Notes under the pieces: generated by a model
What the model saw: the letters and a program-made list of their open reading frames with translations, nothing else
Database searches by the model: none
What the model was told of the DNA's origin: nothing
Shown here: positions 1 through 64,000 of the stretch, one piece after another
Numbering within the stretch: the stretch's first letter is position 1
Layout of the letters: every line of letters starts with the position of its first letter
Position numbers and translations under genes: made by a program
Assembly (NCBI GenBank): GCA_041674805.1
Contig: JBAYVA010000002.1
Location: 184,294-248,293 of the forward strand
Origin: Candidatus Magasanikiibacteriota bacterium
Lineage (GTDB): Bacteria; Patescibacteriota; Patescibacteriia; Magasanikbacterales; UBA922
Direction: 5' to 3'
DNA: 64,000 nt

Positions 1-905
1 GTGTACATGAGGGTTCAAACATTTGGATGACTCCATATAGTGCAGATCGTGTCATAAAAGTAAATACTAATACAGGTGAGATGATTGGCTACAATAGTTG
101 GCCGGCTGGTTTTACAAAAGGAAATAATGCTTTTCGTAGTAGTGTATACGATGGAACAAATATTTGGTTGATTCCATTTAATGCAGATCGTGTTATAAAA
201 GTAAATACTAATACAGGTGAAATGATTGGCTATGATAGTTGGCCAGCTGGTTTTACAAAAGGATTCTCTGCTTTTGCGGGAAGTGTATATGATGGCACAA
301 ATATTTGGATGATTCCACATAATGCAGACCGTGTAATAAAGATAAATACTAATACAGGTGAGATGACTGGCTATAATAGTTGGCCAGCTGGTTTTACAAA
401 AGGATTCGTTTCTTTTGCAGGAGGTGTATATGATGGCACAAATGTTTGGATGATCCCACATACTGCAGATCGTGTTATAAAAGTAAATACTAATACAGGT
501 GAAATGATTGGCTATGATAGTTGGCCAGCTGGTTTTACAAAAGGAGCTGCTGCTTTTACAGGAGGTGTATATGACGGTTCGAATGTTTGGATGATCCCGC
601 AAGATGCAGATCGTGTTATAAAAGTAAATGCTAATACAGGTGAGATGACTGGCTATAATAGTTGGCCAGCTGGTTTTACAAAAGGAGGGTATGCTTTTGT
701 TGGAGGTGTATATGACGGTTCGAATGTTTGGATGATTCCATTAGATGCAGATCGTGTTATAAAAGTAAATGCTAGTACAGGTGAGATGACTGGCTATAAT
801 AGTTGGCCAGCGGGTTATACAGGTAGTTTTTGGAATTTTACCGGAGGTATATATGATGGTTCAAATATTTGGATGATTCCACATAATGCAGATCGTGTTA
901 TAAAA
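1..905. repeat. Eight tandem in-frame 141-nt coding repeats (47 aa each) inside the surface-protein gene.
   Basis: 'gcagatcgtgt(c/t)ataaaagtaaatactaatacaggtga' recurs starting at 42, 183, 324, 465, 606, 747 and 888. The minus-strand ORF 15..602 is a shadow ORF of this repeat. Confidence 0.85.
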
Positions 906-3122
906 ATTTCTACTATACCAAACGCTGCCCCAACCCTCACATCCCTCACCGCCACTCCTGCCACCAATGGCACTGGCAATGTTAGTATCGTGGCTACTGT
1001 AAGTGATGCTGACGCAAACACAAGTAAAATATCATATCACTACGAAAGCGGAACTTGTGGAAGTTTTAATTATCAAGATACAACTACAACAACTTTAAGT
1101 GCTTCTGTGGGTACTGGTAGTGTAGTAATATTAAATAATGAAGCGACAAATATTTCTACTGCTTCAGCTAATACGGTTACTTCTACCTGGAATACTCTAT
1201 CAGATTCTCTATCTTTAGCCAACGGCCCTTACTGTATCTACGCTTTCGCAAATGATGGTACTGTAGATTCAAGTGTTGTTACCACTACTGTCACTCTAGA
1301 TAACGTCGCTCCAGATTATGCTACTATAACTAGTTTTGACAACACCTCAACTACTGTTTATGGTGTCTGGGGAGCAGTCAGTGATACAAATGGTCCAGTA
1401 CTTTACCAAACACAAATAAATCCAGGTAGTACTTCAATATATTTTAATGGACTTAATACTAATCATAGTAATTTGACTCCTAATACACAGTATTCTTGGC
1501 AAATAAGAACTAAAGATGCTTATGGTAATACTAAAGGTTTCAATACCTCCACAAGTACTTACACCAACCCCGCTCAACCTCTCTCTGTCTCAGCCATCGC
1601 CAACGGCCAAACAGCTACCATCGTATCCTGGGAAGCAAACAATAACCCAACTAGTACTGCTTACCGTGTTTATAACGTAAACAAAGGTACTTTGTCAGAT
1701 CCAGTATATACAACAAAAACTACAATCACTGGTCTTTCTAGTGCTTCAAATTATACTTTCAAAGTTAGAGCTTATTACAACTCAGATAATACTACTTATG
1801 TAGAATCAGATGCTACGCAAACAGTTACCACCGCAGCACCAGCTAGAACTGTTGTTATGACTTTGCTTACCTCAGATGATAACGTCATCCCTGCTTACAC
1901 TTTCGTCGGCGTTAGAGAATCTCATACTGTACAATTAGAAGCTATTGTTACTAGTACTGATCCACTAGTCTTACCAAAGGCTAGACTTACTCTACGTTCT
2001 ACTCCAGTCACCGTTACTCTAGCCGCTGGTGAAAGCCAAAATGTAGATACTAATGGTAATGGTACAAATGATACCACAGTTACCGTTAATAGTGTTGATG
2101 AAAATACTGGAGAAGTAAATTTCACTTTAATACATATCCCACAAGGTGGTAGTATGATTGTGCAAAATCCACCAAAAGTAATAAATAGTAGTGGTAGAGC
2201 ATTAAGTATTAATGAAGATGCTAAAACAACTGTTAGTAAAATAGTAAAATTAAAATTAGATATTAGTAACGCTAGTCAAATGGCTGTGTCTAATGATCCA
2301 GACTTCACTAATGCCTCATTTGAAACATATAGTAGTAGTAAAGAATGGACACTAACTGACGGAAATGGTACTAAAATAGTTTACGTCAAATTTAGAGCTC
2401 CAGATGGTAGTAGTATCGTCTACTCAGATACTATAGAATTAATGGGACAAAGCTTCGCTGACCCAAATAGTATAAAAAATCAAGAGCTGTTGAATAAAAT
2501 AGAAGATAAGATAAGTTGTCCAGTAATAACTGAACAATCGTACCAAGTAAAAGGTGAGAAAGCAGTGTATTATGTAACAAAAGAATGTACAAAGAGAGTT
2601 TTTAAAAGATCAGAAGTGTACTTTACATATTTTGGAAGTTGGAAAGAAGTAAAAAGTATCGAGAAAGATATCTTAAATAAAATAAGTAATGATAAATTGG
2701 ACTTCATGCCAATGGGACCAAAATATGATCCAAAATATGGCGCTCTCGTTAAAGTAGTTAATGATCCAAAAGTATACCTTCTTCTAAATGAGAATAAATA
2801 TTGGATCACTAATGAAAATACCTTCAATAAATTAAATTATAATTGGAATTGGATAGAAGATGTAGATCAAAGATTGTTGGATAAATATACTACAAAAGAA
2901 GAAATCTTAAATATAATAAACCATCCCAATTATACTCTCGTAAAATACCAAAACGATCCAAAGGTTTATCGTATAGAACCAAACTCAACTGATATTACTA
3001 AACAAGTAAAACGTCACATTCCAAACGAAGCAGAATTCAATAAACTAAACTTCAGATTTGACCGTGTTGTCACTATTCCAGCGACAGAAGTCTATGAGAC
3101 AGGTGCAGAACTAAAGTCTTAG
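1..3122 (+). CDS. Large secreted or surface repeat protein, 5'-partial because the repeat reading frame continues to base 1. It has eight 47-aa repeats, then Thr/Ser-rich fibronectin-III-like modules, then a C-terminal region with duplicated 'NDPKVY...KYWI...FNKLN' modules.
   Basis: The ORF 27..3122 is open upstream in the same frame: VHEGSNIWMTPYSADRVIKV at bases 3-60 matches the repeat consensus. The unit ADRVIKVNTNTGEM(I/T)GY(N/D)SWPAGFTKG...VYDG(T/S)N(I/V)WMIP recurs with 141-nt periodicity. The C-terminal modules read 'KYDPKYGALVKVVNDPKVYLLLNENKYWITNENTFNKLNYNWNWI' and 'LVKYQNDPKVYRIEPNS...EAEFNKLNFRFDRV'. Confidence 0.75.
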   Translation, partial: VHEGSNIWMTPYSADRVIKVNTNTGEMIGYNSWPAGFTKGNNAFRSSVYDGTNIWLIPFNADRVIKVNTNTGEMIGYDSWPAGFTKGFSAFAGSVYDGTNIWMIPHNADRVIKINTNTGEMTGYNSWPAGFTKGFVSFAGGVYDGTNVWMIPHTADRVIKVNTNTGEMIGYDSWPAGFTKGAAAFTGGVYDGSNVWMIPQDADRVIKVNANTGEMTGYNSWPAGFTKGGYAFVGGVYDGSNVWMIPLDADRVIKVNASTGEMTGYNSWPAGYTGSFWNFTGGIYDGSNIWMIPHNADRVIKISTIPNAAPTLTSLTATPATNGTGNVSIVATVSDADANTSKISYHYESGTCGSFNYQDTTTTTLSASVGTGSVVILNNEATNISTASANTVTSTWNTLSDSLSLANGPYCIYAFANDGTVDSSVVTTTVTLDNVAPDYATITSFDNTSTTVYGVWGAVSDTNGPVLYQTQINPGSTSIYFNGLNTNHSNLTPNTQYSWQIRTKDAYGNTKGFNTSTSTYTNPAQPLSVSAIANGQTATIVSWEANNNPTSTAYRVYNVNKGTLSDPVYTTKTTITGLSSASNYTFKVRAYYNSDNTTYVESDATQTVTTAAPARTVVMTLLTSDDNVIPAYTFVGVRESHTVQLEAIVTSTDPLVLPKARLTLRSTPVTVTLAAGESQNVDTNGNGTNDTTVTVNSVDENTGEVNFTLIHIPQGGSMIVQNPPKVINSSGRALSINEDAKTTVSKIVKLKLDISNASQMAVSNDPDFTNASFETYSSSKEWTLTDGNGTKIVYVKFRAPDGSSIVYSDTIELMGQSFADPNSIKNQELLNKIEDKISCPVITEQSYQVKGEKAVYYVTKECTKRVFKRSEVYFTYFGSWKEVKSIEKDILNKISNDKLDFMPMGPKYDPKYGALVKVVNDPKVYLLLNENKYWITNENTFNKLNYNWNWIEDVDQRLLDKYTTKEEILNIINHPNYTLVKYQNDPKVYRIEPNSTDITKQVKRHIPNEAEFNKLNFRFDRVVTIPATEVYETGAELKS

Positions 3123-3196
3123 ACAATTAAACACTTCGTTACCTGATCATTTGAATACTCTAAAACCTAGTAACCTAAAACCTAATAACTTAAAAC

Positions 3197-3224
3197 AATC
3201 TCTTTGCGGAGATTGTTTTTGTTT
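3197..3224 (+). terminator. Rho-independent terminator after the surface-protein gene.
   Basis: aatctcTTTGCGgagatt followed by gtttttgttt. Confidence 0.6.
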
Positions 3225-3382
3225 GGGTGATTGATTGGTAGTGTGATTAGGTGATATAGTGATAAAGTGACAGATTGATAAGGTTACAAAGTGCTTAAGT
3301 TGTGGAGTTAAGATGTCTTGCCAGACTGTCAAAAATCTAGTATAATAGCTCTATAATTTTAGTCGTTTAAAATCATTAATTT

Positions 3383-3997
3383 ATGCATATTTCTTGGCTT
3401 GGCAATAGTGCCATAAAAATTCAGACAAAGCCTTTTGACAAAGATGTTACAATTGTCATAGATGCCTACAAACAAGCAAAAGGTAATTCCCCACGTAGTC
3501 TTACACCTGATATAGCTCTTTTTACTCATGGTGAAGAAGAGATTATTACTTTGTCAGGAGAACCTTTTATTTTTTCTACACCAGGTGAGATAGATGTAAA
3601 AGGTGTTTTAATTACAGCTGTTGAAGGTCATAATCCTGGTGAAATAATGTTGCGTATAGATGCAGAGAGTATGACATTGGTTCATGTTGGTATGGTAAGT
3701 AAACAATTGAATGCTAAACAAGTAGAAATATTGGCAGGTGCCGATATATTGTGTTTGCCTGTAGGACATCCAAATTCTTTTGATGCTGAGTCTGCTGTAA
3801 AAATGGTTACAGAGCTTGAACCTAGAGTAGTAATTCCTTATGCTTTTCATTCGGACAATGATCCTGATGCAAAAGCAATTGATGGTTTCTTAAAAGAAAT
3901 TGGCAGTAAAGGTGTACAACCAGAAACAAAAGTAATATTGAAAGAAAAAGATTTACCACAAGAAGAAATGCAAGTAGTTGTATTGGAAAAGGAATAA
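3383..3997 (+). CDS. MBL-fold metal-dependent hydrolase (UPF0173-like).
   Basis: The N-terminus 'MHISWLGNSAIKIQT', then 'ALFTHGEEE' and a 'VGHPNSFD' segment resemble beta-lactamase-fold hydrolases. Confidence 0.55.
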   Translation: MHISWLGNSAIKIQTKPFDKDVTIVIDAYKQAKGNSPRSLTPDIALFTHGEEEIITLSGEPFIFSTPGEIDVKGVLITAVEGHNPGEIMLRIDAESMTLVHVGMVSKQLNAKQVEILAGADILCLPVGHPNSFDAESAVKMVTELEPRVVIPYAFHSDNDPDAKAIDGFLKEIGSKGVQPETKVILKEKDLPQEEMQVVVLEKE

Positions 3998-4020
3998 ATT
4001 ATCTATTTATCTAAAATAGT

Positions 4021-4662
4021 ATGCCTGTCAGCAAAAAGAGCCCTAAAAAAGCTTCCAAAAAACAATCTAAAAGCAAAAAAATAGCCAAAAAAACTGTTGC
4101 TAAAAAGGTAAACAAAAATGATAAAGAAATGCAGGAAATAAAAAAAGCTGTGAAAGATTTACCAAATATTTTAGCTCAAGAATTCAAAAATATTTCTGTT
4201 GAAAAAACTTTGGATATAAAACCAGTATTGGTTGCTCGTGAAGAAAAATCAATTCCTTTCGATGTTGCCAAAACTCCAGAAATTTCTGAGGTTTATATTG
4301 CCCCCAAAAATAGTCGTTTGTGGCTTTGGTCTGCTGTTAGTTTGTTTACTGTTATTATTTTAGCTTTATGGGTTTTGAGTGTAAGTAATTTATTTTATAA
4401 TTCAAAAAATTCACCAGATAATCCTTTGGAATCTTTGAAAGGTAGCAAAGAAGAATTAAAAGGGATATTCAAAAATTTTGAAGATAGTAAACCTACTACT
4501 ACCATAAAAGATATTATTGGAGAAAGCATGTTTACTACTTCTACGGTGTCTAGTACATTGAGTACGACTACTGTAGATGTAAAAAAAATTGAAGAAGCTA
4601 TATCTGGTTTGTTTGTAAGTAGTAGTGATAATAATTTAATAGTAACAAATACAAAAGAATAA
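4021..4662 (+). CDS. Hypothetical membrane protein with a Lys-rich, histone-H1-like N-terminal tail and a single TM helix.
   Basis: Starts MPVSKKSPKKASKKQSKSKKIAKKTVAKK; the hydrophobic segment is LWLWSAVSLFTVIILALWVLSV. Confidence 0.5.
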   Translation: MPVSKKSPKKASKKQSKSKKIAKKTVAKKVNKNDKEMQEIKKAVKDLPNILAQEFKNISVEKTLDIKPVLVAREEKSIPFDVAKTPEISEVYIAPKNSRLWLWSAVSLFTVIILALWVLSVSNLFYNSKNSPDNPLESLKGSKEELKGIFKNFEDSKPTTTIKDIIGESMFTTSTVSSTLSTTTVDVKKIEEAISGLFVSSSDNNLIVTNTKE

Positions 4663-4684
4663 TAGTGAAATTAATTAAAAAAAT

Positions 4685-7192
4685 ATGGCACGTTTGAAAA
4701 GTATTATAAAATCAAAAAGTAGCACTGAAGAGAGTGCTGTGGAGGGAACTATTGTCGAAAAAATCGAACCTATCAATTTGGTGAAAGAAATGGAAACATC
4801 TTATTTGGATTATGCTATGAGTGTTATCGTTTCTCGTGCTTTGCCAGATGTGCGCGATGGTCTAAAACCTGTGCATCGTCGTATTTTGTATGCTATGTGG
4901 GAACTTGGTCTCAAACATAATTCTAAGTTTCGTAAATCAGCGCATGTGGTTGGTGGCGTAATGGCCAAATTCCATCCGCATGGTGATAGTGCTATTTATG
5001 ATTCGTTGGTACGTATGGCCCAAGATTTCAATATGCGTGAAATGTTGGTAAATGGTCAAGGTAACTTTGGTTCAATGGACGGAGATGGTGCTGCTGCTAT
5101 GCGTTATACAGAAGCCAAACTTCGTGCGATTGCTGAAGAATTGATTTTTGATATTGAAAAAAATACTGTAAATTTTTCACCTACTTATGATGGCTCTTAT
5201 AGAGAACCAAATGTTTTGCCTGCCAAATTACCAAATTTACTTTTGAATGGTAGTATGGGTATTGCGGTTGGTATGGCTACAAATATTCCTCCACATAATC
5301 TGACAGAACTTTGTGATGGTATTATGGCCTTGATTGAAAATCCAAAATTAGGAATTGAAGAATTAGGAAATTATATCAAAGGACCAGATTTCCCAACTGG
5401 TGGTATTATTTATAACAAAAAAGATATTGAAGTAGCTTATGCTACTGGACGTGGTGGTATTGTGATGCGTGCTAAAACAGATATTCAAGAATCTGAAAAA
5501 AATGATAAAATGCAAATTATCATTACCGAAGTTCCTTATCAAGTAAACAAAGCAACTTTGATAGAAAAAATTGCGAGCTTAGTACAAGAAAAGAAAATTG
5601 AAGGTATCAAAGATTTGCGTGATGAATCAAACAAAGAAGGTGTCAGAATTGTGATTGAGTTGAAAAAAGATTCTTATCCAAAAAAAGTTTTGAACAAACT
5701 TTTCAAATTAACAGAATTGCAAACAACTTTTCACGTTAATATGTTGGCTCTTGTAGATGGTATTCAGCCTCGTGTTTTGAATTTGAAAACTATTTTGGAA
5801 GAATACTTGAAACATCGTCAAATAGTTGTGCGTCGTCGTACTCAATTTGATTTGGATAAAGCTTTGGATAGAGCTCATATTTTGGAAGGTTTGAAAAAAG
5901 CTTTGGACAAAATTGATCTTATTATTGCTCTTATTCGAAAATCAAAAGACAAAGATGAAGCCAAAATAAATTTGATGGAAAAATTTTCTTTTACCGAAAA
6001 GCAAACTATGGCAATTTTGGAAATGAGATTGCAACAACTTGCTAATTTGGAACGTCAAAAAATAGAAGATGAACTTAAAGAAAAACAAAAATTGATTGCA
6101 GAATTAGAAGCTATTTTGAAGAGTGAAAAAAGAATTATGAGTATTATCAAATCTGAAGTAGAAACTATTAGACAAGTTTATGGTAATGCTAGACGTACTC
6201 AAATTGTTTCTCATGGTGTCAAAGAATTTAATATTGAAGATTTGGTACCAAATGAACCAACTCTTATTATCTCTACTCGTGATGGTTATATCAAACGTTT
6301 GCCTCCAGATACTTTCAAACAACAAAGCCGTGGTGGCAAAGGTGTGATTGGTTTGACCACCAAAGAAGAAGATGTTGTAGACAAAATTATTTCTACCAAT
6401 ACTCATGATAATATTTTGTTTTTTACTACACGTGGTCGTGTATTTCAATTAAGTGCTTATGATATACCTTTGACTGCTCGTACCTCAAAAGGACAAGCTT
6501 TGGTAAATTTCTTACAACTTGCACCAAATGAAAAAGTTTCTGTATTTTTGTCACTTGCTAATTTGAGTAGTTATGAATCATTAGTGATGGTGACAAGTAA
6601 AGGTAATATCAAAAAAACTAAGATTGAAGATTTTAAACACGTTCGCAAATCTGGTTTGATTGCTTTAAAACTAAAAGAAAATGATTTGTTGGAATGGGTA
6701 CAACCAACAGCTGGTAACAATGATGTGATGATTACTACTTCTATGGGTCAATCTATTAGATTTAGAGAAAAAGATGTTCGTCCAATGGGTCGTACTGCTT
6801 CCGGTGTACGTGCTATCAAATTAAAATCAACAGATGAAGTAGTAGGTATGAGTATTTTGGATAATAGTTTGGTAAAAATGAAAGTCTTGGAATTGTTGGT
6901 AGTCTCTGAAAATGGTTTAGGCAAGAAAACTAAAGTCAATGAATACAAAGTGCAAGGTCGTGGTGGTAGTGGTATCAAGACGATGGCTGTTACTTCCAAA
7001 ACCGGTAAAATTATTAGTAGTCAGATGGTAAATAGTACTGAAGAAAAAGATATTATGATAATTTCGGTCAAAGGACAAGTCATTCGTACTTCTCTTAAGA
7101 GTATTTCTACTCTTGGCAGAGCGACTCAAGGTGTTCGTATTATGCGTTTCAAGCAAGAAGGGGACAAAGTAGCAGCGATAGCATTTGTTTAA
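4685..7192 (+). CDS. gyrA: DNA gyrase subunit A.
   Basis: YAMSVIVSRALPDVRDGLKPVHRRILYAM and the catalytic-Tyr region; 835 aa with C-terminal beta-pinwheel repeats. Confidence 0.95.
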   Translation: MARLKSIIKSKSSTEESAVEGTIVEKIEPINLVKEMETSYLDYAMSVIVSRALPDVRDGLKPVHRRILYAMWELGLKHNSKFRKSAHVVGGVMAKFHPHGDSAIYDSLVRMAQDFNMREMLVNGQGNFGSMDGDGAAAMRYTEAKLRAIAEELIFDIEKNTVNFSPTYDGSYREPNVLPAKLPNLLLNGSMGIAVGMATNIPPHNLTELCDGIMALIENPKLGIEELGNYIKGPDFPTGGIIYNKKDIEVAYATGRGGIVMRAKTDIQESEKNDKMQIIITEVPYQVNKATLIEKIASLVQEKKIEGIKDLRDESNKEGVRIVIELKKDSYPKKVLNKLFKLTELQTTFHVNMLALVDGIQPRVLNLKTILEEYLKHRQIVVRRRTQFDLDKALDRAHILEGLKKALDKIDLIIALIRKSKDKDEAKINLMEKFSFTEKQTMAILEMRLQQLANLERQKIEDELKEKQKLIAELEAILKSEKRIMSIIKSEVETIRQVYGNARRTQIVSHGVKEFNIEDLVPNEPTLIISTRDGYIKRLPPDTFKQQSRGGKGVIGLTTKEEDVVDKIISTNTHDNILFFTTRGRVFQLSAYDIPLTARTSKGQALVNFLQLAPNEKVSVFLSLANLSSYESLVMVTSKGNIKKTKIEDFKHVRKSGLIALKLKENDLLEWVQPTAGNNDVMITTSMGQSIRFREKDVRPMGRTASGVRAIKLKSTDEVVGMSILDNSLVKMKVLELLVVSENGLGKKTKVNEYKVQGRGGSGIKTMAVTSKTGKIISSQMVNSTEEKDIMIISVKGQVIRTSLKSISTLGRATQGVRIMRFKQEGDKVAAIAFV

Positions 7193-7244
7193 GATGCGGA
7201 TAAATGCAGATTTGAACGCTGATTTAAGCAAAATTTTTAGAAAG

Positions 7245-7272
7245 GACTCGTTATAAAGACGGGTCTTTTTTT
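7245..7272 (+). terminator. Rho-independent terminator after gyrA.
   Basis: gactcg-ttataaaga-cgggtc followed by ttttttt. Confidence 0.65.
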
Positions 7273-7640
7273 GTAGCAGATACAGCCATCAGCAAATACA
7301 GCAGACTCAGCAGATTAAGCAAATATAAATGTTATTATCACCTAATCACTTTGTCACCTAAACACTTGATCACTTTATCACTTAAACACTCTAACACACC
7401 TAAAACCTAGTTCACCTATAACCTAACACCTAATACCTAGAACCTAATTCACCTAAACTCCCTTGACAAATAAAAAGTTTTTTGATATATTAGGCAAGCC
7501 TCAAAAGCCTTTATTTTAGGCAAAAAGGTAATTATTTATCCCCAATTTGGGGGCTTAGGTTTACTAATTTTGATACGTGTTACGTGTCTTGTGTTATGTG
7601 ATCCTGGGTTAACTTGCGAGAAATCGCGTTTTATTAAAAT

Positions 7641-8822
7641 ATGTCAAAACAAAATTTTGAAGAACTTTTGAAAGACTATTTTGCTAACATTCCAAAAGTG
7701 AATGATTTAGTAAAAGGAAAAGTTATCGCTATTGATAAAGGTGAAGTACGTGTTGACGTCAACGGTATTATCGTTGGTGTGGTACGTGGACCTGAACTTT
7801 TCACAGAATCAAAAGAATTCTCAGATATCAAAGTAGGTGACGAAGTAGAAGCTACTGTTATCGAAGACGAAAATGAAAACGGTGAAATGGAATTATCTTT
7901 CCGTGTCGCTGGCAACAAATTGGTCTGGAACAGAATGGCAAAAAATGTACAAGAAGGTACTATTGTCAAAGCAAAAATATTGGCAGCTAACAAAGGTGGT
8001 TTGATGTTACAATCAGATGCTTTGGTAGGTTTTATGCCTGTATCACAATTGAATCCAAACAATTATCCACGTGTTCAAGGTGGTGACAAAAATAGAATTT
8101 TGGAACACTTGAGAAAATTCATTGGTGAAACTATCAAAGTAAAAGTTATCAATGCTGACATGGATGGAGAAAAACTTATTTTCTCTGAAAAAGAAGTTTG
8201 GGAAGAAGAACAAAAAAATGTATTAGATTCTTTCAAAGTAGGTGATATCGTAGAAGGTGAAGTAAGTGCTCTTACATCATTTGGTGCTTTCATCAAATTT
8301 GGAAAAAATTTAGAAGGTCTTGTACATATTTCTGAAATCGTTTGGCAAAGAATTAGTCACCCTCGTGAAGTGTTAAAAGTAGGTGATAAAATCAAAGCTC
8401 AAATTATTGATTTGAACAAATCAAAGATTTATTTGTCAATCAAGAGATTGGTAGATGATCCTTGGAAAAAAGTAAAAGATACTTATAAAGTTGGTCAAAT
8501 TATCAATGCAGAAGTTCACAAAATTGAACCATTTGGTCTTATGGTCAAACTTGATGAAGAAATTCATGGTTTAGCTCATATTTCTGATTTGAGTGAAAAA
8601 CGTGTACCAGATGCAAAGATGCTTCTTTCAAAATTCACTGTTGGTCAAAAATATAATTTTGAAATTATTTCTATTGAACCAGCTGAACACCGTTTAGGTT
8701 TGAAACTTGAAGGTGTAAATAAAAAAGAAGAAAAGAAAGAAGTTAAAGCTGAAGAAAAAGTGGAAGAAAAAAAAGAATCAGCTCCAGCTGAAGCTCCTGT
8801 TGAAAAAGAAGAAAGTAAATAA
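7641..8822 (+). CDS. rpsA: 30S ribosomal protein S1.
   Basis: Four S1-domain repeats (GKVIAID..., G(D/E)IVEGEV..., VGDKIKAQIIDL...) and an acidic Lys/Glu-rich C-terminus. Confidence 0.9.
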   Translation: MSKQNFEELLKDYFANIPKVNDLVKGKVIAIDKGEVRVDVNGIIVGVVRGPELFTESKEFSDIKVGDEVEATVIEDENENGEMELSFRVAGNKLVWNRMAKNVQEGTIVKAKILAANKGGLMLQSDALVGFMPVSQLNPNNYPRVQGGDKNRILEHLRKFIGETIKVKVINADMDGEKLIFSEKEVWEEEQKNVLDSFKVGDIVEGEVSALTSFGAFIKFGKNLEGLVHISEIVWQRISHPREVLKVGDKIKAQIIDLNKSKIYLSIKRLVDDPWKKVKDTYKVGQIINAEVHKIEPFGLMVKLDEEIHGLAHISDLSEKRVPDAKMLLSKFTVGQKYNFEIISIEPAEHRLGLKLEGVNKKEEKKEVKAEEKVEEKKESAPAEAPVEKEESK

Positions 8823-8833
8823 TATTTACAAAA

Positions 8834-8870
8834 TAAAAAAATCGTCTTGAAAGAGACGATTTTTTATTTT
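8834..8870. terminator. Bidirectional rho-independent terminator (rpsA on + / photolyase on -).
   Basis: aaaaaaatcgtctt-gaaa-gagacgattttttatttt. Confidence 0.7.
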
Positions 8871-9077
8871 TAATTAGTATTTACTTTTGTACTTTATGTC
8901 CTTACTTTTTATAACTAAAAAGTAACAAAAAGTTTTGAGGGGAAAAGAACTCGCTTGTGTTGCCAAGGGCAAAATAATCATTGGCAAACAACGAAGCTCA
9001 GACAGTTTCCCCCTCAAACTCCCCTTGGGTTATTTAAAATAGAGGAAATTGTTTAGTTGAATTAATAATTTTTATTT

Positions 9078-10418
9078 TCAAATAAATTTTTTAATATAGC
9101 TATTTACATCAAATTTATTTTTGCAACCATTATAATTCATATAACGTATTTTGCCAAAAACTTCTCTCTCAAACCAAGCTCTGTCATGTACACCAGCGAT
9201 AGACCAAGCGACACCGACGTAGCCATTTGGATCACGACCATCTAGTTCATATTTATCGTTTAAATATATCGCAATTTTGAAAGCTTCTTTTGCAGATTTA
9301 CTCCATTCCAAAATTTTCTTGGCCCAGTACATACGCATATAACCGTGCATTTTGCCTGTTGTCACCATTTCTTTTTGAGCAGAGTTCCACAAGTCGTCAT
9401 GAGTCTTGGCTTCTTCAAATTGTTTTTTGCTATATAGATATTCACGTTTGTCTTGTGAGTGTTCTTGCAAAGTTGTCAAAGCCCAGTTTGGTGCTCCTTT
9501 TAGAGAATCATAGTTTGGATTATAAAAACAATAATTATCACTTAGCTCACGTCTGACAATCAATTCTTCCAAAAAAGTTTCTTTGGCTGTTTTGCTAGCT
9601 TCGGATTTGTTTATTTCTAGAGCAATTCTTTGAGCGGAAATTTGTCCAAAGTGTAAGTAAGGAGACAAATTGGAAACAGCATTTTTGTTTGGATCATTTT
9701 TGTCTAAGTGATATTGATTTAGAGAATTTTTTATAAAACTTTTTAGTTGTTGTTTGGCAAAATTTTCGCCTGAGGATAACCAATCAATAGGTTTTACATT
9801 TTTGTCCACCTCAATCTTTTTGTAAACATTCTTCCAGTTTATTTTTTTTGCTTTGGTTGGAAAATTTATTTTTTGAATAACAACTTTGGGAAATTCAGTT
9901 AGATAATCTTTTAGTATTTTGTTTATTTTTGGTCTAAGAGTATAAGCTCCATATTCTTGCTTGTTTGAAGCTACAAAACAGGGAACAATATTGTGGGCGT
10001 CAACTTCTAAAAAAGGTATCTCAATATTTTTGATAATACTATTTTTCCAATTTCTATTTATTTTTAGTGGTGAGAAATCAGAAACGATAATACCAACTTT
10101 GTTTTTCTTTACAAATTTTGGAATCTCTTCTTCGGCCTTGCCCCAAGTCAAAAAAAATGGGATATTATATTTTTTTAGTTCAGTTTCCAAAGTTTGTAAA
10201 CCTTTTAGCATGAAATCGTATTGTCGCAAAGTTGCCCCAAGGAATGTTGGTACTAGATTGAAGACTACTGCAACAGGAGCTTCATTTTTTTGTCCCGCTT
10301 TTAGAGCGTAGAGCAAAGCCCAATTGTCATGCACACGCATATCACGACTCATCCAATAGACAATAGCGCCTTTTTTATATTCAAAATTGTTTAGTTGTCG
10401 GCTTCTGTTTGGGAGCAT
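9078..10418 (-). CDS. phr: Deoxyribodipyrimidine photolyase, class II (CPD photolyase).
   Basis: 'YWMSRDMRVHDNWALLYA' is the class II signature region; 446 aa with a Trp-rich FAD-binding C-terminal half. Confidence 0.8.
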   Translation of the reverse strand: MLPNRSRQLNNFEYKKGAIVYWMSRDMRVHDNWALLYALKAGQKNEAPVAVVFNLVPTFLGATLRQYDFMLKGLQTLETELKKYNIPFFLTWGKAEEEIPKFVKKNKVGIIVSDFSPLKINRNWKNSIIKNIEIPFLEVDAHNIVPCFVASNKQEYGAYTLRPKINKILKDYLTEFPKVVIQKINFPTKAKKINWKNVYKKIEVDKNVKPIDWLSSGENFAKQQLKSFIKNSLNQYHLDKNDPNKNAVSNLSPYLHFGQISAQRIALEINKSEASKTAKETFLEELIVRRELSDNYCFYNPNYDSLKGAPNWALTTLQEHSQDKREYLYSKKQFEEAKTHDDLWNSAQKEMVTTGKMHGYMRMYWAKKILEWSKSAKEAFKIAIYLNDKYELDGRDPNGYVGVAWSIAGVHDRAWFEREVFGKIRYMNYNGCKNKFDVNSYIKKFI

Positions 10419-10421
10419 AAG

Positions 10422-10772
10422 TTATTTTGTTAAGTTTTCTTTTACTCTAAATTTTACCATTGCTGTTATCAAATCATAAGGTACGGACTCTTCCACAGGA
10501 AATTGGATAGCACCTTTTGATGTCTTATATTTTTTGAGTTTATTAGCAAATTTTGTAATGGCAGAAGGTCCAGGATAAAAGCCAATATGATTTTCATAAG
10601 CAGCAAAATGGACTAGATTTTTTTTCAATACAAAAGTAGGTATACCATAACTTATTTTTTCTGTAGCTTCTGTGGCATTTGCTATTATTATTTTTCTGAT
10701 AGATTGCAATATGTTTTGAATTTCTTTGGGAAAATTATTTATATAAGAATCTATGTCAGAGTATTTTTTCAT
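10422..10772 (-). CDS. DUF1801 (YdhG-like) domain protein.
   Basis: ISYGIPTFVLKKNLVHFAAYENHIGFYPGPSAI...FPVEE pattern. Confidence 0.55.
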   Translation of the reverse strand: MKKYSDIDSYINNFPKEIQNILQSIRKIIIANATEATEKISYGIPTFVLKKNLVHFAAYENHIGFYPGPSAITKFANKLKKYKTSKGAIQFPVEESVPYDLITAMVKFRVKENLTK

Positions 10773-11242
10773 ATTTTTTTTGATAAAATATAAGTCGTTA
10801 CTTTTTGATTTTCAATCAAGTCAAAAGATTTTTTTTGTAATTTGTAACCTTGTTTTTGATAAAATGCTTTGGCTGTAATAGTTGATTGTACTTTTATTTT
10901 TTTACAGCCTTGTTTGCACAAAGATTTTTCAACTGTTTTGATAAGTTTATTACCAACACCTTTGCCAATATAATCTTTGTGAACATAAAGTCCCCAGATT
11001 TCACATTTGTAAAAAGGATGATCTGTAAAACCAATAATTTTTTCACCATCAAGAGCGACCCATCTTTTGCACTTGTTGGCGCTATCACGAAAACGCTTAG
11101 CAGAAGTGCGACCAGACCAAACTTTGATTACTTCAGGAGTGTAATCATTTTTATTTACGTTTCTGATTGTTTGTCTATGCATGCGAGCTATGGCTGCATA
11201 ATTTTCATCGCGAGCAAAGCGGATTTTCATATTTTTGTTCAT
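10769..11242 (-). CDS. GNAT-family N-acetyltransferase.
   Basis: The acetyl-CoA motif region 'VHKDYIGKGVGNKLI'; 157 aa. Confidence 0.7.
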   Translation of the reverse strand: MNKNMKIRFARDENYAAIARMHRQTIRNVNKNDYTPEVIKVWSGRTSAKRFRDSANKCKRWVALDGEKIIGFTDHPFYKCEIWGLYVHKDYIGKGVGNKLIKTVEKSLCKQGCKKIKVQSTITAKAFYQKQGYKLQKKSFDLIENQKVTTYILSKKI

Positions 11243-11258
11243 TATTTATGTATATATT

Positions 11259-11462
11259 TTAGCTTGTTGTTGGTTTTTTGGCAAACATTTTTTTAATTTT
11301 GGATAAACTTGGATAAACAAAGTCGTTTTCTCCATCTATAAAACCTATAAAATATTTTTTTTCTAATTTTTGTAGAATGTATAGATTTTTTATTATTTTT
11401 TTATAATCATTTTTAGTATATAATGCTTTTTCAGGATATTGATTAAATACAAAGATTAACAT
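11259..11462 (-). CDS. Hypothetical small protein.
   Basis: 67-aa ORF with an AAGGTGA Shine-Dalgarno about 8 nt upstream. Confidence 0.35.
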   Translation of the reverse strand: MLIFVFNQYPEKALYTKNDYKKIIKNLYILQKLEKKYFIGFIDGENDFVYPSLSKIKKMFAKKPTTS

Positions 11463-11582
11463 TTTAAATTTACTTTCACCTTCTTTTAATTGAGTTAATT
11501 TATCTTCTATTTTTGAATTAAATTTTTTTATAAATCTATCATCATCAAGAATATAATAATTTTGTTTTTCATTTTTTTTGCG

Positions 11583-11915
11583 TTAATGTTCTTTGGTAAA
11601 GCAAGTTACTTCTATATCAAATTTATCATTTGATAAACTGGCTAATATATCAACATTTTTCTTTTTTTTATGTCTTTTTAATATTTCTATATTTTTAAAA
11701 GATATCGTATTTAAAAAAATTACAGAACGAAGTTCTGCAAGAATAGATTCTAGTTTTTCTTTTTTAGTGTCTACTATAATATAATCACATTTTTCTAAGA
11801 TTTCTTCTTTTGTATATTTTGTTATTTTAGATACTTTTTCTAATAAAATTTTTACTTTGTTTAGATTATCATTTGTATACCCTAAATTTTTTATATAATT
11901 AAAAAATGGTTCTAT
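11583..11915 (-). CDS. Hypothetical protein; the start is taken at MIEPFF, downstream of the tRNA.
   Basis: The listed ORF 11583..12017 runs through the tRNA-Ser gene, so the realistic start is the internal Met. Confidence 0.4.
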   Translation of the reverse strand: MEPFFNYIKNLGYTNDNLNKVKILLEKVSKITKYTKEEILEKCDYIIVDTKKEKLESILAELRSVIFLNTISFKNIEILKRHKKKKNVDILASLSNDKFDIEVTCFTKEH

Positions 11916-11932
11916 CATATTTTTAAATTTAG

Positions 11933-12023
11933 CGGAGAGAGAGGGATTCGAACCCTCGGTCCCGATATGATCGGGACACCGCTTTTCGAGAGCGGCACCT
12001 TCAACCAACTCAGACATCTCTCC
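11933..12023 (-). tRNA. tRNA-Ser (anticodon CGA), a type II tRNA with a long variable arm.
   Basis: Reverse complement GGAGAGATGTCTGAGTTGGTTGAAGGTGCCGCTCTCGAAAAGCGGTGTCCCGATCATATCGGGACCGAGGGTTCGAATCCCTCTCTCTCCG. The acceptor GGAGAGA/TCTCTCC pairs fully, the anticodon loop is CTCGAAA, the variable stem is TCCCGAT/ATCGGGA and the T-arm is GAGGGTTCGAATCCCTC. Confidence 0.85.
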
Positions 12024-12041
12024 ATGTTAATTATACAGAAT

Positions 12042-13295
12042 TTAGTTTGTATAATTAATTATTTTTTTTGATAAACTTAAATATATTAAAAACCAAAACA
12101 GAATGGCTAAATCGTTTTTTATATAAGGTGAATCTACTAAACCTGTTATAAGTAACATTAGTAAACTTAATAATAAAAAGTTATTATAAATATTTTTTTC
12201 TTTGATATTTTTGTGTAATATATATACTAAGATTATTATAAATGATAGCAAACCTATTAATCCAGTATTTACCCAAATTGTCAAAAATATGTTGTGAGGA
12301 TGATGGTATATTTCAATATATTCACCATTTACTTTTTGATGATATGTTTTTATTTCTTGGCTATAAGAACCTAAACCACTTCCTTTTATTGGATGATCTT
12401 TTAAATACTCTAAAGTTTCTTTCCAAATTCCAATTCTAATTTGTCCAGATCTGTCTTGTAGTATTAATTCTGTTTTTATATTTTGTAATTTTGGTAAATT
12501 AAAAATTAATAGTGATGAAAATATTGTTAATATTATGATAATCCAACGTGTTTTTTTATAGAATAGAAGAATTAAAAATATTGCACTGAAAATACTTACC
12601 AAAGCTCCTGTAGACTTGGCAAAGAATATAGCAGGTAATGATGTAATTATAAATAAAGTTCCTAATAAAAAAGGCCATGATTTCACTGAGTGGTTTTTTA
12701 GATTATATAGTGCTATTGCAAAAATTGGTGCCAAAAATAATCCAACTCCATTTGGAAATCCATACCATGCTGTTACTCTGTAAGTATTAAGATTTTCCCA
12801 AAAAGCATATGGTACAAAAAATCCTGTAAAATGTTGATAAATAGCAAATAAGGATGTGGCTAGTCCAGACATTAATAAACCATTTATTATATATTTTTTT
12901 ATATCTATAGATATATTTGTAATTATAAAAAATAGTATTATTGGTTCTAGATAAAAAGCTTTCCATTCACCTAATGCTTGTTTTGTGTTGTGGTTAAATA
13001 ATATAGATACAGTAGCAAAAAATAAAAATAATAAAATTGAGATGTATAATAATTTATTTTTTTTAAAATTTATTTTTAAATTATTTATAATTTCATTTTT
13101 ATATTTTATAAAACTAATTATAATTAGTATGATAATTTGTAATTCTAAAAAAGTTGTTGGAATTTCTAAAAAATTAAAACGTAATAGATAAGTAGGTAAA
13201 AACAAAGCTAATAAAAAAAATGAGTATTCAATTTTTTTGAAACTAATAATTGTAAAAATACTTAAATAAACAATTGTTAAAAACCACATTATCAT
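12042..13295 (-). CDS. O-antigen ligase / Wzy-like polysaccharide polymerase family membrane protein (paralog 1).
   Basis: 12 predicted TM segments; 'HPHNIFLTIWVNTGLIGL' and 'LVDSPYIKNDLAILFW' motifs are shared with the gene at 13732..15006. Confidence 0.65.
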   Translation of the reverse strand: MIMWFLTIVYLSIFTIISFKKIEYSFFLLALFLPTYLLRFNFLEIPTTFLELQIIILIIISFIKYKNEIINNLKINFKKNKLLYISILLFLFFATVSILFNHNTKQALGEWKAFYLEPIILFFIITNISIDIKKYIINGLLMSGLATSLFAIYQHFTGFFVPYAFWENLNTYRVTAWYGFPNGVGLFLAPIFAIALYNLKNHSVKSWPFLLGTLFIITSLPAIFFAKSTGALVSIFSAIFLILLFYKKTRWIIIILTIFSSLLIFNLPKLQNIKTELILQDRSGQIRIGIWKETLEYLKDHPIKGSGLGSYSQEIKTYHQKVNGEYIEIYHHPHNIFLTIWVNTGLIGLLSFIIILVYILHKNIKEKNIYNNFLLLSLLMLLITGLVDSPYIKNDLAILFWFLIYLSLSKKIINYTN

Positions 13296-13466
13296 ATTAT
13301 TTTTTTATACTTAAAATTTCTTTTATTTCGTTTTTATTTAATAGGTGTTTATTGAATATGATATTAATATACTAAATAATATAACAATTAGTAGTTGCAA
13401 CTTATATTTTAGATTTCTTTTTATTACTGTCATCCATGCAGCTCCATACATACCATATTTTGGTAT

Positions 13467-13555
13467 AAATGAGAGAGGGATTCGAACCCTCGGTCCAGCT
13501 TGCGCAGAACAACTGATTTCGAGTCAGTCCCATTCGACCACTCTGGCATCTCTCC
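13467..13555 (-). tRNA. Second tRNA-Ser(CGA)-like gene whose 3' acceptor strand is replaced by unrelated sequence; possibly a pseudo-tRNA.
   Basis: Reverse complement GGAGAGATGCCAGAGTGGTCGAATGGGACTGACTCGAAATCAGTTGTTCTGCGCAAGCTGGACCGAGGGTTCGAATCCCTCTCTC, but then ATTTATACC follows instead of TCCG. The D-arm, anticodon arm (CTCGAAA) and T-arm are canonical. The last three acceptor pairs would be A-A, G-U and G-U. Confidence 0.55.
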
Positions 13556-13731
13556 ATCTTTTAAGTAATAAGCAAATTAAGCAGAATATGCAGAATAAGT
13601 GGCTTATTGTGTGTAAGCACCTTGTAAGCATTGTTAATGTTATTACAAATTAACCACAAAAGCAAGTTCATGTCTAAATTTGCCAAAAGCTCTTTTTTTG
13701 GCTATGATATATTTGCTTAATCAAATATATT

Positions 13732-15006
13732 ATGCTTATTTTAGCTCTTATTTACTTTGTTACAATTTTGTTTGTTAGTTACAAGAATTTTGCTTTTGGA
13801 CTTTATAGTTTTGCTTTGGTTTTGCCATTATATTTTTTACGTCCACAAATTGGATTTTTGCCAACGACTATCTTAGAAATTCATTTTGGAGCGGTCTTTT
13901 TGGTCTGGCTTTTTTCTTATGCCAAACAAGATTGGAGCAGAATCAAAGAATTTTTGCAAAATAATAAATTATTTAGTTGGGGTTTGTTTGTTTTTTTTGT
14001 AGCTTCTTTTGCAAGTATTTTCGTCAGTGCCATTGGTTCATTTGAACCTCTACAAAAAATTATTTTGGCAGCTGGTATTTGGCGAGCTTATTTCTTGGAG
14101 CCAATCATATTATTTTTTATTTTAGTTGGTCGTCAGCAAAATTTTTCCAAAATGAAAATGATTTGGGCTTTTTTTATCAGTGCTTTTTTAGTTAGTCTGG
14201 TAGCTGTAGCACAAGAAATATTTTTTGTTTTAAACTGGCAATTTCCATATTTTGGTATGGCTATTCCTGGTCGTATGAATAGTGTTTATACCACACCAAA
14301 TGCGATTGGACTTTTTACTTTGCCGATTTTATTTTTGAGTTTGTTTTTACAAAATAATTTTTACAACAACAATCAAAAATATTTTTATTATTTTTCAATT
14401 CTCATCATTTTACTTGCCAATTTTTTTTCTTTTTCGCAAGGTGCTTGGGTAGCTTTGGCAGCGGCTAGTGTGGTTTATCTATTTTTTGTTGGTTACAAAA
14501 AGTTTAGTATAAGTTTGGTGGTTTTGGGTATGATGATTGTCTTAGTAATACCTTCTTTCCGTTCTGTAATACTGTTTCAAGACAAAGCAGGTAATAATAG
14601 ATTTGTTTTAGCTGAGTTTACTTGGGATTATTTGACTGATTCTCCTAGACAATTTGTGACCGGAGCAGGACTTCGTAATTTTTATGATGCGGTAGAGAAT
14701 CCTCGTCGTGATCCAAAAAAATTGGAACCTTTGACTTTTCCTCACAATATTTTTTTGAATTTTTGGTCAGAAGTTGGTTTGTTTGGTATGTTGTCTTTTG
14801 TTTTTATTTATTTTTTACTGGTGAGGCAATCTTTCAAACTTGATCACAAAAAAAGAGCTATTTTTTTGGCTCTTTTAGTTGCTATATTCGTACAGGGATT
14901 AGTAGATGTTCCTTATTTCAAAAATGATTTAGCTTTTGCTTTTTGGATTATTGTTTTTTTTATTTTTTTCAATCAAATAACTTTAGTAGAAAAAAAGTCT
15001 GTGTAG
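13732..15006 (+). CDS. O-antigen ligase / Wzy-like family membrane protein (paralog 2).
   Basis: 'FPHNIFLNFWSEVGLFGM' and 'LVDVPYFKNDLAFAFW' are paralogous to the gene at 12042..13295; multi-TM. Confidence 0.65.
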   Translation: MLILALIYFVTILFVSYKNFAFGLYSFALVLPLYFLRPQIGFLPTTILEIHFGAVFLVWLFSYAKQDWSRIKEFLQNNKLFSWGLFVFFVASFASIFVSAIGSFEPLQKIILAAGIWRAYFLEPIILFFILVGRQQNFSKMKMIWAFFISAFLVSLVAVAQEIFFVLNWQFPYFGMAIPGRMNSVYTTPNAIGLFTLPILFLSLFLQNNFYNNNQKYFYYFSILIILLANFFSFSQGAWVALAAASVVYLFFVGYKKFSISLVVLGMMIVLVIPSFRSVILFQDKAGNNRFVLAEFTWDYLTDSPRQFVTGAGLRNFYDAVENPRRDPKKLEPLTFPHNIFLNFWSEVGLFGMLSFVFIYFLLVRQSFKLDHKKRAIFLALLVAIFVQGLVDVPYFKNDLAFAFWIIVFFIFFNQITLVEKKSV

Positions 15007-15037
15007 TTTTAAACTAAAAATTTTGTTTGAGTTCAAA

Positions 15038-16528
15038 TTATTTTTTCAATATGAGCAACTCTTTGAGTTGTTCTTTTGATATTGCTTTACTAACTAAGAT
15101 CATAACAAAATATACTAAGGCTGCTAGTATAATTAAGATTATAATTGGTAAATTTTTCCACCAAATTATGGCAAGACCCATCACAGCACTAGACAAGATT
15201 ACTTTAATCAAAAAAACAAAGTTTAGTTTTTCTTTGATATTTTTTTGTGCGACCAAAGTCAACATAATAGCGGCATACCATTCAGAAAAAACTGTCATCC
15301 AAGCTGCACCATACATGCCATATTTTGGTATAAAAATCATGTAGCCAATCAAAGTCAAAAAAGCATTAGTAATATATACCCAAAGTACTTTTTTTTGTAA
15401 ATTGACAGCGACTGCTAGATGACCAAAAATACCTGCCCAAAAGACACCAAAGACAGCTAAAGATAAAATTTGTAAAGCATCACCAGATAAAAAGAATTTA
15501 TTTCCAGCTACCAAAATCATTATTTCGTGTGATAACAAAAATAAACCAGTAAACATTGGTATGGCTACTAGCATCATTGAGTTTACTGACATTTGATATC
15601 TTTTTTGAAATTCTTCTTTATTATTTTGGGCCCAAGAAGCTGCTAAGAGTGGAAGCATTATGCCCATAATCATCATAGCTGTTTGAACTACGATGTCTAT
15701 GACACGGTAAGCTGCTCCATAAATACTGACCTCTGCTTGGCTGGCAAAATAACTTAAGATTAAGATATCTCCTTTTAAATAAATAACATTAAAAATTATA
15801 GCGATAGCTATGGGCCACATTTTTATTATAATTTGTCGCCAGATTATTTTGTCAAATTCAAATTTTATTTTGTTGATTTTGTTTATATACAAATAGAGAG
15901 TCAGCGTATAAGCCAAACTAGCTAAAATGATAATAAACATTATATTCAAAAAATTGCTTTGGTAATAAATACCAATTACAAGTCCTAATACCAAAATTAC
16001 TCTACCAATAATTTCACCTAATGCTTGAATTTGCATTTTTAATTTTTCTTGTAAAAAACCTATAAAAACTTGGTTTAGAGCGATAGAAAAAAATGATATA
16101 GCTGTAAAAAAGATAGCTACTTTAACAATGCTTGGATAAGGCAAAAGCAAAGATGTTAGTGGGGCGATTGTCAAAAAGAATAAAGCTGAAAAGAATCTAA
16201 AGGTTATTAAATTATTAAAAATCTTTTCTTGTTCTTGTTTGTTTTCACTTAGCATTTGGGCAGTAAGGGGAGTCATGCCAAAATCAATCAATATACCAAT
16301 GACGCTCAAAAAAGAAATAGTAGTAATGTACCAACCAAATTTTTCTACACCTAAATAGCGGGTCATCATGGCTATAGCTACGAGTCCTAAAACGGTAGAT
16401 ATGATTTTACCTGCCATTTGAAAGAAAGTATTATGTGCGACTTGTTTTACAAGAGACATATGTTTATATATTTTAGTATTTTGTTTTATTTTTATGTTAA
16501 TTTTAGCAAATTGAGCTAAAATTAGCAA
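15038..16528 (-). CDS. Polysaccharide/oligosaccharide flippase (Wzx, MOP superfamily).
   Basis: 496 aa, about 14 TM helices, starting 'MSLVKQVAHNTFFQMAGKIISTVLGL' as is typical of Wzx. Confidence 0.7.
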   Translation of the reverse strand: MLILAQFAKINIKIKQNTKIYKHMSLVKQVAHNTFFQMAGKIISTVLGLVAIAMMTRYLGVEKFGWYITTISFLSVIGILIDFGMTPLTAQMLSENKQEQEKIFNNLITFRFFSALFFLTIAPLTSLLLPYPSIVKVAIFFTAISFFSIALNQVFIGFLQEKLKMQIQALGEIIGRVILVLGLVIGIYYQSNFLNIMFIIILASLAYTLTLYLYINKINKIKFEFDKIIWRQIIIKMWPIAIAIIFNVIYLKGDILILSYFASQAEVSIYGAAYRVIDIVVQTAMMIMGIMLPLLAASWAQNNKEEFQKRYQMSVNSMMLVAIPMFTGLFLLSHEIMILVAGNKFFLSGDALQILSLAVFGVFWAGIFGHLAVAVNLQKKVLWVYITNAFLTLIGYMIFIPKYGMYGAAWMTVFSEWYAAIMLTLVAQKNIKEKLNFVFLIKVILSSAVMGLAIIWWKNLPIIILIILAALVYFVMILVSKAISKEQLKELLILKK

Positions 16529-16613
16529 TCATAAGGGGGTGTTGGTTAAAATATACAAAATGTGTTATAATAATTTAGATAATAAAAAATAATTTTTATT
16601 TTTATTTAATTTT

Positions 16614-18521
16614 ATGTTTAAAAAAACAAATTTATTTTTAGTAGTTTTTTTCGCTCTGTGTAGCTTATTTATTTTCAATATTACCAAAGCACAAGAAATT
16701 TTGCCAGTAGTAAGTATTAGAGATGAAGGTTTGGTAGCTAAATATGTCAGTCAAAGTGTAAATGATCCTATCAAAATTGAAGCTGGGTCAACTTTGAATA
16801 TAGATATAAAATTCAAAAATGTTGGTACTAAAATCTGGGATAATAGTGGCAAAAATTTTATTTCGGCTTTTACCATGGAACCTCGTTATCGTGCTTCATC
16901 TTTTGTGGGTAGTAATTGGATAGATAAAACACAAACTACGAAGATGTCACCAGCTGTTGTCAAAGTAGGAGAAACAGGTACTTTGAGTATTCAAATAAAA
17001 GCACCAGAAAAAGTTGGTGTGTATAAAGAAAAATTTTGGTTAGCCTCTCAAAATTATTCTTGGTTAAAAGGTGGTTATTTTTATTTTGAATTTAGTGTAG
17101 TTTCTAAGACAACAGTAAGTAGCAATAATAATGCAGTTCCAAATAATACTGTCTCAAATAATACTTCATCTACCAATACTAATGAAATAAGTTCATATAA
17201 AGCAAAAAAAGTAATGTTTAATAAAAAAGAAGTATTAGCCAATGGTGGTCAAGCTGTAAAATTGATTTTAGGTTTACAAAATTTGGGTTCAGTTGCTTGG
17301 AAAAAATATACTATTTTAGCCAATAGTCCAGCTTCTGTTTCTAGCAGTAATACTAGTGCAACTTTTGCTGATAATTCTTGGATAAATAATAATACAGTTT
17401 TAGAAAACAATACTACCGTAGAACAATGGTCTACAACTAGAGATGAATTTAATTTTGTAACTCCTGCTAAACAAGGTAATTATAATTTGACTTTGAAATT
17501 GATGGCAGACGACAAAATGATAGAAGATTTTGAATTAAATATTCCAGTCACTGTAACTGCAGATGCTCCAAATTATGTATCTCCTCAGTTTGATACAGAT
17601 AGTAGCAATATTGTTGTAGAAGAATCTCCACGTTTGGCTGAAGAACCAAAAATTAGAGTAGGTCTTTGGCAAAATCCTGAAGATCAAGTTATTTTCAAAT
17701 CAAACGAAGATGATTTTGTTGTTTTTGCTGGTAGTGAAGAAAAAGGTGTTTTGTCTCAAAGTAATGTAGCTAAGATGTTTTACAAAGAAGGAGTTTATTA
17801 TTTTAGTTCTGCTGATTTGAATTTTGAATCATCGGAATATTTACGTTTAGTTCCTGCCAACAATTGGCATGCAGTATTTGATCTTACTAATTTTGAAAGA
17901 AAAGTAACTTGGAAAGGTCCTTCAAATTTCAATAAATATCGTGGAGCAATGGAATTACGCAAAGTAAGTAGTGGTTCTGATGTTTATGTAATTGAAGAAG
18001 TTTTGATGGAAGATTATGTTGCTGGCATTGCTGAAACTTCCAATGCTGGACCAAAAGAATATATCAAAGCCCTTTTGACAGCTGCTCGTACTTATGCTTA
18101 TTATATAAAAGAATATACTACCAAACATGATGCCCGCAATTTTGATGTAGTTGCTCATACTGGTGATCAATTATATTTGGGTTATGCTAGTGAATTATTG
18201 ATGCCAAATGTAGTCAGTGCTCAACAAGAGACTCGTGGTTATATGGTTACTTATAATAAAGATTATATTATTACACCATATTATAGTACTAGTGATGGAC
18301 GAACGAGATCTTGGACTGAAGTTTGGGGTGGAGCACACAAACCTTGGTTGGTTTCAGTGCCTGCTATTTATGATGCAAAAGACAAAAAAGCTATGGCTGG
18401 TCATGGTGTAGGTATGAGTGCTCGTGATGCTGCTTATATGGCTGATGAGGCTGGTACTCTTTGGAAAGATATTCTAAAATATTATTATACAGGCGTAAGT
18501 ATAGATCTTATTTACAGATAG
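16614..18521 (+). CDS. Secreted SpoIID/LytB-domain protein with N-terminal Ig-like/CARDB-like domains.
   Basis: A signal peptide; the C-terminal 'YVAGIAETSNAGPKEYIKALLTAARTYAYY...VVAHTGDQLYLGY...TRGYMVTYN...PYYSTSDGRTRSWTEVWGG' is SpoIID/LytB-like. Confidence 0.75.
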   Translation: MFKKTNLFLVVFFALCSLFIFNITKAQEILPVVSIRDEGLVAKYVSQSVNDPIKIEAGSTLNIDIKFKNVGTKIWDNSGKNFISAFTMEPRYRASSFVGSNWIDKTQTTKMSPAVVKVGETGTLSIQIKAPEKVGVYKEKFWLASQNYSWLKGGYFYFEFSVVSKTTVSSNNNAVPNNTVSNNTSSTNTNEISSYKAKKVMFNKKEVLANGGQAVKLILGLQNLGSVAWKKYTILANSPASVSSSNTSATFADNSWINNNTVLENNTTVEQWSTTRDEFNFVTPAKQGNYNLTLKLMADDKMIEDFELNIPVTVTADAPNYVSPQFDTDSSNIVVEESPRLAEEPKIRVGLWQNPEDQVIFKSNEDDFVVFAGSEEKGVLSQSNVAKMFYKEGVYYFSSADLNFESSEYLRLVPANNWHAVFDLTNFERKVTWKGPSNFNKYRGAMELRKVSSGSDVYVIEEVLMEDYVAGIAETSNAGPKEYIKALLTAARTYAYYIKEYTTKHDARNFDVVAHTGDQLYLGYASELLMPNVVSAQQETRGYMVTYNKDYIITPYYSTSDGRTRSWTEVWGGAHKPWLVSVPAIYDAKDKKAMAGHGVGMSARDAAYMADEAGTLWKDILKYYYTGVSIDLIYR

Positions 18522-18524
18522 TTT

Positions 18525-19223
18525 ATGGTAGAGTTGATAACATTTAAGAAAAAATGTTTGGTGCCTAGCGAAAGAGTCTGTTTCAGACTCAAATTTTTGC
18601 GTGAACAAAAAAATATTTCTTTGTCTGAATTGGAAAACAGAACAAAAATTAGTAAGCTATATTTGGAAGCTATAGAACAATGTCGTTTTTCAGATTTACC
18701 ACAATCAAGTTTGTACAAAAAAAATTTTATCAAAAAATTTGTCAAAGCTTTGGGAGAAGATCCAAAATGTTTTGTAGATCAATTTGTCAAAGAAGAACTT
18801 ACTTATATACCACAAAATTCAAATACACCAAAACTAAAATATAATAAATATTATTTTAGTAATATGCCTAGTATTTTGCGTATTTCTACTTTTGTTTTAG
18901 TTATTGGTTCGTTGTTATTTTTTTTAGGATTTCATATCAAAAATATTTTGACCCCTCCTAATTTGATGGTTGTTTCTCCAGAAAATGGTTATATCAGCAA
19001 CAATAATTTTGTAGATGTGCATGGTAAGACTGACCCAGAAATTCAAATTACTATTAATAATCAAGCAGTAAAAAATGATTCAGATGGTAATTTTAATCAA
19101 AATATAAACCTTTTGCCTGGTATCAATACTTTTGTGATAAAGGCAAAAAATAAGCATGGTAAAACTACAGAAGAAATAAGAAATGTTATTTACAAAAACT
19201 CAGGATCTGTTTCTTTAAAGTAA
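18525..19223 (+). CDS. RodZ-like protein: an XRE-type HTH, a TM helix and a C-terminal beta domain.
   Basis: 'ISLSELENRTKISKLYLEAIEQ' HTH, TM 'ILRISTFVLVIGSLLFFLGF', then an extracytoplasmic domain. Confidence 0.55.
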   Translation: MVELITFKKKCLVPSERVCFRLKFLREQKNISLSELENRTKISKLYLEAIEQCRFSDLPQSSLYKKNFIKKFVKALGEDPKCFVDQFVKEELTYIPQNSNTPKLKYNKYYFSNMPSILRISTFVLVIGSLLFFLGFHIKNILTPPNLMVVSPENGYISNNNFVDVHGKTDPEIQITINNQAVKNDSDGNFNQNINLLPGINTFVIKAKNKHGKTTEEIRNVIYKNSGSVSLK

Positions 19224-19225
19224 AA

Positions 19226-19253
19226 ATAAAAACGACGTAATGTCGTTTTTTTG
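19226..19253. terminator. Bidirectional terminator.
   Basis: aaacgac-gtaat-gtcgtttttttg. Confidence 0.65.
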
Positions 19254-19259
19254 TTTGTA

Positions 19260-19601
19260 TTATTTTCTATTATAATCGTCTTCCAACCTCACAATATCAT
19301 TTTCATCAAATTCTCCAAAAGATATTTCCATGATTTCTAGTGTATCATTAGTTGTCATCATGCGATGTTTTGTTTCTTTTGGTATAGAATGTTCATCACC
19401 TTTTTTCACATCAATAGTCTCTTCACCAATAATGATTTGCCCATTTCCACTGACTACTCGCCAGAACTCATCACGCTTGTGATGATATTGTAGACTAAGT
19501 CGGGAGTTTGGTTTGACTGTAATTATTTTCACAGTCACTTGTTCATTGTGACAGAATTGTTCAAATTTGCCCCAAGGTCTTTCTTCGGAGTATTTGTCCA
19601 T
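19260..19601 (-). CDS. Cupin-domain protein (mannose-6-phosphate isomerase type II C-terminal-like).
   Basis: 'EERPWGKFEQF...VKIITVKPNSRLSLQYHHKRDEFWRVVSGNG'. The start is taken at MDKYSEERPWG, 1 nt after the HD gene's stop codon (19603..19605). Confidence 0.65.
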   Translation of the reverse strand: MDKYSEERPWGKFEQFCHNEQVTVKIITVKPNSRLSLQYHHKRDEFWRVVSGNGQIIIGEETIDVKKGDEHSIPKETKHRMMTTNDTLEIMEISFGEFDENDIVRLEDDYNRK

Positions 19602-19602
19602 A

Positions 19603-20214
19603 TTATCTATTTTTATTCGTATAAATATTCTCCCACCACTCAGATATTTTACCACTCATTATTTCTTCAGCTAATTTTTTGGCAGATGCCGTTTTGAGAC
19701 TTTTGTATTGGATGTTTTCAGTCTGACCTTCACCTTTACCATGAAGCCAGATTGGTGCTTCTTGGTTGCCTTGATGAGTATATTCTTTGAGTAGAAGTAT
19801 TTGATCTATCATGTCAGCATCTTTGGCGACTATGGCTTCTTTGCTTTCACGTTTTTCGAATTCTGTACTCATCTCAAATAAGTCTATGAAAGGTAATTCT
19901 CCAAGTTGATCTTTCATTATTTCTTCTTCAAAAATTTTGACATATTTTTTGTGAATATAGTTGTGGTCGCCACTTCTGATTTCACCCAAATCGTGAGTGA
20001 GTGCCATCATAGTTGTTTTATATGGGTCGACGTTTTCTAATTTGGCCAAGAACCAAGCGATCAGACCGACGCGGTAAGAGTGAGTAGTAATATTATCTGA
20101 CAAATCTTGAGTAAGCAATACTTGCTGATGCATGCGAGGAAGTTTGCGCATGGTGCCGACTTCGAATAAGAAGTTGGCGATTTTTTTGTAGGAGTTTGGG
20201 GAAGTGTTTTTCAT
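19603..20214 (-). CDS. HD-domain phosphohydrolase (YfbR-like 5'-deoxynucleotidase family).
   Basis: 'HSYRVGLIAWFLA', 'ALTHDLGEIRSGD' and 'AKDADMIDQILL' make up the H..HD..D motif set. Confidence 0.7.
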   Translation of the reverse strand: MKNTSPNSYKKIANFLFEVGTMRKLPRMHQQVLLTQDLSDNITTHSYRVGLIAWFLAKLENVDPYKTTMMALTHDLGEIRSGDHNYIHKKYVKIFEEEIMKDQLGELPFIDLFEMSTEFEKRESKEAIVAKDADMIDQILLLKEYTHQGNQEAPIWLHGKGEGQTENIQYKSLKTASAKKLAEEIMSGKISEWWENIYTNKNR

Positions 20215-20234
20215 ATTATATTTTATAAAATTTA

Positions 20235-21338
20235 TTATTTCATTTTGTCAGTGTACCAAACTATAACTGAGTGTTGTGTGTTTTGTTCATCGTCACAATC
20301 TTCTATAAGTAAGTCATATTTGTCTAGTGACGTTGTACTAATATGGAACATGTCATCTGAAGCAGGTATTATTTTCATTTTAAATGAAGTTAAATAATCA
20401 TAATTTATTTGTCCTGGTTCTTTGTATGTTATTTCTAAGTTAATTTTTTTCAATATATAGCATAGATTTGTTGGTGGTGGTAATTCACAATCTAATAAAA
20501 GATTATAACCTATTTCTATTCCTTGATTGGGACTTATGTAGTCTTCGTTTGAAAGTCTAGGCTTGATACTGCAAGGCCATCCATTTAATTTTGAAATAAA
20601 GTTAGCTGGTGTTTTGCCAGTATTTTTTATAGAAGCTTTTATAATTAGATAATCATTACCATTATTCATCATCACAACTCCGTTTCTTTCTTCAATATTT
20701 AAATATGGCCTGTCTAGTTTTTTTGCATTATAATATGTAAGTATAGAATAAAAACTAACTACCACTGTTAGTATACCTGTAATGGATATGCCAAAATTTT
20801 TTATTAATTTCCAATTAATAAAATGTTTTTTATTTTGCAATTTTTGTTGCATAATATTTTTATATTCAAAAGAAATTTTATTATATTCTTCCGTATCGTA
20901 AATACAAATACCTTCTTCGTGCCACAAAACAAATTCACTAATTCCAACATCCAACGCCATTTTACTACAGATTGTGCAATATGGTTGACCAGCAAAAGTT
21001 GGTTTTTCTTCTTTATCTAATCTAATAAAATATAGTCGTGAACCTAGAATCTTATTTGGATTATTTTTTAATGCATCTATTATAGCTCTTTGTTCAGCAT
21101 GTATACAACAAGTTTTGTCAGTAACTTTTTTATCATAACTTTCTTTGTCACAGTTACATCTTCTTTGATTTTCTAAATTTTTTGGAGGACTGTTAAAACC
21201 TGTAGCAATTATTTCATTATCTTTTACAATTATAGAACCACATTTGGATTTTTTGCAGGTTGAATTGAAGGCAATTTTAATTGCTTGATTCATGTAATCT
21301 TGTTCGTATTTTTCTTCAGTGTATTTTAGATGTTTCAT
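20235..21338 (-). CDS. Fusion protein: an N-terminal dCMP/cytidine-deaminase-like zinc domain, one TM helix, and a C-terminal domain of unknown function of about 170 aa.
   Basis: 'CCIHAEQRAI' (HAE) and 'PCTICSKMALDVGISEFV' (PCxxC) with an extra Cys cluster 'RRCNCDKESYDKKVTDKTCC', as in ComEB-type dCMP deaminases. The hydrophobic helix is 'FGISITGILTVVVSFYSILTYY'. Confidence 0.65.
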   Translation of the reverse strand: MKHLKYTEEKYEQDYMNQAIKIAFNSTCKKSKCGSIIVKDNEIIATGFNSPPKNLENQRRCNCDKESYDKKVTDKTCCIHAEQRAIIDALKNNPNKILGSRLYFIRLDKEEKPTFAGQPYCTICSKMALDVGISEFVLWHEEGICIYDTEEYNKISFEYKNIMQQKLQNKKHFINWKLIKNFGISITGILTVVVSFYSILTYYNAKKLDRPYLNIEERNGVVMMNNGNDYLIIKASIKNTGKTPANFISKLNGWPCSIKPRLSNEDYISPNQGIEIGYNLLLDCELPPPTNLCYILKKINLEITYKEPGQINYDYLTSFKMKIIPASDDMFHISTTSLDKYDLLIEDCDDEQNTQHSVIVWYTDKMK

Positions 21339-21498
21339 ATTTTTATAGTTATTTTAGTATATCATTTTACTCACAAAAAACAAGTTTGACACTGAATCTA
21401 ATAAAGTGTAAAATTAAGCACGGAGGAGAGGATTTTACCTCTTTTTTATTCTCAAATACAAGCCTGTCTTTTTTAAATTAAGTAATTTAAGTACTATT

Positions 21499-22554
21499 AT
21501 GGCTATCAAGAAAGAAAATCCAAAAATGGAAGCTGCTAATACAGCTATAGAACAAATTAGACAAAAATATGGTGACAACTCAATCATGCGTTTTGGGGAA
21601 GCTAAGACAATGGAAGTAGATGCTGTTTCAACTGGCTCTGTCTCTTTGGATATTGCTTTGGGAGTAGGTGGTGTACCACGTGGACGTATTATTGAAATCT
21701 TTGGACCGGAAGCTTCTGGTAAAACTACTTTAGCTCAACACATTATCGCAGAAGTTCAAAAACTTGGTGGTATTGCTGCTTTCATTGATGCTGAACATGC
21801 TCTTGATCCAGAATATGCCAAAAAAATTGGTGTTGATGTCAATGCTCTATATATCTCTCAACCAGACACAGGTGAACAAGCTTTAGAAATCTTAGAAACT
21901 CTTGTTCGTTCCAACGCTGTCGATGTTGTCGTTGTCGACTCTGTGGCAGCTCTTGTTCCTAAGGCTGAAATTGAAGGTGAAATGGGGGATAGCCATATGG
22001 GTCTTCAAGCTAGACTGATGTCTCAAGCTTTACGTAAATTGACAGGTATTGTGAGTAAGACTAGAACTGTAGTTGTTTTCATTAACCAAACAAGACAAAA
22101 GATTGGAGTATTTTTTGGCAATCCAGAAACTACTACTGGTGGAAACGCTTTAAAATTTTATTCTTCAATTCGTGTAGAAGTTCGTCGTAGTGCTCAAATC
22201 AAACAAGGTGATAAAATCATCGGCAACAGAGTGAAAGCTAAAATTGTGAAGAACAAAGTAGCTGCACCTTTTCGTACAACTGAATTCGATATCATGTACA
22301 ACGAAGGTATTTCAGTTTCTGGTGATATGTTGGATACGGGTGTAATTTACAAAGTTTTACATAAATCTGGTAATAGTTATAGTTTTGGTGAAGAAAAATT
22401 GGGTGTAGGTAGAGAAAAGGCTAAACAATTTTTACGTGAAAATCCAAAGATGATGGCTGAAATAAAAGCCAAAGTTTGGGAAGCGGTAAAATTGGGAGAA
22501 TCTCCAGAAGAAGTAAAAGCTGAAGCTGGTGAAAAAGAGAGTGTAGAAGAATAA
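21499..22554 (+). CDS. recA: Recombinase RecA.
   Basis: Walker A 'GPEASGKTT', '[14 protein letters not shown]' and the L1/L2 loop regions. Confidence 0.95.
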
Positions 22555-22592
22555 ATTTTTTCATTAAAACATGAAAACATAAAAACATTAAA

Positions 22593-22622
22593 ACAATCCC
22601 GATAAAATTGGGATTGTTTTTT
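22593..22622 (+). terminator. Rho-independent terminator after recA.
   Basis: caatccc-gataaaatt-gggattgtttttt. Confidence 0.7.
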
Positions 22623-22693
22623 GTTTGATAATTTTTTAACCACATAGACTTTTGACTTTATAAACTTGTAGACTTTATGAACTTCTAAAAACG

Positions 22694-22702
22694 TGATATA
22701 AT
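22694..22702 (+). promoter_or_regulatory. Extended -10 promoter element (TGaTATAAT) upstream of ftsK.
   Basis: tgatataat lies 16 nt before the ftsK ATG. Confidence 0.4.
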
Positions 22703-22717
22703 ATATTCACAAATATT

Positions 22718-25210
22718 ATGTCACAAAATAAAAAGAAAAAACATTCACGTCTTGACCCTACATTATCTCGCGGCATTATTGCCGTGCTTTTGACTGTGTT
22801 TGCTATTATTATCTCTCTAAGTTTTTTTGAAAAAGCCGGATTTGTAGGTGTGATGCTCAATGATTATCTTTTGAGCTTTCTTTTTGGTTCTATTAGGTAT
22901 TTTACACCTTTAGTTATTATTATTTTGTCATGGTTTTTGGTACGTGATTCCAAATATAACTATCGTCCAACACATCTAATAGGTTCTTTGATTTTCTTTT
23001 TGTCATTGTCTAGTATCATGCATCTTAGTTTCGCTACGACAGATATGTGGCATGAAGCTTTGCGTGGCAATGGTGGTGGTGTGTTTGGTATGTTGGCTTG
23101 GCCAATGAAACAATATTTAGGAAATATTGCTAGTTATGTTATTTTGGCTGGTGTAGTTCTTATTTCCGTTTTTCTTCTTTTCAATACTGCAATTACTTCT
23201 TTTATTTTGATTCATAAGAAAATTTTTGAAGGTTTGGGTTGGATAGGTAAGGGGATTATTTTCCTTATCAAAAAATTGTTTGTGTCCACGCCTCGCAATT
23301 CTAGTAATGTCAAGATAAAAGGTGATTATGATGAAGATTTTGATGATGAAGAAGTGGAAATAGAAGATGAAAAACATAGTCGCAGATTTTTGAGTAAACG
23401 TATCCAAAAACAAGAAGAATCTGATGACGAAGATGTTCAAACAGTTGAAAAAGAAGTACCAAAATTCAAAGAAAAAGTAGAAGAAAAGCCAAACGATGTT
23501 TGGTCAAAAAGAGTTATTATCAAAAATTTGCCTCCGTTGGATTTGCTTACTACCAAAAAAGGTAAACCAACTAGTGGTGATATCAAATCAAATGCGGAAA
23601 TAATCCGTAGTACTCTTAGTGAGTTTCATGTAGGTGTGACTATGGGAGAAGTACGTGTTGGTCCTACTGTGACTCAGTATTCTCTGAAACCTGAAAAAGG
23701 TGTCAAACTAACTAGAATTACTACGTTGTCCAATGATTTGTCACTTGCTTTGTCTGCTCATCCAATACGTATTGAGGCACCTATTCCTGGTCAATCTTTG
23801 GTGGGTATTGAGGTACCAAATCAAAAATCAGCAATAGTATCTTTTCGTGAACTTTTGGAATCAAAAGAATTTGAAACACGCAAACACAATATGATGATTG
23901 CTCTTGGCAAAGATGTCGGTGGTAAAACTTGGTTTGCTGATTTACCAAAAATGCCACACATGCTTATTGCCGGTGCCACAGGTAGTGGTAAGACTGTTTG
24001 TATGAATACTATTATCATGAGTTTGCTGTACCAAAATACAGCAGAGACTTTGCGTATGATTATGGTCGATCCAAAAAGAGTAGAGCTCACTCTTTACAAT
24101 GGTATTCCTCATTTGCTCACACCTGTTATTACTAATACTCAACAAACAGTCAATGCTTTGAAATGGTGTATTGGTGAGATGGATAGACGTTTTGAAACTT
24201 TGGCTAAAGCTGGCAACAGAGATATTAGTTCTTACAACGAAACATTTCAAGCCAACAAAATGCCACATATTATTTTTATTATAGATGAATTGGCTGACTT
24301 GATGGCGACAGCTGCGGGTGAAGTGGAAGCTGGTATTATTCGTCTCGCACAAATGGCTCGTGCGGTAGGTATTCATCTTATCGTCGCTACCCAAAGACCA
24401 AGTGTCGATGTCATTACTGGTCTTATGAAAGCCAATATTCCAGCTCGTGTGGCCTTTTCAGTAGCTTCTTTGGTAGATTCTCGTACTATCTTGGATTCAT
24501 CTGGCGCAGAAAAACTTATCGGTCGTGGTGACATGTTGTTTCAAACAGCTGAATTGGGTAAACCAGTACGTATTCAAGGTGCTTATATTTCAGAAAATGA
24601 ATTGAAAAATGTTGTAAAATACTTGAAAGGTGATGAAGAACCAGAATATGATACTTCTATTGTGGAAATACGAAAAAATGGTGGTAATGGTACTATGAAT
24701 ATGTTTGGTGGTACTGCTGACGATCAGGATCCTTTGTTTGAAGAGTGTAAAGAACTTATTATTAAATATGAAAAAGCCAGTGCTTCATTTCTTCAACGTC
24801 GTCTCAAAATTGGTTATGCTCGTGCAGCTAGAATTCTTGATGAATTGGAAGAAGCGGGTATTGTAGGTCCTTCTCAAGGTGCTAAGCCTCGTGAGATTTT
24901 GGCAACCTCTGCTAGTATTGGTCGTACGATGAACTCAGGTGCTGAACATAATGTATTTACTTCTCCTCAAAAAGCAGAAAATCTTGATGAAGATTTGGCT
25001 CTAGATGATAATGAGGATTCTTTACTTGATGAAACACAGGATATGCTAGAAGAAGACATCCCAGAAGTAAAAGATCATTATGAGAATATTGATATAGATG
25101 CCGAGGCTGAAGATGAAAATTCTGAAGAGGAAGAATATGACGCAGATAGTGTGGAAGAAGAGATAGACGATGATCATACTCATAATTCAAGATCTAAGTT
25201 TGAGTATTAA
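22718..25210 (+). CDS. ftsK: DNA translocase FtsK/SpoIIIE.
   Basis: N-terminal TM helices, Walker A 'GATGSGKT', 'LIVATQRPSVDVITG' and a C-terminal winged-helix gamma-like domain 'IGYARAARILDELEE'. Confidence 0.9.
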   Translation: MSQNKKKKHSRLDPTLSRGIIAVLLTVFAIIISLSFFEKAGFVGVMLNDYLLSFLFGSIRYFTPLVIIILSWFLVRDSKYNYRPTHLIGSLIFFLSLSSIMHLSFATTDMWHEALRGNGGGVFGMLAWPMKQYLGNIASYVILAGVVLISVFLLFNTAITSFILIHKKIFEGLGWIGKGIIFLIKKLFVSTPRNSSNVKIKGDYDEDFDDEEVEIEDEKHSRRFLSKRIQKQEESDDEDVQTVEKEVPKFKEKVEEKPNDVWSKRVIIKNLPPLDLLTTKKGKPTSGDIKSNAEIIRSTLSEFHVGVTMGEVRVGPTVTQYSLKPEKGVKLTRITTLSNDLSLALSAHPIRIEAPIPGQSLVGIEVPNQKSAIVSFRELLESKEFETRKHNMMIALGKDVGGKTWFADLPKMPHMLIAGATGSGKTVCMNTIIMSLLYQNTAETLRMIMVDPKRVELTLYNGIPHLLTPVITNTQQTVNALKWCIGEMDRRFETLAKAGNRDISSYNETFQANKMPHIIFIIDELADLMATAAGEVEAGIIRLAQMARAVGIHLIVATQRPSVDVITGLMKANIPARVAFSVASLVDSRTILDSSGAEKLIGRGDMLFQTAELGKPVRIQGAYISENELKNVVKYLKGDEEPEYDTSIVEIRKNGGNGTMNMFGGTADDQDPLFEECKELIIKYEKASASFLQRRLKIGYARAARILDELEEAGIVGPSQGAKPREILATSASIGRTMNSGAEHNVFTSPQKAENLDEDLALDDNEDSLLDETQDMLEEDIPEVKDHYENIDIDAEAEDENSEEEEYDADSVEEEIDDDHTHNSRSKFEY

Positions 25211-25780
25211 GATTGTTAAGATAGCTTTAATCTAGTTTTGATTTATTAGCTTTTGTGGATAAACCTGTGGCTAAAAATTATACTAGCTTAGTATACAATT
25301 TACTAATTGGCTTATTTAAGCCAATTTTGTGTTTATTTGACAAAAAGTTATCCACGTGTTCTCAATTTGACAAAAAGCATTTTTAAGTGTATTCTATAGA
25401 AGCTATCAGAAACTTCTTGAATTTGCGCAAAATTCGCTAGATTTAGCCCAAATTCTGGTATTATCGCCCCTATATTAGCGTCCAAGCAGGGGACGGACTA
25501 TCCGGATCAACATGGCTCAAGCATTCTGTCACAAATAATTGAACAGAGAATCCTTTTTTAAAAGAGGAGTTTTTTTGTTGTCGGAAATAGGATAAAAATA
25601 ACTTTTGTTAGCTGATAAATATAATCAAAATTTGATTGTAAAAATTAGTTAATAAACAAGTTATTTATTACATAAACAGGTTTAAAATTTCTGACAGAAT
25701 CAGAAATAAGTTTCTTTCTTTAATCGCGCAAATTAAAGTAAAAAACGCCTCTTTTTGTAGTTTTCATAAATAAAATATTT

Positions 25781-28700
25781 ATGGCTCCATTGTACAAACG
25801 TCAAGCATTAAAGACTAAAGAACGTCAGTTCTTTACTCCAATTCGCGATGCTATTTCAGCACCGGATTTGATAGAGATTCAAAAATCTTCATATCACTGG
25901 TTTTTTGAAGAAGGTTTACGTGAACTTTTTGATGAATTATCTCCTATCACTGATTTTACAGGTCGTGATTTAGAAATTTATTTTGAAGATTATTATATTG
26001 ATGAACCAAAATTTGACCAAGTAACTTGTGTTAAGAAAAATATTACTTTTGAATCACCTTTGCGTGTAAATGTTCGTCTTGTCAACAAACGTGCTAACAA
26101 AACAGAAAAACAAGAAATATATTTAGGTGATATACCTCTTATGACTGACAGGGGTACTTTTATTGTCAACGGTATTGAGAGAGTTGTAGTCAATCAGCTT
26201 ATTCGTAGTGCTGGTGCTTTCTTTACTGCTGAATCAGTAAGAGGTCGTCGTTTTTATGGTGCTAAAATCATTCCAAATCGTGGAGCTTGGATTGAAATCG
26301 AAACAGACCAAAACAATGTCCTTTGGATTAAAGTAGATAGAAAACGTAAAGTCGCAGCTACTTCACTTTTGCGCGCTTTTGGTTTTTCAACTGATGAACA
26401 AATAAAAGAATTGTTTAAAGATGTAAACAATCATCCAAATATTGATTATATTGAAAATACTTTGAAAAAAGATGCTGCTTCAAATGAAGATGAAGGTTTA
26501 ATCGAAGTTTACAAACGTATTCGTCCAGGTGATTTGGCAACATCTGAAAATGCCAAAAGTTTGATTCATGCCATGTTCTTCAATTTTGATCGTTATGATT
26601 TGGGCAAAGTTGGTGTCTATAAATTTGGTATCAAATTTAATTTAGGCTTACAAAAAGAAGATTACGATAATAAAGATGAACGCGTGCTTTCTCCAGAAAA
26701 ACTTTTATTAGTATTAAAAGAAATTATTCGTTTGAATGTTACTCAAGAAGAAGCTGATGATATCGATCATTTGGGAAATCGTCGTGTGCGTGGTGTTGGT
26801 GAACTTGTACAAAATCGTTTTAGAATCGGTCTTGCTCGTATGGAACGTATTATTCGTGATCGTATGAGTACTATGGACATTGATACTTTGGTACCAAACA
26901 AACTTATCAATGCTCGTCCAGTAATTTCTGTGATTCGTGAATTTTTTATGAGTTCACAGTTGTCACAGTTCATGGATCAAATCAATCCATTGGCTGAACT
27001 TGAACACAAACGTCGTATTTCTGCTCTTGGACCTGGTGGTTTGTCTCGTGATAGAGCTGGCTTTGAAGTTCGTGATGTACATAGAACTCATTATGGACGT
27101 ATTTGTCCAATTGCTACTCCAGAAGGACCAAACATTGGTTTAGTTGGTCACTTATCAACTTTTGCTAAAATAAATAAATTTGGTTTCTTGGAAACTCCTT
27201 ATAGAAAAGTAATTAATCTTGTCAAAAATGAAGCTGCTTTGACTACTGGTGAAATTTCTGGAATTGATGTAAAAGGTATTGTCAAAGTTGGTGAGAAAAT
27301 TACTGCTGAAATTGCTAAAAAATTAGAAAAAGAAAAAACTATTTCAGAAATACAAGTAAAACCTCATGTGTCTAGTGAAGTAGTTTATTTGAATTCTTTT
27401 CAAGAAGAAAGAACTATCACAGCTAGTGCAACAACACCAGTAGATAAAGATGATTATTTTATTGAAGAAAGAATTTCTGCTCGTGTAAATGGTGAACCTC
27501 AAGTTATTGAAGCTGAAAAAGTTTCATATATTGATGTTGCTTCAAATCAAATTTTGTCAGTAGCAACTAGTCTTATTCCATTTTTGGAACATGATGATGC
27601 GACTCGTGCTTTGATGGGTACAAACATGCAACGTCAAGCTGTACCTTGTATCAAACCAGAACCTCCTTTGGTAGGAACAGGTGTTGAAAGAATTGCTGCT
27701 CTAAATAGTGGTTATGTGATGACAGCTCCTGCAAATGGTGAAGTTACTTTTGTCGATGGTGGTAAAATTGAATTTACTGATGCTAAAGGTAAAGTAACTA
27801 CTTACAATTTGTCAAAATATATTAGATCAAATGCTTCAAGTAGTATCAACCAACGTCCTATTGTTACTCTTGGTCAAAAATTGAAAAAAGGTGATCCAAT
27901 GACAGATGGTCCTTCTATCAAAGATGCTGAATTATCTTTGGGACAAAATGTTTTGGTAGCTTATATGGTTTGGGAAGGTTTCAACTATGAAGATGCTATT
28001 ATCGTTTCTGAAAGATTGGTCAAAGATGATAGATATACTTCTATTCATATTGAAGATTATACAATTAGTGTTCGTGAAACAAAATTGGGTGATGAAGTTA
28101 TTACTTCTGATATCCCAAATGTTAGTGAAGAAAAACTTCGTCATCTTGATTCAGAAGGTATTGTCCGTATTGGTGCAGAAGTTCGTTCAGGTGATATTTT
28201 AGTAGGTAAAATTACTCCAAAAGGTGAAACAGAACTTACTCCAGAAGAAAGATTGCTTCGTGCAATTTTCGGTGAAAAAGCTCGTGATGTACGTGATTCT
28301 TCATTGTATCTAGAACATGGTGAACAAGGAAAAGTAATTGATGTCAAAGTATTTTCTACAGAAAATGGTGACAAGTTACAACCGGGTGTTATCAAAGAAG
28401 TACAAGTTACAGTAGCTGACATGAGAAAAATTCAAGTTGGTGACAAAATGGCTGGTCGTCATGGTAACAAAGGTGTTATTTCTCGTGTAGTTCCTGCTTC
28501 AGATATGCCATTCCTAGAAGATGGTACTCCGGTAGATATTATTTTATCTCCACTTGGTGTTGTTTCTCGTATGAACTTGGGACAACTTCTTGAAACTCAT
28601 CTTGGTTTGGCTGCTAATGCTCTTGGTTATAAAGCTGCTACTCCAGTATTAAATGGTATTACTGAAGAACAAATTGAAGAAGAACTTATCAAAGCAGGTT

Positions 28701-29239
28701 TTCCAACAGATGGTCAACTACAACTTTATGATGGACGTACTGGTGAACCTTATGATAATAAGACAACCGTTGGTTACAACTATATGTTGAAATTGAATCA
28801 TATGGTGGAAGATAAAATCCATCAACGTTCAATTGGTCCATACAGTCTTATCACTCAACAACCTTTGGGAGGTAAAGCACAATTCGGTGGTCAACGTTTC
28901 GGAGAAATGGAAGTTTGGGCATTGCAAGCTTATGGTGCTGCTTATAATTTACAAGAAATTTTGACTATCAAGTCTGATGATGTTCCTGGTAGATCAAAAG
29001 CTTATGAAGCTATTATCAAGGGTGAAGCTATTACCAAAGTAAATTTACCAGAATCTTTCAACGTTTTGATACGTGAAATGAAAGGTTTGTGTCTTGATGT
29101 AGAGCTACTTAAGAAAAATGAAAATGATGAATATATAGAAATTGAAGAAGATTCTAGAGTAGACAAAGATAGAAAATTTATAGATATAAATTCGGATATG
29201 ATTGGTAGATCTGTAGATAAAAATGATAGTAATGAATAA
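25781..29239 (+). CDS. rpoB: DNA-directed RNA polymerase subunit beta.
   Basis: 'GDKMAGRHGNKGV', 'NMQRQAVP' and 'LGGQRFGEMEVWAL'. Confidence 0.97.
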   Translation: MAPLYKRQALKTKERQFFTPIRDAISAPDLIEIQKSSYHWFFEEGLRELFDELSPITDFTGRDLEIYFEDYYIDEPKFDQVTCVKKNITFESPLRVNVRLVNKRANKTEKQEIYLGDIPLMTDRGTFIVNGIERVVVNQLIRSAGAFFTAESVRGRRFYGAKIIPNRGAWIEIETDQNNVLWIKVDRKRKVAATSLLRAFGFSTDEQIKELFKDVNNHPNIDYIENTLKKDAASNEDEGLIEVYKRIRPGDLATSENAKSLIHAMFFNFDRYDLGKVGVYKFGIKFNLGLQKEDYDNKDERVLSPEKLLLVLKEIIRLNVTQEEADDIDHLGNRRVRGVGELVQNRFRIGLARMERIIRDRMSTMDIDTLVPNKLINARPVISVIREFFMSSQLSQFMDQINPLAELEHKRRISALGPGGLSRDRAGFEVRDVHRTHYGRICPIATPEGPNIGLVGHLSTFAKINKFGFLETPYRKVINLVKNEAALTTGEISGIDVKGIVKVGEKITAEIAKKLEKEKTISEIQVKPHVSSEVVYLNSFQEERTITASATTPVDKDDYFIEERISARVNGEPQVIEAEKVSYIDVASNQILSVATSLIPFLEHDDATRALMGTNMQRQAVPCIKPEPPLVGTGVERIAALNSGYVMTAPANGEVTFVDGGKIEFTDAKGKVTTYNLSKYIRSNASSSINQRPIVTLGQKLKKGDPMTDGPSIKDAELSLGQNVLVAYMVWEGFNYEDAIIVSERLVKDDRYTSIHIEDYTISVRETKLGDEVITSDIPNVSEEKLRHLDSEGIVRIGAEVRSGDILVGKITPKGETELTPEERLLRAIFGEKARDVRDSSLYLEHGEQGKVIDVKVFSTENGDKLQPGVIKEVQVTVADMRKIQVGDKMAGRHGNKGVISRVVPASDMPFLEDGTPVDIILSPLGVVSRMNLGQLLETHLGLAANALGYKAATPVLNGITEEQIEEELIKAGFPTDGQLQLYDGRTGEPYDNKTTVGYNYMLKLNHMVEDKIHQRSIGPYSLITQQPLGGKAQFGGQRFGEMEVWALQAYGAAYNLQEILTIKSDDVPGRSKAYEAIIKGEAITKVNLPESFNVLIREMKGLCLDVELLKKNENDEYIEIEEDSRVDKDRKFIDINSDMIGRSVDKNDSNE

Positions 29240-29279
29240 AATAATCTAACTAAAATAATCTAACTTCTTAAAAAAAATT

Positions 29280-32200
29280 ATGTCACGCGATACATTTCAC
29301 TCTATGAATTTTGACGCTTTGCGTCTAAAAGTCGCTTCTCCTCAGACTATCCGTAAGTGGTCTTTTGGTGAAGTCTATAAACCAGAAACGATAAATTATC
29401 GTACTCAAAAACCAGAAAAAGGTGGCCTTTTTGCTGAAGAAATTTTTGGACCTACCAAAGATTGGGAGTGTTACTGTGGAAAATACAAAAAAATTCGTTA
29501 TAAAGGAATTGTTTGTGATAAATGTGGAGTCGAAGTCACACATTCACTTGTACGTCGTGAACGTATGGGTCATATTGAATTAGCAACTCCAGTTTCTCAC
29601 ATTTGGTTTTTACGTACTATTCCTTCACGTATTGGTTTAGTTTTAGATTTGTCTATTCAATCATTAGAAAAAGTAATTTATTTTGCTTCTTTTATCATTA
29701 CTAATGTTGATGAAAATGAAAAAAAACTTATTGCTGATGCTTTGAAAAAAGAACATAAAACAAAAAAGAAAGAAATTGAAATTGAATTTAGTAGTAAATC
29801 AGCTAAAGCTGAAAAAACAGCTATCGCTGATTTAGAAACTGAACGTGATAGAAAATTTGAAAGTTTGGAAGAAGATTTCAAAGAAGCTGAAGAAGAATTA
29901 AAAGATATTGAAATGATGAGTATTATTTCTGAATCACGTTATCAAAATTTATCTTTACGTTACGGACATTTGTTTGAAGCTGGTATTGGTGCTGGTGCTA
30001 TTCGTGGTTTACTTGAAAGATTGGATCTTGCTGAAACAATCAAGAGATTAGAAACTGAATTAAAGAAAAGTAAAGGTGCTAAACGTGAACGTCTAATGCG
30101 TCGTATCAAACTTTTGAAGAGTTTGAACAAAAATAATATTCGTCCAGAATGGATGATTTTGACAAATTTGCCAGTAGTTCCACCAGATTTACGTCCTATG
30201 GTAGCTCTTGATGGTGGACGTTTTGCTACTTCAGATTTAAATGATTTATATCGTCGTGTTATCAATAGAAATAATCGTTTGCGTCGTTTGATTGATTTGA
30301 ATGCACCTGAAGTTATTTGTCGTAATGAAAAGCGCATGTTACAAGAAGCAGTAGATGCTTTGATAGATAACAATGCTCGTGCTACAAAAACAGTTCGTGC
30401 TTCAACTGGACAAAAACGTCAATTGCGTTCTTTGGCAGATATTTTGAAAGGTAAACAAGGTCGTTTCCGTCAAAATTTGCTTGGTAAACGTGTTGATTAT
30501 TCTGGCCGTTCTGTAATCGTAGTAGGACCAAATTTGAAAATTAGTGAATGTGGTTTGCCAAAAATGATTGCACTTGAACTTTTCAAACCTTTTATCATGT
30601 CGGAGATTATCAAGCGGGAACTTGCCCACAATGTTCGCAGTGCTTCTAGATTTATTGAAAGTAATGCTTCTGAAGTTTGGGATATTTTGGAAGAATTAAC
30701 AAAGAAAACTCGCGTACTTTTGAATCGTGCTCCTACTTTGCATAGACTTGGTATTCAAGCTTTTCGTCCTACTTTGGTTGAAGGTAAAGCAATTAGACTT
30801 CATCCTCTTGTTTGTGCGGCTTTCAATGCCGATTTTGATGGAGATCAAATGGCTGTTCATTTACCTTTGTCAGAACAAGCAAAATGGGAAGCTGAAAACT
30901 TGATGGCTTCAGAAAAGAATTTACTTAAACCAGCGACTGGTTCTCCTGTGATAACTCCTCAACAAGATATTGCTCTTGGTTCTTATTATTTGACAAAACT
31001 TGATTATGAAAATGTTGATGAAAAAAATATCAAAGTTTTTTCTAGTGTGACAGAAGCTAAGTATGCTTATAAAACTAGAGTTATCAAACTTCGTGAAACT
31101 ATCAAAGTAAGATTTGATAATTTGGATAAATTTGAAGCAGGTACAAATAAATTTGTGAAAACAAGTTTTGGTCGTATTCTTTTCAATGAAATTTTACCAG
31201 ACAAAATTTCTTATTACAATCAAACTGTAACTAAAAAAGATTTGAGTAATATTATCCAATTTTTACTTGAATTTTATGGTCAAGAAATTACAGCTGAACA
31301 TTTAGACAAAATAAAAGATTTGGGTTATAAATACGCTACAAAATCAGGTTATTCACTTGGTAAAAGTGATTTCCCTGCAATTCCTGCTAAAAAAGAATTA
31401 TTGGCTGAAGCTGATAAAAAAGTATTGTTGGTGCAAGAACAATATGCAGAAGGTTTACTTACAGACTCTGAACGTCATGGTAAAGTATTGGAAATTTGGA
31501 CAGAAGCCAAAGACAAGTTGGTGTCTATGAGTAAAGAAGTTTTGAGTCAAGATAAATCAGTATTTGCGATGATTGATTCTGGTGCTCGTGGTAGTTGGGG
31601 CCAATTGGGTCAAGTTATCGCGATGAAAGGTCTAGTAGCTTCTCCTTCTGGAGACGTTATTGAGTTGCCTGTAAAGAGAAACTTCAAAGAAGGTTTTGAT
31701 GTTCTTGAATTCTTTATCTCATCTCATGGTACTCGTAAAGGTTTGTCAGATATGGCTCTTCGTACAGCTAATGCTGGTTATTTGACTCGTCGTCTAGTAG
31801 ATGTTGCTCAAGAAGTTGTTGTAAAAGAAGAAGATTGTGGAGATAACGATGGTGAAATGTTTACAATAGAACAATCAAAACAAATGGGTGAAAAATTAGC
31901 AGAACGTGTGCTTGGTCGCTATGTTTTGGCTGATGTAAAATTTGGCAAAGAAGTAATATTAAAAGCAGGTGAAGTAGTAACAGCTGAATCTTCTCGTATT
32001 ATTGAAAAAGAAAATATTGATAATATTCATGTTAGATCAGTTTTACAATGTAAATTAGCCAAAGGTGTCTGTACCAAATGTTATGGTTTTGATTTGAGTA
32101 ATCGTAAACCTGTAAAAATTGGTACAGCTGTTGGTGTTATTGCTGCTCAATCTATCGGTGAACCTGGTACACAGCTTACTATGCGTACTTTCCATTTGGG

Positions 32201-33203
32201 TGGTGTTGCTGGTGGCGGAGATATCACACAAGGTTTGCCTCGTGTTGAAGAACTTTTTGAGGCACGTAATCCAAAACGTAAAGCTTTCTTATCTGAAGTT
32301 GCTGGTAGTGTAGAAATTGAAGATGCTGATGGCAAAATTATTACAGCTCCTACTGGTAGAAAAATCTTTGAAGGACGTCGTGGTCAAAAAATTGTCAAAG
32401 TTCATCATGAAGGAACTGAAGAAATGACTTTTGAAATTACAGAAAATGATGATGTCAAAGTTGCTGATGGTCAAAAAGTCAAAAAAGGTGATAAAATTGT
32501 TATTTTAGGTGGTTCTGGTGAAGAAATCAAAGCTCCTAGTGCTGGTAGTGTACGTATTGATGGTGAAACTTTGGTTTTATCTTATGACGGCAAAACAACA
32601 AAGGAATATATTATTCCTGTTGGTTACAAATTGTGGGTTAATAATGGAGACGTTATTGAAAAAGGTGATCAATTAACAGATGGTGCTGTTGAATTGAAAG
32701 AATTATTTCTATTAAAAGGACAAGATGCTGTGAAGAGATATGTGCTTGCAGAAATCCAAGAAATTTATGCTTCACAAGGTCAAAGATTGAATGACAAACA
32801 TATTGAAATTATTATCAAACAAATGTTTAGTCGTGTCTTCATAGAAGAACCTGGCGATACAGATTTGTTGCCTGGTGAAATAGTAGAAAGATCACAATTG
32901 ATTTTGGCCAATAGACAAGCTAAAAAAGAAGGTGTCAAACCAGCAAAAGCACGTGAAATGCTGATGGGTATTAGTAAGATTTCTCTTACAACTCAAAGTT
33001 TCTTATCATCTGCTTCTTTCCAAGAAACATCTCGTGTACTTGTTTCAGCTGCTATTACTGGTAAGATTGATTATCTTGAAGGTCTAAAGGAAAATGTGAT
33101 TATCGGTCGTCTTATTTCTGCTGGTACTGGTGTTTCTGGTATCCCAGAGTTGGAAGACAAAATCAAAGAAGTGGAACAAGTCGAAACTTCTAAAGCTGAA
33201 TAA
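29280..33203 (+). CDS. rpoC: DNA-directed RNA polymerase subunit beta'.
   Basis: The zinc finger 'CYCGKYKKIRYKGIVCDKCGVEV', the catalytic 'NADFDGDQMAVH' and the trigger-loop region. Confidence 0.97.
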   Translation: MSRDTFHSMNFDALRLKVASPQTIRKWSFGEVYKPETINYRTQKPEKGGLFAEEIFGPTKDWECYCGKYKKIRYKGIVCDKCGVEVTHSLVRRERMGHIELATPVSHIWFLRTIPSRIGLVLDLSIQSLEKVIYFASFIITNVDENEKKLIADALKKEHKTKKKEIEIEFSSKSAKAEKTAIADLETERDRKFESLEEDFKEAEEELKDIEMMSIISESRYQNLSLRYGHLFEAGIGAGAIRGLLERLDLAETIKRLETELKKSKGAKRERLMRRIKLLKSLNKNNIRPEWMILTNLPVVPPDLRPMVALDGGRFATSDLNDLYRRVINRNNRLRRLIDLNAPEVICRNEKRMLQEAVDALIDNNARATKTVRASTGQKRQLRSLADILKGKQGRFRQNLLGKRVDYSGRSVIVVGPNLKISECGLPKMIALELFKPFIMSEIIKRELAHNVRSASRFIESNASEVWDILEELTKKTRVLLNRAPTLHRLGIQAFRPTLVEGKAIRLHPLVCAAFNADFDGDQMAVHLPLSEQAKWEAENLMASEKNLLKPATGSPVITPQQDIALGSYYLTKLDYENVDEKNIKVFSSVTEAKYAYKTRVIKLRETIKVRFDNLDKFEAGTNKFVKTSFGRILFNEILPDKISYYNQTVTKKDLSNIIQFLLEFYGQEITAEHLDKIKDLGYKYATKSGYSLGKSDFPAIPAKKELLAEADKKVLLVQEQYAEGLLTDSERHGKVLEIWTEAKDKLVSMSKEVLSQDKSVFAMIDSGARGSWGQLGQVIAMKGLVASPSGDVIELPVKRNFKEGFDVLEFFISSHGTRKGLSDMALRTANAGYLTRRLVDVAQEVVVKEEDCGDNDGEMFTIEQSKQMGEKLAERVLGRYVLADVKFGKEVILKAGEVVTAESSRIIEKENIDNIHVRSVLQCKLAKGVCTKCYGFDLSNRKPVKIGTAVGVIAAQSIGEPGTQLTMRTFHLGGVAGGGDITQGLPRVEELFEARNPKRKAFLSEVAGSVEIEDADGKIITAPTGRKIFEGRRGQKIVKVHHEGTEEMTFEITENDDVKVADGQKVKKGDKIVILGGSGEEIKAPSAGSVRIDGETLVLSYDGKTTKEYIIPVGYKLWVNNGDVIEKGDQLTDGAVELKELFLLKGQDAVKRYVLAEIQEIYASQGQRLNDKHIEIIIKQMFSRVFIEEPGDTDLLPGEIVERSQLILANRQAKKEGVKPAKAREMLMGISKISLTTQSFLSSASFQETSRVLVSAAITGKIDYLEGLKENVIIGRLISAGTGVSGIPELEDKIKEVEQVETSKAE

Positions 33204-33223
33204 AATTATTGTTAATTGGAAGA

Positions 33224-33251
33224 ACTCCTCGTGAAAACGGGGAGTTTTTTT
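33224..33251 (+). terminator. Rho-independent terminator after rpoC.
   Basis: actcctcg-tgaaaa-cggggagt followed by ttttttt. Confidence 0.7.
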
Positions 33252-33407
33252 ATATAGCATAATATGCAGATTAAGCAAAATAAACAAAGTAAGTAACTTT
33301 ATGAACTTTTGACTTTATAACTTTATGAACTTATTTTGTTCTTGATTTTCCCTTCAAAATATGCTAAATTATATTCAACAAATAAGAATTATTTTAATCT
33401 AAAATAT

Positions 33408-34136
33408 ATGTCCGGACACTCAAAATGGCATAATATACAAGGTAAAAAAGGTAAAGCTGATAAGGCTCGTAGTAATTTGTTTACCAAATTGGCGAAAACT
33501 ATTACTGTAGCAGCTCAACTCGGTGGTGGCGACCCTGAGATGAATTTTTCTCTTCGTTTAGCAATTGACAAAGCCAAAGTTGGTAATATGCCCAAAGATA
33601 ATATTGAACGTGCAATAAAGCGTGGTACTGGTGAGTTGGAAGGTGGAACTTTGCAAGAAGTTGTTTATGAAGGTTATGGACCTGGAGGAGTAGCTTTACT
33701 TATTAAAACTGTTACTGACAATATCAATCGTACTATTTCAGAGTTGAAAGGTGTTTTCAATAAATATAATGCTTCTCTTGGTGCAAAAGGTTCTGTGCAA
33801 TGGCAATTCGAAAATGTGACGGTTGTTCGTATCACAGCTGAAGAAAAAGCAAAAATTAAAAATTGGGAAGAATCTCAACTTGAGCTTATGGATGCTGGAG
33901 TAGATGATATTCGTGAAAGTGAGGAAGGCGTAGAGCTTATTGGTGCTATGGATAAATTTCAATCTATTATGGAAGCTGTTGAAAAACTTGGGGTTGGTAT
34001 AGAAACTTCTGGTTTAGAGTGGCTTGCCAAAGAAACAATTGAACTTCCTGCAGACAAGTCTGAATCATTAGAAAAGTTAGTAGAAGCTTTGCATGATTTG
34101 GATGATATTGAGGATGTTTATACTAATGAACAATAA
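33408..34136 (+). CDS. YebC/PmpR-family probable transcriptional regulator.
   Basis: 'MSGHSKWHNIQGKKGKADKARSN' is the canonical N-terminus. The start is taken at the internal Met rather than the ORF-track start at 33336. Confidence 0.85.
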   Translation: MSGHSKWHNIQGKKGKADKARSNLFTKLAKTITVAAQLGGGDPEMNFSLRLAIDKAKVGNMPKDNIERAIKRGTGELEGGTLQEVVYEGYGPGGVALLIKTVTDNINRTISELKGVFNKYNASLGAKGSVQWQFENVTVVRITAEEKAKIKNWEESQLELMDAGVDDIRESEEGVELIGAMDKFQSIMEAVEKLGVGIETSGLEWLAKETIELPADKSESLEKLVEALHDLDDIEDVYTNEQ

Positions 34137-34137
34137 A

Positions 34138-34191
34138 GGCTTACAAAGCTTACTAGGCTAACAAGGCTAACAAGGCTTACAATGCTAAAAA
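34138..34191. repeat. Six tandem 9-mers (GCTTACAAA/GCTAACAAG type) directly after the YebC-family gene stop codon.
   Basis: ggcttacaa agcttacta ggctaacaa ggctaacaa ggcttacaa tgctaaaaa. Confidence 0.8.
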
Positions 34192-34256
34192 TTAGAAATT
34201 GAAAATTAATTCATTGTTTGAAAATTTAAAATTTCTAAATTTCTAAATTATAAAAT

Positions 34257-34754
34257 ATGTCCAAAAAAAATGAACGTATCTTAGGTGTGGATCCTGGCTT
34301 CGGTCGCATCGGTTGGGGAGTGATTGAAAACAAAAAAGGCAAATGGGTTGGTGTGGCATATGGTTGTATTGAAACTGACAAAAAAGCTGATTTCGTGACA
34401 AGATTAGAAGAAATTAGTATTGATTTGACTGCTATAATAAAAAAATATAAACCAGAGTTTAGTGCGGTCGAAGAATTATTTTTTTACAAAAATGTGACGA
34501 CAGCTATCAAAGTTGGACAAGCGCGTGGAGTTATTTTACTTACTTTGAAACAACAAAATGTAGTTGTATACGAATATACTCCTTTGCAAATAAAGCAAAG
34601 TATTACCGGTTATGGTCGGGCTGAAAAAGGGCAGTTGCAGCGTATGGTAAAGATGATGCTTGGGGTGAAGAAAGCAATCACTCCCGATGATGCTGCAGAT
34701 GCTTTGGCCGTGGCATTGACTTGTAGTACTGGGTTGAGGATGCTTAGAATGTAA
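34257..34754 (+). CDS. ruvC: Holliday junction resolvase RuvC.
   Basis: 'ILGVDPGFGRIGWGVIE' with the catalytic Asp/Glu pattern. Confidence 0.85.
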   Translation: MSKKNERILGVDPGFGRIGWGVIENKKGKWVGVAYGCIETDKKADFVTRLEEISIDLTAIIKKYKPEFSAVEELFFYKNVTTAIKVGQARGVILLTLKQQNVVVYEYTPLQIKQSITGYGRAEKGQLQRMVKMMLGVKKAITPDDAADALAVALTCSTGLRMLRM

Positions 34755-34765
34755 TATATAAAAAT

Positions 34766-35104
34766 ATGGATAATAATATAACTCCAAAGATGTCTTTTTT
34801 TAAGAGGATAAAAGATCCGATAGCTTTAAAAATTTTACTTTTTGCATTTTTATTTTTTATATTTTCGAAAATAATTGTTAAATTAGCTAATTTTTTAAAT
34901 TTGTCTAGTATCGATCTTGTTTTTTTGTGTTTGTTTTTTGCATCATATACTACGTTTGTAATGTTGGTAATTTACTTTATACTATTTTTAATAAAACCAG
35001 GGCTAATAAAAAAAGACTTTTTTAAGTCGGTATTTATTTTTTTTATAAAAGTATTTATTATTTTTATTTTAATTATAGGTTTTTTTTCTAGTTTTATGGG
35101 GTAG
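34766..35104 (+). CDS. Hypothetical small membrane protein.
   Basis: 112 aa with three hydrophobic helices. Confidence 0.35.
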   Translation: MDNNITPKMSFFKRIKDPIALKILLFAFLFFIFSKIIVKLANFLNLSSIDLVFLCLFFASYTTFVMLVIYFILFLIKPGLIKKDFFKSVFIFFIKVFIIFILIIGFFSSFMG

Positions 35105-35170
35105 ATAAACTACTCTGTAAATCAAAAAACACCAGCTCAATCGAGACTGGTGTTTTTAAATTTAAAAAAA

Positions 35171-35662
35171 TTATTTAGTCTTTACTACATAAGTCCTAGC
35201 CAACAAATCATGCCAAGCTCTTTTTTGTGGCTCAAATCCAGCCCAGATGAAACCAATGAAAAATGGAACAGCACTAACTATTGTAGAGAAAAAACGTATA
35301 AAAGATTGTGATGTATTAATATTTTCTCCTTGTTCATTTACAATTTTTAGTCCTAAAATAATTTTGCCAGGAGTAGCTGATTTCCAAATCCAAAATCCTA
35401 TAATGTAAGTCATAGGCACTATAACTTTCCATCCAGTATAAGTGAAGGCTAAACCAGCAGGTCCAAGACTACTTGCCCCAAAGAAGAAACCTATTATATA
35501 TAGTCCAACACAATCTAGAATAATCGCCAAAAATCTAATCCAAAATCCAGCATATTGTCTTTCCTCAGGTTTTACATTTATAGTTGTTGGTGTTGGTATT
35601 GTGCTAGGTGTATCCATTTTTGAATTTAATACTTCTGTGTTTTGTTTTGGTTGTGTTTCCAT
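35171..35662 (-). CDS. RDD-family membrane protein.
   Basis: 'ILGLKIVNEQGENI...RAWHDLLARTYVV' is a typical RDD C-terminus. Confidence 0.65.
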   Translation of the reverse strand: METQPKQNTEVLNSKMDTPSTIPTPTTINVKPEERQYAGFWIRFLAIILDCVGLYIIGFFFGASSLGPAGLAFTYTGWKVIVPMTYIIGFWIWKSATPGKIILGLKIVNEQGENINTSQSFIRFFSTIVSAVPFFIGFIWAGFEPQKRAWHDLLARTYVVKTK

Positions 35663-35788
35663 ATAGTATGTTAATAAGTAAATATATTATTATATTATCA
35701 TTGTTTATATATTTTTGACAACAGTCATCTGGTTTTTGTTTATTAGATATGATAAAATATACATATATTAAATTATAACAAAAAATTT

Positions 35789-36799
35789 ATGTCTAAAAAA
35801 ATAAAAATTGCTATCAATGGTTTTGGTAGAATAGGTCGTCATGCTTTCAAAGTTGCCATGACCAAAAAAAATTTGGAAGTAGTAGCTATCAATGATTTGA
35901 CTGATACTAAAACTTTGGCGCACTTGCTCAAATATGATACTGCTTATTCAAAAACTAATTTGAAAATAAGTTTTGATGAAAAAAATCTTATCGTCAATGG
36001 TAAAAAAATACCATGTTTTGCGATGCGTGATCCAAAAGAATTACCTTGGAAAAAGATGTCAGTAGAGGTAGTGATTGAATGTACTGGCGTGTTTTTGACC
36101 AAAGAATTAGCTGGTTTACATTTACAAGCTGGTGCCAAAAAAGTTGTTTTGTCAGCTCCTGCTAAAGGTGATGATATTACTACTTATGTACGTGGTTTGA
36201 ATTGTGAAAGCTACAAAAAAAACAAAGAAACAATTATTGATAATGCTTCTTGTACTACCAATTGTGCTGCACCAGTGATGAAAGTATTAGAAAGTGATTT
36301 TGGTGTAGAAAAAGCAATGTTAACAACAATTCATTCTTATACAGCAGACCAAAATTTGCAAGATGGTCCACACAAAGATTTGCGTCGTGCTAGAGCTGCT
36401 TGTCAAAATATTGTACCAACTTCTACCGGTGCTGCCAAAGCTACTACGAAAGTTGTGCCAGAATTACAAAATAAATTTGATGGTCTAGCGATACGTGTGC
36501 CGACTATTACAGGTTCTTTGACAGATTTTACTGTTTTATTGAAAAAGAGTGTTACAAAAGAAGAAGTAAACAAAGCTTTGATAAAAGCAAGTAAAACTTA
36601 TTTGAAAGGTATTTTGACTACAACAGAAGAACCTATAGTTTCATCAGATGTTATTGGCAATGTTTATTCTTCTATTGTGGATTTGGAATTGACAAATGTA
36701 GTTGGTGGTAATTTGGTAAAAGTAATTTCTTGGTATGATAATGAATGGGGTTATGCTAATAGATTGGTAGAAATGGTGGAGATAGTGGGAAAAAACTAA
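35789..36799 (+). CDS. gap: Glyceraldehyde-3-phosphate dehydrogenase.
   Basis: 'KIAINGFGRIGR' Rossmann motif and the active-site 'SCTTNC'. Confidence 0.95.
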   Translation: MSKKIKIAINGFGRIGRHAFKVAMTKKNLEVVAINDLTDTKTLAHLLKYDTAYSKTNLKISFDEKNLIVNGKKIPCFAMRDPKELPWKKMSVEVVIECTGVFLTKELAGLHLQAGAKKVVLSAPAKGDDITTYVRGLNCESYKKNKETIIDNASCTTNCAAPVMKVLESDFGVEKAMLTTIHSYTADQNLQDGPHKDLRRARAACQNIVPTSTGAAKATTKVVPELQNKFDGLAIRVPTITGSLTDFTVLLKKSVTKEEVNKALIKASKTYLKGILTTTEEPIVSSDVIGNVYSSIVDLELTNVVGGNLVKVISWYDNEWGYANRLVEMVEIVGKN

Positions 36800-36867
36800 A
36801 GAGGAATGAGGAACGAGTAATGTGGAATGAGGAATCAAAATATTAAATTAAAAAATTACAAAAAGGG

Positions 36868-36966
36868 TTCTCCCCCTATTAGGGGGAGTTAGAGGGGGTC
36901 CATCTTTGAACAAGACGTTTTATCTTATAAAAGACCTCCCCTAGCCCCTCCTAATAGGAGGGGGAT
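36868..36966. repeat. GC-rich palindromic interspersed element, copy A (about 100 nt).
   Basis: tctccccctattagggggagttagagggggtccatctttgaacaagacgttttatcttataaaagacctcccctagcccctcctaataggagggggattc. The terminal hairpins are CCCCCTAtTAGGGGG and CCCCTCCTAaTAGGAGGGG. Confidence 0.8.
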
Positions 36967-36984
36967 TCATAAAATTTATTTTTT

Positions 36985-38181
36985 ATGAAGACTATTAGTA
37001 AACTAAAAGATCTTACAAATAAAATTGTACTTTTAAGAGTAGATTACAACGTTCCACTAAAAAAAGGTGAGATTTTGGATGATGAAAAAATTGTAAAATC
37101 TTTGCCAACCATAAGAATGTTGCAAGCCAAAAAAGCTAAGATTATTATAGTTACTCATTTGGGACGTCCTGAAGGCAAAGTAGTAGCTTCTTTGAAAGTA
37201 GATCCCATAGCTGTAAGATTGGGTGAGTTATTAAAACAAAAAATTGTAAAATTGGATACCAAAGATTGGTCAAAAAATAAAAATGACAAAATCCGTTTGG
37301 ATTTGATTACGACAGTAGATGCTTTGCGTCCAGCTGAAGTCGCTATGATGGAAAACATTCGTTTTTCACCAGATGAAGAAGATAATAAAGGTGATTTGTC
37401 ACAAGAATTGGCTAATCTTGCAGATATTTTTGTACTAGATGGTTTTGCTGTTGCTCATCGGGCGGATGCCTCTGTTGTTGGTGTAGACAAATATTTACCT
37501 AGTTATGCTGGCTTACTTTTGGAAACAGAAATAAAAATTTTGACAAAAGTTTTGAAAAATCCAAAAAAGCCTTTTGTTTCTATTATTGGTGGCATAAAAG
37601 CAGAAACAAAAATTCCTGTGATGAAAAATTTGTTGAAGACAAGTAATCATTTATTGATTGGCGGAGGTATTGTAAATACTTATTTGTATGCACTTGGTTA
37701 CAAAGTAGGAGCTTCTATTATTGATAAAGATTATGCTCAAGAAATTTTGAAATATTGTAAAAATAAAAAAGTAGTAAAACCTTTGGATGTAGTGGTAGGG
37801 GATATAAAAGGTAAAAAATATTTTGTCATGGATATAAATGAAAAATTCAAAATTACTGACAAAAATTTAGCAATTTATGATATTGGTCCAAAAACTATTC
37901 ATGAATTTTCTAAAATTATCAAAAAAGCTAATACCATTATCTGGAATGGAGCCATGGGATATTTTGAACAAAATCCGTATCAATATGGTACTTATAGTAT
38001 AGCTCGTTTGGTAGCTAGTAGATCAAAAGGTAAAGCTTTTGCTGTGGTTGGTGGAGGAGAAACAATTTTGAGTTTGGAAGCTGTAAAGATGACAGAATAT
38101 GTTGATCATGTTTCTACTGGTGGTGGTGCTATGCTTGAATTTTTGTCTGGTAAAAAATTGCCTGGATTAAAAATATTATAG
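36985..38181 (+). CDS. pgk: Phosphoglycerate kinase.
   Basis: 'LLRVDYNVP' N-terminal motif and the 'GGGA' hinge; 398 aa. Confidence 0.93.
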   Translation: MKTISKLKDLTNKIVLLRVDYNVPLKKGEILDDEKIVKSLPTIRMLQAKKAKIIIVTHLGRPEGKVVASLKVDPIAVRLGELLKQKIVKLDTKDWSKNKNDKIRLDLITTVDALRPAEVAMMENIRFSPDEEDNKGDLSQELANLADIFVLDGFAVAHRADASVVGVDKYLPSYAGLLLETEIKILTKVLKNPKKPFVSIIGGIKAETKIPVMKNLLKTSNHLLIGGGIVNTYLYALGYKVGASIIDKDYAQEILKYCKNKKVVKPLDVVVGDIKGKKYFVMDINEKFKITDKNLAIYDIGPKTIHEFSKIIKKANTIIWNGAMGYFEQNPYQYGTYSIARLVASRSKGKAFAVVGGGETILSLEAVKMTEYVDHVSTGGGAMLEFLSGKKLPGLKIL

Positions 38182-38215
38182 TTCACAGTTCGGAGTTCAT
38201 AGTTCATAGAAAAAT

Positions 38216-38476
38216 ATGAAAAAAATAAAATGTTTGCGTAAAAAAATAGATTGTGTTGATAAAAGAATTTTGAAATTGCTTGCAAAGCGTTTTGTTTTGA
38301 CTGACAAAATTGGTGCAATCAAAAAATTAGAAAAGATTGAAATAGAAGATAAAAGTAGGGAAGTAGAAATTTTAGAAAAATTTGAAAAACTTTCACAAAA
38401 ATTTAATCTTGATAAAAATTTTACAACCAATCTTCTCCAACTAATTTTGCAAGAATCAAAAAAGAGACAATCTTAG
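38216..38476 (+). CDS. Chorismate mutase (AroQ class, monofunctional).
   Basis: 'LRKKIDCVDKRILKLLAKRFVLTDKIGAIK' matches the AroQ helix 1 pattern. Confidence 0.7.
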   Translation: MKKIKCLRKKIDCVDKRILKLLAKRFVLTDKIGAIKKLEKIEIEDKSREVEILEKFEKLSQKFNLDKNFTTNLLQLILQESKKRQS

Positions 38477-38609
38477 CAATTTGTTTTTATGTTTTCATGC
38501 TTTTCAGCCCTAGGCTGATCCGCCTTGGTCGGAAATGTTTTAATTTGATGTCTCTTGCCATCACCCTCATTTTGAGATAAACTAAAGATGTAAATAATAA
38601 CGAAAAACT

Positions 38610-39596
38610 ATGAGTAAAAAAATAATCTTCTCCGCTATTCAACCGACTGGCAACTTGCATATCGGTAATTATCTTGGCGCTGTCAAAAATTGGGTAGAAC
38701 TACAGAAAAATGAGGACTATGAGTGTATTTTTTGTATTGCAGATTATCATGCGATGACCGGCGACAAGACAGCTCAAGATAGACGAGATCAGATTGTGCT
38801 TATGGCGGCTGAGCTTTTGGCTTTGGGAATTGATCCTAAGAAATCTACTTTCTTCGTCCAATCTCATGTGCCAGAGCATACTGAGCTTGCTTGGATTTTC
38901 AATACTGTGACTCCGATTGCTGAATTGGAAAGAATGACTCAATACAAAGATAAATCTCAAAAACAAATAAAAAATATCAATACAGGACTTCTGACATATC
39001 CTACTCTTATGGCTGCTGATATTTTGCTTTATCATACAGATTTGGTTCCTGTTGGAGAAGACCAAATTCAGCACGTAGAGCTTACTCGAGATATCGGTCG
39101 CTGGTTCAATAATAAATATGCTGAAAATTATTTTGGAGAAGTGAAGCCTTTGCTCACAGAAATTCCTAGAGTAAAAAGTTTACTAGAACCAACTAGAAAA
39201 ATGAGTAAGAGTTATGGGCTAAATCATGTTTTGGAACTTGCAGATGAACCAGAAGTGATTTTGGCTAAGCTCAAAAAAGCTGTAACCGCTAGTGAGCCAG
39301 GTGAAAAATCTCCAGGTGTAGAAAACTTATTATTACTATTAAAAAACTTTGCAGATGAGGCTGTGTATAACAAATTTGTAGAAGCTGAAAAAGGTGGTAC
39401 TATTAAATACGGAGAGTTAAAAAATATTTTAGCAGAAGCGATTGGTGCTTACTTCGTTGAATTCAGACAGAGACGGACAGAACTTTTGGAAAATAGAAAT
39501 GAACTTGCTTCTATATTAGCGGAAGGTGAAGAAAAGGCTAGCAAGATTGCAAAGAGTACTATGAGAGAAATCAGACAGCTCATTGGAATTAGGTAA
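38610..39596 (+). CDS. trpS: Tryptophan--tRNA ligase.
   Basis: The HIGH-like motif 'TGNLHIGNYLGA' and the 'KMSKS' motif. Confidence 0.93.
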   Translation: MSKKIIFSAIQPTGNLHIGNYLGAVKNWVELQKNEDYECIFCIADYHAMTGDKTAQDRRDQIVLMAAELLALGIDPKKSTFFVQSHVPEHTELAWIFNTVTPIAELERMTQYKDKSQKQIKNINTGLLTYPTLMAADILLYHTDLVPVGEDQIQHVELTRDIGRWFNNKYAENYFGEVKPLLTEIPRVKSLLEPTRKMSKSYGLNHVLELADEPEVILAKLKKAVTASEPGEKSPGVENLLLLLKNFADEAVYNKFVEAEKGGTIKYGELKNILAEAIGAYFVEFRQRRTELLENRNELASILAEGEEKASKIAKSTMREIRQLIGIR

Positions 39597-39639
39597 GAAT
39601 CTTTATTCATCTAAACATTATAGAAAGGGGGTGAAAAAT

Positions 39640-39852
39640 ATGAAAGCATTACATATGGTAGCTTTTTTACTAGTCGTAGTAGGAGCTTTGAATTGGTTGT
39701 TGGTAGGTCTATTTTCTTTCGATTTAGTTACATTTCTTTTCAATGAAAATTTGTACATTATCGCTAGAATAGTTTACGTATTGGTAGGTCTATCTGGTCT
39801 TGTGCTTCTTTTCACTCATAAAAAGGATTGTAAAGAATGTACTGGTCAATAA
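39640..39852 (+). CDS. DUF378-family small membrane protein.
   Basis: 'MKALHMVAFLLVVVGALNWLLVGLF'; an AGGGGG Shine-Dalgarno lies 8 nt upstream of this internal Met. Confidence 0.6.
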   Translation: MKALHMVAFLLVVVGALNWLLVGLFSFDLVTFLFNENLYIIARIVYVLVGLSGLVLLFTHKKDCKECTGQ

Positions 39853-40078
39853 TAAAATTAGTGTTAAAACAAAAAAGATGCTACATGCTTGTGGGCGTCT
39901 TTTTTGTTTTTAGTTATAATTGACATGAATTAAAAAATTATGTAGTATGAGTAAACTATAGAACACGAATTGAACTAATTTAACGAATAAAAACGAATTC
40001 GTTCCAATTCGTTAAATCTGTTAGATCCCTGCCTGCCGGCAGGCAGGCGTGTTCCATTAAATTATTTTAAAAAATAGC

Positions 40079-40384
40079 ATGAAAGTAATAAATACTCCAG
40101 ATTTGTTAGAGTGGCAAAAACAAAATAAACAATTTAGAATTATTGATGTTCGTACTGAGTATGAATACAATGCTGGGCATATCGAAGGTTCAGAGCTTAT
40201 TTCTCTTGATGTTTTCGACAGAGTTTTTGTTGAAAAATTAGCTGACAAAGATGAAACTATAGTCTGTGTTTGTCGCAGTGGTGGACGCAGTAGTATGGCG
40301 GTAGATTTTTTGAATAATCAAGGTTATAGTAATGTTTATAATCTCATTGGTGGTTATACTATGTATAGATTGTCAGCAATGTAG
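40079..40384 (+). CDS. Rhodanese-domain protein (single-domain sulfurtransferase).
   Basis: Active-site loop 'CRSGGRS'. Confidence 0.8.
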   Translation: MKVINTPDLLEWQKQNKQFRIIDVRTEYEYNAGHIEGSELISLDVFDRVFVEKLADKDETIVCVCRSGGRSSMAVDFLNNQGYSNVYNLIGGYTMYRLSAM

Positions 40385-40447
40385 TCTATTTGACATCATA
40401 TTCTAAAAATAGTAGAGTTGAAGTATTAATTTAAAAATTTTTAAACT

Positions 40448-40720
40448 ATGCCTAAATTATTTTTAGCTTATCTTGGTGGTAAAATGTTACCAAATAGAAT
40501 AGGTGAAGATCATGAAGTGGTGCTGGTGGTGGCTGAAGATAAAGTCGAGGCCAAAGCCAAAGCACAAGCCAAGTGGAAGGGTGAAGGAGCCGCACATTTG
40601 GACATGTTAACTGAGGTTGATATTGTTGATAATTATGTTATAAATTTGGAGAAGACTATGAAACAAGATAAGATGATAAGTGACGATGATTGGCATGCTT
40701 TAAATGATGTAGATAAATAA
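40448..40720 (+). CDS. Hypothetical protein.
   Basis: A 90-aa ORF followed by a strong terminator. Confidence 0.4.
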   Translation: MPKLFLAYLGGKMLPNRIGEDHEVVLVVAEDKVEAKAKAQAKWKGEGAAHLDMLTEVDIVDNYVINLEKTMKQDKMISDDDWHALNDVDK

Positions 40721-40838
40721 TTTGACAGTTTGTGACTATTATAGTAAAGTATTAAAGCTATGACACAATTATTTAACAATAATAATTTGAATAATAATAT
40801 CAGCCAATAAGTGGGTGTCATTTTTGTAAATAGAAAAT

Positions 40839-40870
40839 AACCCGCTTAAAGAAGCGGGATTTTTATTTTA
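40839..40870 (+). terminator. Rho-independent terminator.
   Basis: aacccgctt-aaaga-agcgggatttttatttt. Confidence 0.7.
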
Positions 40871-40876
40871 AAATAT

Positions 40877-41038
40877 TCCGAGGTAGTTTAGTGGTAGAAT
40901 CCCGATAAGGGCTCCCAGATAGTTCAGTGGTAGAACGCAGCGCTGTTAACGCTGATGTCGTAGGTTCGAATCCTACTCTGGGAGCTTTTATCGGGACTGT
41001 TAACGCTGATGTCACAGGTTCGAATCCTGTTCTCGGAG
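40877..41038 (+). other. Disrupted or split tRNA-Asn-like gene whose 5' part (40877-40900) and 3' part (40996-41038) flank the intact tRNA-Asn. The insert is bracketed by the inverted repeat TCCCGATAA/TTATCGGGA.
   Basis: The 5' part TCCGAGGTAGTTTAGTGGTAGAAT has an acceptor and D-arm. The 3' part ACTGTTAACGCTGATGTCACAGGTTCGAATCCTGTTCTCGGAG has the anticodon loop, T-arm and an acceptor strand complementary to TCCGAGG. The 5' strand of the anticodon stem is missing. Confidence 0.5.
40913..40984 (+). tRNA. tRNA-Asn (anticodon GTT).
   Basis: TCCCAGA TA GTTC AGTGGTA GAAC G CAGCG CTGTTAA CGCTG ATGTC GTAGG TTCGAAT CCTAC TCTGGGA G. The cloverleaf is fully canonical with a 7-bp acceptor stem. Confidence 0.9.
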
Positions 41039-41180
41039 CAAACTCAAAATTTTCCTAATGAAACATTTATATACAAACAATAATAATCAAAATAATATTT
41101 TTAGTTATGGGATGTAGTTTATTGTTGAAATTTGTATAAATTAATAATTTCGTGATAAGCGGGTTTTTTTATTAAACAGT

Positions 41181-41777
41181 ATGGAAAATATAATAATATC
41201 AAGTTTTACAATTGGTTTTATAGCGGCTGCTTTACCTGGAGCCGTACAGACTACCATTTTGCAGAGTTCTATTATTGGTAAGGCTAAGAGTAGTCTCAAA
41301 TTTGCGTTGGGAGCCTCCACAATGGATGGTTTGTATTTGGGATTAGCTTATTTTGGTTTAGTACAAATACTCATCAGTTATCATTGGTTGAAAGTAATAA
41401 TTGGTATTTTAGGATCACTATATATTGGATATATTGGTATAGTTGGTCTGAGGGACAGTTTAAAGAACACAGATGCAAAAGAAATAAGAAATAAATCATT
41501 TTTTAGTGGTTTTGTGCTAGTTTTATTACATATACCCACATTACTATATTTTGTCAGTGTCGCCGGTACTTTTTTTAAAAACGGAGTGGATTTGTTGACG
41601 GTAATTTTGTCTTGTATAGCCTTGAGTTTTGGTGCAATGGCTTGCTTTATTTTTGTCTCTTTAATTGGAAAAATGATAAACAAATTTGGTTCTAGATGGT
41701 TGGTCAAAACATTTAATATATTGGCTTCATTAATTTTGATATTTTTTGCTTTGAAAGTTATTTGGCAATTGTTTTAG
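41181..41777 (+). CDS. LysE/RhtB-family amino-acid exporter.
   Basis: Six TM helices, starting 'MENIIISSFTIGFIAAALPGAVQ'. Confidence 0.6.
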   Translation: MENIIISSFTIGFIAAALPGAVQTTILQSSIIGKAKSSLKFALGASTMDGLYLGLAYFGLVQILISYHWLKVIIGILGSLYIGYIGIVGLRDSLKNTDAKEIRNKSFFSGFVLVLLHIPTLLYFVSVAGTFFKNGVDLLTVILSCIALSFGAMACFIFVSLIGKMINKFGSRWLVKTFNILASLILIFFALKVIWQLF

Positions 41778-41842
41778 TATATTTTAGGTATTTGTTTTTT
41801 TATGTTACCATTACAATATCTAAATTTATATTTTTTTCACCT

Positions 41843-42412
41843 ATGAAAAACGCCATAATAATTCATGGCAGACCAACCAAAGAAATTTATTATGATGCAA
41901 GTAAAACTTCATCTAGTAATTTTGCTTGGATTCCTTGGCTACAAAAACAATTGATAATAAAAGATATCAAAGCCGATACACCGGAAATGTTTTTGGCCTA
42001 CGAACCGCAATATGAGATTTGGAAAGAAGAATTTGAGAGGTACGAGGTTAACGAAGAAACAATCTTAGTCGGACATAGTGCTGGTGGGGGATTTTTGCTC
42101 AGATGGCTGTCTGAAAATAAAAAAATTTTTGTTAACAAACTTGTTTTGGTTGCGCCTTCAGTTGATCCATTTGAAAAAACGGGATTGGAATTTCATAAAT
42201 TTGCCATAGACAAAGATTTGAGTAACAGAGTCCGGAAAATGATTCTCATCATGAGCGACAAAGATTCTGACGGCATAATGGAAACGGCGAATATACTTAA
42301 GAAAACATTCCCAGATATAGTATATAAAGAATTTCCTGGCTATGGACATTTTATTCCTCAAGATATGGGAAAGAGCGAATTTCCTGAGCTACTAGAAGAA
42401 ATTTTGAGATAA
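41843..42412 (+). CDS. Alpha/beta serine hydrolase (YdeN/RBBP9-like).
   Basis: 'IIIHGRPTK' and the nucleophile elbow 'LVGHSAGGG'. The start is taken at the internal Met. Confidence 0.6.
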   Translation: MKNAIIIHGRPTKEIYYDASKTSSSNFAWIPWLQKQLIIKDIKADTPEMFLAYEPQYEIWKEEFERYEVNEETILVGHSAGGGFLLRWLSENKKIFVNKLVLVAPSVDPFEKTGLEFHKFAIDKDLSNRVRKMILIMSDKDSDGIMETANILKKTFPDIVYKEFPGYGHFIPQDMGKSEFPELLEEILR

Positions 42413-42559
42413 TTTAGGTAAATATTCAAGTAAAAACAGTCCCGATTTTGTCGAGGCTGTTTTTTATAATTTTCCACTTTTTCGACTTGTTGACTTTTAT
42501 TTTTTTGTGCTATAATAATATTATACAATTTTAGTATAATTTATCTAACCACAAATCAT

Positions 42560-42994
42560 ATGTCAAAAGTCAGCACTTATATCAATTTTCCTCGCAACAC
42601 AGAGGAAGTATTCAATTTTTATAAATCAGTTTTTGGGACAGAATTTGAAGGTGAAATCAATCGTATGGGTGATATGCCTTCACAAGAAGGTCAACCTGCA
42701 ATAAGTGAAGAAGACAAAAATTTGGTAATGCATGTAGCTTTACCAATTTTGGGTGGACACGTACTTAGGGGTACTGATGCTCCAGAAAGTATGGGTTTCA
42801 CAGTAAATATGGGCAACAATATTTATATTAATTTAGAACCAGATACTCGCGAAGAAACCGAACGACTTTTTCAAGCTCTTTCTTCTGGCGGAGAAGTGGA
42901 GATGTCGTTAACAGATATGTTTTGGGGTGATTACTTTGGTTCTTGTACTGATAAGTTTGGTGTGAAATGGATGTTCAATTGTTCTCAAAAATAG
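42560..42994 (+). CDS. VOC/glyoxalase-family protein (PhnB-like).
   Basis: 'YINFPRNTEEVFNFYKSVFG' and 'DYFGSCTDKFGVKWMF'. Confidence 0.65.
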   Translation: MSKVSTYINFPRNTEEVFNFYKSVFGTEFEGEINRMGDMPSQEGQPAISEEDKNLVMHVALPILGGHVLRGTDAPESMGFTVNMGNNIYINLEPDTREETERLFQALSSGGEVEMSLTDMFWGDYFGSCTDKFGVKWMFNCSQK

Positions 42995-43037
42995 AATTAG
43001 TCTTTATACTGCAGATTGAGGAATTGGAAATTGGATT

Positions 43038-43071
43038 CTCCCTCTCCTCGTAGGAGAGGGCTGGGGTGAGG
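43038..43071. repeat. Partial third copy (terminal hairpin only) of the GC-rich palindromic element.
   Basis: ccctctcctcgtaggagagggctggggtgagg, against the family end cccctcctaataggaggggctaggggaag. Confidence 0.6.
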
Positions 43072-43127
43072 TTCGTTTAGAAAAAATAATTCTCTCAAAT
43101 TTTAATTCATATTTAATCAGTAATCAT

Positions 43128-43583
43128 ATGAAAAAACTATATTTTTCCATATTTATAAGTGCCTCACGCGAAAAAGTCTGGGAAACGATGCTTTCTGATT
43201 CTTCTTATCGTGAGTGGACAAAATCTTTCAATCCTGGTGGTTCATATTATAAAGGGGATTGGAGTCAAGGTTCTAAGATATTATTTTTGGGGCCAAATCC
43301 AGATGGTAGTGGTGAAGGTGGTATGGTTTCTCGCATCAAGGAAAATCGTCTTTATGAATATATTTCTATTGAACATTTGGGTATTATAAAAAATGGTGTG
43401 GAAGATACTACTAGTGAAGAAGTAAAAAAATGGACACCAGCTTTTGAGAATTATATTTTTAGAGAAAAAGATGGTGGCACAGAAATTGTCGTGGATATAG
43501 ATAGTAACGAAGAATACGCCAAAATGTTTTCTGAGATGTGGACAAAAGCTCTGCAAAGTCTAAAAGAATTGTGTGAAAAATAA
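43128..43583 (+). CDS. SRPBCC (AHSA1/START-like) domain protein.
   Basis: 'FSIFISASREKVWETMLSDSSYREWTKSF'. Confidence 0.55.
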   Translation: MKKLYFSIFISASREKVWETMLSDSSYREWTKSFNPGGSYYKGDWSQGSKILFLGPNPDGSGEGGMVSRIKENRLYEYISIEHLGIIKNGVEDTTSEEVKKWTPAFENYIFREKDGGTEIVVDIDSNEEYAKMFSEMWTKALQSLKELCEK

Positions 43584-43623
43584 TTTCGTATTCCTTAAAA
43601 CTTAGTGCCTAATATTTAATTTT

Positions 43624-44997
43624 ATGACTGCAGAACACAATATAAAAGATTTGACAGTGGGAAATATTCCTAAACATCTTTGGTCACTAGCTTGGCCGAT
43701 GATGCTCTCCATGTTTTTTTATACACTCTATAGCATTGTTGATACTTTTTGGGTTAGCAAATTATCCACCGAGGCTATTGCCGCTGTCAGTATCTCGCAG
43801 ATTACTCTGTTTGTGATGATTGCCCTTAGTATGGGTATTGCCGTTGGTTCAGGAGTCTTTATGGCTATGAGTATTGGTGCTAAGAATAAACCAGAAGCTG
43901 AGAGAATCTTAGGACAATCGTTTGTCCTGGCTGCTATTTCTGGTGTATTTTTTACTATCATTTCTTTGCTTTTCAAGCATCAATTATTGACTGTTTCAGG
44001 AGCTACTGGTCTTATTTATGAGCCGGCTCTGGAATATTTCACTGTTACTGCTGGAGGCTCTATTCTTTTTTTCTTTCTCATGAATGTTATGTTTGCTTTT
44101 AATTCCGAAGGTGACACTTTTACCTTGACCAAATTGTTTGCTGTTTCTACTTTGGTCAATGTGGTGCTTGATCCTATCATGATTTTTGGTAAATTTGGCA
44201 TGCCGGCTCTGGGAATTTCTGGAGCAGCTTATGCGACACTTATTTCTCAAGTCGTTTTTTTGGTTTTAGGTATTATTGTTTTGTCTGGCAAAAAAAGAAA
44301 TATTAGATTTTCTTTTCACAATTTGAGTTTCAATTTTGCGTCTGTCAAACAAATTTTGAAAATAGGTATTCCTGCTTCTCTCACCCAAGTTATTAATCCA
44401 ATTGGTCTGGCTGCTCTGATTTTTATTACTTCTCAAATTTTTTTGGAAGCTGGAGCCATTGCTTTTAGTCTGGTTTTTCGTGTAGAATTTTTTGCTTTTT
44501 TGCCAGCCGCTGGTTTTGGTTTTGCTGCTATGGCGATGATTGGTCAGAGTATGGGTGCTGGCAAACTGGAGCGCGCGCAAGCAGTTTTTAAAAAAGCTAT
44601 TGTCTTAGGATTTTTGTCAGCTTCTGGTTTTGGCGTGTTGGCAATATTATTTGGTGGTTATATCGTCGGTATTTTTACCACAGATCCTCAAGTTATGAAG
44701 TATTCTTTAATGTATTTGTGGATTGTCGGTGGTACTTATGGCTTTTTAGCGGCGGCGATGATTGAGGCTAGTGTTTTTCAAGCTATGGGACGTTCTTGGC
44801 CGGGCTTTTGGATTTTCTTTACCAAGTTCATGTTTATTTCTTTGCCTCTGGGTTATGTTTTGACTAGTGTTTTTAAATTTGATATTTGGGCTATGTGGAC
44901 TGCGATTGCCTTATCCAATGTTGTCGTTGCTGTCTTTGGTTATTTGTGGAGCCGGAGGACTGTTGAAACTAAAAAGACAATGGAAGTATTAATGTAA
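43624..44997 (+). CDS. MATE-family efflux transporter.
   Basis: 12 TM helices with two-fold internal repeat symmetry, starting 'LWSLAWPMMLSMFFYTLYSIVDTFWVSKL'. Confidence 0.8.
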   Translation: MTAEHNIKDLTVGNIPKHLWSLAWPMMLSMFFYTLYSIVDTFWVSKLSTEAIAAVSISQITLFVMIALSMGIAVGSGVFMAMSIGAKNKPEAERILGQSFVLAAISGVFFTIISLLFKHQLLTVSGATGLIYEPALEYFTVTAGGSILFFFLMNVMFAFNSEGDTFTLTKLFAVSTLVNVVLDPIMIFGKFGMPALGISGAAYATLISQVVFLVLGIIVLSGKKRNIRFSFHNLSFNFASVKQILKIGIPASLTQVINPIGLAALIFITSQIFLEAGAIAFSLVFRVEFFAFLPAAGFGFAAMAMIGQSMGAGKLERAQAVFKKAIVLGFLSASGFGVLAILFGGYIVGIFTTDPQVMKYSLMYLWIVGGTYGFLAAAMIEASVFQAMGRSWPGFWIFFTKFMFISLPLGYVLTSVFKFDIWAMWTAIALSNVVVAVFGYLWSRRTVETKKTMEVLM

Positions 44998-45062
44998 TTT
45001 TGTAAAGTAATTAAAAATAAAAACAGACTATTTGCATAGTCTGTTTTTTAGTATAAAAGTTA

Positions 45063-45260
45063 TTAAACTCTTTGTACGTTTGTTGCTGCTTTACCTTTTG
45101 GTGTACTTTCTACATCAAAAGTAACTTCGTCACCTTCTCTCAATTGAGAGAAACTAACACCAGACAAACTATTAGCATGGAAGAATAAATCTTCGCCTTC
45201 TGCTTGTAGAATAAAACCAAAGTTTTTTTCTACAACTAATTTTTTGATAGTACCTTGCAT
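45063..45260 (-). CDS. cspA: Cold-shock protein (CspA family).
   Basis: '[30 protein letters not shown]' carries the RNP1/RNP2 motifs. The start is taken at the internal Met. Confidence 0.85.
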
Positions 45261-45356
45261 ATGTATGTAAAGATATTGTGAATGAAATACCAAAAGGCAG
45301 AAATTCGACTTATCTCTACACTATTAATATGTGTGTAGCACTAAGCTACAAAAAGT

Positions 45357-45385
45357 AGTATAACATAGAATGGCTTTTTTGTCAA
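45357..45385 (-). promoter_or_regulatory. Sigma-70-type promoter for cspA (TTGACA-N17-TATACT on the minus strand).
   Basis: The plus strand reads agtata(45357-62)...tgtcaa(45380-85), a 17-nt spacer and a 5'UTR of about 90 nt. Confidence 0.5.
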
Positions 45386-45451
45386 GGTAACACGAATATT
45401 AGTACTAATAGACATGAATAATAACAAATATTAATATTTGATTGGTTTTAC

Positions 45452-45480
45452 TTGACAAAGTATTACTTTTTTGCTATACT
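45452..45480 (+). promoter_or_regulatory. Sigma-70-type promoter for the DEAD-box helicase gene (TTGACA-N17-TATACT).
   Basis: ttgaca at 45452-57 and tatact at 45475-80. This is divergent from the cspA promoter and uses identical hexamers. Confidence 0.5.
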
Positions 45481-45622
45481 TGGGTATTAATTTATAGGCA
45501 AGGCTAGCAATAGTCTTGCGACTCGATTTTTTTTGTGTCATTCCGTTCACAGCCAAAGGCTCGTGTTGCAAGGCGGACAAGTATGTGTGACTTTCAGAAA
45601 TTTTGGGTCACACATTTTTTTT

Positions 45623-46915
45623 ATGAACAAAACACAAATCGATACTGTTCGTTTTGACGATCTTGGTATCAAAAAGAATTTTTTAGAAATTCTAAAATAT
45701 AAAGGTTTTATTACTCCAACTCCAATTCAACACCAAGTAATACCAGGTGCTCTTGAAGGTAAAGACGTGGTAGGTATAGCACAAACAGGCACAGGTAAAA
45801 CTTTGGCTTATGGTATTCCTTTGATTCAAATTTTATCTAGCCAAAAAGGTCAAGGACTTGTTTTGGTGCCTACTCGTGAGTTGGCTCAACAAGTAGCAGA
45901 TGCTTTGAATAATATTGGCAAAAATTTAGGTTTACGTTTGGCTGTTGTGATCGGTGGAGTTTCTTCACGTCCTCAAATAAGAGATTTACGTAATAGTCCA
46001 CATATTGTCATTGCAACACCAGGTCGTCTTGATGATTTGATGGAACAAAGACATTTTAGATTAAATGATGTTAAAATGCTTATTTTGGATGAAGCTGATA
46101 GAATGTTGGATGTTGGATTTTTGCCTCAAATAAAACGTATTTTTCAACAAGCTCCAAAAGATAGACAAACTATGCTTTTTTCTGCTACAATGCCACCAGT
46201 GATTGCTAGTTTGGCTAGTGCTTTTATGAGAATGCCTTTGAGAATAGAAATTGCTCCACAAGGTACTTCTGCTGAAAATGTAGAACAAGAAGTTTTCGTT
46301 GTAAGTAAACCAGATAAAATGCGTCTTTTGTTTAATCTTTTGCAAACTTACAAAAAAGATACTATTCTTATTTTTTCTCGTACCAAACATGGTGCCAAGC
46401 ATATTACTAGAGATTTGCGTGATGCTAATTATACTGCTACAGAAATTCATTCCAATCGTACACAAGCACAACGTAAAACAGCGTTAGATGGTTTTTCTAA
46501 TGGTAGATTTCGTATTTTAGTAGCTACAGATATTGCCGCTAGAGGTATTGATGTAAAACAAATTTCTGTAGTAATCAATTATGATTTACCAGACAATAGT
46601 GAAGATTATGTACATCGTATTGGTCGTACAGGACGTGCTGGCAGATCTGGAAAAGCAATTTCTTTTGTAGCTCCATCTGAAAAAGCAGATATAAGAAGAA
46701 TTGAAAAATTGATTCGTAAAAGTTTGCCAATTTTGGACTTGCCTATACAAGTTTCAGAACCTTTTGAAAGTAGGGTAAGACAAGTAAATGAAAGAATAAC
46801 AAATAATAATTTTTCTACACGTAATCGTGGTGGAAATAATTTTCACAAAAAGAATAATCGTAATTCTCGTTTTGAACGTCGTTATGGACGTACTGATGCT
46901 AGAGGCGAAAGATAA
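45623..46915 (+). CDS. DEAD-box ATP-dependent RNA helicase.
   Basis: Q motif 'TPTPIQ', Walker A 'AQTGTGKT', 'DEAD', 'SAT' and 'HRIGRTGRAG'. The start is taken at MNKTQID, directly after a 5'UTR hairpin and U-tract. Confidence 0.9.
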   Translation: MNKTQIDTVRFDDLGIKKNFLEILKYKGFITPTPIQHQVIPGALEGKDVVGIAQTGTGKTLAYGIPLIQILSSQKGQGLVLVPTRELAQQVADALNNIGKNLGLRLAVVIGGVSSRPQIRDLRNSPHIVIATPGRLDDLMEQRHFRLNDVKMLILDEADRMLDVGFLPQIKRIFQQAPKDRQTMLFSATMPPVIASLASAFMRMPLRIEIAPQGTSAENVEQEVFVVSKPDKMRLLFNLLQTYKKDTILIFSRTKHGAKHITRDLRDANYTATEIHSNRTQAQRKTALDGFSNGRFRILVATDIAARGIDVKQISVVINYDLPDNSEDYVHRIGRTGRAGRSGKAISFVAPSEKADIRRIEKLIRKSLPILDLPIQVSEPFESRVRQVNERITNNNFSTRNRGGNNFHKKNNRNSRFERRYGRTDARGER

Positions 46916-46956
46916 AATTATATTCTATAATTTATTTTTTATATTAATTTAATTGT

Positions 46957-47151
46957 ATGTTGAGTAAAGTATTGCAAAATCTAAAAAAATTAGAGAAGAA
47001 AAAAAGTTCTGATTTAAATATAAATCTACAAGGTCTAAAAACACCTAAACCTCAAAAAACTGGTTTTCATGCTAAAGCAAAAAGTGAAGCCGGTGCACTT
47101 CGTCAAAGAAGTATGGGTAATAGAATGAGTAAACCTAGTAGATCAAAATAA
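46957..47151 (+). CDS. Hypothetical small basic protein.
   Basis: 64 aa, Lys/Arg-rich, with a terminator 47150-47180 downstream. Confidence 0.35.
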   Translation: MLSKVLQNLKKLEKKKSSDLNINLQGLKTPKPQKTGFHAKAKSEAGALRQRSMGNRMSKPSRSK

Positions 47152-47309
47152 GATCTACAAAAACAGAGTGTTTTACTCTGTTTTTTTACATTTTTCAAAT
47201 TGGTAATAAATTTGTAAAGATGATATTGAAAAATATTTATTTGTTTATTGTTGACAACAATCTTTTTTTTGTTTACAATGCAGCGAAAAATGTAGTAAAA
47301 TAATAACAT

Positions 47310-48503
47310 ATGAATAAAAAAATAAAAATAATTTTGTTAGTATTAAGCCTTTTCATAATTTTGGCTTTGTTATGGTATTTTTGGTGGATAAAAAGAGACA
47401 GTGTTGATGCTGAAAAACAAGAGGAACAAAAGCAGGAAATATTGAAAGTTATTGAAGATAGAATTGCTACACAAGTACGTGAAAATGACGATGCCGATCC
47501 TTTTGGTGAAGATGGATTAGCACGTATTCTTCTGATTGGTCTTGATAGTAGAGCTGGACAAACTTTTGGGCATTGTGATGTGATTCAAATGTTGGAAATA
47601 GATAAAAACAAAAGTAATGTACAAATTACAGCTGTACCTCGTGGTACTTATTCTTCGTTACCTCCTGGTAAAGCTGTGACTTCTACAGATTATTATGTAT
47701 CCAATGCTTGTGGTTTGGCTGGTCTTGATTATGGTATCAAACAAATTGAGAAAATATTAGGTAAAAAAGCTGATTATTTGGTGGTAGTAGGTTTTTCTGA
47801 AACTTTGGGCATTTTGCGTAGTTTTGATTTGCCTACAACAGAAACTTTGCAATGGTTACGTCAAAGACAAGGTTATCGTATTGGTGAACCTCAAAGAGCT
47901 CGTAATCATTCTACTTTTATCAAACAAATGATGACAAAATATATTCCTGAAAAAAATTCAAAGTTTGATTTGCCTTTTCATTATTTAATTTACAAAATTA
48001 TAAAGACAGATTTGAGTTTTGAAGAATCAGAAAAAATAATAGGAGTACTTAGTGAGATGGAATTGTCAAAAAATTCTGATAAAATTTCTTTGGCGATGCG
48101 ACCAAGTTATGATGTAGAAGATATACCTTATAATTCTGAAAACGTTGAGGAATACGTAAAAAAAATGATAGACCCTGTCAAAAATTATTTGAAAGGTAGT
48201 AGTTATACGGGAGTTACTTTAGAAGAAGCTGATGCTAAAGTTTTGGCTACTTATAATGAAAGAAAAACTGAAAAAGAATTTGTAAATTGGGCTTTTGAAA
48301 ATAATTTATGGATGCAAGTGGAAGATGAAGAAGCAAGAGAAACTTTGCATTTAGAAATTTTGCAAGATTATTTAAAAAGTATTTCTGAAGTAAAAAAGAA
48401 AGAAGATATTTTGACAGATTATATTTTAGAAATGAAATATCTTGGTTTAGAAGATTGGGCTAGTAAAGGGGAAAAGATTTTGGAAGAAGAAATAGTAAAA
48501 TAG
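47310..48503 (+). CDS. LytR-CpsA-Psr (LCP) family protein.
   Basis: N-terminal TM helix and 'ARILLIGLDSRAGQTFGHCDVIQMLEID', the LCP core. Confidence 0.7.
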   Translation: MNKKIKIILLVLSLFIILALLWYFWWIKRDSVDAEKQEEQKQEILKVIEDRIATQVRENDDADPFGEDGLARILLIGLDSRAGQTFGHCDVIQMLEIDKNKSNVQITAVPRGTYSSLPPGKAVTSTDYYVSNACGLAGLDYGIKQIEKILGKKADYLVVVGFSETLGILRSFDLPTTETLQWLRQRQGYRIGEPQRARNHSTFIKQMMTKYIPEKNSKFDLPFHYLIYKIIKTDLSFEESEKIIGVLSEMELSKNSDKISLAMRPSYDVEDIPYNSENVEEYVKKMIDPVKNYLKGSSYTGVTLEEADAKVLATYNERKTEKEFVNWAFENNLWMQVEDEEARETLHLEILQDYLKSISEVKKKEDILTDYILEMKYLGLEDWASKGEKILEEEIVK

Positions 48504-48516
48504 TTTTATTTTTTAA

Positions 48517-49368
48517 TTGAATTCTATGTCAAATAAATTACAAAATTTTTTTTTGGCAATCTTGTTTATTCTTGTTTTGGTTTTGACTTTTTGGTTAGTT
48601 ACTGTTTTGATTTGGAACAATATTTTGGTAAAAAATTTGGAAAATAAAAATGATGCAAATTCTAATTTAGAAGATGTAGTTGCTTGTACGATGGATGCTA
48701 AGATGTGTCCTGATGGTTCTTATGTTGCTAGAGTAGCGCCTGACTGTGAATTTGAAGCTTGTCCTGAAGAAGAAACAAATATTGATAAAGATTCTGGATT
48801 TTTACCAGAAGATAATACTACTTTTGAAAATCAAAATATGATGAATTGGTATGAAAATAAACCATTATCTTTTGATAATCTTGATTGGCAAGAAATTACA
48901 AGATCTGATGGTGTAAAATTCATAGCTCCTATACATGCACCTTTCTTTAATTGGTCACCAGAAGTAAAAATATCCAAAGGAAAATTGAATTGTCCTATAT
49001 CAGATATTCCTTCAAATAGTCCTGCACCTCATTTTGTTGAAAAAAATATTGGAGATAAAAAATACTGTTTATATGTCTATGGGGAAGGTGCGGCAGGAAC
49101 TTCTTATAGTAGTAGTTTATATATCACTGAGGTTGAAGAGGGACTTTTAGTAGAAATACCTGTTGTAGTATCACATACTAATTGTGGAGTTTATGGGGAT
49201 GAAGATATTGAAAAATGTGAGATTGGACAAAAATCCTGGAATAATTTTATGGAAGCAAATTTAGATAATTTTATAAATAAAATAATAAATAGTATAGAAA
49301 TTCCAAACAATATTAAAGCTGATTTTCCTGAATATAATATACAGGAGTTTATAATTAATAATTTTTAA
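48517..49368 (+). CDS. Membrane-anchored Cys-rich secreted protein, paralog 1.
   Basis: N-terminal TM helix and the shared motif 'CTMDAKMCPDGSYVARVAPDCEFEACPEE'. Confidence 0.55.
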   Translation: MNSMSNKLQNFFLAILFILVLVLTFWLVTVLIWNNILVKNLENKNDANSNLEDVVACTMDAKMCPDGSYVARVAPDCEFEACPEEETNIDKDSGFLPEDNTTFENQNMMNWYENKPLSFDNLDWQEITRSDGVKFIAPIHAPFFNWSPEVKISKGKLNCPISDIPSNSPAPHFVEKNIGDKKYCLYVYGEGAAGTSYSSSLYITEVEEGLLVEIPVVVSHTNCGVYGDEDIEKCEIGQKSWNNFMEANLDNFINKIINSIEIPNNIKADFPEYNIQEFIINNF

Positions 49369-49373
49369 AAAAC

Positions 49374-50081
49374 ATGAATATGAATGAAAAAAAATCATGG
49401 TTAATTATAATTTTGGTTTTTGTGATGTTAGTCGTGGCTACTTTTGTTGTAATTTTTATTTTATTTAAAGATTCTTGGTTTGAATCACAATCCAATAATC
49501 CAAATAACAATAATGAAGATAATACAGTTTATTGCACTGCTGACGCCAAGATGTGTCCTGATGGTTCTTATGTTGGTAGAGTAGCACCTGACTGTGAATT
49601 TGAAGCTTGTCCTGAAGTAATTAGTAGTTCTACCAATGAGGGTTTCTTGCCAGAAGTAAATAACAGTTTTGATGCTGTAATTTGGGAAGAAGTAAACAAA
49701 AATAATTTAATTTATCAAGTACCAAAAGAAATTGGTGGTTTCAATTTTGTAAAATTAAACGATTTCCCAACAGAGGTAAAATTATTAGATGAAAAATTTT
49801 CTTGTGAAGAAGAAGGTGATACAAAAAAAATAATTAATAGTACAACATATTGTGTAAATGTTTTTTCTGAAGGTGCTGCTGGTAGTATATTTGATACTTA
49901 TAATTACACTACATCTTTTTCTGATAACAAAGTATTAGAAATTGTGTTTACTGTAATTTTTCCACAATGTATGAATTATGATGGTTTGAGAGCAGAAGAT
50001 TGTATTCAAGAAGAAAAAGATTTTAATATAGATTATTTGATAGGTAGAGTTGCAAAAAGTGTAAATGAAGTTAGTAACTAA
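49374..50081 (+). CDS. Membrane-anchored Cys-rich secreted protein, paralog 2.
   Basis: N-terminal TM helix and the shared motif 'CTADAKMCPDGSYVGRVAPDCEFEACPEV'. Confidence 0.55.
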   Translation: MNMNEKKSWLIIILVFVMLVVATFVVIFILFKDSWFESQSNNPNNNNEDNTVYCTADAKMCPDGSYVGRVAPDCEFEACPEVISSSTNEGFLPEVNNSFDAVIWEEVNKNNLIYQVPKEIGGFNFVKLNDFPTEVKLLDEKFSCEEEGDTKKIINSTTYCVNVFSEGAAGSIFDTYNYTTSFSDNKVLEIVFTVIFPQCMNYDGLRAEDCIQEEKDFNIDYLIGRVAKSVNEVSN

Positions 50082-50097
50082 ATAATTTTTTTCAAAA

Positions 50098-50131
50098 TAA
50101 AAATCACCATAGATTGAATGGTGATTTTTTA
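50098..50131 (+). terminator. Rho-independent terminator.
   Basis: aaaatcaccat-agattga-atggtgattttttatt. Confidence 0.7.
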
Positions 50132-50203
50132 TTGATTATTTTTTTTGTTGGGGATAAGTAGTTATTGCGATTTTGTCGCAGTTGTGTTATTATAACTTTG
50201 ACT

Positions 50204-50581
50204 ATGAAAAGTATTATCACACAACTTACTCAAGCTGGCTACAAATGTACTAAGCCTAGAAAAGAGGTTTTGGATTTTTTGGAAAAAAATCATCATGCTA
50301 TTTCTGCTCAAGATTTGCACAAACAAATTTCCAAAGTAGATAGAGCCTCTGTTTATCGCACTTTAAATTTGTTGGAAGAATTGGGGATAGTCAATATTGA
50401 AAATTTTAATAATGAAAAATTGTATTGTTTGTCAGCTGAACCTCATCATCATATCATTTGCAAAAAATGTGGGTTTAGTGAGGAAGTACCTTGTACTTAT
50501 GAACATTATAATTTTAGTAATTTTAGTAATGTACAACATCAGATGACTTTGACCGGTGTTTGTAATAAATGTAATAAATAA
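50204..50581 (+). CDS. zur: Fur-family metalloregulator (Zur-like).
   Basis: 'KPRKEVLDFL' DNA-binding helix, 'HHHIIC..CG' and C-terminal 'CNKCNK' metal sites. The start is taken at the internal Met. Confidence 0.75.
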   Translation: MKSIITQLTQAGYKCTKPRKEVLDFLEKNHHAISAQDLHKQISKVDRASVYRTLNLLEELGIVNIENFNNEKLYCLSAEPHHHIICKKCGFSEEVPCTYEHYNFSNFSNVQHQMTLTGVCNKCNK

Positions 50582-50586
50582 AAAAT

Positions 50587-51510
50587 ATGTTGAAAAAAAT
50601 ATTTTTGTCTGTCGTTTTGTTTTTTGCTGTAACTCTTTTTTTAGGTGGTTGTAGTTTGCAAAATTCTTCTGAAGATACAAAAAATAGTGAACAAAAAATA
50701 AAAGTAGCTGCTAGTATTTTTCCTTTATATGATATAACAAAAGAAATTGCGGGAGATAAAATTGATGTTAGTTTGATTCTTCCTCCTGGCGCTAGCCCTC
50801 ACACTTTCGAAGTTTCAGCTTCTCAAATAAAAAAATTACAGGGTGTAAAATTGTTTTTTGTTATTGGTCAAAATTTGGATGCTTGGGTAGAAAATATTTC
50901 TTCAACAATCTCAGACTCGAAAACTGTTGATTTGAGTATGGTAGTAGAATTGCAACAACTAGATGAGAATAATCCAAATCATAGACCTGATGAAGAAGAT
51001 GAAGGTTTAGATCCTCACTATTGGCTAAGTCCAAAAAATATTTATACTGTATCTGAAGAAATTTTGAATCAATTGGTATTATTATCTCCAGAAAATGAAA
51101 GTTACTTTTTGGGTAATTATAATAATTTTGTAAATCAATTGCAGACCAAAGATGTCGAGTGGCAAGAAAAGATGAATAGTTTGACTAACAAAAATATTGT
51201 AGTATTTCATGATGCTTGGGGCTATTTTGCGGATCATTTTGGTTTGACTGTTGTTGGTACTTTTGAACCTTTTCCTGGACAAGAGCCTACTCCTCAATAT
51301 TTGAAAGAATTACAAGCTTCTGTCAAAGAATATAATATTAAAGCATTGTTTGCAGAACCACAGTTGTCTCAAGATTCTATCAAGACTTTAGCTAAAGATT
51401 TGGGAGTAGATATAAAAGTTTTGGATCCTACTGGTGGTGTAGAAGGACGTGCTAGTTATATTGAGATGATGGATTTTAATGTGAATAATGTATTTGATTT
51501 ATTAAAATAA
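50587..51510 (+). CDS. znuA: Metal (Zn/Mn) ABC-transporter substrate-binding lipoprotein, TroA/ZnuA family.
   Basis: Lipobox 'LGGCS', a His/Asp/Glu-rich loop 'NPNHRPDEEDEGLDPHYW' and the 'FHDAWGYF' motif. Confidence 0.7.
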   Translation: MLKKIFLSVVLFFAVTLFLGGCSLQNSSEDTKNSEQKIKVAASIFPLYDITKEIAGDKIDVSLILPPGASPHTFEVSASQIKKLQGVKLFFVIGQNLDAWVENISSTISDSKTVDLSMVVELQQLDENNPNHRPDEEDEGLDPHYWLSPKNIYTVSEEILNQLVLLSPENESYFLGNYNNFVNQLQTKDVEWQEKMNSLTNKNIVVFHDAWGYFADHFGLTVVGTFEPFPGQEPTPQYLKELQASVKEYNIKALFAEPQLSQDSIKTLAKDLGVDIKVLDPTGGVEGRASYIEMMDFNVNNVFDLLK

Positions 51511-51518
51511 TATTTGGA

Positions 51519-51612
51519 AGTTCCCCTCCTATTAGGAGGGGCTAGGGGAAGTATAGAGTAATATAAAACGTTTTATTCAAAGATGGACCCCCTCTAACTC
51601 CCCCTAATAAGG
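51519..51612. repeat. GC-rich palindromic interspersed element, copy B, in inverted orientation relative to copy A.
   Basis: Its reverse complement matches 36868-36966 over about 95 nt with about 12 substitutions. Confidence 0.8.
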
Positions 51613-51630
51613 AAAAAATAATAAAAAAGT

Positions 51631-52350
51631 ATGTTAATAAAAGTACAAAACCTATCCTACAAATTCAACGATTTCACAGCCTTGGAAAATGTGTCTTTTG
51701 AAATTGCCAAAGGAGAGATTGTGGCTATCATTGGTCCAAATGGCAGTGGTAAGACTACTTTGATAAAAAATATTATAGGAGTTTTGGAACCAACTGAAGG
51801 AAGTGTGATGATTGATGGCAAAAAACCAAAAGAAATAAGACACAAAATTGGTTATGTGCCACAAAAATTTGAATTCGATAAAACAATTCCTATCAGTGTT
51901 CATGAATTCATGAGTCTAGAAAAATGTGGCAAAAAAGGTCATGATGAAAAAAATATTATAGAAGCTCTAAGAGAAGTTGGTTTGGAAGATGTGGAAGAAA
52001 AACAATTGGGTAGTTTGTCTGGTGGTCAATTTCAACGAGTTATGATTGCTCGGGCACTGCTTCATGAAAAAGAAATCTTAATTTTTGATGAGCCTTCTAC
52101 GGGAATAGACATTGCTGGAGAAAAAACTATTTATGATTTGATAAAAAAAATAAATGAAGAACGTGGTACTACTTGTCTGATTGTTTCTCACGAACTTAAC
52201 GTTGTTAACAAATATACCAAAAAAGTAATTTGTATCAATAAAGAAATGGTTTGTTTTGGAGCACCAGAAATTGTGATTACCAAAGAGACTTTGGAGAAAC
52301 TGTATGGTAGTGATACTGGTTTGTTTCATGCGCATGATCATATTCATTAG
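51631..52350 (+). CDS. znuC: ABC-transporter ATP-binding protein (ZnuC-like).
   Basis: Walker A 'GPNGSGKTT', the signature 'LSGGQFQR' and Walker B 'ILIFDEP'. Confidence 0.8.
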   Translation: MLIKVQNLSYKFNDFTALENVSFEIAKGEIVAIIGPNGSGKTTLIKNIIGVLEPTEGSVMIDGKKPKEIRHKIGYVPQKFEFDKTIPISVHEFMSLEKCGKKGHDEKNIIEALREVGLEDVEEKQLGSLSGGQFQRVMIARALLHEKEILIFDEPSTGIDIAGEKTIYDLIKKINEERGTTCLIVSHELNVVNKYTKKVICINKEMVCFGAPEIVITKETLEKLYGSDTGLFHAHDHIH

Positions 52351-52357
52351 TATAGTA

Positions 52358-52387
52358 ATCCCGATTCGCTGAAAGACGAAGAGGGAT
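52358..52387. promoter_or_regulatory. Hairpin-family copy 1 (ATCCC-GA-TTCG-loop-CGAA-GA-GGGAT), 8 nt after the znuC stop codon.
   Basis: aATCCCgaTTCGctgaaagaCGAAgaGGGATc. Confidence 0.5.
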
Positions 52388-52477
52388 CTGTAGACCCTGT
52401 TAACTTTTATCTATTCAAAAACGTTTTTTAGAATCAATTTCAGGTTTATTAAATAAAAATATTTATACTTAAAAAAG

Positions 52478-52505
52478 ATCCCTCGTCGTATTCTCGACTC
52501 GGGAT
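52478..52505 (+). promoter_or_regulatory. Hairpin-family copy 2, immediately 5' of the znuB start.
   Basis: ATCCCtcGTCGtattctCGACtcGGGAT. Confidence 0.5.
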
Positions 52506-52506
52506 T

Positions 52507-53340
52507 GTGAGATACTCTATGCTAGAATTCCTACAATATCCCTTCATGATCAGAGCTCTGGTGAGTGGTATTTTTGTTTCCATTTTGCTTGGCTGGCTCG
52601 GTACTTTTGTGGTGACTCGCAAGATGAGTTTTATTGGCGACGGAATTGCTCATGCTTCTTTATCGGGTATTGCCTTGGCTATTTTGCTTGGTTGGGCACC
52701 GATTCCGACAGCTGTAATTTTGGCTAGTATCATCGCTGTAATTATTTATTTTTTGGAAAAGAAAACCAATATATCTAGTGATATGGCTATCGCTATTATG
52801 CTGACGACTGGCATGGCGATTGGTATTATTTTGCTAAGTTTTTATCAAGGTTATCAACCAGAACTAATGAGTTATTTGTTTGGAAATATTTTGGCTATCA
52901 ATAGTTATGATATGTTTTCTATTTTGATTATTGGTTTTTTTGTCTTGTTAATTTTATTTATTTTTTATCGCAAAATTTTGTTTAGTACTTTTGATCCAAT
53001 AGGTGCATATTTAGCTGGTATAAATATTTGGATTTTTGATTTGTTGCTTTATGTTTCGACTGCTGTAGTAATTATTCTTAGTATCAAGCTCGTTGGTGTG
53101 ATTCTGGTGAGTTCATTGCTTGTGACGCCTAGTGCGATTGCTAAAATGTTTGTCAGAAGTTTCAAAGCCTTTACTTGGCTGACTGTATTATTTTCTGTAC
53201 TTATAATTTCTTGTGGTTTGATTTTATCTTACTATCTTGATTTGCCATCTGGTGCGACGATTATTCTCACGGGAACTGGTTTGTTTATTTTGGCGTTTTT
53301 GTTTTCTCTTGCCTTAAAAAATAAAAGCATTAAAACATAG
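52507..53340 (+). CDS. znuB: Metal ABC-transporter permease (ZnuB-like).
   Basis: Eight TM helices typical of the ZnuB/TroCD fold; GTG start at 52507 or ATG at 52519. Confidence 0.75.
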   Translation: MRYSMLEFLQYPFMIRALVSGIFVSILLGWLGTFVVTRKMSFIGDGIAHASLSGIALAILLGWAPIPTAVILASIIAVIIYFLEKKTNISSDMAIAIMLTTGMAIGIILLSFYQGYQPELMSYLFGNILAINSYDMFSILIIGFFVLLILFIFYRKILFSTFDPIGAYLAGINIWIFDLLLYVSTAVVIILSIKLVGVILVSSLLVTPSAIAKMFVRSFKAFTWLTVLFSVLIISCGLILSYYLDLPSGATIILTGTGLFILAFLFSLALKNKSIKT

Positions 53341-53390
53341 AAACATTTCACCCTACGGGTGATCAGCCAAAGGCTGAAAAATAATTGAAC

Positions 53391-53421
53391 AAAAAAACAA
53401 CTTTGACGAGTTGTTTTTTTG
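53391..53421. terminator. Bidirectional terminator.
   Basis: aaaaaaacaac-tttgacga-gttgttttttt. Confidence 0.65.
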
Positions 53422-53434
53422 TTCAAAATAAATT

Positions 53435-53746
53435 TTATTTTATTTGTGCGTAAGCTGTATTTAAACATTTTGAGATATCTAATTTATCAGGGTCATCTCT
53501 ATGTAAATCTGGATGAAATAATTTGATTAATTCTCTATACCTTTTCTTTATTTCATCTTTTGATGATCCTACTGGTATGCCTAATATTATATAAGCATCC
53601 GGTTTTTCTCCATTTTTTAATTGAGATAGATAAGTTAATATTCTTTTTTCTTCTGTTATTTTGTTTTCTCTATCATCATTATTTTCCTCAAGTATACTTT
53701 TTAGTTTTTCCTCTTTTTGAAAAGGGGGAATGTATTGTTCTTGCAT
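53435..53746 (-). CDS. J-domain (DnaJ-like) small protein.
   Basis: 'DAYIILGIPVGSSKDEIKKRYRELIKLFHPDL' carries the HPD motif. Confidence 0.7.
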   Translation of the reverse strand: MQEQYIPPFQKEEKLKSILEENNDDRENKITEEKRILTYLSQLKNGEKPDAYIILGIPVGSSKDEIKKRYRELIKLFHPDLHRDDPDKLDISKCLNTAYAQIK

Positions 53747-53817
53747 ATTTTTAAGTTATTTATTATTCTAAAAAATTTATTATATAAATATTTTTTTATT
53801 TTGTACTAGCAAAATTA

Positions 53818-55644
53818 TTACAACTTCCAATCCACTGGCAATTTTCCAGTAAAATCAAAATCTCCAAACAAAACATCGGCAACACCTTGTCCTTCACTGC
53901 CGGGGAGCCAAGAGGCTATAATTCCGTCCCAATTTTTGGCATAGTCTTTTATATCTAGTGGACGTCCAGAGACTATTATTACTACTATTTTTTTGCTTTT
54001 TGCTTGTACCTTTTCTATTACCAATAAATCCTCAGGACTTAAAATTGGATTGGCAATATCTCCCCAGCCTTCGGCATAAGGTTTTTCACCGACAATAGCA
54101 ATGCCAACGTCGGCTAGATTATTTGTGGTAGCAAAATTTCCTTCTTTATTATAATCAATTTCAGTATCTTTGGAAATAGTATTTTTGATAGCTTCAAGAA
54201 TGGTCGTGCCCAAAATACCAGCATTGCCATCTATACCTTGCCATTCAGTCGTCCAGCCACCTGCTTGGCGACCCAAATTATCGGCTGATCCACCTGCCAC
54301 GATGATTTTTTTCAATGTTTTGGATAATGGTAATACTGAATTTTTATTTTTTAATAATACTTGAGATTTACGAACTGCTTCTCTGGCTATTGCGCGGTGC
54401 TCTTCACTGCCTATCACGGACAAGCCTTCTGCTAGAGCTTCCGGACGATCGAATAAGCCTGTCTCAAATTTCACGGTCAAAATTCTTTTGACAGCATCGT
54501 CTATGCGCTCTTTTGTGATATCACCATTAGTCACGGCTTTTTGCATATTGGAGATAAAATCTTTGTAATCAAATGGTGTCATCACCATATCGATCCCGGC
54601 GTTCACTGCTCTGACTAATGAATTATATTTATTATTTTCGATGAGATAGACACCGTACCAATCGGAAACTACAAAACCATAAAATTTCATTTCATTTTTT
54701 AGAATTTCTGTCAAAAGATGATAATTGTCAGAGTTTTTGGTATCTTGCCAACTAGCAGTACCTACCATAATGACGCGCGCTCCAGCTGTGATTGCTTTTT
54801 GGAAAGGAGGTAAATGAACTTGACGTAAAGTTTTTTCGTCAATAGTTATATTGCCTTCTTCTATTTGAAAATCTTTATTGCGGGATGTGCCATATATCAT
54901 ATCTCCTCCACCAATAAAATGTTTTGGGTTGGCTAAGACATTGAAATAGCCAGAGGATGAATCTTGTGTACCTTCTAAATAAGCAACTCCCAGTTGCGCG
55001 ACAGTGTCTGTATTTGAGCCAAAAGTTTCGTAGTTTTTGCCCCAACGGATATCTTGGGCAACATCAAGATTGGGAGCAAAATTCCAATAAATTCCTGTCG
55101 CGGCCATTTCATCGGCCGTTGCTTTGGCGACTCGTTTCACTAAATCTGGATCCTGGCTAGCGCCCAAACCAATAGCATGAGGGAAAATGGTAGCTCCAAG
55201 TACATTGCCATGGCCATGGACAGAGTCAATGCCATACAAAAGTGGTATGCCTAGACAAGTATCTTTGGCAGCGTCTTGGAAATTATTTATCATTTGTAAC
55301 CAGGCTAGTGGAGTATCAGTTTTTGGTCCAGCTCCACCACCGCTTAATAATGCTCCTAAATTATATTTGCTAATATCATTAATATTATTGATACTATTTT
55401 TTTCAATCAAAACCATTTGTCCTATTTTTTCTACCTCAGTCATTCTACTCATTAAGTCGGTGACTCTTTCGTCAATTGTTAATTTTGAATTTTGGTAAGG
55501 AAGATTTGTTTGATGACAATTAATATTTTCATTAGTAGGTGATGAAGATGGTAATTTGAGAAAAACAAAAATTGATGTCACAATTAGTAGTGACGGTATA
55601 ATTAAAAAGGTAATCAATTTTGAACGATAAAAATTAGAATTCAT
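53818..55644 (-). CDS. Glycoside hydrolase family 3 (beta-glucosidase / beta-N-acetylhexosaminidase-like), secreted.
   Basis: Signal/TM anchor, 'GIDSVHGHGN' and the 'FVVSDW' catalytic-Asp region. Confidence 0.8.
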   Translation of the reverse strand: MNSNFYRSKLITFLIIPSLLIVTSIFVFLKLPSSSPTNENINCHQTNLPYQNSKLTIDERVTDLMSRMTEVEKIGQMVLIEKNSINNINDISKYNLGALLSGGGAGPKTDTPLAWLQMINNFQDAAKDTCLGIPLLYGIDSVHGHGNVLGATIFPHAIGLGASQDPDLVKRVAKATADEMAATGIYWNFAPNLDVAQDIRWGKNYETFGSNTDTVAQLGVAYLEGTQDSSSGYFNVLANPKHFIGGGDMIYGTSRNKDFQIEEGNITIDEKTLRQVHLPPFQKAITAGARVIMVGTASWQDTKNSDNYHLLTEILKNEMKFYGFVVSDWYGVYLIENNKYNSLVRAVNAGIDMVMTPFDYKDFISNMQKAVTNGDITKERIDDAVKRILTVKFETGLFDRPEALAEGLSVIGSEEHRAIAREAVRKSQVLLKNKNSVLPLSKTLKKIIVAGGSADNLGRQAGGWTTEWQGIDGNAGILGTTILEAIKNTISKDTEIDYNKEGNFATTNNLADVGIAIVGEKPYAEGWGDIANPILSPEDLLVIEKVQAKSKKIVVIIVSGRPLDIKDYAKNWDGIIASWLPGSEGQGVADVLFGDFDFTGKLPVDWKL

Positions 55645-55782
55645 GATATTTTTTATATTTTTTTTAGGATTTGATGATAAAGAAAAATAATTTTATTTTA
55701 GCCAAAAGATGCTTGCTAGTCGTATATTATGTCGTCAGTCTTATAACTAGCAAACATAGATAGAACAAACTAATATTGTTTG

Positions 55783-55932
55783 TTATACTATTTTTTGACC
55801 TTTAATCAGTCTTACGAGTACTACGATAACAGCTACTACAAGTAGGATGTGAATGAAACCTCCGATTGTGTAGGAAGTCACTACTCCTAGTAACCATAAG
55901 ACGATTAGAACGATAGCGATAGTCCAAAGCAT
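55783..55932 (-). CDS. Lmo0937-family small membrane protein.
   Basis: 'MLWTIAIVLIVLWLLGVVTSYTIGGFIHILLVVAVIVVLVRLI'. Confidence 0.6.
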   Translation of the reverse strand: MLWTIAIVLIVLWLLGVVTSYTIGGFIHILLVVAVIVVLVRLIKGQKIV

Positions 55933-56193
55933 ATGGGTATGTATTAATGAATTAATTTTTGTAATTACCCCTCTATTTGAGTATAGCATAGAAACGTACT
56001 TATGCCATAGTGTATTTTTTTGAGAAAATTTTTGGATTTAGGTTTCTACTGTTTTTAGGTATTATAAAAAACCTTTGTTTAAAAGGTTTTTTATTATTTC
56101 GTAGGATATTCGCGCATATATAAGTTTTTTGTGCTGTACAATGATTTAGTTTAGTGACTATAAAGATTGAATTGCAAGGTGATGCGTTAATTT

Positions 56194-56481
56194 TTATTTT
56201 TCGAAATCCTGAAAGTAAACATATTCACATTTCATATTTGTTTTTTTCTCAAACTCAGCTATTTCTACTCTTATTTGTCTTAATCCAATCCAAACACACT
56301 GTATTTCATCGATGCCATAAACATAAAATTTTTTTTCGTAGTTAGGACCAGAAATTTTGCATTCACAACGACGATCATCATTTGGTGATTTCGGATCAAG
56401 TTCAGGTTGACCTATTGAAATTTCAATGAAGTCTTTCGTACCTATAAGAGGATATTTAGCTTTTAGATATAGCTTTAACAT
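56194..56481 (-). CDS. Hypothetical protein.
   Basis: 95-aa ORF with no recognisable motifs. Confidence 0.3.
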   Translation of the reverse strand: MLKLYLKAKYPLIGTKDFIEISIGQPELDPKSPNDDRRCECKISGPNYEKKFYVYGIDEIQCVWIGLRQIRVEIAEFEKKTNMKCEYVYFQDFEK

Positions 56482-56643
56482 GTTGTGATTTTTTTAAAAA
56501 ACTATTTATTTGTTAATAATGTTACTTTGCTGTTAAATGTTATATAACGTTCGCGTGTATGAGAAGTTTACGAATTACATTTGGGTGGAGATTTTTGAAA
56601 AAAAACGTAACCTTATATATGTTGTTGTGTGATGTAACAAAAT

Positions 56644-56820
56644 TATTCGCCAGCCATTGTTCCAAGTAAAAGTAAAAATAATACAACTATCGCACCAATA
56701 GTTACAACTTTTTCATAGATGGAACGTTCTTTCCATGATTTCATAAATTGAATCACTACGAAGTGAATCAGAAGGTAAATCATTATAACTCCTATTACAA
56801 TGTAAAAAATTTCCATTACA
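56644..56820 (-). CDS. Possible small two-TM membrane protein (58 aa), below the ORF-track length cutoff.
   Basis: Manual translation of the reverse complement gives MEIFYIVIGVIMIYLLIHFVVIQFMKSWKERSIYEKVVTIGAIVVLFLLLLGTMAGE. Confidence 0.25.
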
Positions 56821-57059
56821 AAAGTTCAAACAAGAAATGAAACTTCGAAGATTTAGCAATAAGACTATAAAAAGCTATCTGTATTATACACAAGAGTGCC
56901 TGCGCTTTGCAAGGACTGTGAATAACTATTTTTTTATTTAAAGTTCATTTTTATTTTACATTTATCCCCATTTGTTCTAAAATAGAAAAGTAGTTAAACT
57001 ATACGAGTTGTATTTACTAAATTTATTTGATTATATAGTGAAGCTCTTACTTATGAAAG

Positions 57060-57087
57060 ATCTTTCGCTGTATTCTCAGCTTAAGAT
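57060..57087 (+). promoter_or_regulatory. Hairpin-family copy 3 (outer stem ATCTT/AAGAT), 9 nt before the ATG at 57097.
   Basis: ATCTTtcGCTGtattctCAGCttAAGAT. Confidence 0.5.
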
Positions 57088-57096
57088 GGCAAAAAA

Positions 57097-57531
57097 ATGT
57101 CTCATCCTTTCAAAAAAATGTTAAAAAGTCATTATTGCAAAATTGTTTTTGCTTTCTTTTTTGTACTTAGTTTTTATCTAGTACCACACAAATTGTTTCA
57201 AGGTTTGTACTTGCTTTTGGTAGTCTTGTTTTCGCTTAGTTTTTCGGCTGTGATGACTTGCTTAGTCTTGAATATGAAAGAGAGATACAAGAACGCCAGA
57301 GATGCTGGCAAAAGCGTCCTGGGTATTGTAGCGGCCCTTCTGGGCTTGTCTGCTTTGCAGGTTTGTACGGTTGGTGGAGGATTTTGTGCAATATCACTTG
57401 GTAGCAGTATTGTGGCCACGATTTTCCCTGGTACAGCTTTTCATTTTTTGGGACAACATGCAGTAATTATTATTATTTTATCTATTTTGATTCAGTGGTA
57501 TTCGTTGTATAAGATGAAGTGTTTTAGGTAA
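57097..57531 (+). CDS. Hypothetical integral membrane protein.
   Basis: 144 aa with four hydrophobic helices. Confidence 0.45.
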   Translation: MSHPFKKMLKSHYCKIVFAFFFVLSFYLVPHKLFQGLYLLLVVLFSLSFSAVMTCLVLNMKERYKNARDAGKSVLGIVAALLGLSALQVCTVGGGFCAISLGSSIVATIFPGTAFHFLGQHAVIIIILSILIQWYSLYKMKCFR

Positions 57532-57624
57532 GCAGAGACAGCAGAAACAGCTGTCAGCAGATACAGCAGATTCAGTTGTTTATCTCAATGTATCTCTATT
57601 TTATCTCAATTTTATTTAAGAAAG

Positions 57625-57652
57625 ATCCCTCGCTGTATCCTCAGCTCGGGAT
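57625..57652 (+). promoter_or_regulatory. Hairpin-family copy 4, 12 nt before the ATG at 57665.
   Basis: ATCCCtcGCTGtatcctCAGCtcGGGAT. Confidence 0.5.
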
Positions 57653-57664
57653 GACGGAAAAATT

Positions 57665-58897
57665 ATGAAAGTAGCAATAATAGGTGGAGGAGCGGCTGGC
57701 ATGATGTGTGCGGCGACAATTGTAGAAGAACATCCAGAGGTGGAAGTGTTTTTGATTGAAAAAAATAATTCTTTGGGTAAAAAAGTGATTATCTCTGGGG
57801 GTGGGCGTTGCAATGTGACGACTGGAATTGATGATTTGAAATTGGTTTTGAGCAAATATCCTCGGGGTAATAAGTTTTTACAATCGGCTATGCATAGATT
57901 TCCACCAAGCAAAGTTTTTGAATGGTTTGAAAATCATGGAGTAGAACTCAAATGCGAAGATGATTTGCGGGTTTTTCCTGTTTCCAATGATGGTCATGAT
58001 ATTGTTGCTGTATTTGAAAAAATATTTAAAAATGCAAAAACAAATTTACTTTTCAAACACAATATGAAAAATATTGTGAAGAAAAAAAATAAATTTGTAA
58101 TATCTTTTGCTGAACAAGAAGATTTGGAAGTAGACAAAGTCGTCATGGCTCTGGGTGGACAGGCTTATCGTCAGACTGGCTCAACTGGAGATGGTTATGA
58201 TATTTTGGAAAAACTGGGTCACAAAATTACTGAGTTGTCACCAAGTCTAAACTCTTTTTTAACTCAAGAAAAATGGCCAAAAGAATTGTCAGGTCTTTCT
58301 TTTGTCAAAGCTGTGATAAAAGTCAAAGGTCATAAAAAATATCAATTCACAGGACCTTTTCTGTTTACACATACGGGTGTAAGTGGACCAGCTGTTTTCG
58401 CTTTGTCAGCGATGATTGCTTTTGAAAAATATGATAGACAAAACCCGTTAGAAATTTTGATAGATGTTTTGCCGGACAAAAATGTAGAAGAATTGTTTGT
58501 TGAATTGCAAAGATTGCGTGAAGAAAGTTTACAAAAAACATTCAAAAATACTTTGCACAATTTTTTGGTAAAATCTCTTAGTGAAAAAGTTTGTGAAAAT
58601 TTGAAGATTGATTTTGAAAAGAAAAATGTTGAGATGAGCAAAAAAGATTTGCGAGCAGTAGCCGAATATATCAAAGCTTTGCCTCTAAAAATTATTGGTC
58701 GTGGGGCAGGGGACGAATTTGTGACTGCTGGTGGAGTAGAGTTGTCAGAAGTCGATCCAAAGACTATGGAATCAAAAATTTGTTCTGGGCTCTATTTTGC
58801 GGGAGAAATTCTGGATATTGATGGTTTTACTGGTGGATTCAATCTCCAGGCTTCTTGGGCGACGGGGAGAGCGGCGGGACTGGCGGTTGTTGACTAG
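57665..58897 (+). CDS. FAD-dependent oxidoreductase of the HI0933/BaiN family.
   Basis: 'KVAIIGGGAAGMMCAA' dinucleotide fold, 'ISGGGRCNVT' and C-terminal 'GEILDIDGFTGGFNLQ'. Confidence 0.8.
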   Translation: MKVAIIGGGAAGMMCAATIVEEHPEVEVFLIEKNNSLGKKVIISGGGRCNVTTGIDDLKLVLSKYPRGNKFLQSAMHRFPPSKVFEWFENHGVELKCEDDLRVFPVSNDGHDIVAVFEKIFKNAKTNLLFKHNMKNIVKKKNKFVISFAEQEDLEVDKVVMALGGQAYRQTGSTGDGYDILEKLGHKITELSPSLNSFLTQEKWPKELSGLSFVKAVIKVKGHKKYQFTGPFLFTHTGVSGPAVFALSAMIAFEKYDRQNPLEILIDVLPDKNVEELFVELQRLREESLQKTFKNTLHNFLVKSLSEKVCENLKIDFEKKNVEMSKKDLRAVAEYIKALPLKIIGRGAGDEFVTAGGVELSEVDPKTMESKICSGLYFAGEILDIDGFTGGFNLQASWATGRAAGLAVVD

Positions 58898-58940
58898 TTG
58901 TGGTAATATATTTTTGTAATTTTGTTATATTTATATATTT

Positions 58941-61535
58941 ATGGCTGATAAAAGAGAACCTTTTGGGGGAACATTATCATTAGAAATAGAATCAAAAGAA
59001 GAGGGTAATGCTGAACTTGATTTTTTATTGAGTAAAATAAGAGAAATAAAAAGTATTTTAGAGTTGTTTCCTTATATGGATATGACAATACTTTATGATT
59101 TAACTAGTAAAGAAGAAAAAAAAGAAACGGTTCAAGATTTATTGGATCTTTTGAAAAAAGTGGAAGATGAGATAAAAACAAAATTTGAGTCTGGGGAATT
59201 AGTTAGTCAAGATGATGTTGATAAGTATCTTAAATTATTAAATTTTTTGGAAGTAGATTTTTGGAGTTTGATGTCAGAAAAAATTTCTCAAAAAGCAGGG
59301 TTTTCTTACAAAGCAGTACTTGAATGGCCAGAAGAATATTTAGATCGTGATTTTCTTTCTCAAAAAACAAAAGTTTTTGATACATTTGTTAAATCAGTTT
59401 TGACTTCAGCAGAATATTCTTATGAAGCTGTGTTGAGTTGGCCAGAAGAATATTTGGACAAGACTTTGAAAGGAGAAAGTGAAACAGTTTTTGCTAGATT
59501 GGTAAGGGAAGTCTTGACTTCTATAGAATATTCTTATGAAGCTGTATTGAGTTGGCCAAAAGAATATTTGGATAAAACTTTGGATGGTGATAATGAGACC
59601 ATTTTTGCTAGATTAGTAAAAGAAGTTAGGATATTAGCGGAATATTCTTATAAAGCACTAATGAATTGGAAGGAGGAATATTTACTTAGAACTTTGGAAG
59701 GTTGTAATGGCAATGTCGTGTCTATCTTGACTGCGGCGGTTTCTGATCCTGAGATTGAATCTTCTTCACTTTATTCAAGTCAAATGATTTTGGGATGGTC
59801 AGACATCTACAAAAAAAGTCCTTATAATTATACACCTGAAGACTATGCTAGATTTTTTAATCAAGTTTTAACAAATCCAAAATTAGTCGTTGATATTTTT
59901 GAAGAAAATTTTTCTTATTTTTCTGTGTCCGAGTTAGAATCATTGTTGAAAAGTGTTGTTTCTTCGCAGAAAGCTATTTATTATGCGTTAACAACTTGGG
60001 ATAGTAGTACACTTGATAAAAAAATAGGAAAAGATGGTAAAGATATTTTTTTTGTTTTAGCTTCAAATCTGGATTTTAATCATGTTGACAATTTAAATCT
60101 TAATAGTTTGTGTTTGTTATCAGAAGATAAATATTTAGATAGAGTTTTGGATGGAAAAAATACTTTTTTTACAAAATCAATATTGGCAATTCGTGATAGT
60201 ACAAATTTGTTTATTTATCTTCCAGCTTATTTTAGCAAAGATTATTTGTCTAGAAGTATGCCAGATACAGACAAAACTATCTTTGATCTGGTGGTGGAAA
60301 AAGCCCTAAAAATACCTTATTTTGCCTATGTGGCTGCTTTGAATTGGCAAAAAGAATTTTTGGATATAGTACAAGAAGGTGAAAATGAAAGTATACTTTC
60401 TAGACTTTTGGATGTTGTCAAAAAAGATAGCGAGTATTCTCAATTATTGTTAGTTACTTATAGCGAAGACAGTTCTACTCTAGATAGTCATTTTGTTGAT
60501 TTAGTTGAAAAAGTATTAGAATCTCCAGAATTTTCATATGAGGCTTTGTTGACTTGGCCAGAAGATCATTTGAATAAAATTATTTCTGGAAGTGCTGAAA
60601 CTGTTTTTTCAAGACTTTATGAAAAAGCATTACTTTTTGTGGAAGAGAAAAAAGAAAATAAATATAAATTATTTTTATTTTTGACAAAAAAACAGAGTGA
60701 ATCTAGTAGTATAAAAGATATTACACAATTTTTAGCTAGTTTGAGAGAAAGTTTAATAAAAGATGAGAGTTTTTATTTTTGGATTATTGGTAAATTGTAT
60801 CAGAAAGATAAAGATGTGTTAAAATTATTGGAGGATTTAGAAATTTTTGAAAAACTTATTGAATCTGTTTCTAATGATCCTAAAGATAGTGGTATTTTGT
60901 TAACTTCTTTGCCAGATTATTTATTGGATAAAACAGTTGGGGATAAAGAAGACAATACTTTTTCAAAATTGGTGAGAAAAAGTTTTGATGCTGAAAATTA
61001 TACTATTGTTCATACTTTATTAAATTTGGATTATTCATATTTAAATAGATGTTTACCTGGTGATGCTGAAAAAATATTTTATAAATATATAAGGTTAGTA
61101 ATTAATGATCCAAATTCTGCTCATTCACTTTTGTTGTTTTTGTCTGATAATTTACTTTTTGATACTTTGCCAGGTGATGATATGAGCATTTTTTTTAGAT
61201 TGGTTGAAACTGTTTCAACAAGTCCAAAATCTTCACTAGATTCTATTAAAGAAATATCTGAAGCAAAATTATATAGAAAATTTCCAGGTACAGGCAAAAG
61301 AGTTATTGAAATGTTTGTTGATTCTGTTTTGCAAGATCATCGATGGGTAAGTGATTTGATTCTTCATTGTGAAATACTTTTTTTAGAGTATATCATTCCA
61401 GATGATAACAAAAGTGTTTTAAAAAAGTTAGTTTCGGTTTTATCTGATGATGAGATCGTTAGATTGAAAAACCTTTTTTTAAGTAATAATCGAAAATTAC
61501 GTAGGAAGGATTTATTTTTAGAAGCAATTAAATAA
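58941..61535 (+). CDS. Large cytoplasmic helical-repeat protein of unknown function, with about 38-aa repeats.
   Basis: '(Y/F)SYEAVLSWPEEYLDKTL.G..ETVFARLV.EV' recurs at least 12 times with increasing divergence; no signal peptide or TM helix. Confidence 0.6.
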   Translation: MADKREPFGGTLSLEIESKEEGNAELDFLLSKIREIKSILELFPYMDMTILYDLTSKEEKKETVQDLLDLLKKVEDEIKTKFESGELVSQDDVDKYLKLLNFLEVDFWSLMSEKISQKAGFSYKAVLEWPEEYLDRDFLSQKTKVFDTFVKSVLTSAEYSYEAVLSWPEEYLDKTLKGESETVFARLVREVLTSIEYSYEAVLSWPKEYLDKTLDGDNETIFARLVKEVRILAEYSYKALMNWKEEYLLRTLEGCNGNVVSILTAAVSDPEIESSSLYSSQMILGWSDIYKKSPYNYTPEDYARFFNQVLTNPKLVVDIFEENFSYFSVSELESLLKSVVSSQKAIYYALTTWDSSTLDKKIGKDGKDIFFVLASNLDFNHVDNLNLNSLCLLSEDKYLDRVLDGKNTFFTKSILAIRDSTNLFIYLPAYFSKDYLSRSMPDTDKTIFDLVVEKALKIPYFAYVAALNWQKEFLDIVQEGENESILSRLLDVVKKDSEYSQLLLVTYSEDSSTLDSHFVDLVEKVLESPEFSYEALLTWPEDHLNKIISGSAETVFSRLYEKALLFVEEKKENKYKLFLFLTKKQSESSSIKDITQFLASLRESLIKDESFYFWIIGKLYQKDKDVLKLLEDLEIFEKLIESVSNDPKDSGILLTSLPDYLLDKTVGDKEDNTFSKLVRKSFDAENYTIVHTLLNLDYSYLNRCLPGDAEKIFYKYIRLVINDPNSAHSLLLFLSDNLLFDTLPGDDMSIFFRLVETVSTSPKSSLDSIKEISEAKLYRKFPGTGKRVIEMFVDSVLQDHRWVSDLILHCEILFLEYIIPDDNKSVLKKLVSVLSDDEIVRLKNLFLSNNRKLRRKDLFLEAIK
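59298..59753. repeat. Four tandem 114-nt coding repeats, the middle two nearly identical at the nucleotide level, inside the helical-repeat protein gene.
   Basis: 'gaatattcttatgaagctgt' recurs at 59412 and 59526, with related units at 59298 and 59640. Confidence 0.8.
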
Positions 61536-61557
61536 TTAATAATTAATAATTAATTTT

Positions 61558-61818
61558 ATGCCAAAAGAAACATACAAAGTATCTGGTGACAAACTTGTCA
61601 CTAAAGTAAAACAAATTATCAAAGAAGGTAATGCTCGTAAGATTATTATCAAAAATGAAGAAGGAAAAAAACTAATTGAATTTCCAATCACTATTGGAGC
61701 TATTGGAGTTTTGGCAGCACCACTTATCGCAGCTGTCGGTGCTATGGCAGCTTTGCTTACTAATTGTGAGATTGAGGTAGAGAAGAAGAGTACTGTTAGT
61801 GACAAAAAGTCTAAGTAA
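61558..61818 (+). CDS. DUF4342-domain small protein.
   Basis: 'KIIIKNEEGKKLIEFPITIGAIGVLAAPLIAAVGAMAALL'. Confidence 0.55.
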   Translation: MPKETYKVSGDKLVTKVKQIIKEGNARKIIIKNEEGKKLIEFPITIGAIGVLAAPLIAAVGAMAALLTNCEIEVEKKSTVSDKKSK

Positions 61819-61955
61819 AACAATCCGGATATACAGATAATACGGATTTACGGATTTGGCCTACGCAAAAAATTGTCTGTGGTAATTTGTGTAATATTTG
61901 TGTTATTTAATATAGTATAATCTAAAAAATTTTTAATACAGTAATAATATAATTT

Positions 61956-62276
61956 ATGGATTTAGTTATTGAAATAATAAAAGAAGGAGAAGGTCAAGAA
62001 GCTCAACATGGTGATACTGTTTCAGTACATTATGTTGGTACTTTTGAGGATGGTAATAAGTTTGATTCAAGTGTAGACAGAGGTCAGCCTTTTTCTTTTT
62101 TACTTGGTCGTGGTATGGTTATTGAAGGTTGGGATAAAGGTGTACAAGGTATGAAAGTAGGAGAGAAAAGAAAATTAACAATTCCTTATGAGCTTGGTTA
62201 TGGAGAAAATGGTTATGGTCCAATTCCACCCAAAGCAACTTTGATTTTCGAAGTAGAACTATTGGGAATTGAATAA
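61956..62276 (+). CDS. FKBP-type peptidyl-prolyl cis-trans isomerase.
   Basis: '[21 protein letters not shown]...[33 protein letters not shown]'. Confidence 0.9.
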
Positions 62277-62319
62277 TTATCTGTTATAATATAAACATTA
62301 TTTATATAAGTTATACAAT

Positions 62320-62910
62320 ATGAAGAAAAGTAACTTGAGTTTGTTAGTAGTAGCTTTTAGTATGCTTTTTGTGGGAGCTGGTTGTTCTTACGAAGCATCA
62401 GTTGGTGAAGTAAAAGATTTACCTCTTCCTGTTAGCGAGGTAAAAGAAGTTACTGTAGCTGATAAAAGTGGTAATTTTAATATCAGTGGTAATATTGCCG
62501 AAGATTGGACAGAAAACAAAGAAGCTGACCCTCGTGTATTAACAATGTTTTTTTCTCCAGAAGCAGAAGGTGATGCTTTTCGTGAAAATATAAATATTAT
62601 GGGTTTTCTTTTTGCCGAAGGTGAAGCAGAAATGACAATTGATGAATATGTAGATAGTGCAATGGCTGGATCTGAACAAGCTCCTGGTTACAAACTTTTG
62701 TCTAGAAAATCTCTTACAGTAGATGGTTATCCTGCAATTACTGTTGCTTATCAAGCTGATAATGCTAAAGCAGGACGTTTACAATTTGAACAAACACTTT
62801 TCAAAACAGAAAAAGAAGGTTTTCTTGTAACTTTTACAGGAACTCCAGAAGGTGTTGTAAAATTTGAACAAGATTATCAAGATTTCTTGAAGAGTATTAG
62901 TGTAAAATAA
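62320..62910 (+). CDS. Putative lipoprotein.
   Basis: Signal peptide with lipobox 'FVGAGCS'; 196 aa. Confidence 0.5.
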   Translation: MKKSNLSLLVVAFSMLFVGAGCSYEASVGEVKDLPLPVSEVKEVTVADKSGNFNISGNIAEDWTENKEADPRVLTMFFSPEAEGDAFRENINIMGFLFAEGEAEMTIDEYVDSAMAGSEQAPGYKLLSRKSLTVDGYPAITVAYQADNAKAGRLQFEQTLFKTEKEGFLVTFTGTPEGVVKFEQDYQDFLKSISVK

Positions 62911-62964
62911 TTTTTACAAAAAAATAAAAACAGTCTCGTTAACGGGACTGTTTTTTGTTATATT

Positions 62965-63174
62965 TTATTTTTTCTTTTCTAGACTATCTGTAATAAGCAT
63001 TATGAGTAGACCTGCTAGGAAAATTGCTCCAAATGTATAAGAAGTTTTCCAAAGAGCATCTACAGCCACTGCTTTATCAAGCATATCCCAGATATACATG
63101 AGACCTATAGCAAGAGAAACTAGCAATAAAATTACAACCAAGATTCCTAAAAATTGTAATATTTTTTTGAACAT
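62965..63174 (-). CDS. Hypothetical small membrane protein.
   Basis: 69 aa with two TM helices; a terminator-like hairpin lies at 62921-62950. Confidence 0.35.
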   Translation of the reverse strand: MFKKILQFLGILVVILLLVSLAIGLMYIWDMLDKAVAVDALWKTSYTFGAIFLAGLLIMLITDSLEKKK

Positions 63175-63377
63175 ATATTTTTAGTTTATTAATTATTGTT
63201 TAATTATAGCATTTTTTAATTTAAAATCAAGCTTGCTTTTAGCAATTTTTCTTCAAACTTGTTATAATACATTCTCATTTAATTTGCACTCGCCTTCGTT
63301 TAATGCGGATTAAGTAAGGCGAACTTTAAAGTTTGATTTCTTACAGATTTCATCTAGACTGAGAATAAATTGATTTT

Positions 63378-64000
63378 ATGATTAACAAAACACAAAAAAT
63401 TCTTTTCGTTGATTTTTATGGTATTTTATCTAATACCCGTTTTTGGTTTAGTTTGCAAAATCCTGAGCATAAACACCATAAATATTTGGAGAATATTCAA
63501 GATTTCTTATTTGTACAAAATAGACCACTGCTCGATGAATGGATGCGTGGTAAATATACTAGCGAAGATATTCATAGATTATTGGAAGAAAAATTTGGAG
63601 TAGAGTTTGATGAATTGTTTGATGTTTTTGTAAAAGATTGTGAACAAATTGAATTGTCACAAAACATTTTAGATAAGTTGCAAACTTTGCCAGATGAGTA
63701 TTTGCGTATTATGGTGACGGACAATATGGATTCTTTTGATAGATTCATTTTGCCAGCTAATAAGATTTTGCAAAGTAGTTTTCATGGAATCAATAATTCT
63801 TTTTACGTTAAGAAATTAAAATCTGACAAAAATGGTGAATGGTTTCTGGATATCGCAAATAAATATGATATTAGAATAGAAGATTGTATTTTGATAGATG
63901 ATTCATTGCAGAATTGTGAGACATTTCAAAAATTGGGTGGAAAGTATTATAATAGTCAGACAGAAGACGATGTCTTGTCAGCTTTAAATAATTTTATCAA
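63378..64000 (+). CDS. HAD-superfamily-like hydrolase, 3'-partial (runs off the window). It is absent from the ORF track because no stop codon is reached.
   Basis: Manual translation from the ATG at 63378 gives MINKTQKILFVDFYGILSN...RIMVTDN...ILIDDSLQN with no stop through 64000. These read as HAD motif I-like 'FVDFYG', a motif II-like Thr and a motif IV-like 'DD'. Confidence 0.45.
   Translation, partial: MINKTQKILFVDFYGILSNTRFWFSLQNPEHKHHKYLENIQDFLFVQNRPLLDEWMRGKYTSEDIHRLLEEKFGVEFDELFDVFVKDCEQIELSQNILDKLQTLPDEYLRIMVTDNMDSFDRFILPANKILQSSFHGINNSFYVKKLKSDKNGEWFLDIANKYDIRIEDCILIDDSLQNCETFQKLGGKYYNSQTEDDVLSALNNFI

Follow-up and report, generated by a model that had tools for sequence, protein, structure and literature searches.

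The spacers of the window, by which we mean the whole 64-kb stretch of DNA that was analysed, contain intergenic runs of short tandem repeats that are real, non-random and far above chance. We lean slightly towards regarding them as long-unit simple sequence repeats with degenerate units of 7–9 bp, comparable to the cyanobacterial STRR and other 5–11-nt repeats. When an array is defined by a unit of 6–20, at least 3 copies and a TRF score of at least 40, arrays cover 468 of the 8705 non-coding bp of the window (5.4%) and 79 of the 55295 coding bp (0.14%), an excess of about 38-fold. Shuffling the spacers 200 times with their dinucleotides preserved gives a coverage of 9 bp on average and 102 bp at most, against 440 bp observed (about 50 times the mean), and 0.25 spacers with an array are expected against 7 observed. 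The preliminary description had named a high density in coding regions or in shuffled sequence as the sign of a base-composition artefact; neither is seen.

That description is confirmed in part: TRF, run on the window, detects arrays at all seven sites that it named, but three of its descriptors are wrong and a fourth, that the preceding genes are highly expressed, is not confirmed. The period, for instance, is not 9–12 nt but 7, 8 or 9 in the TRF results. The units are degenerate (65–90% matches within arrays), overall the mismatches do not cluster at particular unit positions, and RNA folding of the arrays gave no consistent signature.

The arrays are non-coding and non-CRISPR, as stated earlier, and their range is indeed limited on the 5' side by a stop codon or a terminator and on the 3' side by the promoter or start codon that comes next. 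That they directly follow stop codons is true at 22561, 34136, 36801, 38178 and also 57531, but not for about half of them. Those at 3232–3310, 7275–7462, 22645–22685 and 33266–33332 follow intrinsic terminators and lie just 5' of sigma-70-like promoters. The density of arrays between co-directional gene pairs is 2–3.5 times that between divergent or convergent pairs, and the edges of the spacers are mildly preferred (p = 0.01–0.03). The genes of the window are nearly all co-oriented. Arrays are also found 3' of one hypothetical gene and of the chorismate mutase gene, and a glyoxalase-family gene has one just upstream.

All the features described below are on the + strand. The fn3 surface-protein gene carries in its 3' untranslated region ACCTAAA-type units with a period of 7–8 (3147..3196; TRF 3160–3196, period 7/15). 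These are followed by an intrinsic terminator core (aaaacaatctc / gagattgtttt and a T run, 3192..3220), and then by some ten 8-mers of the GTGATAAA type, which complement the TATCAC units (3232..3310; TRF 3243–3293, period 8/16). The terminator core lies between two repeat arms: the segment 3232–3275 pairs with 3147–3196 in an extended hairpin whose 5' arm is the latter array, and the fold of 3140–3300 has an energy of −40.2 kcal/mol (z −3.7). The promoter TTGCCA-17-TATAAT (3318–3346) starts 8 bp past the end of the second array.

Directly 3' of the gyrA terminator (7243–7272) are six AGCAGAWWM units with a period of about 9 (7275..7326); an array of this family also lies behind the equivalent gyrA terminator of L084 (the L numbers designate the loci used for comparison). 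The largest array (7335..7462, 128 bp) consists, according to TRF (7335–7447, period 8/16/24, then 7/14) and to slicing into units, of sixteen units of 8 nt that keep a strict register, first eight WWWWCACY and then the ACCTAA type, and it abuts the rpsA promoter TTGACA-17-TATATT (7463–7491). Its higher-order 16- and 24-bp periods in TRF suggest a recent block duplication. It is missing in L084, L085 and L103, where the terminator, the promoter and the leader are kept and the S1 protein is 89–92% identical. Also absent from the earlier list are four TACGTGT-type heptamers (7572..7600) in the conserved rpsA 5' leader, whose mean identity to L084 and L103 is 84% and whose array TRF also finds in L103, and four GCARAWWAA 9-mers of the GCAGA family (13563..13598), which have tRNA-Ser on one side and a promoter, at 13680, on the other.

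Four CATNAAAA units lie 3' of the recA stop codon (22561..22595; TRF 22562–22595, period 8, 4.2 copies, 88% matches), the last of which fuses with the A-tract of the terminator at 22590–22620; this recA-type unit is also present in L090. From the recA terminator to the extended −10 element of ftsK, TGaTATAAT (22694–22702), GACTTTAT and TGAACTT units occur with a spacing of 7–9 (22645..22685; TRF 22655–22684, period 8–9). The rpoB–rpoC spacer contains 2.1 copies of the perfect 14-mer TAAAATAATCTAAC (29237..29265; 100% matches in TRF), which overlap the rpoB stop codon. The rpoC terminator (33220–33249) is followed by the three 9-mers GCAGATTAA, GCAAAATAA and ACAAAGTAA (33266..33292), and at the equivalent site L003 has 4.2 copies of AGCAGAATA.

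Further along the rpoC–yebC spacer are about five copies of ACTTTATGA-type units (33294..33334; TRF 33294–33334, period 8–9), the last of which ends 8 bp short of the yebC promoter TTGATT-17-TAAATT (33342–33370; start codon at 33408). This array is kept in L001, L002 and L003, with exactly one unit less in L001 and a 20-nt insertion in L003; the yebC-proximal array is identical to that of L002 at 34 of 38 positions, compared to 70% at 4-fold sites. The yebC–ruvC intercistronic region begins, at the yebC stop codon, with six AAGGCTTAC units (34136..34190; TRF 34136–34186, period 9, 5.7 copies), which occur 3' of yebC only in the window, L002 and L003 carrying AATTTTC units there. It continues up to the ruvC start codon with GAAAATT and AAATTTCT 7–8-mers (34190..34256; TRF rows 34186–34256), a segment that is near-identical in L002 and whose core is retained in L003 and L005; the 65 nt 5' of ruvC are almost 100% identical, again compared to 70% at 4-fold sites.

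Five GAGGAAT-type heptamers (36801..36836; TRF 36801–36835, period 7, 5 copies) begin 1 nt past the gap stop codon, and the same family is found at the equivalent site in L002, L005 and L004. The whole spacer between pgk and the chorismate mutase gene is filled by ATAGTTC heptamers (38178..38212; TRF 38178–38209, period 7, 4.6 copies). Behind pgk, the window has AGTTCAT units and L002, L003 and L005 have GRGGAAT units, with a period of 7 in all of them, and the array of L005 is one heptamer longer than those of L002 and L003. TRF also detects three TGTTTTCA units 3' of the chorismate mutase stop codon (38482..38506), about five GCAGANACA 9-mers that begin at the stop codon of the hypothetical gene (57531..57575) and, next to these, 3.5 copies of TATCTCA-type units (57579..57615). 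Last, the units CCACTT, CGACTT and TGACTT (42474..42496) run into a promoter (42490–42519), the last unit being its −35 hexamer TTGACT.

The idea of one private unit per spacer does not hold, since four families recur across spacers and most units are not spacer-specific. The GCAGAWWAA family is found at 7275–7326, 13563–13598, 33266–33292 and 57531–57575, with exact matches of GCAGATTAAGCAAA at 7310 and 33266. Two relationships pointed out earlier are borne out: the unit shared upstream of ftsK and downstream of rpoC is ACTTTATGAACTT, exact at 22672, 33296 and 33320, and the units downstream of gyrA are of the same CACCTAAAACCTA family (7397–7446) as those of the surface-protein spacer (3172). 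Read on the opposite strand, the AGTTCA units 3' of pgk are TGAACT units. Beyond the window, CATTAAAA- and CAC-type 8-mers are also present in L045 and L090, and ACTTT arrays occur in 7 independent Patescibacteria lineages, always intergenic. The latter tend to read in the sense direction of the gene that follows (14 vs 5 independent arrays, binomial p ~0.06), and in other lineages about half of them end at most 14 nt from a start codon; arrays that abut the start, with units such as TTAACTTTA, are found in L046, L014, L012, L013, L025, L053, L087 and L094.

The host is a member of Candidatus Magasanikbacteria (CPR) with a small, AT-rich genome. Two assemblies of this genome (99.995–100% identity) have identical shared arrays. 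In relatives, whose genes are 82–88% identical at the nucleotide level and 55–72% at 4-fold degenerate sites, arrays are found at equivalent sites, with unit-sized indels or with another unit. Arrays make up 2.9% of the non-coding and 0.18% of the coding DNA of 55 Patescibacteria loci (2.1% and 0.29% in 20 independent rpsA loci), compared to 0.36% and 0.31% in 26 loci from outside this group, most of them from Chloroflexi. Arrays of this kind, with the unit families of the window among them, are found in many other Patescibacteria loci, and hardly at all in the Chloroflexi loci. Across loci, the most frequent periods are 7 (25 arrays), 8 (13) and 9 (11). The arrays are a general feature of Patescibacteria spacers that is not bound to particular genes; in the literature on Patescibacteria (CPR) we found no description of such repeats.

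The source of the arrays is probably slippage during DNA copying. A short word would be duplicated through replication slippage or unequal exchange, the array would then lengthen or shorten in steps of single units or of several together, and point mutations would blur it until it is lost or replaced; arrays of this kind would turn over rapidly. In a compact genome, the only DNA that tolerates such events may be the stop-to-terminator, terminator-to-promoter and intercistronic stretches: arrays would be excluded from genes because a 7- or 8-bp unit destroys the reading frame, and they would seem to come "after stop codons" because only those non-coding stretches tolerate them. This reading is supported by the enrichment, the Patescibacteria-biased distribution, the heptamer-led periods and the turnover between relatives, and also by the facts that the arrays have no uniform physical property and are not needed for promoters. 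A sequence-specific role is unlikely for most arrays. A few seem to have been retained or co-opted and to be under constraint; the candidates appear to be the hairpin arms (3147–3275), the ACTTT-type array of yebC, the AAATTTCT array of ruvC and the TACGTGT array of the rpsA leader.

Several observations are hard to explain by a purely neutral process: the unit families common to distant Patescibacteria lineages, the strand bias and start-codon proximity of ACTTT arrays elsewhere, the conservation of the yebC-proximal and pre-ruvC arrays above 4-fold sites, the co-directional excess and spacer-edge preference, and the post-stop GRGGAAY heptamers that mirror the GGGAATC of Xanthomonas and Nostoc (PMC4692102). 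Regarding the strand bias, replication asymmetry could be an alternative source, given the co-orientation of nearly all genes.

It may be, although we are rather doubtful, that the arrays are cis-acting binding platforms. In an RNA version, 7–9-nt motifs, periodically repeated in leaders and intercistronic regions, would attract S1, a ribosomal protein with multiple domains, or some other RNA-binding protein, the ACTTT units being likened to the phage T7 epsilon enhancer UUAACUUUA in a host without Shine–Dalgarno sequences; in a DNA version, a small repressor would bind contiguous units at or over the −35 hexamer cooperatively, like omega or MetJ. Consistent with such a function, none of 46 genes has a Shine–Dalgarno-like word at −20 to −4, the leaders are 81% A+T, and ACTTT arrays (for example, TTAACTTTA) adjoin start codons in other Patescibacteria lineages; the epsilon enhancer is given as UUAACUUUAA (PMC9590205), which we count as support, and S1, Csp or CsrA were proposed to act on the TAACTGA repeats of Shine–Dalgarno-poor bacteria (PMC4679880). 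The four conserved UACGUGU units of the rpsA leader, the above-neutral conservation upstream of yebC and next to ruvC, and the WATCAC core at 7335–7398, which in strict 8-bp register reaches the −35 hexamer, point in the same direction. However, the ACTTT arrays of the window lie 5' of conserved −35/−10 hexamers and outside the leader, and the 35 nt 5' of the 46 start codons show no enrichment of ACTT (8 observed vs 8.9 expected). The core spacing varies from 7 to 9 within one array, at least 7 unrelated unit types would require several different binders, the WATCAC-type array is absent in close relatives, and a scan of small proteins from the window turned up neither a ribbon-helix-helix protein nor any other candidate binder.

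As to the functions suggested in the preliminary description, bending, UP elements and contingency do not find support. It is unlikely that the arrays shape DNA or isolate transcription units, as phased bends, UP-like elements or insulators. Five arrays do finish 0–10 bp from a −35 hexamer, and arrays are enriched between co-directional genes, but periods of 7–9 bp are out of phase with the 10.5-bp helix, so that the bends of phased A-tracts would cancel. The region from −38 to −59 of the two strongest promoters (3318 and 7463) is only about 60% A+T, unlike UP elements; only about 5 of the 13 good promoters of the window have an upstream array, and about half of the arrays sit within transcribed 3' or intercistronic regions. 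We consider it extremely improbable that the arrays are contingency loci, where slipped-strand changes in copy number would switch the expression of a neighbour on and off: whole-unit differences between related species and the array 3' of a surface-protein gene would fit, but units with 65–90% matches are poor slippage substrates, no array is in a reading frame or in a −35/−10 spacer, the flanking genes are mostly housekeeping (gyrA, recA, rpoC, gap, pgk), the shared arrays are identical in the two assemblies, and a like argument was raised against phase variation for the GGGAATC repeats (PMC4692102). Very unlikely, too, is the possibility that C-rich, G-poor arrays are Rho loading (rut) sites, which would reinforce intrinsic terminators or end antisense transcription. 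The 128 nt at 7335–7462 contain four G, counted by eye, fold with only −0.9 kcal/mol and have a CA or YC step each 8 nt, and 3147–3196, 22561–22595 and a 270-bp array of L045 are alike; against this, the excess of C over G on the sense strand is not significant (29 vs 17, p = 0.10, 48 arrays in co-directional spacers), and several arrays are G-rich on that strand (GAGGAAT, GTGATAAA).

The operators of ribbon-helix-helix proteins, such as the WATCACW heptads of the omega protein (inc18 plasmids) and the 8-bp metboxes of MetJ, are contiguous 7–8-bp units with a short core, in direct or inverted orientation, at or over a promoter. The units at 7335–7398 and 3243–3293 resemble them by their WATCAC / GTGATW core, but the array of the window is missing from close relatives, no cognate protein was found, there are many other unit types and many arrays are far from promoters. 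REP/BIME palindromes, like the arrays, lie between co-directional genes and often at terminators, and the inverted array pairs that form long hairpins (3147–3275, and in L006, L015, L025, L046, L047 and L090) are reminiscent of them; however, the hairpin arms are themselves short-unit tandem repeats rather than one conserved palindrome, and most arrays are unpaired.

The architecture is less unusual than was first thought: cyanobacteria, Xanthomonas and Beggiatoaceae are on record as having intergenic arrays with units of 5–11 nt (PMC4692102, PMC4679880), and the arrays of the window belong to this known class of bacterial repeats. The TAACTGA heptamers of marine Beggiatoaceae, cyanobacteria and Bacteroidetes (MacGregor 2015, PMC4679880) are also intergenic, in forward orientation just 5' of starts in Shine–Dalgarno-poor genomes, and they share a TAACT core with the ACTTT-family units TTAACTTTA and ATAACTTTA. 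The ACTTT arrays of other Patescibacteria lineages adjoin start codons likewise, whereas those of the window lie 5' of promoters and not in leaders, with units of 7–9 nt, variable linkers and no dominant exact heptamer. The GGGAATC / GGGGAYT heptamers of Xanthomonas and Nostoc (Rehm et al. 2015, PMC4692102) are nearly the same unit as GRGGAAY 3' of gap (and of pgk in relatives), with 4–5 copies, the length and sequence differing from one relative to another at a conserved site. Most arrays of the window are not G-rich, however, and its GAGGAAT units have only GG runs, which makes a stable G-quadruplex unlikely there, while L002 and L005 have GGGG runs.

Returning to the slippage reading that we favour, the long simple sequence repeats and cyanobacterial STRR, as Mrazek 2007 and Mazel 1990 are cited in PMC4679880 and PMC4692102, are also head-to-tail short units, most commonly heptamers, with a strong non-coding bias, a sporadic distribution among lineages, and a copy number and sequence that vary between close relatives; a slippage origin was proposed for them. 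According to the same citations of Mrazek 2007, heptamers dominate the 5–11-nt repeats of bacteria and are attributed to polymerase slippage, and the period spectrum of the loci (7 > 8 > 9) matches this dominance. Compared to the repeats so described, the arrays of the window are short (3–17 units) and much more degenerate (65–90% matches), 8- and 9-mers are as common in it as 7-mers, and several unit families coexist in one genome, that of a Patescibacteria (CPR) host.

The short tandem repeats that the preliminary description reported in the spacers are real: TRF finds an array at each of the coordinates it gave, and every array was also read directly. The cut-offs were a unit of 6–20 nt, at least three copies and a score of at least 40, and a simple gene map separated coding from non-coding DNA. 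Under these conditions the arrays of the window are head-to-tail, with 3–17 copies and a period of 7–9 nt. The period of 9–12 nt proposed earlier is wrong; it is 7 nt for the arrays that follow gap and pgk, 9 nt for the one that follows yebC, and 8 nt downstream of the surface-protein gene, gyrA, recA and rpoC. The arrays cover 5.4% of the non-coding DNA of the window versus 0.14% of the coding DNA, and the 440 bp observed in the spacers compare with a mean of 9 bp and a maximum of 102 bp in 200 dinucleotide-preserving shuffles. An equal density in coding or shuffled sequence, which had been named as the observation that would argue against the arrays, is therefore not what is seen, and a base-composition artefact is ruled out. 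The feature is statistically solid, and some of the qualifiers first attached to it are wrong. The units are not near-perfect: most arrays have 65–90% matches according to TRF, and only those at 29237–29265 and 34229–34249 are perfect, so that the arrays are decayed versions of long-unit simple sequence repeats.

Tandem repeats of another kind, in frame, occur inside genes of the window: a 141-bp unit is present in 6.4 copies (85% matches) at 1–905 in the fn3 surface protein, and a 114-bp unit in 2.5 copies at 59374–59709, within the 864-aa ORF at 58941–61535.

The window has a G+C content of 32%, nearly all of its genes lie on the + strand and its GC skew is steadily positive. The gene names proposed earlier (fn3 surface protein, gyrA, rpsA, recA, ftsK, yebC, ruvC and chorismate mutase) hold, as do rpoB/rpoC, gap and pgk, on the basis of the gene table of an identical contig. 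The promoters are of the canonical sigma-70 type and the terminators are intrinsic. In the whole window, the Shine-Dalgarno-like words GGAG, GAGG and AGGA are absent from positions −20 to −4 of all 46 genes; the 35 nt before the start codons are 81% A+T, and these leaders are A-rich (43% A, 9% G). Judging from these leaders, Shine-Dalgarno pairing seems to play no part in translation initiation in this organism. We also note two tRNA-Ser(CGA) genes on the minus strand (11932–12023 and 13467–13555), 1.4 kb apart, which flank a Wzy_C (O-antigen ligase-like) gene, and over both of which a mechanical ORF list puts spurious ORFs. Between rpsA and the photolyase gene lies a G/C-rich segment (8917–9077) which may encode a small RNA; a strong promoter-like site on the minus strand, TTGGCA-17-TATAAT at 9157–9129, is directed into it.

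The arrays had been described as lying after stop codons, but they fall into three groups by position: those between a stop codon and a terminator (such as 3147–3196, and 22561–22595, whose final unit runs into the A-tract of the terminator stem), the intercistronic ones that have no terminator (such as 34136–34256, 36801–36836 and 38178–38212), and those located between a terminator and the next promoter (such as 3232–3310, 7275–7462, 22645–22685, 33266–33332, and 42474–42496, whose last unit is the −35 hexamer). In the gyrA–rpsA spacer, the 128-bp array at 7335–7462 keeps a strict 8-bp register over 16 units and abuts the TTGACA at 7463. The arrays on either side of the first terminator are complementary to each other and form with it one long imperfect hairpin (−40.2 kcal/mol, z −3.7); comparable inverted pairs are found in six other loci (L006, L015, L025, L046, L047 and L090). 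The preliminary description had missed the arrays at 29237–29265, 38482–38506 and 57531–57615 and the heptamers of the rpsA leader; arrays also lie next to the genes for chorismate mutase, a hypothetical protein and a glyoxalase-family protein, so that the proposed link to high expression is no more than a possibility.

Nor does each spacer have a unit of its own, since the families of GCAGATTAAGCAAA, ACTTTATGAACTT, ACCTAA and GTGATA/TATCAC recur across spacers. GCAGATTAAGCAAA is found exactly at 7310 and 33266, and its 9-mer family also at 13563–13598 and 57531–57575, with GCAGA on the + strand at all sites. ACTTTATGAACTT is exact at 22672, 33296 and 33320, a shorter version of it makes up the −35 region at 42474–42496, and the AGTTCAT units 3′ of pgk are the reverse complement of this family. 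ACCTAA units are common to 3147–3196 and 7397–7446; the GTGATA units at 3243–3293 and the TATCAC units at 7335–7390 are complementary to each other.

A search with the YebC protein assigns the window to Candidatus Magasanikbacteria, a lineage of the Patescibacteria (CPR). The nearest relatives are L001, L002, L003 and L005 (89–96% identity in this protein) and L004 (78%); their genes are 82–88% identical to those of the window at the nucleotide level, and 55–72% identical at 4-fold degenerate sites. The five relatives whose spacer before yebC could be used keep the terminator and the TTGATT-17-TAAATT promoter. The array of ACTTT units before yebC is kept in four lineages: it is identical to that of L002 at 34 of 38 positions, L001 lacks one unit, and in L003 an insertion of 20 nt splits the array. 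The stretch between the terminator and this array is unalignable among relatives, and the six AAGGCTTAC units after yebC are present in the window only, among the relatives compared. L002 has nearly the same 65 nt adjoining the ruvC start. The GRGGAAT heptamers 3′ of gap persist in L002 and L005, and partly in L004. At the 3′ site of pgk, four AGTTCAT units in the window are replaced by four to five GRGGAAT units in L002, L003 and L005, so that the site and the period are equal and the unit differs. Across L001–L005, variation at conserved sites thus takes the form of unit-sized indels and unit replacement.

A single metagenome scan for close rpsA relatives, L084 and L103 among them, shows conservation of the terminator, the promoter and the rpsA leader of 150 nt in the gyrA–rpsA spacer, and the GCARAWWAA 9-mers are kept in L084. 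The 128-bp array at 7335–7462, on the contrary, is missing from the relatives, L084 and L103 included, whose S1 protein is 89–92% identical. Conservation exceeds the neutral level for the arrays near yebC, near ruvC and in the rpsA leader. The only two other assemblies of this genome that were found, ENA ERZ27247358 and Logan SRR6484325, match the window exactly across the arrays; they possibly derive from one shared sample and are uninformative on length variation.

Several other elements were noticed. The rpsA (S1) leader (7495–7640; the S1 gene is at 7641–8822) has a mean identity of 84% in L084 and L103 and contains small hairpins and four UACGUGU-type heptamers (7572–7600); S1 autoregulation may take place at this candidate site. 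A palindrome rich in G/C and about 105 nt long, CTCCCCCTATTAGGGGGAG ... CCCCTCCTAATAGGAGGGG (folding −51.4 kcal/mol, z −4.5), occurs at 36865–36968 and, in the opposite orientation, at 51505–51612; it is also present in the gap–pgk spacer of L002, L004 and L005 and, at a different site, between rpoC and yebC in L001 (9860–9970). Its mean column identity of 80% is above the neutral level and Rfam has no match to it; it could represent either an unknown structured RNA or an element of the MITE or REP type. A mini-hairpin some 20 nt long, TCCGCCTTGGGTGGA and its variants, appears as an insertion within tandem arrays, both in three relatives and at one place in the window (38519–38533; L002 10458–10472, L003 about 8955–8975, L004 about 6785–6805, and upstream of rpsA in L084). 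This mini-hairpin is possibly a mobile palindrome of very small size. The motif GATCCCTCGnnGTATYCTC, for which no occurrence is expected by chance, is found three times (52477–52495, 57059–57077 and 57624–57642), each copy about 10–25 nt upstream of a start codon (52507, 57097 and 57665); it belongs to a small hairpin ending in CTCGGGAT and may be a shared leader or operator element. Last, the ftsK–rpoB spacer (25250–25600) contains the DnaA-box-like words TGTGGATAA and TTATCCAC, with similar words in L001, L002 and L005, and a block of about 150 nt (25400–25590) which is kept in L002, looks structured and has no Rfam match; this block could be an rpoB leader or an unknown RNA.

The arrays are not particular to this window. 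In 55 Patescibacteria loci they make up 2.9% of the non-coding and 0.18% of the coding DNA, with periods of 7 (25 arrays), 8 (13) and 9 (11), versus 0.36% and 0.31% in the 26 loci of the same search that come from other lineages, mostly Chloroflexi. An independent set of rpsA loci gives 2.1% and 0.29% and the same period spectrum. The density is 0.95 arrays per kb between co-directional genes, 0.46 between divergent and 0.27 between convergent genes, and spacer edges are favoured only mildly. ACTTT arrays occur in seven independent lineages, intergenic every time, and lean to the sense strand (14 versus 5, p about 0.06). CATTAAAA and CAC-type 8-mers recur in L045 and L090. In L045, from a distant member of the Patescibacteria, about 34 consecutive CAnnnAAn 7–8-mers (9449–9715, 270 bp) fill a divergent spacer upstream of yebC, and this array has the 16-mer TAAACACTTGATCACT exactly in common with positions 7356–7371 of the window. 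A full-text literature search found no description of such arrays in Patescibacteria.

The three testable mechanisms put forward earlier do not fit the arrays. Phased A-tract curvature needs A-tracts every 10–11 bp, and all array periods are 7–9 bp. As UP elements, the −38 to −59 blocks fall below the criterion of more than 85% A+T, with about 60% at the promoters at 3318 and 7463 and about 82% at yebC (counted by eye from the sequence). As contingency loci, the units are degenerate, and none lies in a reading frame or between −35 and −10 hexamers. It was right to set CRISPR aside: the units are contiguous and 7–9 nt long, versus repeats of 24–48 nt with unique spacers of similar length. LexA/SOS boxes were considered because recA, ruvC and ftsK are nearby, but the units form direct repeats without palindromic symmetry, and no array accompanies the recA promoter. 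Words resembling DNA uptake sequences are rejected, no 9–11-mer being over-represented. An operator array for a small DNA-binding protein of the omega/MetJ type is not supported: the window proteins scanned include no cognate candidate, and the array at 7335–7462 is missing from relatives. A conserved unit core, as expected of a binding site, is not significant overall in a per-column mismatch test (Fisher combined p = 0.08); the L045 array alone shows significantly uneven conservation of unit positions (p = 0.0085, below 0.01).

At the RNA level, the sense-strand transcripts of 7335–7462, 3147–3196 and 22561–22595 are C-rich, G-poor and unstructured, but the C>G bias of the sense strand that general Rho loading (rut) sites would show is not significant (29 versus 17 arrays, p = 0.10). 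Most arrays fold weakly, but shuffles of equal composition fold at least as weakly, and three fold better than their own shuffles, so selection for unstructured RNA is rejected. A G-quadruplex takes at least four runs of at least three G, and the array after gap (GAGGAAT, GAGGAAC, GAGTAAT, GTGGAAT, GAGGAAT) has GG runs only; its counterparts in L002 and L005 contain GGGG runs. With the covariance models of Rfam 15, matches at the gathering threshold are limited to the three tRNAs, and the additional ones at E up to 1 are weak, all far below the gathering scores, and none lies on an array. ACTTT as a general translation signal is rejected in the window, where ACTT is found 8 times at −35 to −1 of the 46 start codons versus 8.9 expected. 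A leader position like that of the epsilon enhancer or of TAACTGA repeats is not observed there either, the arrays lying upstream of conserved −35/−10 hexamers; the ACTTT array is upstream of the promoter in the clade of the window, but in many other lineages it does occupy a leader position close to the start codon, 0–14 nt upstream.

Compared across loci, the arrays fit repeats generated by slippage, which would then decay and be replaced by new arrays. We base this on the period spectrum, the restriction of the arrays to non-coding DNA, indels of unit size, the replacement in place, the young age of the largest array and the absence of a common physical property. On the other hand, the conservation at yebC, ruvC and the rpsA leader, the sense-strand lean of ACTTT and the families common to distant lineages suggest that a minority of arrays is under constraint, at the level of either DNA or RNA. 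With a small probability, the arrays conserved in this way make up a true cis-regulatory system of an organism devoid of Shine-Dalgarno sequences. It has also been envisaged that the array vocabulary of Patescibacteria, position- and orientation-specific, serves as a set of periodic platforms on which a protein with repeated domains would land. This vocabulary may comprise ACTTT before genes, GCAGAWWAA after terminators, GRGGAAY after stop codons, and CAC or CAY-A-rich 8-mers. The best candidate protein would be S1, with one OB-fold domain per 7–9-nt unit; the platforms would replace Shine-Dalgarno pairing in ribosome recruitment and serve S1 autoregulation at the four UACGUGU heptamers of the rpsA leader. 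We consider this proposal improbable.

If the arrays are mostly neutral products of slippage, they are mainly a caution to annotators of CPR genomes: a fast-evolving tandem repeat that makes up about 5% of the spacer DNA of the window and 2–3% of that of the sampled loci resembles regulatory architecture, and it would be a mistake to annotate it as operators, CRISPR remnants or phase-variation switches. The arrays can be used as strain-typing markers and as a read-out of replication fidelity in uncultivable organisms. If, instead, the less likely functional reading is right, the conserved ACTTT, AAATTTCT and UACGUGU arrays would be the first proposed cis-elements for the control of translation or transcription in a group that has neither Shine-Dalgarno sequences nor a genetic system.

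Repeats with units of 5–11 nt, among which heptamers are preferred, are known from surveys of bacteria, and cyanobacterial STRR repeats are of this class (PMC4692102, PMC4679880); the arrays described here add a new host lineage to it. The GGGAATC repeats of Xanthomonas and Nostoc lie within 50 bp of stop codons in co-directional spacers and differ between relatives at conserved sites (PMC4692102); the GRGGAAY heptamers of the window closely resemble them. In Beggiatoaceae, TAACTGA repeats lie just upstream of start codons in genomes that are poor in Shine-Dalgarno sequences (PMC4679880). The ACTTT family has the TAACT core in common with these repeats, and it matches the epsilon enhancer of phage T7, UUAACUUUAA (PMC9590205).

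Follow-up and report, generated by a model that had tools for sequence, protein, structure and literature searches.

A clipped tRNA-Ser(CGA) gene joined to an apparent second surface-glycan locus copy in a Magasanikbacteria genome

Background

Why do two tRNA-Ser(CGA) genes stand in the surface-glycan locus of a Magasanikbacteria genome, and why does the second of them run at its 3' end directly into sequence of a Wzx flippase gene? The window analysed here is a stretch of 64,000 nt, and all positions are counted from its first letter. It corresponds to contig k141_688583 of ERZ27247358, and NCBI lists the proteins under Candidatus Magasanikbacteria (CPR/Patescibacteria). The initial annotation had read the arrangement as a rearrangement scar, in which a 3'-damaged tRNA abuts a 45-nt duplicated fragment of the resident flippase gene. 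The features of the locus are collected in Table 1, and related lineages are referred to by L numbers.

Table 1. Features around the junction, with positions within the 64,000-nt window
Feature	Position	Strand	Description
Conserved block	11225..11285		Upstream of GNAT gene (of NUDIX in relatives); left edge of slot
orf67	11259..11462	-	No family match; GC 20.1%; part of low-GC segment
orf111	11583..11918	-	Orphan ORF; GC 19.3%
tRNA 1, tRNA-Ser(CGA)	11933..12023	-	Intact; acceptor GGAGAGA/TCTCTCC, G73
26-nt identical stretch (T arm and part of acceptor strand)	11937..11962 = 13471-13496		Direct repeats bracketing stub and Wzy-A
Wzy-A	12042..13295	-	O-antigen-ligase family (Wzy_C), 417 aa
wzx pseudogene stub	13296..13469	-	~174 nt left vs ~297 in intact genes; ~376 5' codons lost
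Stub 3' end	13296..13328	-	Last ~32 nt; encodes ...EIKEILSIKK and stop
44-nt motif piece of stub	13426..13469	-	Encodes FIPKYGMYGAAWMTV
Illegitimate junction	13470..13471		tRNA ...CCCTCTCTC joined to wzx ATTTATACC...; microhomology at most 1 nt
tRNA 2 body, tRNA-Ser(CGA)	13471..13555	-	Nucleotides 1 to ~69; last 5 nt (TCC G and trailer) missing
Spacer, 79 nt	13556..13634		Unique; four TAAGCA hexamers
Wzy-B upstream region	13635..13731	+	Conserved: 95% to L130, 89% to L133 and L005
Wzy-B	13732..15006	+	Wzy_C, 424 aa; second orthologous group
Resident wzx flippase	15038..16459	-	Full-length, 473 aa from ATG; motif copy 15291-15334

Results

Two tRNA-Ser(CGA) genes, one with a clipped 3' end

According to both ARAGORN and Rfam RF00005, two tRNA-Ser(CGA) genes lie on the minus strand (11932/3-12023 and 13467-13555), as initially annotated. 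tRNA 1 starts 18 nt past the Wzy-A stop codon, as in relatives with the A-type gene order described below; it is 94% identical to the sole tRNA of L130-132, and its first 48 nt equal those of the L128 tRNA. The body of tRNA 2 shares 96.7% identity with the intact tRNA found in L133-135 and L005, and 93% with that of L129. The two genes are ~76% identical to each other, and each has a 94-97% orthologue in another lineage.

The 3' damage of the second tRNA that had been noticed initially is confirmed. The 3' ends read ...CCCTC TCTCTCC G in tRNA 1 and ...CCCTC TCTCATT T in tRNA 2, and intact tRNA 2 orthologues end in TCTCTCC-G. Of the seven acceptor pairs expected in tRNA 2, four are Watson-Crick pairs, two are G-U (G2-U71 and G1-U72) and one is an A3-A70 mismatch, with U73 standing where the discriminator G73 is expected. 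The ...TCCG end is carried by at least 114 of 117 metagenomic tRNA-Ser(CGA) sequences with the same T arm, among the matches listed, and by all relatives. This metagenome scan used a degenerate pattern designed for both tRNA types; the matches listed came from unrelated soil bacteria, with no close relative among them.

The D, anticodon (CGA), long variable and T arms of tRNA 2 are all present, and its body shows no decay. In covariance-model scoring, tRNA 2 passes RF00005 with 48.0 bits (gathering score 29), yet stays ~10.7 bits under its intact orthologue (58.7 in L133; 57.2 in L129), tRNA 1 having 50.0 bits. In the predicted fold the full acceptor stem is not formed (−27.9 kcal/mol vs −32.0 for the intact orthologue). 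With this weakened stem and U73, tRNA 2 is probably impaired, and seryl-tRNA synthetase probably does not charge it, although some residual function is possible because the body is undecayed and generic tRNA models still give 48 bits. The functional tRNA-Ser(CGA) is probably tRNA 1, whose 3' end is intact.

A flippase stub at the junction

The match between the flippase and the sequence adjoining tRNA 2 is real, at 40 of 44 identical positions (13426-13469 vs 15291-15334), but the second interval given initially, 15299-15341, was ~8 nt off. The copies differ at 4 nucleotides, each a synonymous third-position change, and both encode FIPKYGMYGAAWMTV. This fits two alleles that were still functional as they diverged, and not a local copy in decay. 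By a rough estimate, the chance of a 40/44 match in 64 kb is ~1e-8. The same motif agrees with wzx of other lineages at 42/44 (L130) and 42/45 (L128) positions, compared with 40/44 for the resident gene; it is the invariant core of the window's Wzx family and the best-conserved part of the stub. A reading of the 44-mer as a dispersed repeat was considered and rejected: PKYGMYGAA occurs at two places only in the window, and no further copy of the motif was found in the 64 kb at up to 14 mismatches.

As for its extent, the homology is not confined to a duplicated piece of the resident flippase, as had been proposed, but reaches on to 13296. The last 32 nt match the extreme 3' end of the L129 wzx (29/32, z = 8 against shuffles) and have no significant match in the resident wzx (z = 1.1); the ~95 nt in the middle align to wzx weakly. 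Homology to wzx is found at the correct relative positions, namely at the motif, at the 3' end and at the stop beside the wzy start. One base separates the stop TAA (13297-13299) from the ATG of Wzy-A, and L126, L128, and L129 have the same conserved wzx-stop/WzyA-start joint, ...AAAAAAATAA-N-ATG. Of a full Wzx (~473 aa, Polysacc_synt), 15 motif codons and the C-terminal tail remain, in two different frames with stop codons between, which makes the stub a pseudogene.

The junction itself was placed by comparison with intact tRNA 2 orthologues. The initial suggestion of an illegitimate recombination junction is supported, with the end of tRNA 2 joined to wzx. The internal duplication or inversion offered along with it is not: the scar joins two different locus versions.

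Gene order in related lineages

On the gene orders compared, the surface-glycan locus of this Magasanikbacteria group is small, adjoins a SpoIID-like gene and occurs in two alternative forms of long standing. In the A-type order, wzx is followed by WzyA and tRNA-Ser(CGA), all co-directional. The SpoIID-like gene followed by wzx and WzyA is found in L128, L129, and the more distant L126 and L140, with a wzx-WzyA gap of 1-5 nt, and the tRNA lies directly 3' of WzyA in L128 and L129. In the B-type order, WzyB converges on wzx and tRNA-Ser(CGA) is on the other side of WzyB, immediately upstream of it. This order occurs in L130-136 and also in the distant L139, whose WzyB is only 44% identical. Wzy-A is absent from the locus in all B-type relatives looked at (L130-136, L139), and every relative has exactly one intact tRNA-Ser(CGA) there. 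The six related lineages are approximately equidistant (RecA 92-95%; wzx 65-74%, with 83% for the sister pair L128/L129), and because of this the order of events cannot be rooted. One A-type genome, L128, comes from the same sample as the window (ERZ27247358).

Relatives carry one Wzy type each at the locus, and the window carries both. Wzy-A belongs to the orthologous group that lies 3' of wzx, co-directionally, in L126, L128, L129, and L140, and Wzy-B converges on wzx, as in L130-136 and L139. The two diverged, oppositely oriented Wzy paralogues described around the junction are borne out; they are 30% identical and fall into separate, widely distributed orthologous groups. Blast matches of the Wzy-B upstream region extend into the gene, to 13786-13795. 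Next to it, the 79-nt spacer has no homologue anywhere; its place is taken by a 35-nt leader in L130 and, in L133 and L136, by a broken half of tRNA 1 and a GC hairpin, which is absent from the window. As in all relatives, the resident wzx and the SpoIID-like gene are divergently oriented, and sliding identity along the former shows no sharp switch at the motif that would mark a recombination breakpoint. Judging by these comparisons, the locus is represented twice: behind the resident B-type copy (wzx, the converging WzyB, and tRNA 2) stands an A-type one, consisting of the stub, Wzy-A, and tRNA 1.

A variable slot 3' of tRNA-Ser(CGA)

The slot just 3' of tRNA-Ser(CGA) holds different cargo in every lineage: PycC and PycTM, a Pycsar defence pair (L133-135 and L005), an OCD-family gene (L130-132), a large serine recombinase with HTH genes (L139), transglutaminase and GrpB genes (L128) and, in the window, ~2.2 kb (~11286-13470) comprising the wzx stub, Wzy-A, tRNA 1, orf111, and orf67. 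At its left edge, homology with relatives ends after ...TTTTTTGGCAAA, according to alignment with L133, L130, and L005 as well as blast and tblastx against L005.

Regarding horizontal acquisition, L130-136 and L005, which share the flanks, have neither Wzy-A nor the stub at the locus, and the composition is deviant (19-22% GC for Wzy-A, orf111, and orf67 vs a gene mean of 33.0%, sd 3.6). Among 43 genes in the window, Wzy-A has the lowest GC (21.8%). It lies 8.9 points under the resident wzx, compared with 3.4-5 points for the same gap in relatives. However, Wzy genes and orphan ORFs are often AT-rich regardless, which counts against a foreign origin. Sequence divergence also favours a foreign origin: the window Wzy-A is only 53-57% identical to those of L128, L129, and L126, and the backbone wzx is 71-73% identical to those of L128 and L129. 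No donor lineage was found: the best non-self match of Wzy-A is at 57%, and orf111 has self-matches only among 5.8 billion proteins. Neither orf67 nor orf111 has a meaningful match in Pfam, PADLOC, or PHROGs.

No recombinase domain was found in the slot genes (orf67, orf111, and Wzy-A), and no integrase, transposase, or target-site duplication at the insert. Scans of viral contigs with the anticodon arms of tRNA 1 and tRNA 2 returned nothing, or only unrelated contigs of 49-53% GC, and gave no sign that phages carry either tRNA. The count of promoter-like sequences in 11200-13800 is not above shuffled expectation; the same interval has two terminator-like hits, one of which is the tRNA 2 T arm together with the T-rich start of the stub.

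Discussion

Origin of the junction

What was observed, namely the anatomy of the window, its composition, what the stub derives from and how relatives order their genes, points with moderate confidence to the capture of an A-type locus fragment at the tRNA-side hot spot of a B-type genome through one illegitimate junction. How the fragment was joined, which way it was transferred and that tRNA 2 lost its function are inferred from these observations. The starting state would be a B-type genome with tRNA 2 as its resident tRNA. The incoming fragment, most likely from a lower-GC relative, would have carried the wzx 3' stub, Wzy-A, tRNA 1, and probably both orphan ORFs, the donor wzx having been broken at its most conserved motif. 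Its right-hand end would have been joined without homology at position ~69 of tRNA 2, which would have removed the last acceptor bases and the discriminator of the latter. The other end may lie at, or right of, the conserved block ending at 11285.

A single crossover is possible but unlikely. Its partners would be an intact resident tRNA 2 and a small fragment, circular or in tandem, made up of the tRNA 1 body, the 26-nt core, the wzx stub and Wzy-A, and the exchange would fall within the 26-nt stretch. The good 3' end now on tRNA 1 (TCC-G-CTA...), orf111, and orf67 would then be original resident sequence, the damaged end would be the fragment's own earlier illegitimate joint, and the foreign part would be only ~1.5 kb. 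Such an event would leave one working tRNA at each step, and the 26-nt exact direct repeat brackets precisely the stub and Wzy-A. In addition, the tRNA 1 trailer reads CTA as in tRNA 2-type genes (L133, L005; CT at the contig end in L129), where tRNA 1-type genes instead read CCA (L130, L128, L139). The trailer argument, however, amounts to one nucleotide, and beyond CTA there is nothing in common with the L133 sequence downstream of tRNA 2. Moreover, 26 nt is short for RecA-type recombination, and the GC content of orf111 and orf67 is as extremely low as that of Wzy-A, so that joint arrival fits better. It is less probable still that the window preserves an ancestral intermediate, in which a cassette made up of tRNA 2, WzyB, and all or part of a wzx entered the wzx of an A-type locus, the stub being the remnant of that locus's original gene, and other B-type lineages lost Wzy-A later. 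The A-type order is widespread, including the more distant L126 and L140, and the stub, Wzy-A, and tRNA 1 stand on the GNAT side as in L128. But B-type loci with an intact tRNA are old as well, since L139 has this arrangement with a WzyB only 44% identical. tRNA 2 is intact in L133, L136, and L129, and the clipped state is therefore derived; the tRNA 1 half upstream of tRNA 2 in L133 and L136 is not derivable from the window order. The resident wzx has no sharp affinity change at the motif, and the GC content of Wzy-A is anomalous.

A local tandem duplication of the resident wzx-3'/wzy/tRNA segment, followed by divergence, would formally give the expected joint, a 3'-cut tRNA fused to a 5'-cut wzx, and the two motif copies are 91% identical. 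The copies are, however, not each other's closest relatives: Wzy-A and Wzy-B are 30% identical and from separate orthologous groups, the tRNAs are ~76% alike yet have 94-97% orthologues elsewhere, the stub tail matches L129 and not the resident wzx, the motif is no closer to the resident copy than to those of other lineages, and GC differs by 9 points. This explanation is very improbable. An assembly chimera of co-occurring metagenome strains hardly deserves more credence than that, and rather less if anything, even with the related A-type genome L128 in the same sample. The junction is 100% identical over 7.3 kb (7334/7334 nt) in a separate Logan assembly (L002), and the genes adjoining it (Wzy-A, Wzy-B, and orf111) stand together on a 317-kb JGI/NCBI contig, with consecutive accessions for Wzy-A and Wzy-B (MFA7245184 and MFA7245185). 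The window Wzy-A is only 53% identical to that of L128, so the segment is not from the L128 strain, and any repeat at the joint is too short to have misled an assembler working at k=141.

Implications

If an A-type fragment was indeed captured, cassettes of surface-glycan polymerase/ligase genes pass between CPR bacteria with small genomes. In Magasanikbacteria the 3' side of tRNA-Ser(CGA) appears to be a recurrent hot spot, receiving glycan genes, a Pycsar pair, or a recombinase element according to lineage. Both Wzy types in one genome may mean a changed or dual surface glycan, which would matter for phage and host-cell contact of these episymbionts. Annotations of the locus should mark tRNA 2 as a probable pseudogene and give 13296-13469 as a pseudogene of wzx.

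The pattern across lineages is reciprocal, with exactly one good copy left in every genome: the window has an intact tRNA 1 and a clipped tRNA 2, and L133-136 and L005 have an intact tRNA 2 and a tRNA 1 broken within the anticodon loop. Insertions at the hot spot might repeatedly break the resident tRNA-Ser(CGA) while bringing a replacement, a "cargo addiction through tRNA replacement" that we consider improbable. If it were true, the cargo (Wzy-A here, the Pycsar pair in sister lineages) could not be lost without losing the sole working tRNA.

Comparison with known systems

The scar in the window is an ordinary, known kind of tRNA-side recombination event and involves no new mechanism. Genomic islands insert preferentially downstream of tRNAs (PMC2884548). 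Like them, the window cargo lies immediately 3' of a tRNA gene and is lineage-variable, L139 having a recombinase element there, and part of the insert lies between 26-nt direct repeats derived from the tRNA 3' segment. Unlike them, the insert has no integrase or other recombinase gene, and it does not show a tRNA 3' repeat at both ends with a restored tRNA: the far 26-nt copy sits in a complete, different tRNA, and the 3' end of the tRNA at the joint is not rebuilt. Its cargo also differs, being a piece of another lineage's homologous locus with a whole second tRNA.

Recombinant O-antigen and capsule clusters carry relic gene fragments at their junctions, as in hybrid Salmonella rfb and in pneumococcal cps serotype switches. 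The window resembles them in its exchangeable wzx/wzy cassettes, the truncated wzx relic at the joint and the low-GC imported glycan genes. In contrast to them, its two versions are stacked in tandem and not swapped, the joint lies within a tRNA gene and the host is a CPR bacterium. Homology-facilitated illegitimate recombination in natural transformation, reportedly described by de Vries and Wackernagel and by Prudhomme et al., both in 2002 and both cited in PMC2884548, offers a further possible likeness. One end of the insert could have been anchored in the 11225-11285 block or the tRNA core, and the other was joined with at most 1 nt of homology. The tRNA relics of L133-135, L136, and L005 occupy the same tRNA-Ser(CGA) site and likewise place a broken copy beside an intact, different one. 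They differ from the window in that tRNA 1 is the broken gene and tRNA 2 the intact one; the break falls between nucleotides 34 and 35 of the anticodon, and a GC hairpin comes after it.

Two forms of the glycan locus

The window belongs to a metagenome contig of a Candidatus Magasanikbacteria (CPR) bacterium. The glycan locus was fetched from related lineages (L-numbers denote fetched contigs or loci, mostly of Magasanikbacteria) via homologues of both Wzy proteins. In the A-type order, SpoIID / wzx -> WzyA with a gap of 1-5 nt (L126, L128, L129, and L140), tRNA-Ser(CGA) directly follows WzyA in L128 and L129. In the B-type order (L130-136 and the distant L139), wzx lies beside SpoIID and converges on WzyB, and tRNA-Ser(CGA) is found immediately upstream of WzyB. 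Wzy-A and Wzy-B share 30% identity and represent separate, widely distributed orthologous groups. Since the lineages, L126 and L139 excepted, are roughly equidistant (RecA 92-95%, wzx 65-74%; wzx of the sister pair L128/L129 is 83% identical), the A/B-type difference is an old dimorphism of one locus.

As for the 3' gene ends, those of Wzy-A and Wzy-B form an inverted repeat with 71% nucleotide similarity over 85 nt, and over 51 nt the Wzy-A 3' end shares 86% identity with that of Wzy-B in L130 (30% for the whole Wzy proteins). In L136, the wzx call (443 aa) falls short by about 30 codons and leaves 160 nt to Wzy-B; the gene may be truncated at its C terminus or frameshifted where the two genes converge.

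The wzx relic beside the second tRNA

Directly after the last tRNA-derived base of tRNA 2 starts a 44-nt motif that matches a stretch inside the resident wzx at 40/44. The initial annotation reported this repeat as a duplicated fragment of the flippase gene; the repeat is real, but the second copy was placed about 8 nt off, and the duplication does not hold. According to motif DNA identity, L130 (42/44) and L128 (42/45) are as close as or closer than the resident wzx. Both copies encode FIPKYGMYGAAWMTV, the invariant core of this Wzx family, with all four differences being synonymous and in third position; no third copy is present within the 64-kb window.

Read on the minus strand, 13469->13296 can be aligned with the 3' portion of wzx genes in four pieces (see the table). 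The last ~32 nt align with the very 3' terminus of L129 wzx (29/32; z=8 relative to shuffles) and also match wzx of L130 (z=4.3) and L128 (z=3.3), but not the resident gene (z=1.1). A single base separates the stop codon from the Wzy-A ATG (...AAAAAAATAATATGAT...), an arrangement shared with L126 and L129. Based on the motif, the 3'-end alignment, and the stop/ATG spacing, we identify this stub as the remains of a second wzx, a pseudogene truncated at the 5' end and with an internal deletion, still in the A-type linkage wzx-WzyA-tRNA. Judging from these comparisons, the motif was not copied from the resident flippase.

Features of the window and of the related loci
Feature	Location	Strand	Content
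tRNA 1	11933-12023	-	tRNA-Ser(CGA), intact
tRNA 2	13467-13555	-	tRNA-Ser(CGA), 3'-damaged
Wzy-A	12042-13295	-	
Wzy-B	13732-15006	+	
Resident wzx	15038-16459	-	Flippase
Motif copies	13426-13469; 15291-15334		40/44
wzx pseudogene stub	13296-13469	-	
Stub piece 1	from 13469	-	Invariant motif
Stub piece 2		-	Gap of ~115 nt relative to wzx genes
Stub piece 3		-	Weakly alignable stretch with 10-nt gap
Stub piece 4	last ~32 nt	-	Encodes ...EIKEILSIKK*
Inverted repeat of Wzy gene ends	12059-12143; 14896-14980		
Wzy-B 3' end, L130	L130:9168-9218		
wzx to Wzy-B interval, L136	L136:1587-1745		
Leader/promoter block	11225-11285; L133:6232-6290; L130:6359-6420		~60 nt
TAAGCA cluster	13569-13630		
Slot cargo, window			orf67, orf111, tRNA 1, Wzy-A, wzx stub
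Slot cargo, L128			Transglutaminase and GrpB genes
Slot cargo, L130-132			OCD-family gene
Slot cargo, L133-135 and L005	L133:6351-7585; L005:858-2092		PycC and PycTM, Pycsar anti-phage pair
Slot cargo, L139 (GCA_964394405.1)	L139:4290-5903		537-aa large serine recombinase and several HTH genes
tRNA-Ser(CGA), L139	5810-5899		
tRNA 1 half and hairpin region	L133:7796-7898; L136:92-196; L005:2303-2405		

State of the two serine tRNAs

Both minus-strand tRNA-Ser(CGA) genes are called by ARAGORN and the Rfam tRNA model, in agreement with the initial annotation. Read 5'->3', tRNA 1 ends with ...GGGTTCGAATCCCTC TCTCTCC G and tRNA 2 with ...GGGTTCGAATCCCTC TCTCATT T, which results in an A3-A70 mismatch, two G-U pairs, and U73 in the latter. 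Generic model scores hardly separate the two (50.0 bits for tRNA 1 vs 48.0 for tRNA 2). The proper yardstick for tRNA 2, however, is not tRNA 1 but its intact orthologues, with 58.7 bits in L133 and 57.2 bits in L129. The predicted fold of tRNA 2 lacks the full acceptor stem (-27.9 vs -32.0 kcal/mol for the intact orthologue), and among the matches listed at least 114 of 117 metagenomic tRNA-Ser(CGA) genes sharing the T arm end with ...TCCG. tRNA 2 probably does not serve as a substrate for normal processing and serylation, with tRNA-Ser(CGA) probably supplied by tRNA 1. Otherwise the tRNA 2 body is undamaged (96.7% identity with L133), which suggests either a recent event or some remaining role.

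Variable slot and reverse scars

Left homology with relatives stops after a conserved block ending at ~11285, and right homology resumes at 13635. The stretch 3' of tRNA-Ser(CGA) is a variable slot with the cargo listed in the table. PADLOC confirms PycC (cyclase, 238 aa, E=1.6e-56) and PycTM (effector, 170 aa, E=7.3e-31). In L139 the recombinase and HTH genes converge on the 3' end of tRNA-Ser(CGA), beside Wzy-B, which suggests an element integrated at this hot spot; the recombinase gene call runs through the tRNA.

The same ~60-nt leader/promoter block occurs in the window, L133, and L130. It is followed by GNAT in the window and by NUDIX in L130, L133, and L005; NUDIX is absent from the window and GNAT from L130. 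Of the 15 TAAGCA hexamers in the 64-kb window, 4 cluster in a unique 79-nt spacer that separates tRNA 2 from the conserved block upstream of Wzy-B; the cluster could serve as a binding array for a regulator or have arisen by slippage.

In L133-135, L005, and L136 the scar is the reverse of that in the window, with tRNA 1 broken and tRNA 2 intact. What remains of the tRNA 1-type gene is its 5' half, which breaks off between anticodon nucleotides 34 and 35; behind it come a perfect GC-rich hairpin (CGCCCAAGGCG-CACC-CGCCTTGGGCG), some 30 nt of spacer, and intact tRNA 2. This arrangement is kept in two species, and neither the window nor the other relatives have the hairpin. The reverse scars indicate that the site was struck at least twice, with one intact tRNA-Ser(CGA) left each time. 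The single survivor could represent simple loss of a redundant copy; that the cargo was made indispensable by carrying the sole working tRNA is more speculative and improbable. L112, an 8.2-kb metagenome contig (35% GC) of an unrelated low-GC organism, has two tRNA-Ser(CGA) genes that differ in their variable arms, and thus paired genes exist elsewhere too.

Probable origin of the insert

Wzy-A and the stub are absent in every relative with Wzy-B beside wzx (L130-136; L005 has the Wzy-B start), each having exactly one intact tRNA-Ser(CGA), while the gyrA, S1, photolyase, and DUF1801 flank of the window is also found in L130-132. Against an average of 33.0% (sd 3.6) for the genes, GC content is 21.8% for Wzy-A, 19.3% for orf111, and 20.1% for orf67. 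Wzy-A falls 8.9 points below the resident wzx in GC (3.4-5 points in relatives), and its identity to L128/L129 is 53-57%, vs 71-73% for the backbone wzx. Taking together the absence in relatives, the odd GC, and the Wzy-A divergence, 11286-13470, or at least 11963-13470, most plausibly represents DNA of a lower-GC, A-type Magasanikbacterium that would have been captured in the slot on the 3' side of the resident tRNA 2.

A separate Logan assembly has the same sequence across the junction; for a 317-kb JGI/NCBI contig the comparison covered the adjoining genes Wzy-A, Wzy-B, and orf111, all of which it carries. At the joint, the intact tRNA 2 orthologue (...CCCTCTCTC|TCCGCTAG...) and wzx genes (...ATGATT|TTTATACC...) share at most 1 nt; the tRNA 2/stub joint is an illegitimate join, which bears out the illegitimate recombination junction proposed initially. 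No recombinase is present among the insert genes examined. Alternatively, the exact 26-nt stretch common to both tRNAs, which brackets the stub and Wzy-A, might have hosted a single crossover between a small circular fragment and intact tRNA 2, yielding exactly the present order. The trailer after the window tRNA 1 is CTA, as in tRNA 2-type genes, whereas tRNA 1-type genes have CCA; under such a crossover, the good 3' end on tRNA 1 would originally have belonged to tRNA 2. This argument, however, hangs on one nucleotide, and the crossover conflicts with the low GC common to orf111 and orf67, so we rank it second to the capture of an A-type fragment by an illegitimate join.

Comparison with known events

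Local tandem duplication is not supported, as neither copy has the other as its closest relative. The scar in the window is a fresh example, in a CPR genome, of a known type of event. It resembles two well-known patterns, the variable islands on the 3' side of tRNA genes and recombinant glycan loci whose joints retain relic wzx or wzy fragments. In contrast to an integrase-borne island, the insert carries no integrase, and the tRNA at the joint is not restored.

Follow-up and report, generated by a model that had tools for sequence, protein, structure and literature searches.

Do three closely packed genes for a membrane-anchored deaminase, an HD phosphohydrolase and a cupin form a dedicated pathway or defence module? 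They lie on the minus strand of a chromosomal stretch of 64,000 nucleotides from Candidatus Magasanikbacteria (CPR), referred to here as the window. According to the list of open reading frames, gene 1 (20235–21338, minus strand) encodes a 367-residue fusion protein consisting of a deaminase domain, a transmembrane (TM) helix and a beta-sandwich. It is followed by gene 2 (19603–20214), encoding a 203-residue metal-dependent phosphohydrolase of the Pfam family HD_3, and by gene 3 (19260–19601), encoding a stand-alone cupin, also identified with Pfam; the latter has 113 residues when counted from its ATG, while the mechanically generated list runs the frame back to a GTG at 19655. Direct reading of the sequence agrees with the initial annotation in placing the genes only 20 nt and 1 nt apart, and a terminator scan recovered the bidirectional terminator said to close them, a hairpin at 19228–19250 with T-runs on both strands. 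The convergent HTH_25 gene on the plus strand (18525–19223) has this terminator in common with the trio, and the scan revealed no further minus-strand terminator-like site between the three genes. Because of this spacing, gene 1 is likely co-transcribed with the HD and cupin genes.

A strain-variable slot beside recA

The window is populated by housekeeping genes (gyrA, rpsA, recA, ftsK, rpoBC, ruvC, gap, pgk and others); the close neighbors of the trio are recA, ftsK, rpoBC, SpoIID and envelope polysaccharide genes, and no defence genes or families were found in the 64 kb. Gene 1 has a host-typical codon composition, with a GC3 of 0.177 versus a window mean of 0.224, and a horizontal origin based on composition was rejected, the value being typical of the window; the compositional outlier of the locus is the HD gene (GC3 0.373, z = 2.5). 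None of the start regions of the locus contains a Shine–Dalgarno-like sequence. The identical 367-residue frame was recovered from separate sources (ENA, Logan and NCBI MAG assemblies), and its product is identical to WC070_03375, an NCBI entry from a Candidatus Magasanikbacteria MAG.

Upstream of gene 1, blastn and alignment revealed a 5′ region with a promoter, divergent from recA and common to the sister genomes (21341–21456, minus strand); positions 3–118 of the sister locus L110 match window positions 21456–21341 with 85% identity. The promoter-site scan located an extended −10-like sequence, TGATATACT, at 21356–21364 on the minus strand. In an alignment of five genomes (A3), the sequences are conserved through TGGTATACTAAAAT and divergent beyond; homology to some relatives ends a few bases past the −10-like sequence, roughly at the expected start of transcription, and homology to the sister loci resumes 6–9 nt before the ATG of the HD gene. 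L110 matches the window on both flanks of gene 1 but not across it. The arrangement of recA, slot and HD gene is kept in six sister loci, with recA 93–95% identical in five of them and the cupin missing from two. By these sequence comparisons, gene 1 sits in a strain-variable cassette slot behind a conserved promoter. Since the six sister slots hold five genes that are mutually unrelated, the trio is not a conserved module.

One of the sister slot proteins, 166 residues long, combines a TM helix with a beta domain. Its homology to the C-terminal module of gene 1 was considered and rejected, as hhalign assigned a probability of 0.4% and only a strand of the ‘ItNkGrrP’ type is common to both; the architectures are analogous. 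Another occupant is a plain HAD hydrolase, and none of the slot occupants matches PADLOC or PHROGs. The sole exception in this defence annotation is a ThsB-like match of 18 bits for a P-loop-like gene that lies between the HD and cupin genes in L115 and L116. At the borders of the cassette, candidate repeats of an integron-like or att-like kind were dismissed, the only matches being short, AT-rich and as expected by chance.

Variation between sister strains is typical of accessory and defence loci, which brings up the possibility that the slot is a defence hotspot and gene 1 a one-protein transmembrane sensor-effector, the Ig-like domain of which would sense phage attachment or envelope damage so that the cytoplasmic deaminase depletes dCTP or dCMP, along the lines of nucleotide-depletion immunity. 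The surroundings free of defence genes, the lack of PADLOC and PHROGs matches among the slot occupants and the HAD hydrolase among them all speak against this explanation, which we consider very unlikely.

The deaminase domain and its relatives

The zinc deaminase domain spans residues 1–161 (20856–21338, minus strand). It matches PF00383 (dCMP_cyt_deam_1) over residues 12–138 with 48.5 bits versus a cut-off of 25, and the PHROGs family phrog_174, ‘dCMP deaminase’, with 76.7 bits. The HxE and PCxxC zinc and catalytic motifs of dCMP deaminases, as defined in PMC12088426, are intact as H80-A-E82 and P119-Y-C121-T-I-C124 and invariant in a 16-sequence family alignment; so are the extra cysteines C28, C61, C77 and C78, with C33 nearly invariant. 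The zinc deaminase with an additional Cys cluster that had been annotated from the sequence is thus upheld, and all 27 family-invariant residues are kept. In a profile search of PDB sequences, the top four of five matches were dCMP deaminases (4p9c, 2hvv, 2w4l and 1vq2), followed by TadA as a weak fifth (E 0.006). The AF2 model of the domain has a pLDDT of 90.4, and its top 14 Foldseek matches in the PDB are all dCMP deaminases, with TM-scores of 0.5–0.7. Judged by sequence and modelled fold, dCMP deaminases are its closest relatives.

The HxE and PCxxC motifs are common to gene 1 and DCTD/ComEB-type dCMP deaminases (T4 Cd and the cyanophage S-TIM5, S. mutans, human DCTD and PBCV-1 bi-DCD enzymes), although the identity to known dCMP deaminases is only 21–28%. 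C28 and C61 align with conserved cysteines of the S-TIM5, S. mutans and T4 enzymes, whereas C33, C77 and C78 are additions of the family of gene 1. Where the allosteric motif G(Y/W)N(A/G) would lie, gene 1 reads G47-F48-N49-S50, of which G and N fit and F and S do not strictly; family members have G(F/Y)NS or G(F/H)NG. The general Pfam threshold alone was passed, while the score for the ComEB equivalog TIGR02571 of NCBIfam was missed (37.9 versus 219.45 bits). Within this Pfam family, relatives can have a preference for dCTP, 5-methyl-dCTP or even ssDNA (bioRxiv 10.1101/2024.12.05.627091; PMC12088426). Known dCMP deaminases are soluble hexamers, whereas the domain in gene 1 continues into a TM helix and an ectodomain; such a predicted membrane anchor speaks against its existing as a free soluble hexamer. 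ComEB of B. subtilis, a dCMP-deaminase-family protein encoded in the comE DNA-uptake operon, is like gene 1 genetically tied to membrane machinery and may, by analogy, be regarded as a conceptual precedent for pyrimidine deamination near an uptake site. ComEB is soluble and dispensable for transformation (bioRxiv 10.1101/2020.12.30.424838), and unlike ComEB, gene 1 has no adjoining com genes.

The initial annotation had also drawn a comparison with antiviral nucleotide-depletion modules, which is not borne out by the housekeeping surroundings or by the match to the anti-phage dCTP deaminase model. NF041025 scored 34.9 bits versus a cut-off of 400, the better of two matching stretches aligning residues 14–69 with profile positions 222–279 of 437, and the PADLOC dCTPase model gave a domain-only match of 37.6 bits. 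What gene 1 has in common with the AvcD/DcdV enzymes described by these models is the deaminase superfamily domain. Unlike them, it has no N-terminal kinase-like domain, the protein starting directly with the deaminase domain; its TM helix and ectodomain have no counterpart in AvcD/DcdV, and it does not lie among defence genes, where AvcD/DcdV are expected. The sensor-effector explanation can draw on these weak domain-level matches, but the low score and the missing N-terminal segment weigh against it.

Relatives of the deaminase are encoded in at least 352 GTDB species genomes; the best 80 of these 352 are 59–70% identical and almost all from CPR bacteria or DPANN archaea. The family also occurs on 10 IMG/VR contigs of 30–435 kb and on phage-like contigs. 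In 79 of the 80 loci the reading frame stops within about 25 residues past the domain, L057 being the only one with a C-terminal extension. The C-terminal module with its TM helix was found in none of the 80 loci and in none of 24 database homologues, so that the combination of deaminase, TM helix and unannotated C-terminal domain, flagged from the outset as unusual, is indeed so. No neighbor cluster recurs around the deaminase in more than six of the 80 loci. The closest relatives are ordinary proteins without a C-terminal extension in housekeeping contexts, a further point against a sensor-effector. Phosphohydrolase fusions occur in other family members (NUDIX in P0006, PAP2 in P0009), and two (P0002 and P0007) carry a C-terminal extension of about 95 residues; for the latter, a supposed resemblance to MazG/PRA-PH was discarded, as Pfam, NCBIfam and PDB sequence searches lent it no support. 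Using approximate ThyA and ThyX queries, of which the latter is of uncertain sensitivity, we found no thymidylate synthase in the window and one near the deaminase in two of 95 related loci; a link to dTMP synthesis therefore has no gene-context support. The patchy occurrence, the high identity between bacterial and archaeal members, carriage by phages, the varied fusions and the variable slot all seem to fit an accessory or conflict-related gene better than a plain housekeeping one. A literature search turned up no described CPR/DPANN dCMP deaminase family and no membrane-bound dCMP deaminase.

Membrane anchor, C-terminal domain and fusion junction

A hydropathy scan identified one hydrophobic segment, in keeping with the single TM helix noted earlier, at residues 181–202 (20733–20798, minus strand). 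The flanking charges (+5/−0 on the N-terminal and +3/−3 on the C-terminal side) predict a cytoplasmic N-terminus, and in the AF2 model the segment forms part of a long helix. The part behind it, residues 203–367 (20238–20732, minus strand), is predicted to face outward. These roughly 165 residues, previously described as a domain without annotation, are modelled as an Ig-like beta-sandwich with a mean pLDDT of 78.6 and not as a low-complexity linker. They display the motifs RPYL, IKNxGxxPA and YIxPxQ, a conserved Cys pair and WYxxxMK at the C-terminus. An exhaustive search of 1.84 billion representatives found eight relatives, which makes the module a rare family of its own, and a profile search with this family in an index of 5.8 billion proteins returned two members, both already known. 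The cysteines behind the TM helix number two or four in eight of the nine members, and the C-terminal half of gene 1 keeps all family-conserved residues. Structural matches are generic Ig-like. The membrane-anchored Ig-like domains DUF4352, DUF5067 and CARDB also place a beta-sandwich with the strand motif ‘xIxNxGxxP’ behind a single TM helix, but their sequence and fold matches to gene 1 are weak, with no significant family match, and the RPYL, YIxPxQ and WYxxxMK motifs and the extreme rarity of the module set it apart from them.

Elsewhere, the module stands alone or behind other, varied N-terminal cytoplasmic segments, and one family member, P0026, has a PemK toxin gene two genes downstream and an RHS protein close by. 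Both observations would suit a sensor-effector. Even so, we regard it as a long shot that the slot between recA and the HD gene is an accessory or conflict cassette hotspot in this CPR lineage and the fusion a single-chain protein whose ectodomain, on detecting a phage or a cue from the host-cell surface, would control a cytoplasmic deoxycytidylate deaminase. A nucleotide-type hydrolase gene follows two of the three A1-family members for which the context was read, HD in the window and NUDIX behind P0027, which hints at a link.

The two halves of gene 1 meet near an in-frame internal ATG (M163; 20850–20852, minus strand), two codons past the end of stand-alone deaminase homologues. The Lys-rich stretch and TM helix behind M163 resemble the N-terminus of the stand-alone P0026, and the 12 nt leading up to this ATG are similar to those in front of the start of gene 1 itself (direct repeat D2). 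From these sequence features, the M163 ATG probably marks a former gene boundary, and because the junction looks like one, the most likely origin of the fusion is the loss of a stop codon that had separated two neighboring genes. No relative with adjacent, unfused deaminase and TM-Ig genes was found, and among the homologues and loci searched, the fusion of deaminase, TM helix and Ig-like domain is seen in this organism only. The fused frame encodes junction-spanning peptides such as ISFEYKNIMQQK.

A junction located exactly where stand-alone deaminases end, at an in-frame ATG with a similar leader and a P0026-like sequence behind it, would also be expected if the fusion were neutral or effectively gave two proteins, as a result of a recent stop loss or a population polymorphism, with the TM-Ig part made from M163 and the tethering having no selected role. 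The singleton status of the fusion fits this explanation, and internal initiation is possible because the start regions of the locus lack Shine–Dalgarno-like sequences. The same frame is present in several assemblies, however, both halves keep all family-conserved residues, the codon composition is host-typical and the adjacent unfused arrangement was not found in any relative, all of which lead us to consider a neutral fusion unlikely.

The HD and cupin genes and the nature of the locus

The product of gene 2 matches HD_3 with 71.1 bits and the YfbR-like Pfam family with 37.5 bits versus a cut-off of 25.9. The metal motif (H...HD...D) that it has in common with E. coli YfbR, human HDDC2 and archaeal AF1432 is present as H45, H74-D75 and D134, and AF1432 and HDDC2 are the nearest solved structures. 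Characterized HD_3/YfbR-like members such as YfbR and HDDC2 are nucleotidases. The YfbR-type partner originally assigned to the deaminase stands as far as this broad family is concerned, but not as a YfbR in the curated sense: the protein misses the score of the 5′-deoxynucleotidase equivalog NF003009 (29.8 versus 122 bits), and its matches to PDB sequences at E < 0.01 do not include E. coli YfbR. Moreover, the Trp following the conserved Arg in YfbR, which we take to stack on the substrate, is a Met in gene 2 (R27-M28). There are 732 homologues, of which the best 120 are 67–92% identical, those with a named source being mostly from Patescibacteria. HD orthologues adjoin grpE/dnaK, Fic or M48 peptidase genes, or have no such neighbors. 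On these comparisons, the HD gene is a core Patescibacteria gene found in many contexts.

The cupin had been left without a role but can be assigned from its sequence as a phosphomannose-isomerase-type sugar enzyme. It matches PF01050, the MannoseP_isomer C-terminal cupin, with 88.7 bits (cut-off 23.6), and TIGR01479 (GMP_PMI) at positions 361–467 only (85.2 bits versus a cut-off of 372.95); its PDB match is 7zvm, a ‘mannose-6-phosphate isomerase’. The RPWG motif and the cupin His/Glu metal motifs are common to gene 3 and the C-terminal cupin of type II phosphomannose isomerase (GMP/PMI), from which gene 3 differs in standing alone with 113 residues and lacking the N-terminal mannose-1-phosphate guanylyltransferase (nucleotidyltransferase) part. 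The junction of HD and cupin genes with its 1-nt gap also occurs in L110–L112 and L114.

A coupled salvage operon, as the initial annotation had envisaged, would have the tethered deaminase and an HD 5′-nucleotidase work successively on imported deoxycytidylates, taking dCMP to dUMP and on to deoxyuridine, or dCMP to dC, the genes being co-transcribed by virtue of a common pathway. The tight spacing with one terminator for all three genes, the nucleotidase family of the HD protein, the NUDIX and PAP2 fusions in the deaminase family and the NUDIX gene behind P0027 would all be compatible with this. Gene context and the failure of the HD protein to match YfbR proper are not: a relative of the HD gene lies within 6 kb of the deaminase in two of the 80 deaminase loci, and a cupin relative likewise in two, but neither is adjacent in any, and no deaminase was found at 31 HD loci (25 more distant ones and the sister loci) or beside three long-contig HD orthologues. 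The sister genomes keep the HD gene with unrelated genes upstream. With the three genes not co-occurring in other genomes, neither the functional module nor the sequential deamination and dephosphorylation originally proposed is retained, and we rate a coupled operon as improbable. As an operon or a defence system the trio is ordinary, its genes being neighbors by accident of insertion.

The explanation that we favor, and think rather probable on the strength of the sequence comparisons, is a composite transcription unit of three independent parts, which would not be a dedicated three-gene pathway or defence module and in which gene 1 provides a lineage-specific membrane-tethered deoxycytidylate deaminase for pyrimidine salvage. 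The conserved promoter divergent from recA would drive the strain-variable first-gene slot; the second part would be the core Patescibacteria HD_3 phosphohydrolase and the third the phosphomannose-isomerase-type cupin, found in some relatives only. The 161 N-terminal residues of gene 1 are an intact representative of a zinc dCMP-deaminase-like family common to CPR bacteria, DPANN archaea and large phages. The protein presumably inserts with its N-terminus inside, placing the deaminase on the cytoplasmic side of the membrane and the Ig-like domain outside, and by homology the deaminase would turn deoxycytidylate (dCMP, possibly dCDP or dCTP) into a uracil nucleotide for pyrimidine salvage. The likely joint transcription of gene 1 with the HD and cupin genes would then reflect the landing site of the cassette and not a common pathway.

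A functional fusion would be the first enzyme of the dCMP deaminase family shown to be membrane-anchored with an ectodomain, and, in an organism that must scavenge host nucleotides, it would suggest that pyrimidine salvage is spatially coupled to the cell surface. Should the sensor-effector explanation be true, the fusion would be a new architecture by which an episymbiont manipulates nucleotide pools. Two by-products of the analysis are a well-defined Cys-rich dCMP-deaminase-like family with 59–70% identity across CPR bacteria, DPANN archaea and large phages, the substrate of which matters because related phage enzymes prefer dCTP, 5-methyl-dCTP or ssDNA, and a small promoter-proximal cassette slot adjoining recA that swaps genes between sister CPR strains.

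Gene order and the recA–HD interval

Three closely packed genes lie on the minus strand: a deaminase fusion of 367 aa (gene 1, 20235-21338), an HD-domain gene of 203 aa (gene 2, 19603-20214) and a cupin gene of 113 aa counted from its ATG (gene 3, 19260-19601). They are separated by 20 nt and 1 nt (TAA-T-ATG), and the terminator scan placed the sole minus-strand terminator-like site after them at a hairpin with T-runs on both strands (19228-19250). ORFs, sequence and Pfam confirm this packing, the terminator and the domains as described in the initial annotation, and co-transcription is likely. An identical copy of the gene 1 protein is encoded by a Candidatus Magasanikbacteria MAG, where it is annotated as WC070_03375, and was also recovered from ENA and Logan assemblies.

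The 64 kb surrounding these genes are ordinary CPR chromosome, with gyrA, rpsA, recA, ftsK, rpoB/C, yebC, ruvC, gap, pgk, an aminoacyl-tRNA synthetase, a DEAD helicase, Fur-ZnuABC, SpoIID and envelope polysaccharide genes. No recognisable defence gene, thymidylate synthase or second deaminase gene was found in this window. Gene 1 is compositionally typical (GC3 0.177; mean of 45 window ORFs 0.224). The HD gene has the highest GC3 of the 45 (0.373, z = 2.5), and the window's GC minimum (21.8%; GC3 0.124) belongs to a Wzy_C-type gene at 12042-13295, which lies between tRNA genes at 11932-12023 and 13467-13555 that differ from each other and are both called tRNA-Ser(CGA). An apparent operon for uptake of zinc or another metal lies at 50165-53340, where genes of the ZnuA, ABC ATPase and ABC-3 permease types come after a Fur-family regulator.

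A metagenome scan with the HD protein as the query returned 31 loci, six of which keep the order recA-[slot]-HD-...-HTH_25-SpoIID, with a recA 93-95% identical and visible in five of the six. Loci with the closest HD (92% identity) read 166-aa TM/beta protein, HD, cupin and a convergent HTH_25 gene. L110 matches the window at 80% identity over 20223-18658 (HD, cupin, terminator and HTH_25) and at 85% over the 5' region (21456-21341), with no match across gene 1. Compared between loci, the promoter region stays conserved up to and including an extended -10-like TGGTATACT and loses similarity around the presumed transcription start; homology returns 6-9 nt before the HD ATG. The slot comprises 20224-21340, flanked by 21341-21456 and by 20223 downwards, and five unrelated genes occur behind one conserved promoter (L110-L116, L134, L136). 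In place of the fusion, L110-L112 and L114 carry the 166-aa TM/beta protein, with the cupin downstream of HD; L113 carries a 292-aa unknown protein and no cupin; L115 and L116 carry a HAD hydrolase, with an extra P-loop-like gene and then the cupin after HD; and L136, which ends inside the HD gene, carries a 177-aa unknown protein. L134 starts inside the HD gene and has no cupin, the cupin position (452-2476) being occupied by a TrmB-family sugar regulator and a SIS-type phosphoglucose/phosphomannose isomerase (PGI/PMI). None of these neighbours occurs in the other 25 HD loci, most of which are further removed (58-77% identity).

Gene 1 is therefore located in a strain-variable cassette slot, HD is the core gene and the cupin is optional. 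The initial annotation had read the three genes as a possible functional module; given the other slot genes in sister loci, the optional cupin and the distant HD loci without these neighbours, functional coupling is not supported. The phage Gp30.3-like gene (PF08010, 154 bits) found in L115 between the cupin and HTH_25 genes (4285-4755, minus strand) adds to the evidence for uptake of foreign DNA by this region. The P-loop-like protein between HD and cupin (L115, 2908-3474; L116, 3542-4108) has 188 aa and belongs to no Pfam family, and shows a weak 18-bit ThsB/TIR-like PADLOC match. The recA leader (~21420-21460) has, on the plus strand, a hairpin followed by a T-run (AGAGGATTTTACCTCTTTTTT), downstream of the TTGACA of a recA promoter-like site (21386) and ahead of the recA start (21499). 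This sequence is conserved in all five relatives in the alignment of the promoter side and may serve as an attenuator or other regulatory element of the leader.

The HD and cupin genes

Gene 2 matches HD_3 and YfbR-like in Pfam, and its score does not reach the curated 5'-deoxynucleotidase threshold. Of its 732 homologues, the best 120 share 67-92% identity, and the source-named ones among those 120 are mostly from Patescibacteria. On long contigs, HD orthologues adjoin grpE/dnaK, Fic or M48 peptidase genes. For the cupin, the match to the type II PMI C-terminal domain is strong (Pfam, 88.7 bits); the protein has the RPWG motif, and its closest solved relative was deposited as mannose-6-phosphate isomerase. 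The SIS-type PGI/PMI of L134 may be a non-orthologous replacement of this PMI-type cupin; that exchange and nearby Wzy/flippase genes would be in keeping with a role in sugar-phosphate metabolism for envelope glycans. The PMI cupin neighbour, the HAD gene of L115/L116 and the SIS isomerase of L134 also raise the possibility that HD might act on sugar phosphates rather than nucleotides.

A dCMP-deaminase-like domain and its relatives

The N-terminal 161 aa of gene 1 contain the Pfam domain dCMP_cyt_deam_1 (residues 12-138) with the catalytic motifs H80-A-E82 and P119-Y-C121-T-I-C124. Additional cysteines are invariant in the family (C28, C61, C77, C78) or nearly so (C33), and HMM alignments place C28 and C61 with cysteines kept in the enzymes of S-TIM5, S. 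mutans and T4. A second, structural zinc is bound by dCMP deaminases (PMC4683357). In a profile search against PDB sequences, the top four matches were dCMP deaminases, followed by a weak TadA match. The domain model (pLDDT 90.4) likewise had only dCMP deaminases as its 14 best Foldseek matches (TM-scores 0.5-0.7), namely S-TIM5, S. mutans, human DCTD, PBCV-1 bi-DCD and T4 enzymes, and the PHROGs match, at 76.7 bits, was 'dCMP deaminase'. The ComEB score fell short of the curated equivalog threshold, however (37.9 versus 219 bits), and the allosteric motif, G(Y/W)N(A/G) in dCMP deaminases (PMC12088426), reads GFNS. With its closest sequence and fold matches among dCMP deaminases but these two features off, the domain is, as a working assignment from sequence, dCMP-deaminase-like and placed within that clade, yet in a distinct subfamily. 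Sequence alone does not give the phosphorylation state of its substrate; among relatives in this family are enzymes that use dCTP, 5-methyl-dCTP or ssDNA (PMC12088426; bioRxiv 10.1101/2024.12.05.627091).

Homologues with 34-67% identity align to only the N-terminal 38-54% of the protein, and some carry other partners: GNAT, NUDIX, PAP2, ADP-ribosylglycohydrolase, HNH, a borderline ASCH or N-terminal TM segments. In a scan covering one genome per GTDB species, 352 genomes had a deaminase relative. Going by record titles, the best 80 of these (59-70% identity) comprise 46 genomes of DPANN or unclassified archaea, 24 of CPR/Patescibacteria, 3 Methanosarcinales-labelled bins, and 7 bacterial bins that are unclassified or carry other labels. 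The reading frame stops at most ~25 residues past the domain in 79 of the 80 loci, leaving no C-terminal extension; the exception, L057, has an unrelated one, and the TM module of gene 1 occurs in none of the 80. Neighbouring gene families recur in at most six of them, and thymidylate synthase lies near the deaminase in 2 of 95 loci. The family also extends to 10 IMG/VR contigs (30-435 kb) and to phage-like contigs with many small, unannotated, co-oriented ORFs. In five Gracilibacteria, SR1, Absconditabacterales and similar bins (L038, L055, L068, L075, L077), the deaminase ORF is broken under the standard code by an in-frame stop at about residues 45-48, where the family glycines G45 and G47 are conserved; UGA-as-glycine recoding (code 25) in those lineages would produce such splits. 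Two further ORFs (L086, L092) are interrupted at other positions.

The membrane module and the origin of the fusion

Gene 1 has one hydrophobic helix (aa 181-202), flanked by charges of +5/-0 before and +3/-3 after it. These charges predict that the deaminase would lie inside and the Ig-like domain outside, in agreement with the lack of a signal peptide and with the cysteines that follow the helix, 2 or 4 of them in eight of nine C-terminal-family members. HMMER, run exhaustively over 1.84 billion representatives, returned eight relatives of the C-terminal part, which have in common the TM helix, RPYL, IKNxGxLPA, YIxPGQ, a conserved Cys pair and a WYxxxMK C-terminus. The model shows a long helix and then a beta-sandwich (pLDDT 78.6, pTM 0.69), with weak BFVD matches to a phage transmembrane protein and DUF5067/DUF4352 proteins. 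The C-terminal part is not a linker, and members of its family stand alone (P0026, P0028, P0031) or behind other N-terminal segments. At the P0027 loci (L011-L013), a stand-alone member of this family sits between DHH phosphoesterase and NUDIX hydrolase genes, with a GIY-YIG gene inserted in one variant; a nucleotide-type hydrolase lies downstream of the family member both there and in the window.

Stand-alone deaminase homologues terminate at ...YNxLSFxYxx; gene 1 continues past that end as I-M163-QQKLQNKKHF...TM. From M163, an in-frame ATG, it is similar to the N-terminus of stand-alone P0026 (MNKKTKENIKD...TM), and the 12 nt upstream of this ATG are similar to the 12 nt upstream of the gene 1 start. 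These features of the junction suggest that gene 1 arose as a stop-loss fusion of two adjacent genes; no unfused adjacent deaminase/TM-module pair was found in relatives.

The initial annotation had also considered antiviral defence. The anti-phage dCTP deaminase model matches gene 1 weakly and in two stretches (34.9 versus 400 bits; the best covers residues 14-69), the PADLOC dCTPase match is to the domain only, and the slot occupants gave no PADLOC or PHROGs matches; the defence reading is not supported. The variable slot and the rare, modular C-terminal family leave a sensor-effector role for gene 1 at low probability. The architecture flagged as unusual is genuinely so, though a singleton. 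With moderate confidence, we favor a picture in which gene 1, placed in its variable cassette slot ahead of core genes unrelated to it, would be a lineage-specific, membrane-tethered deoxycytidylate-type deaminase.
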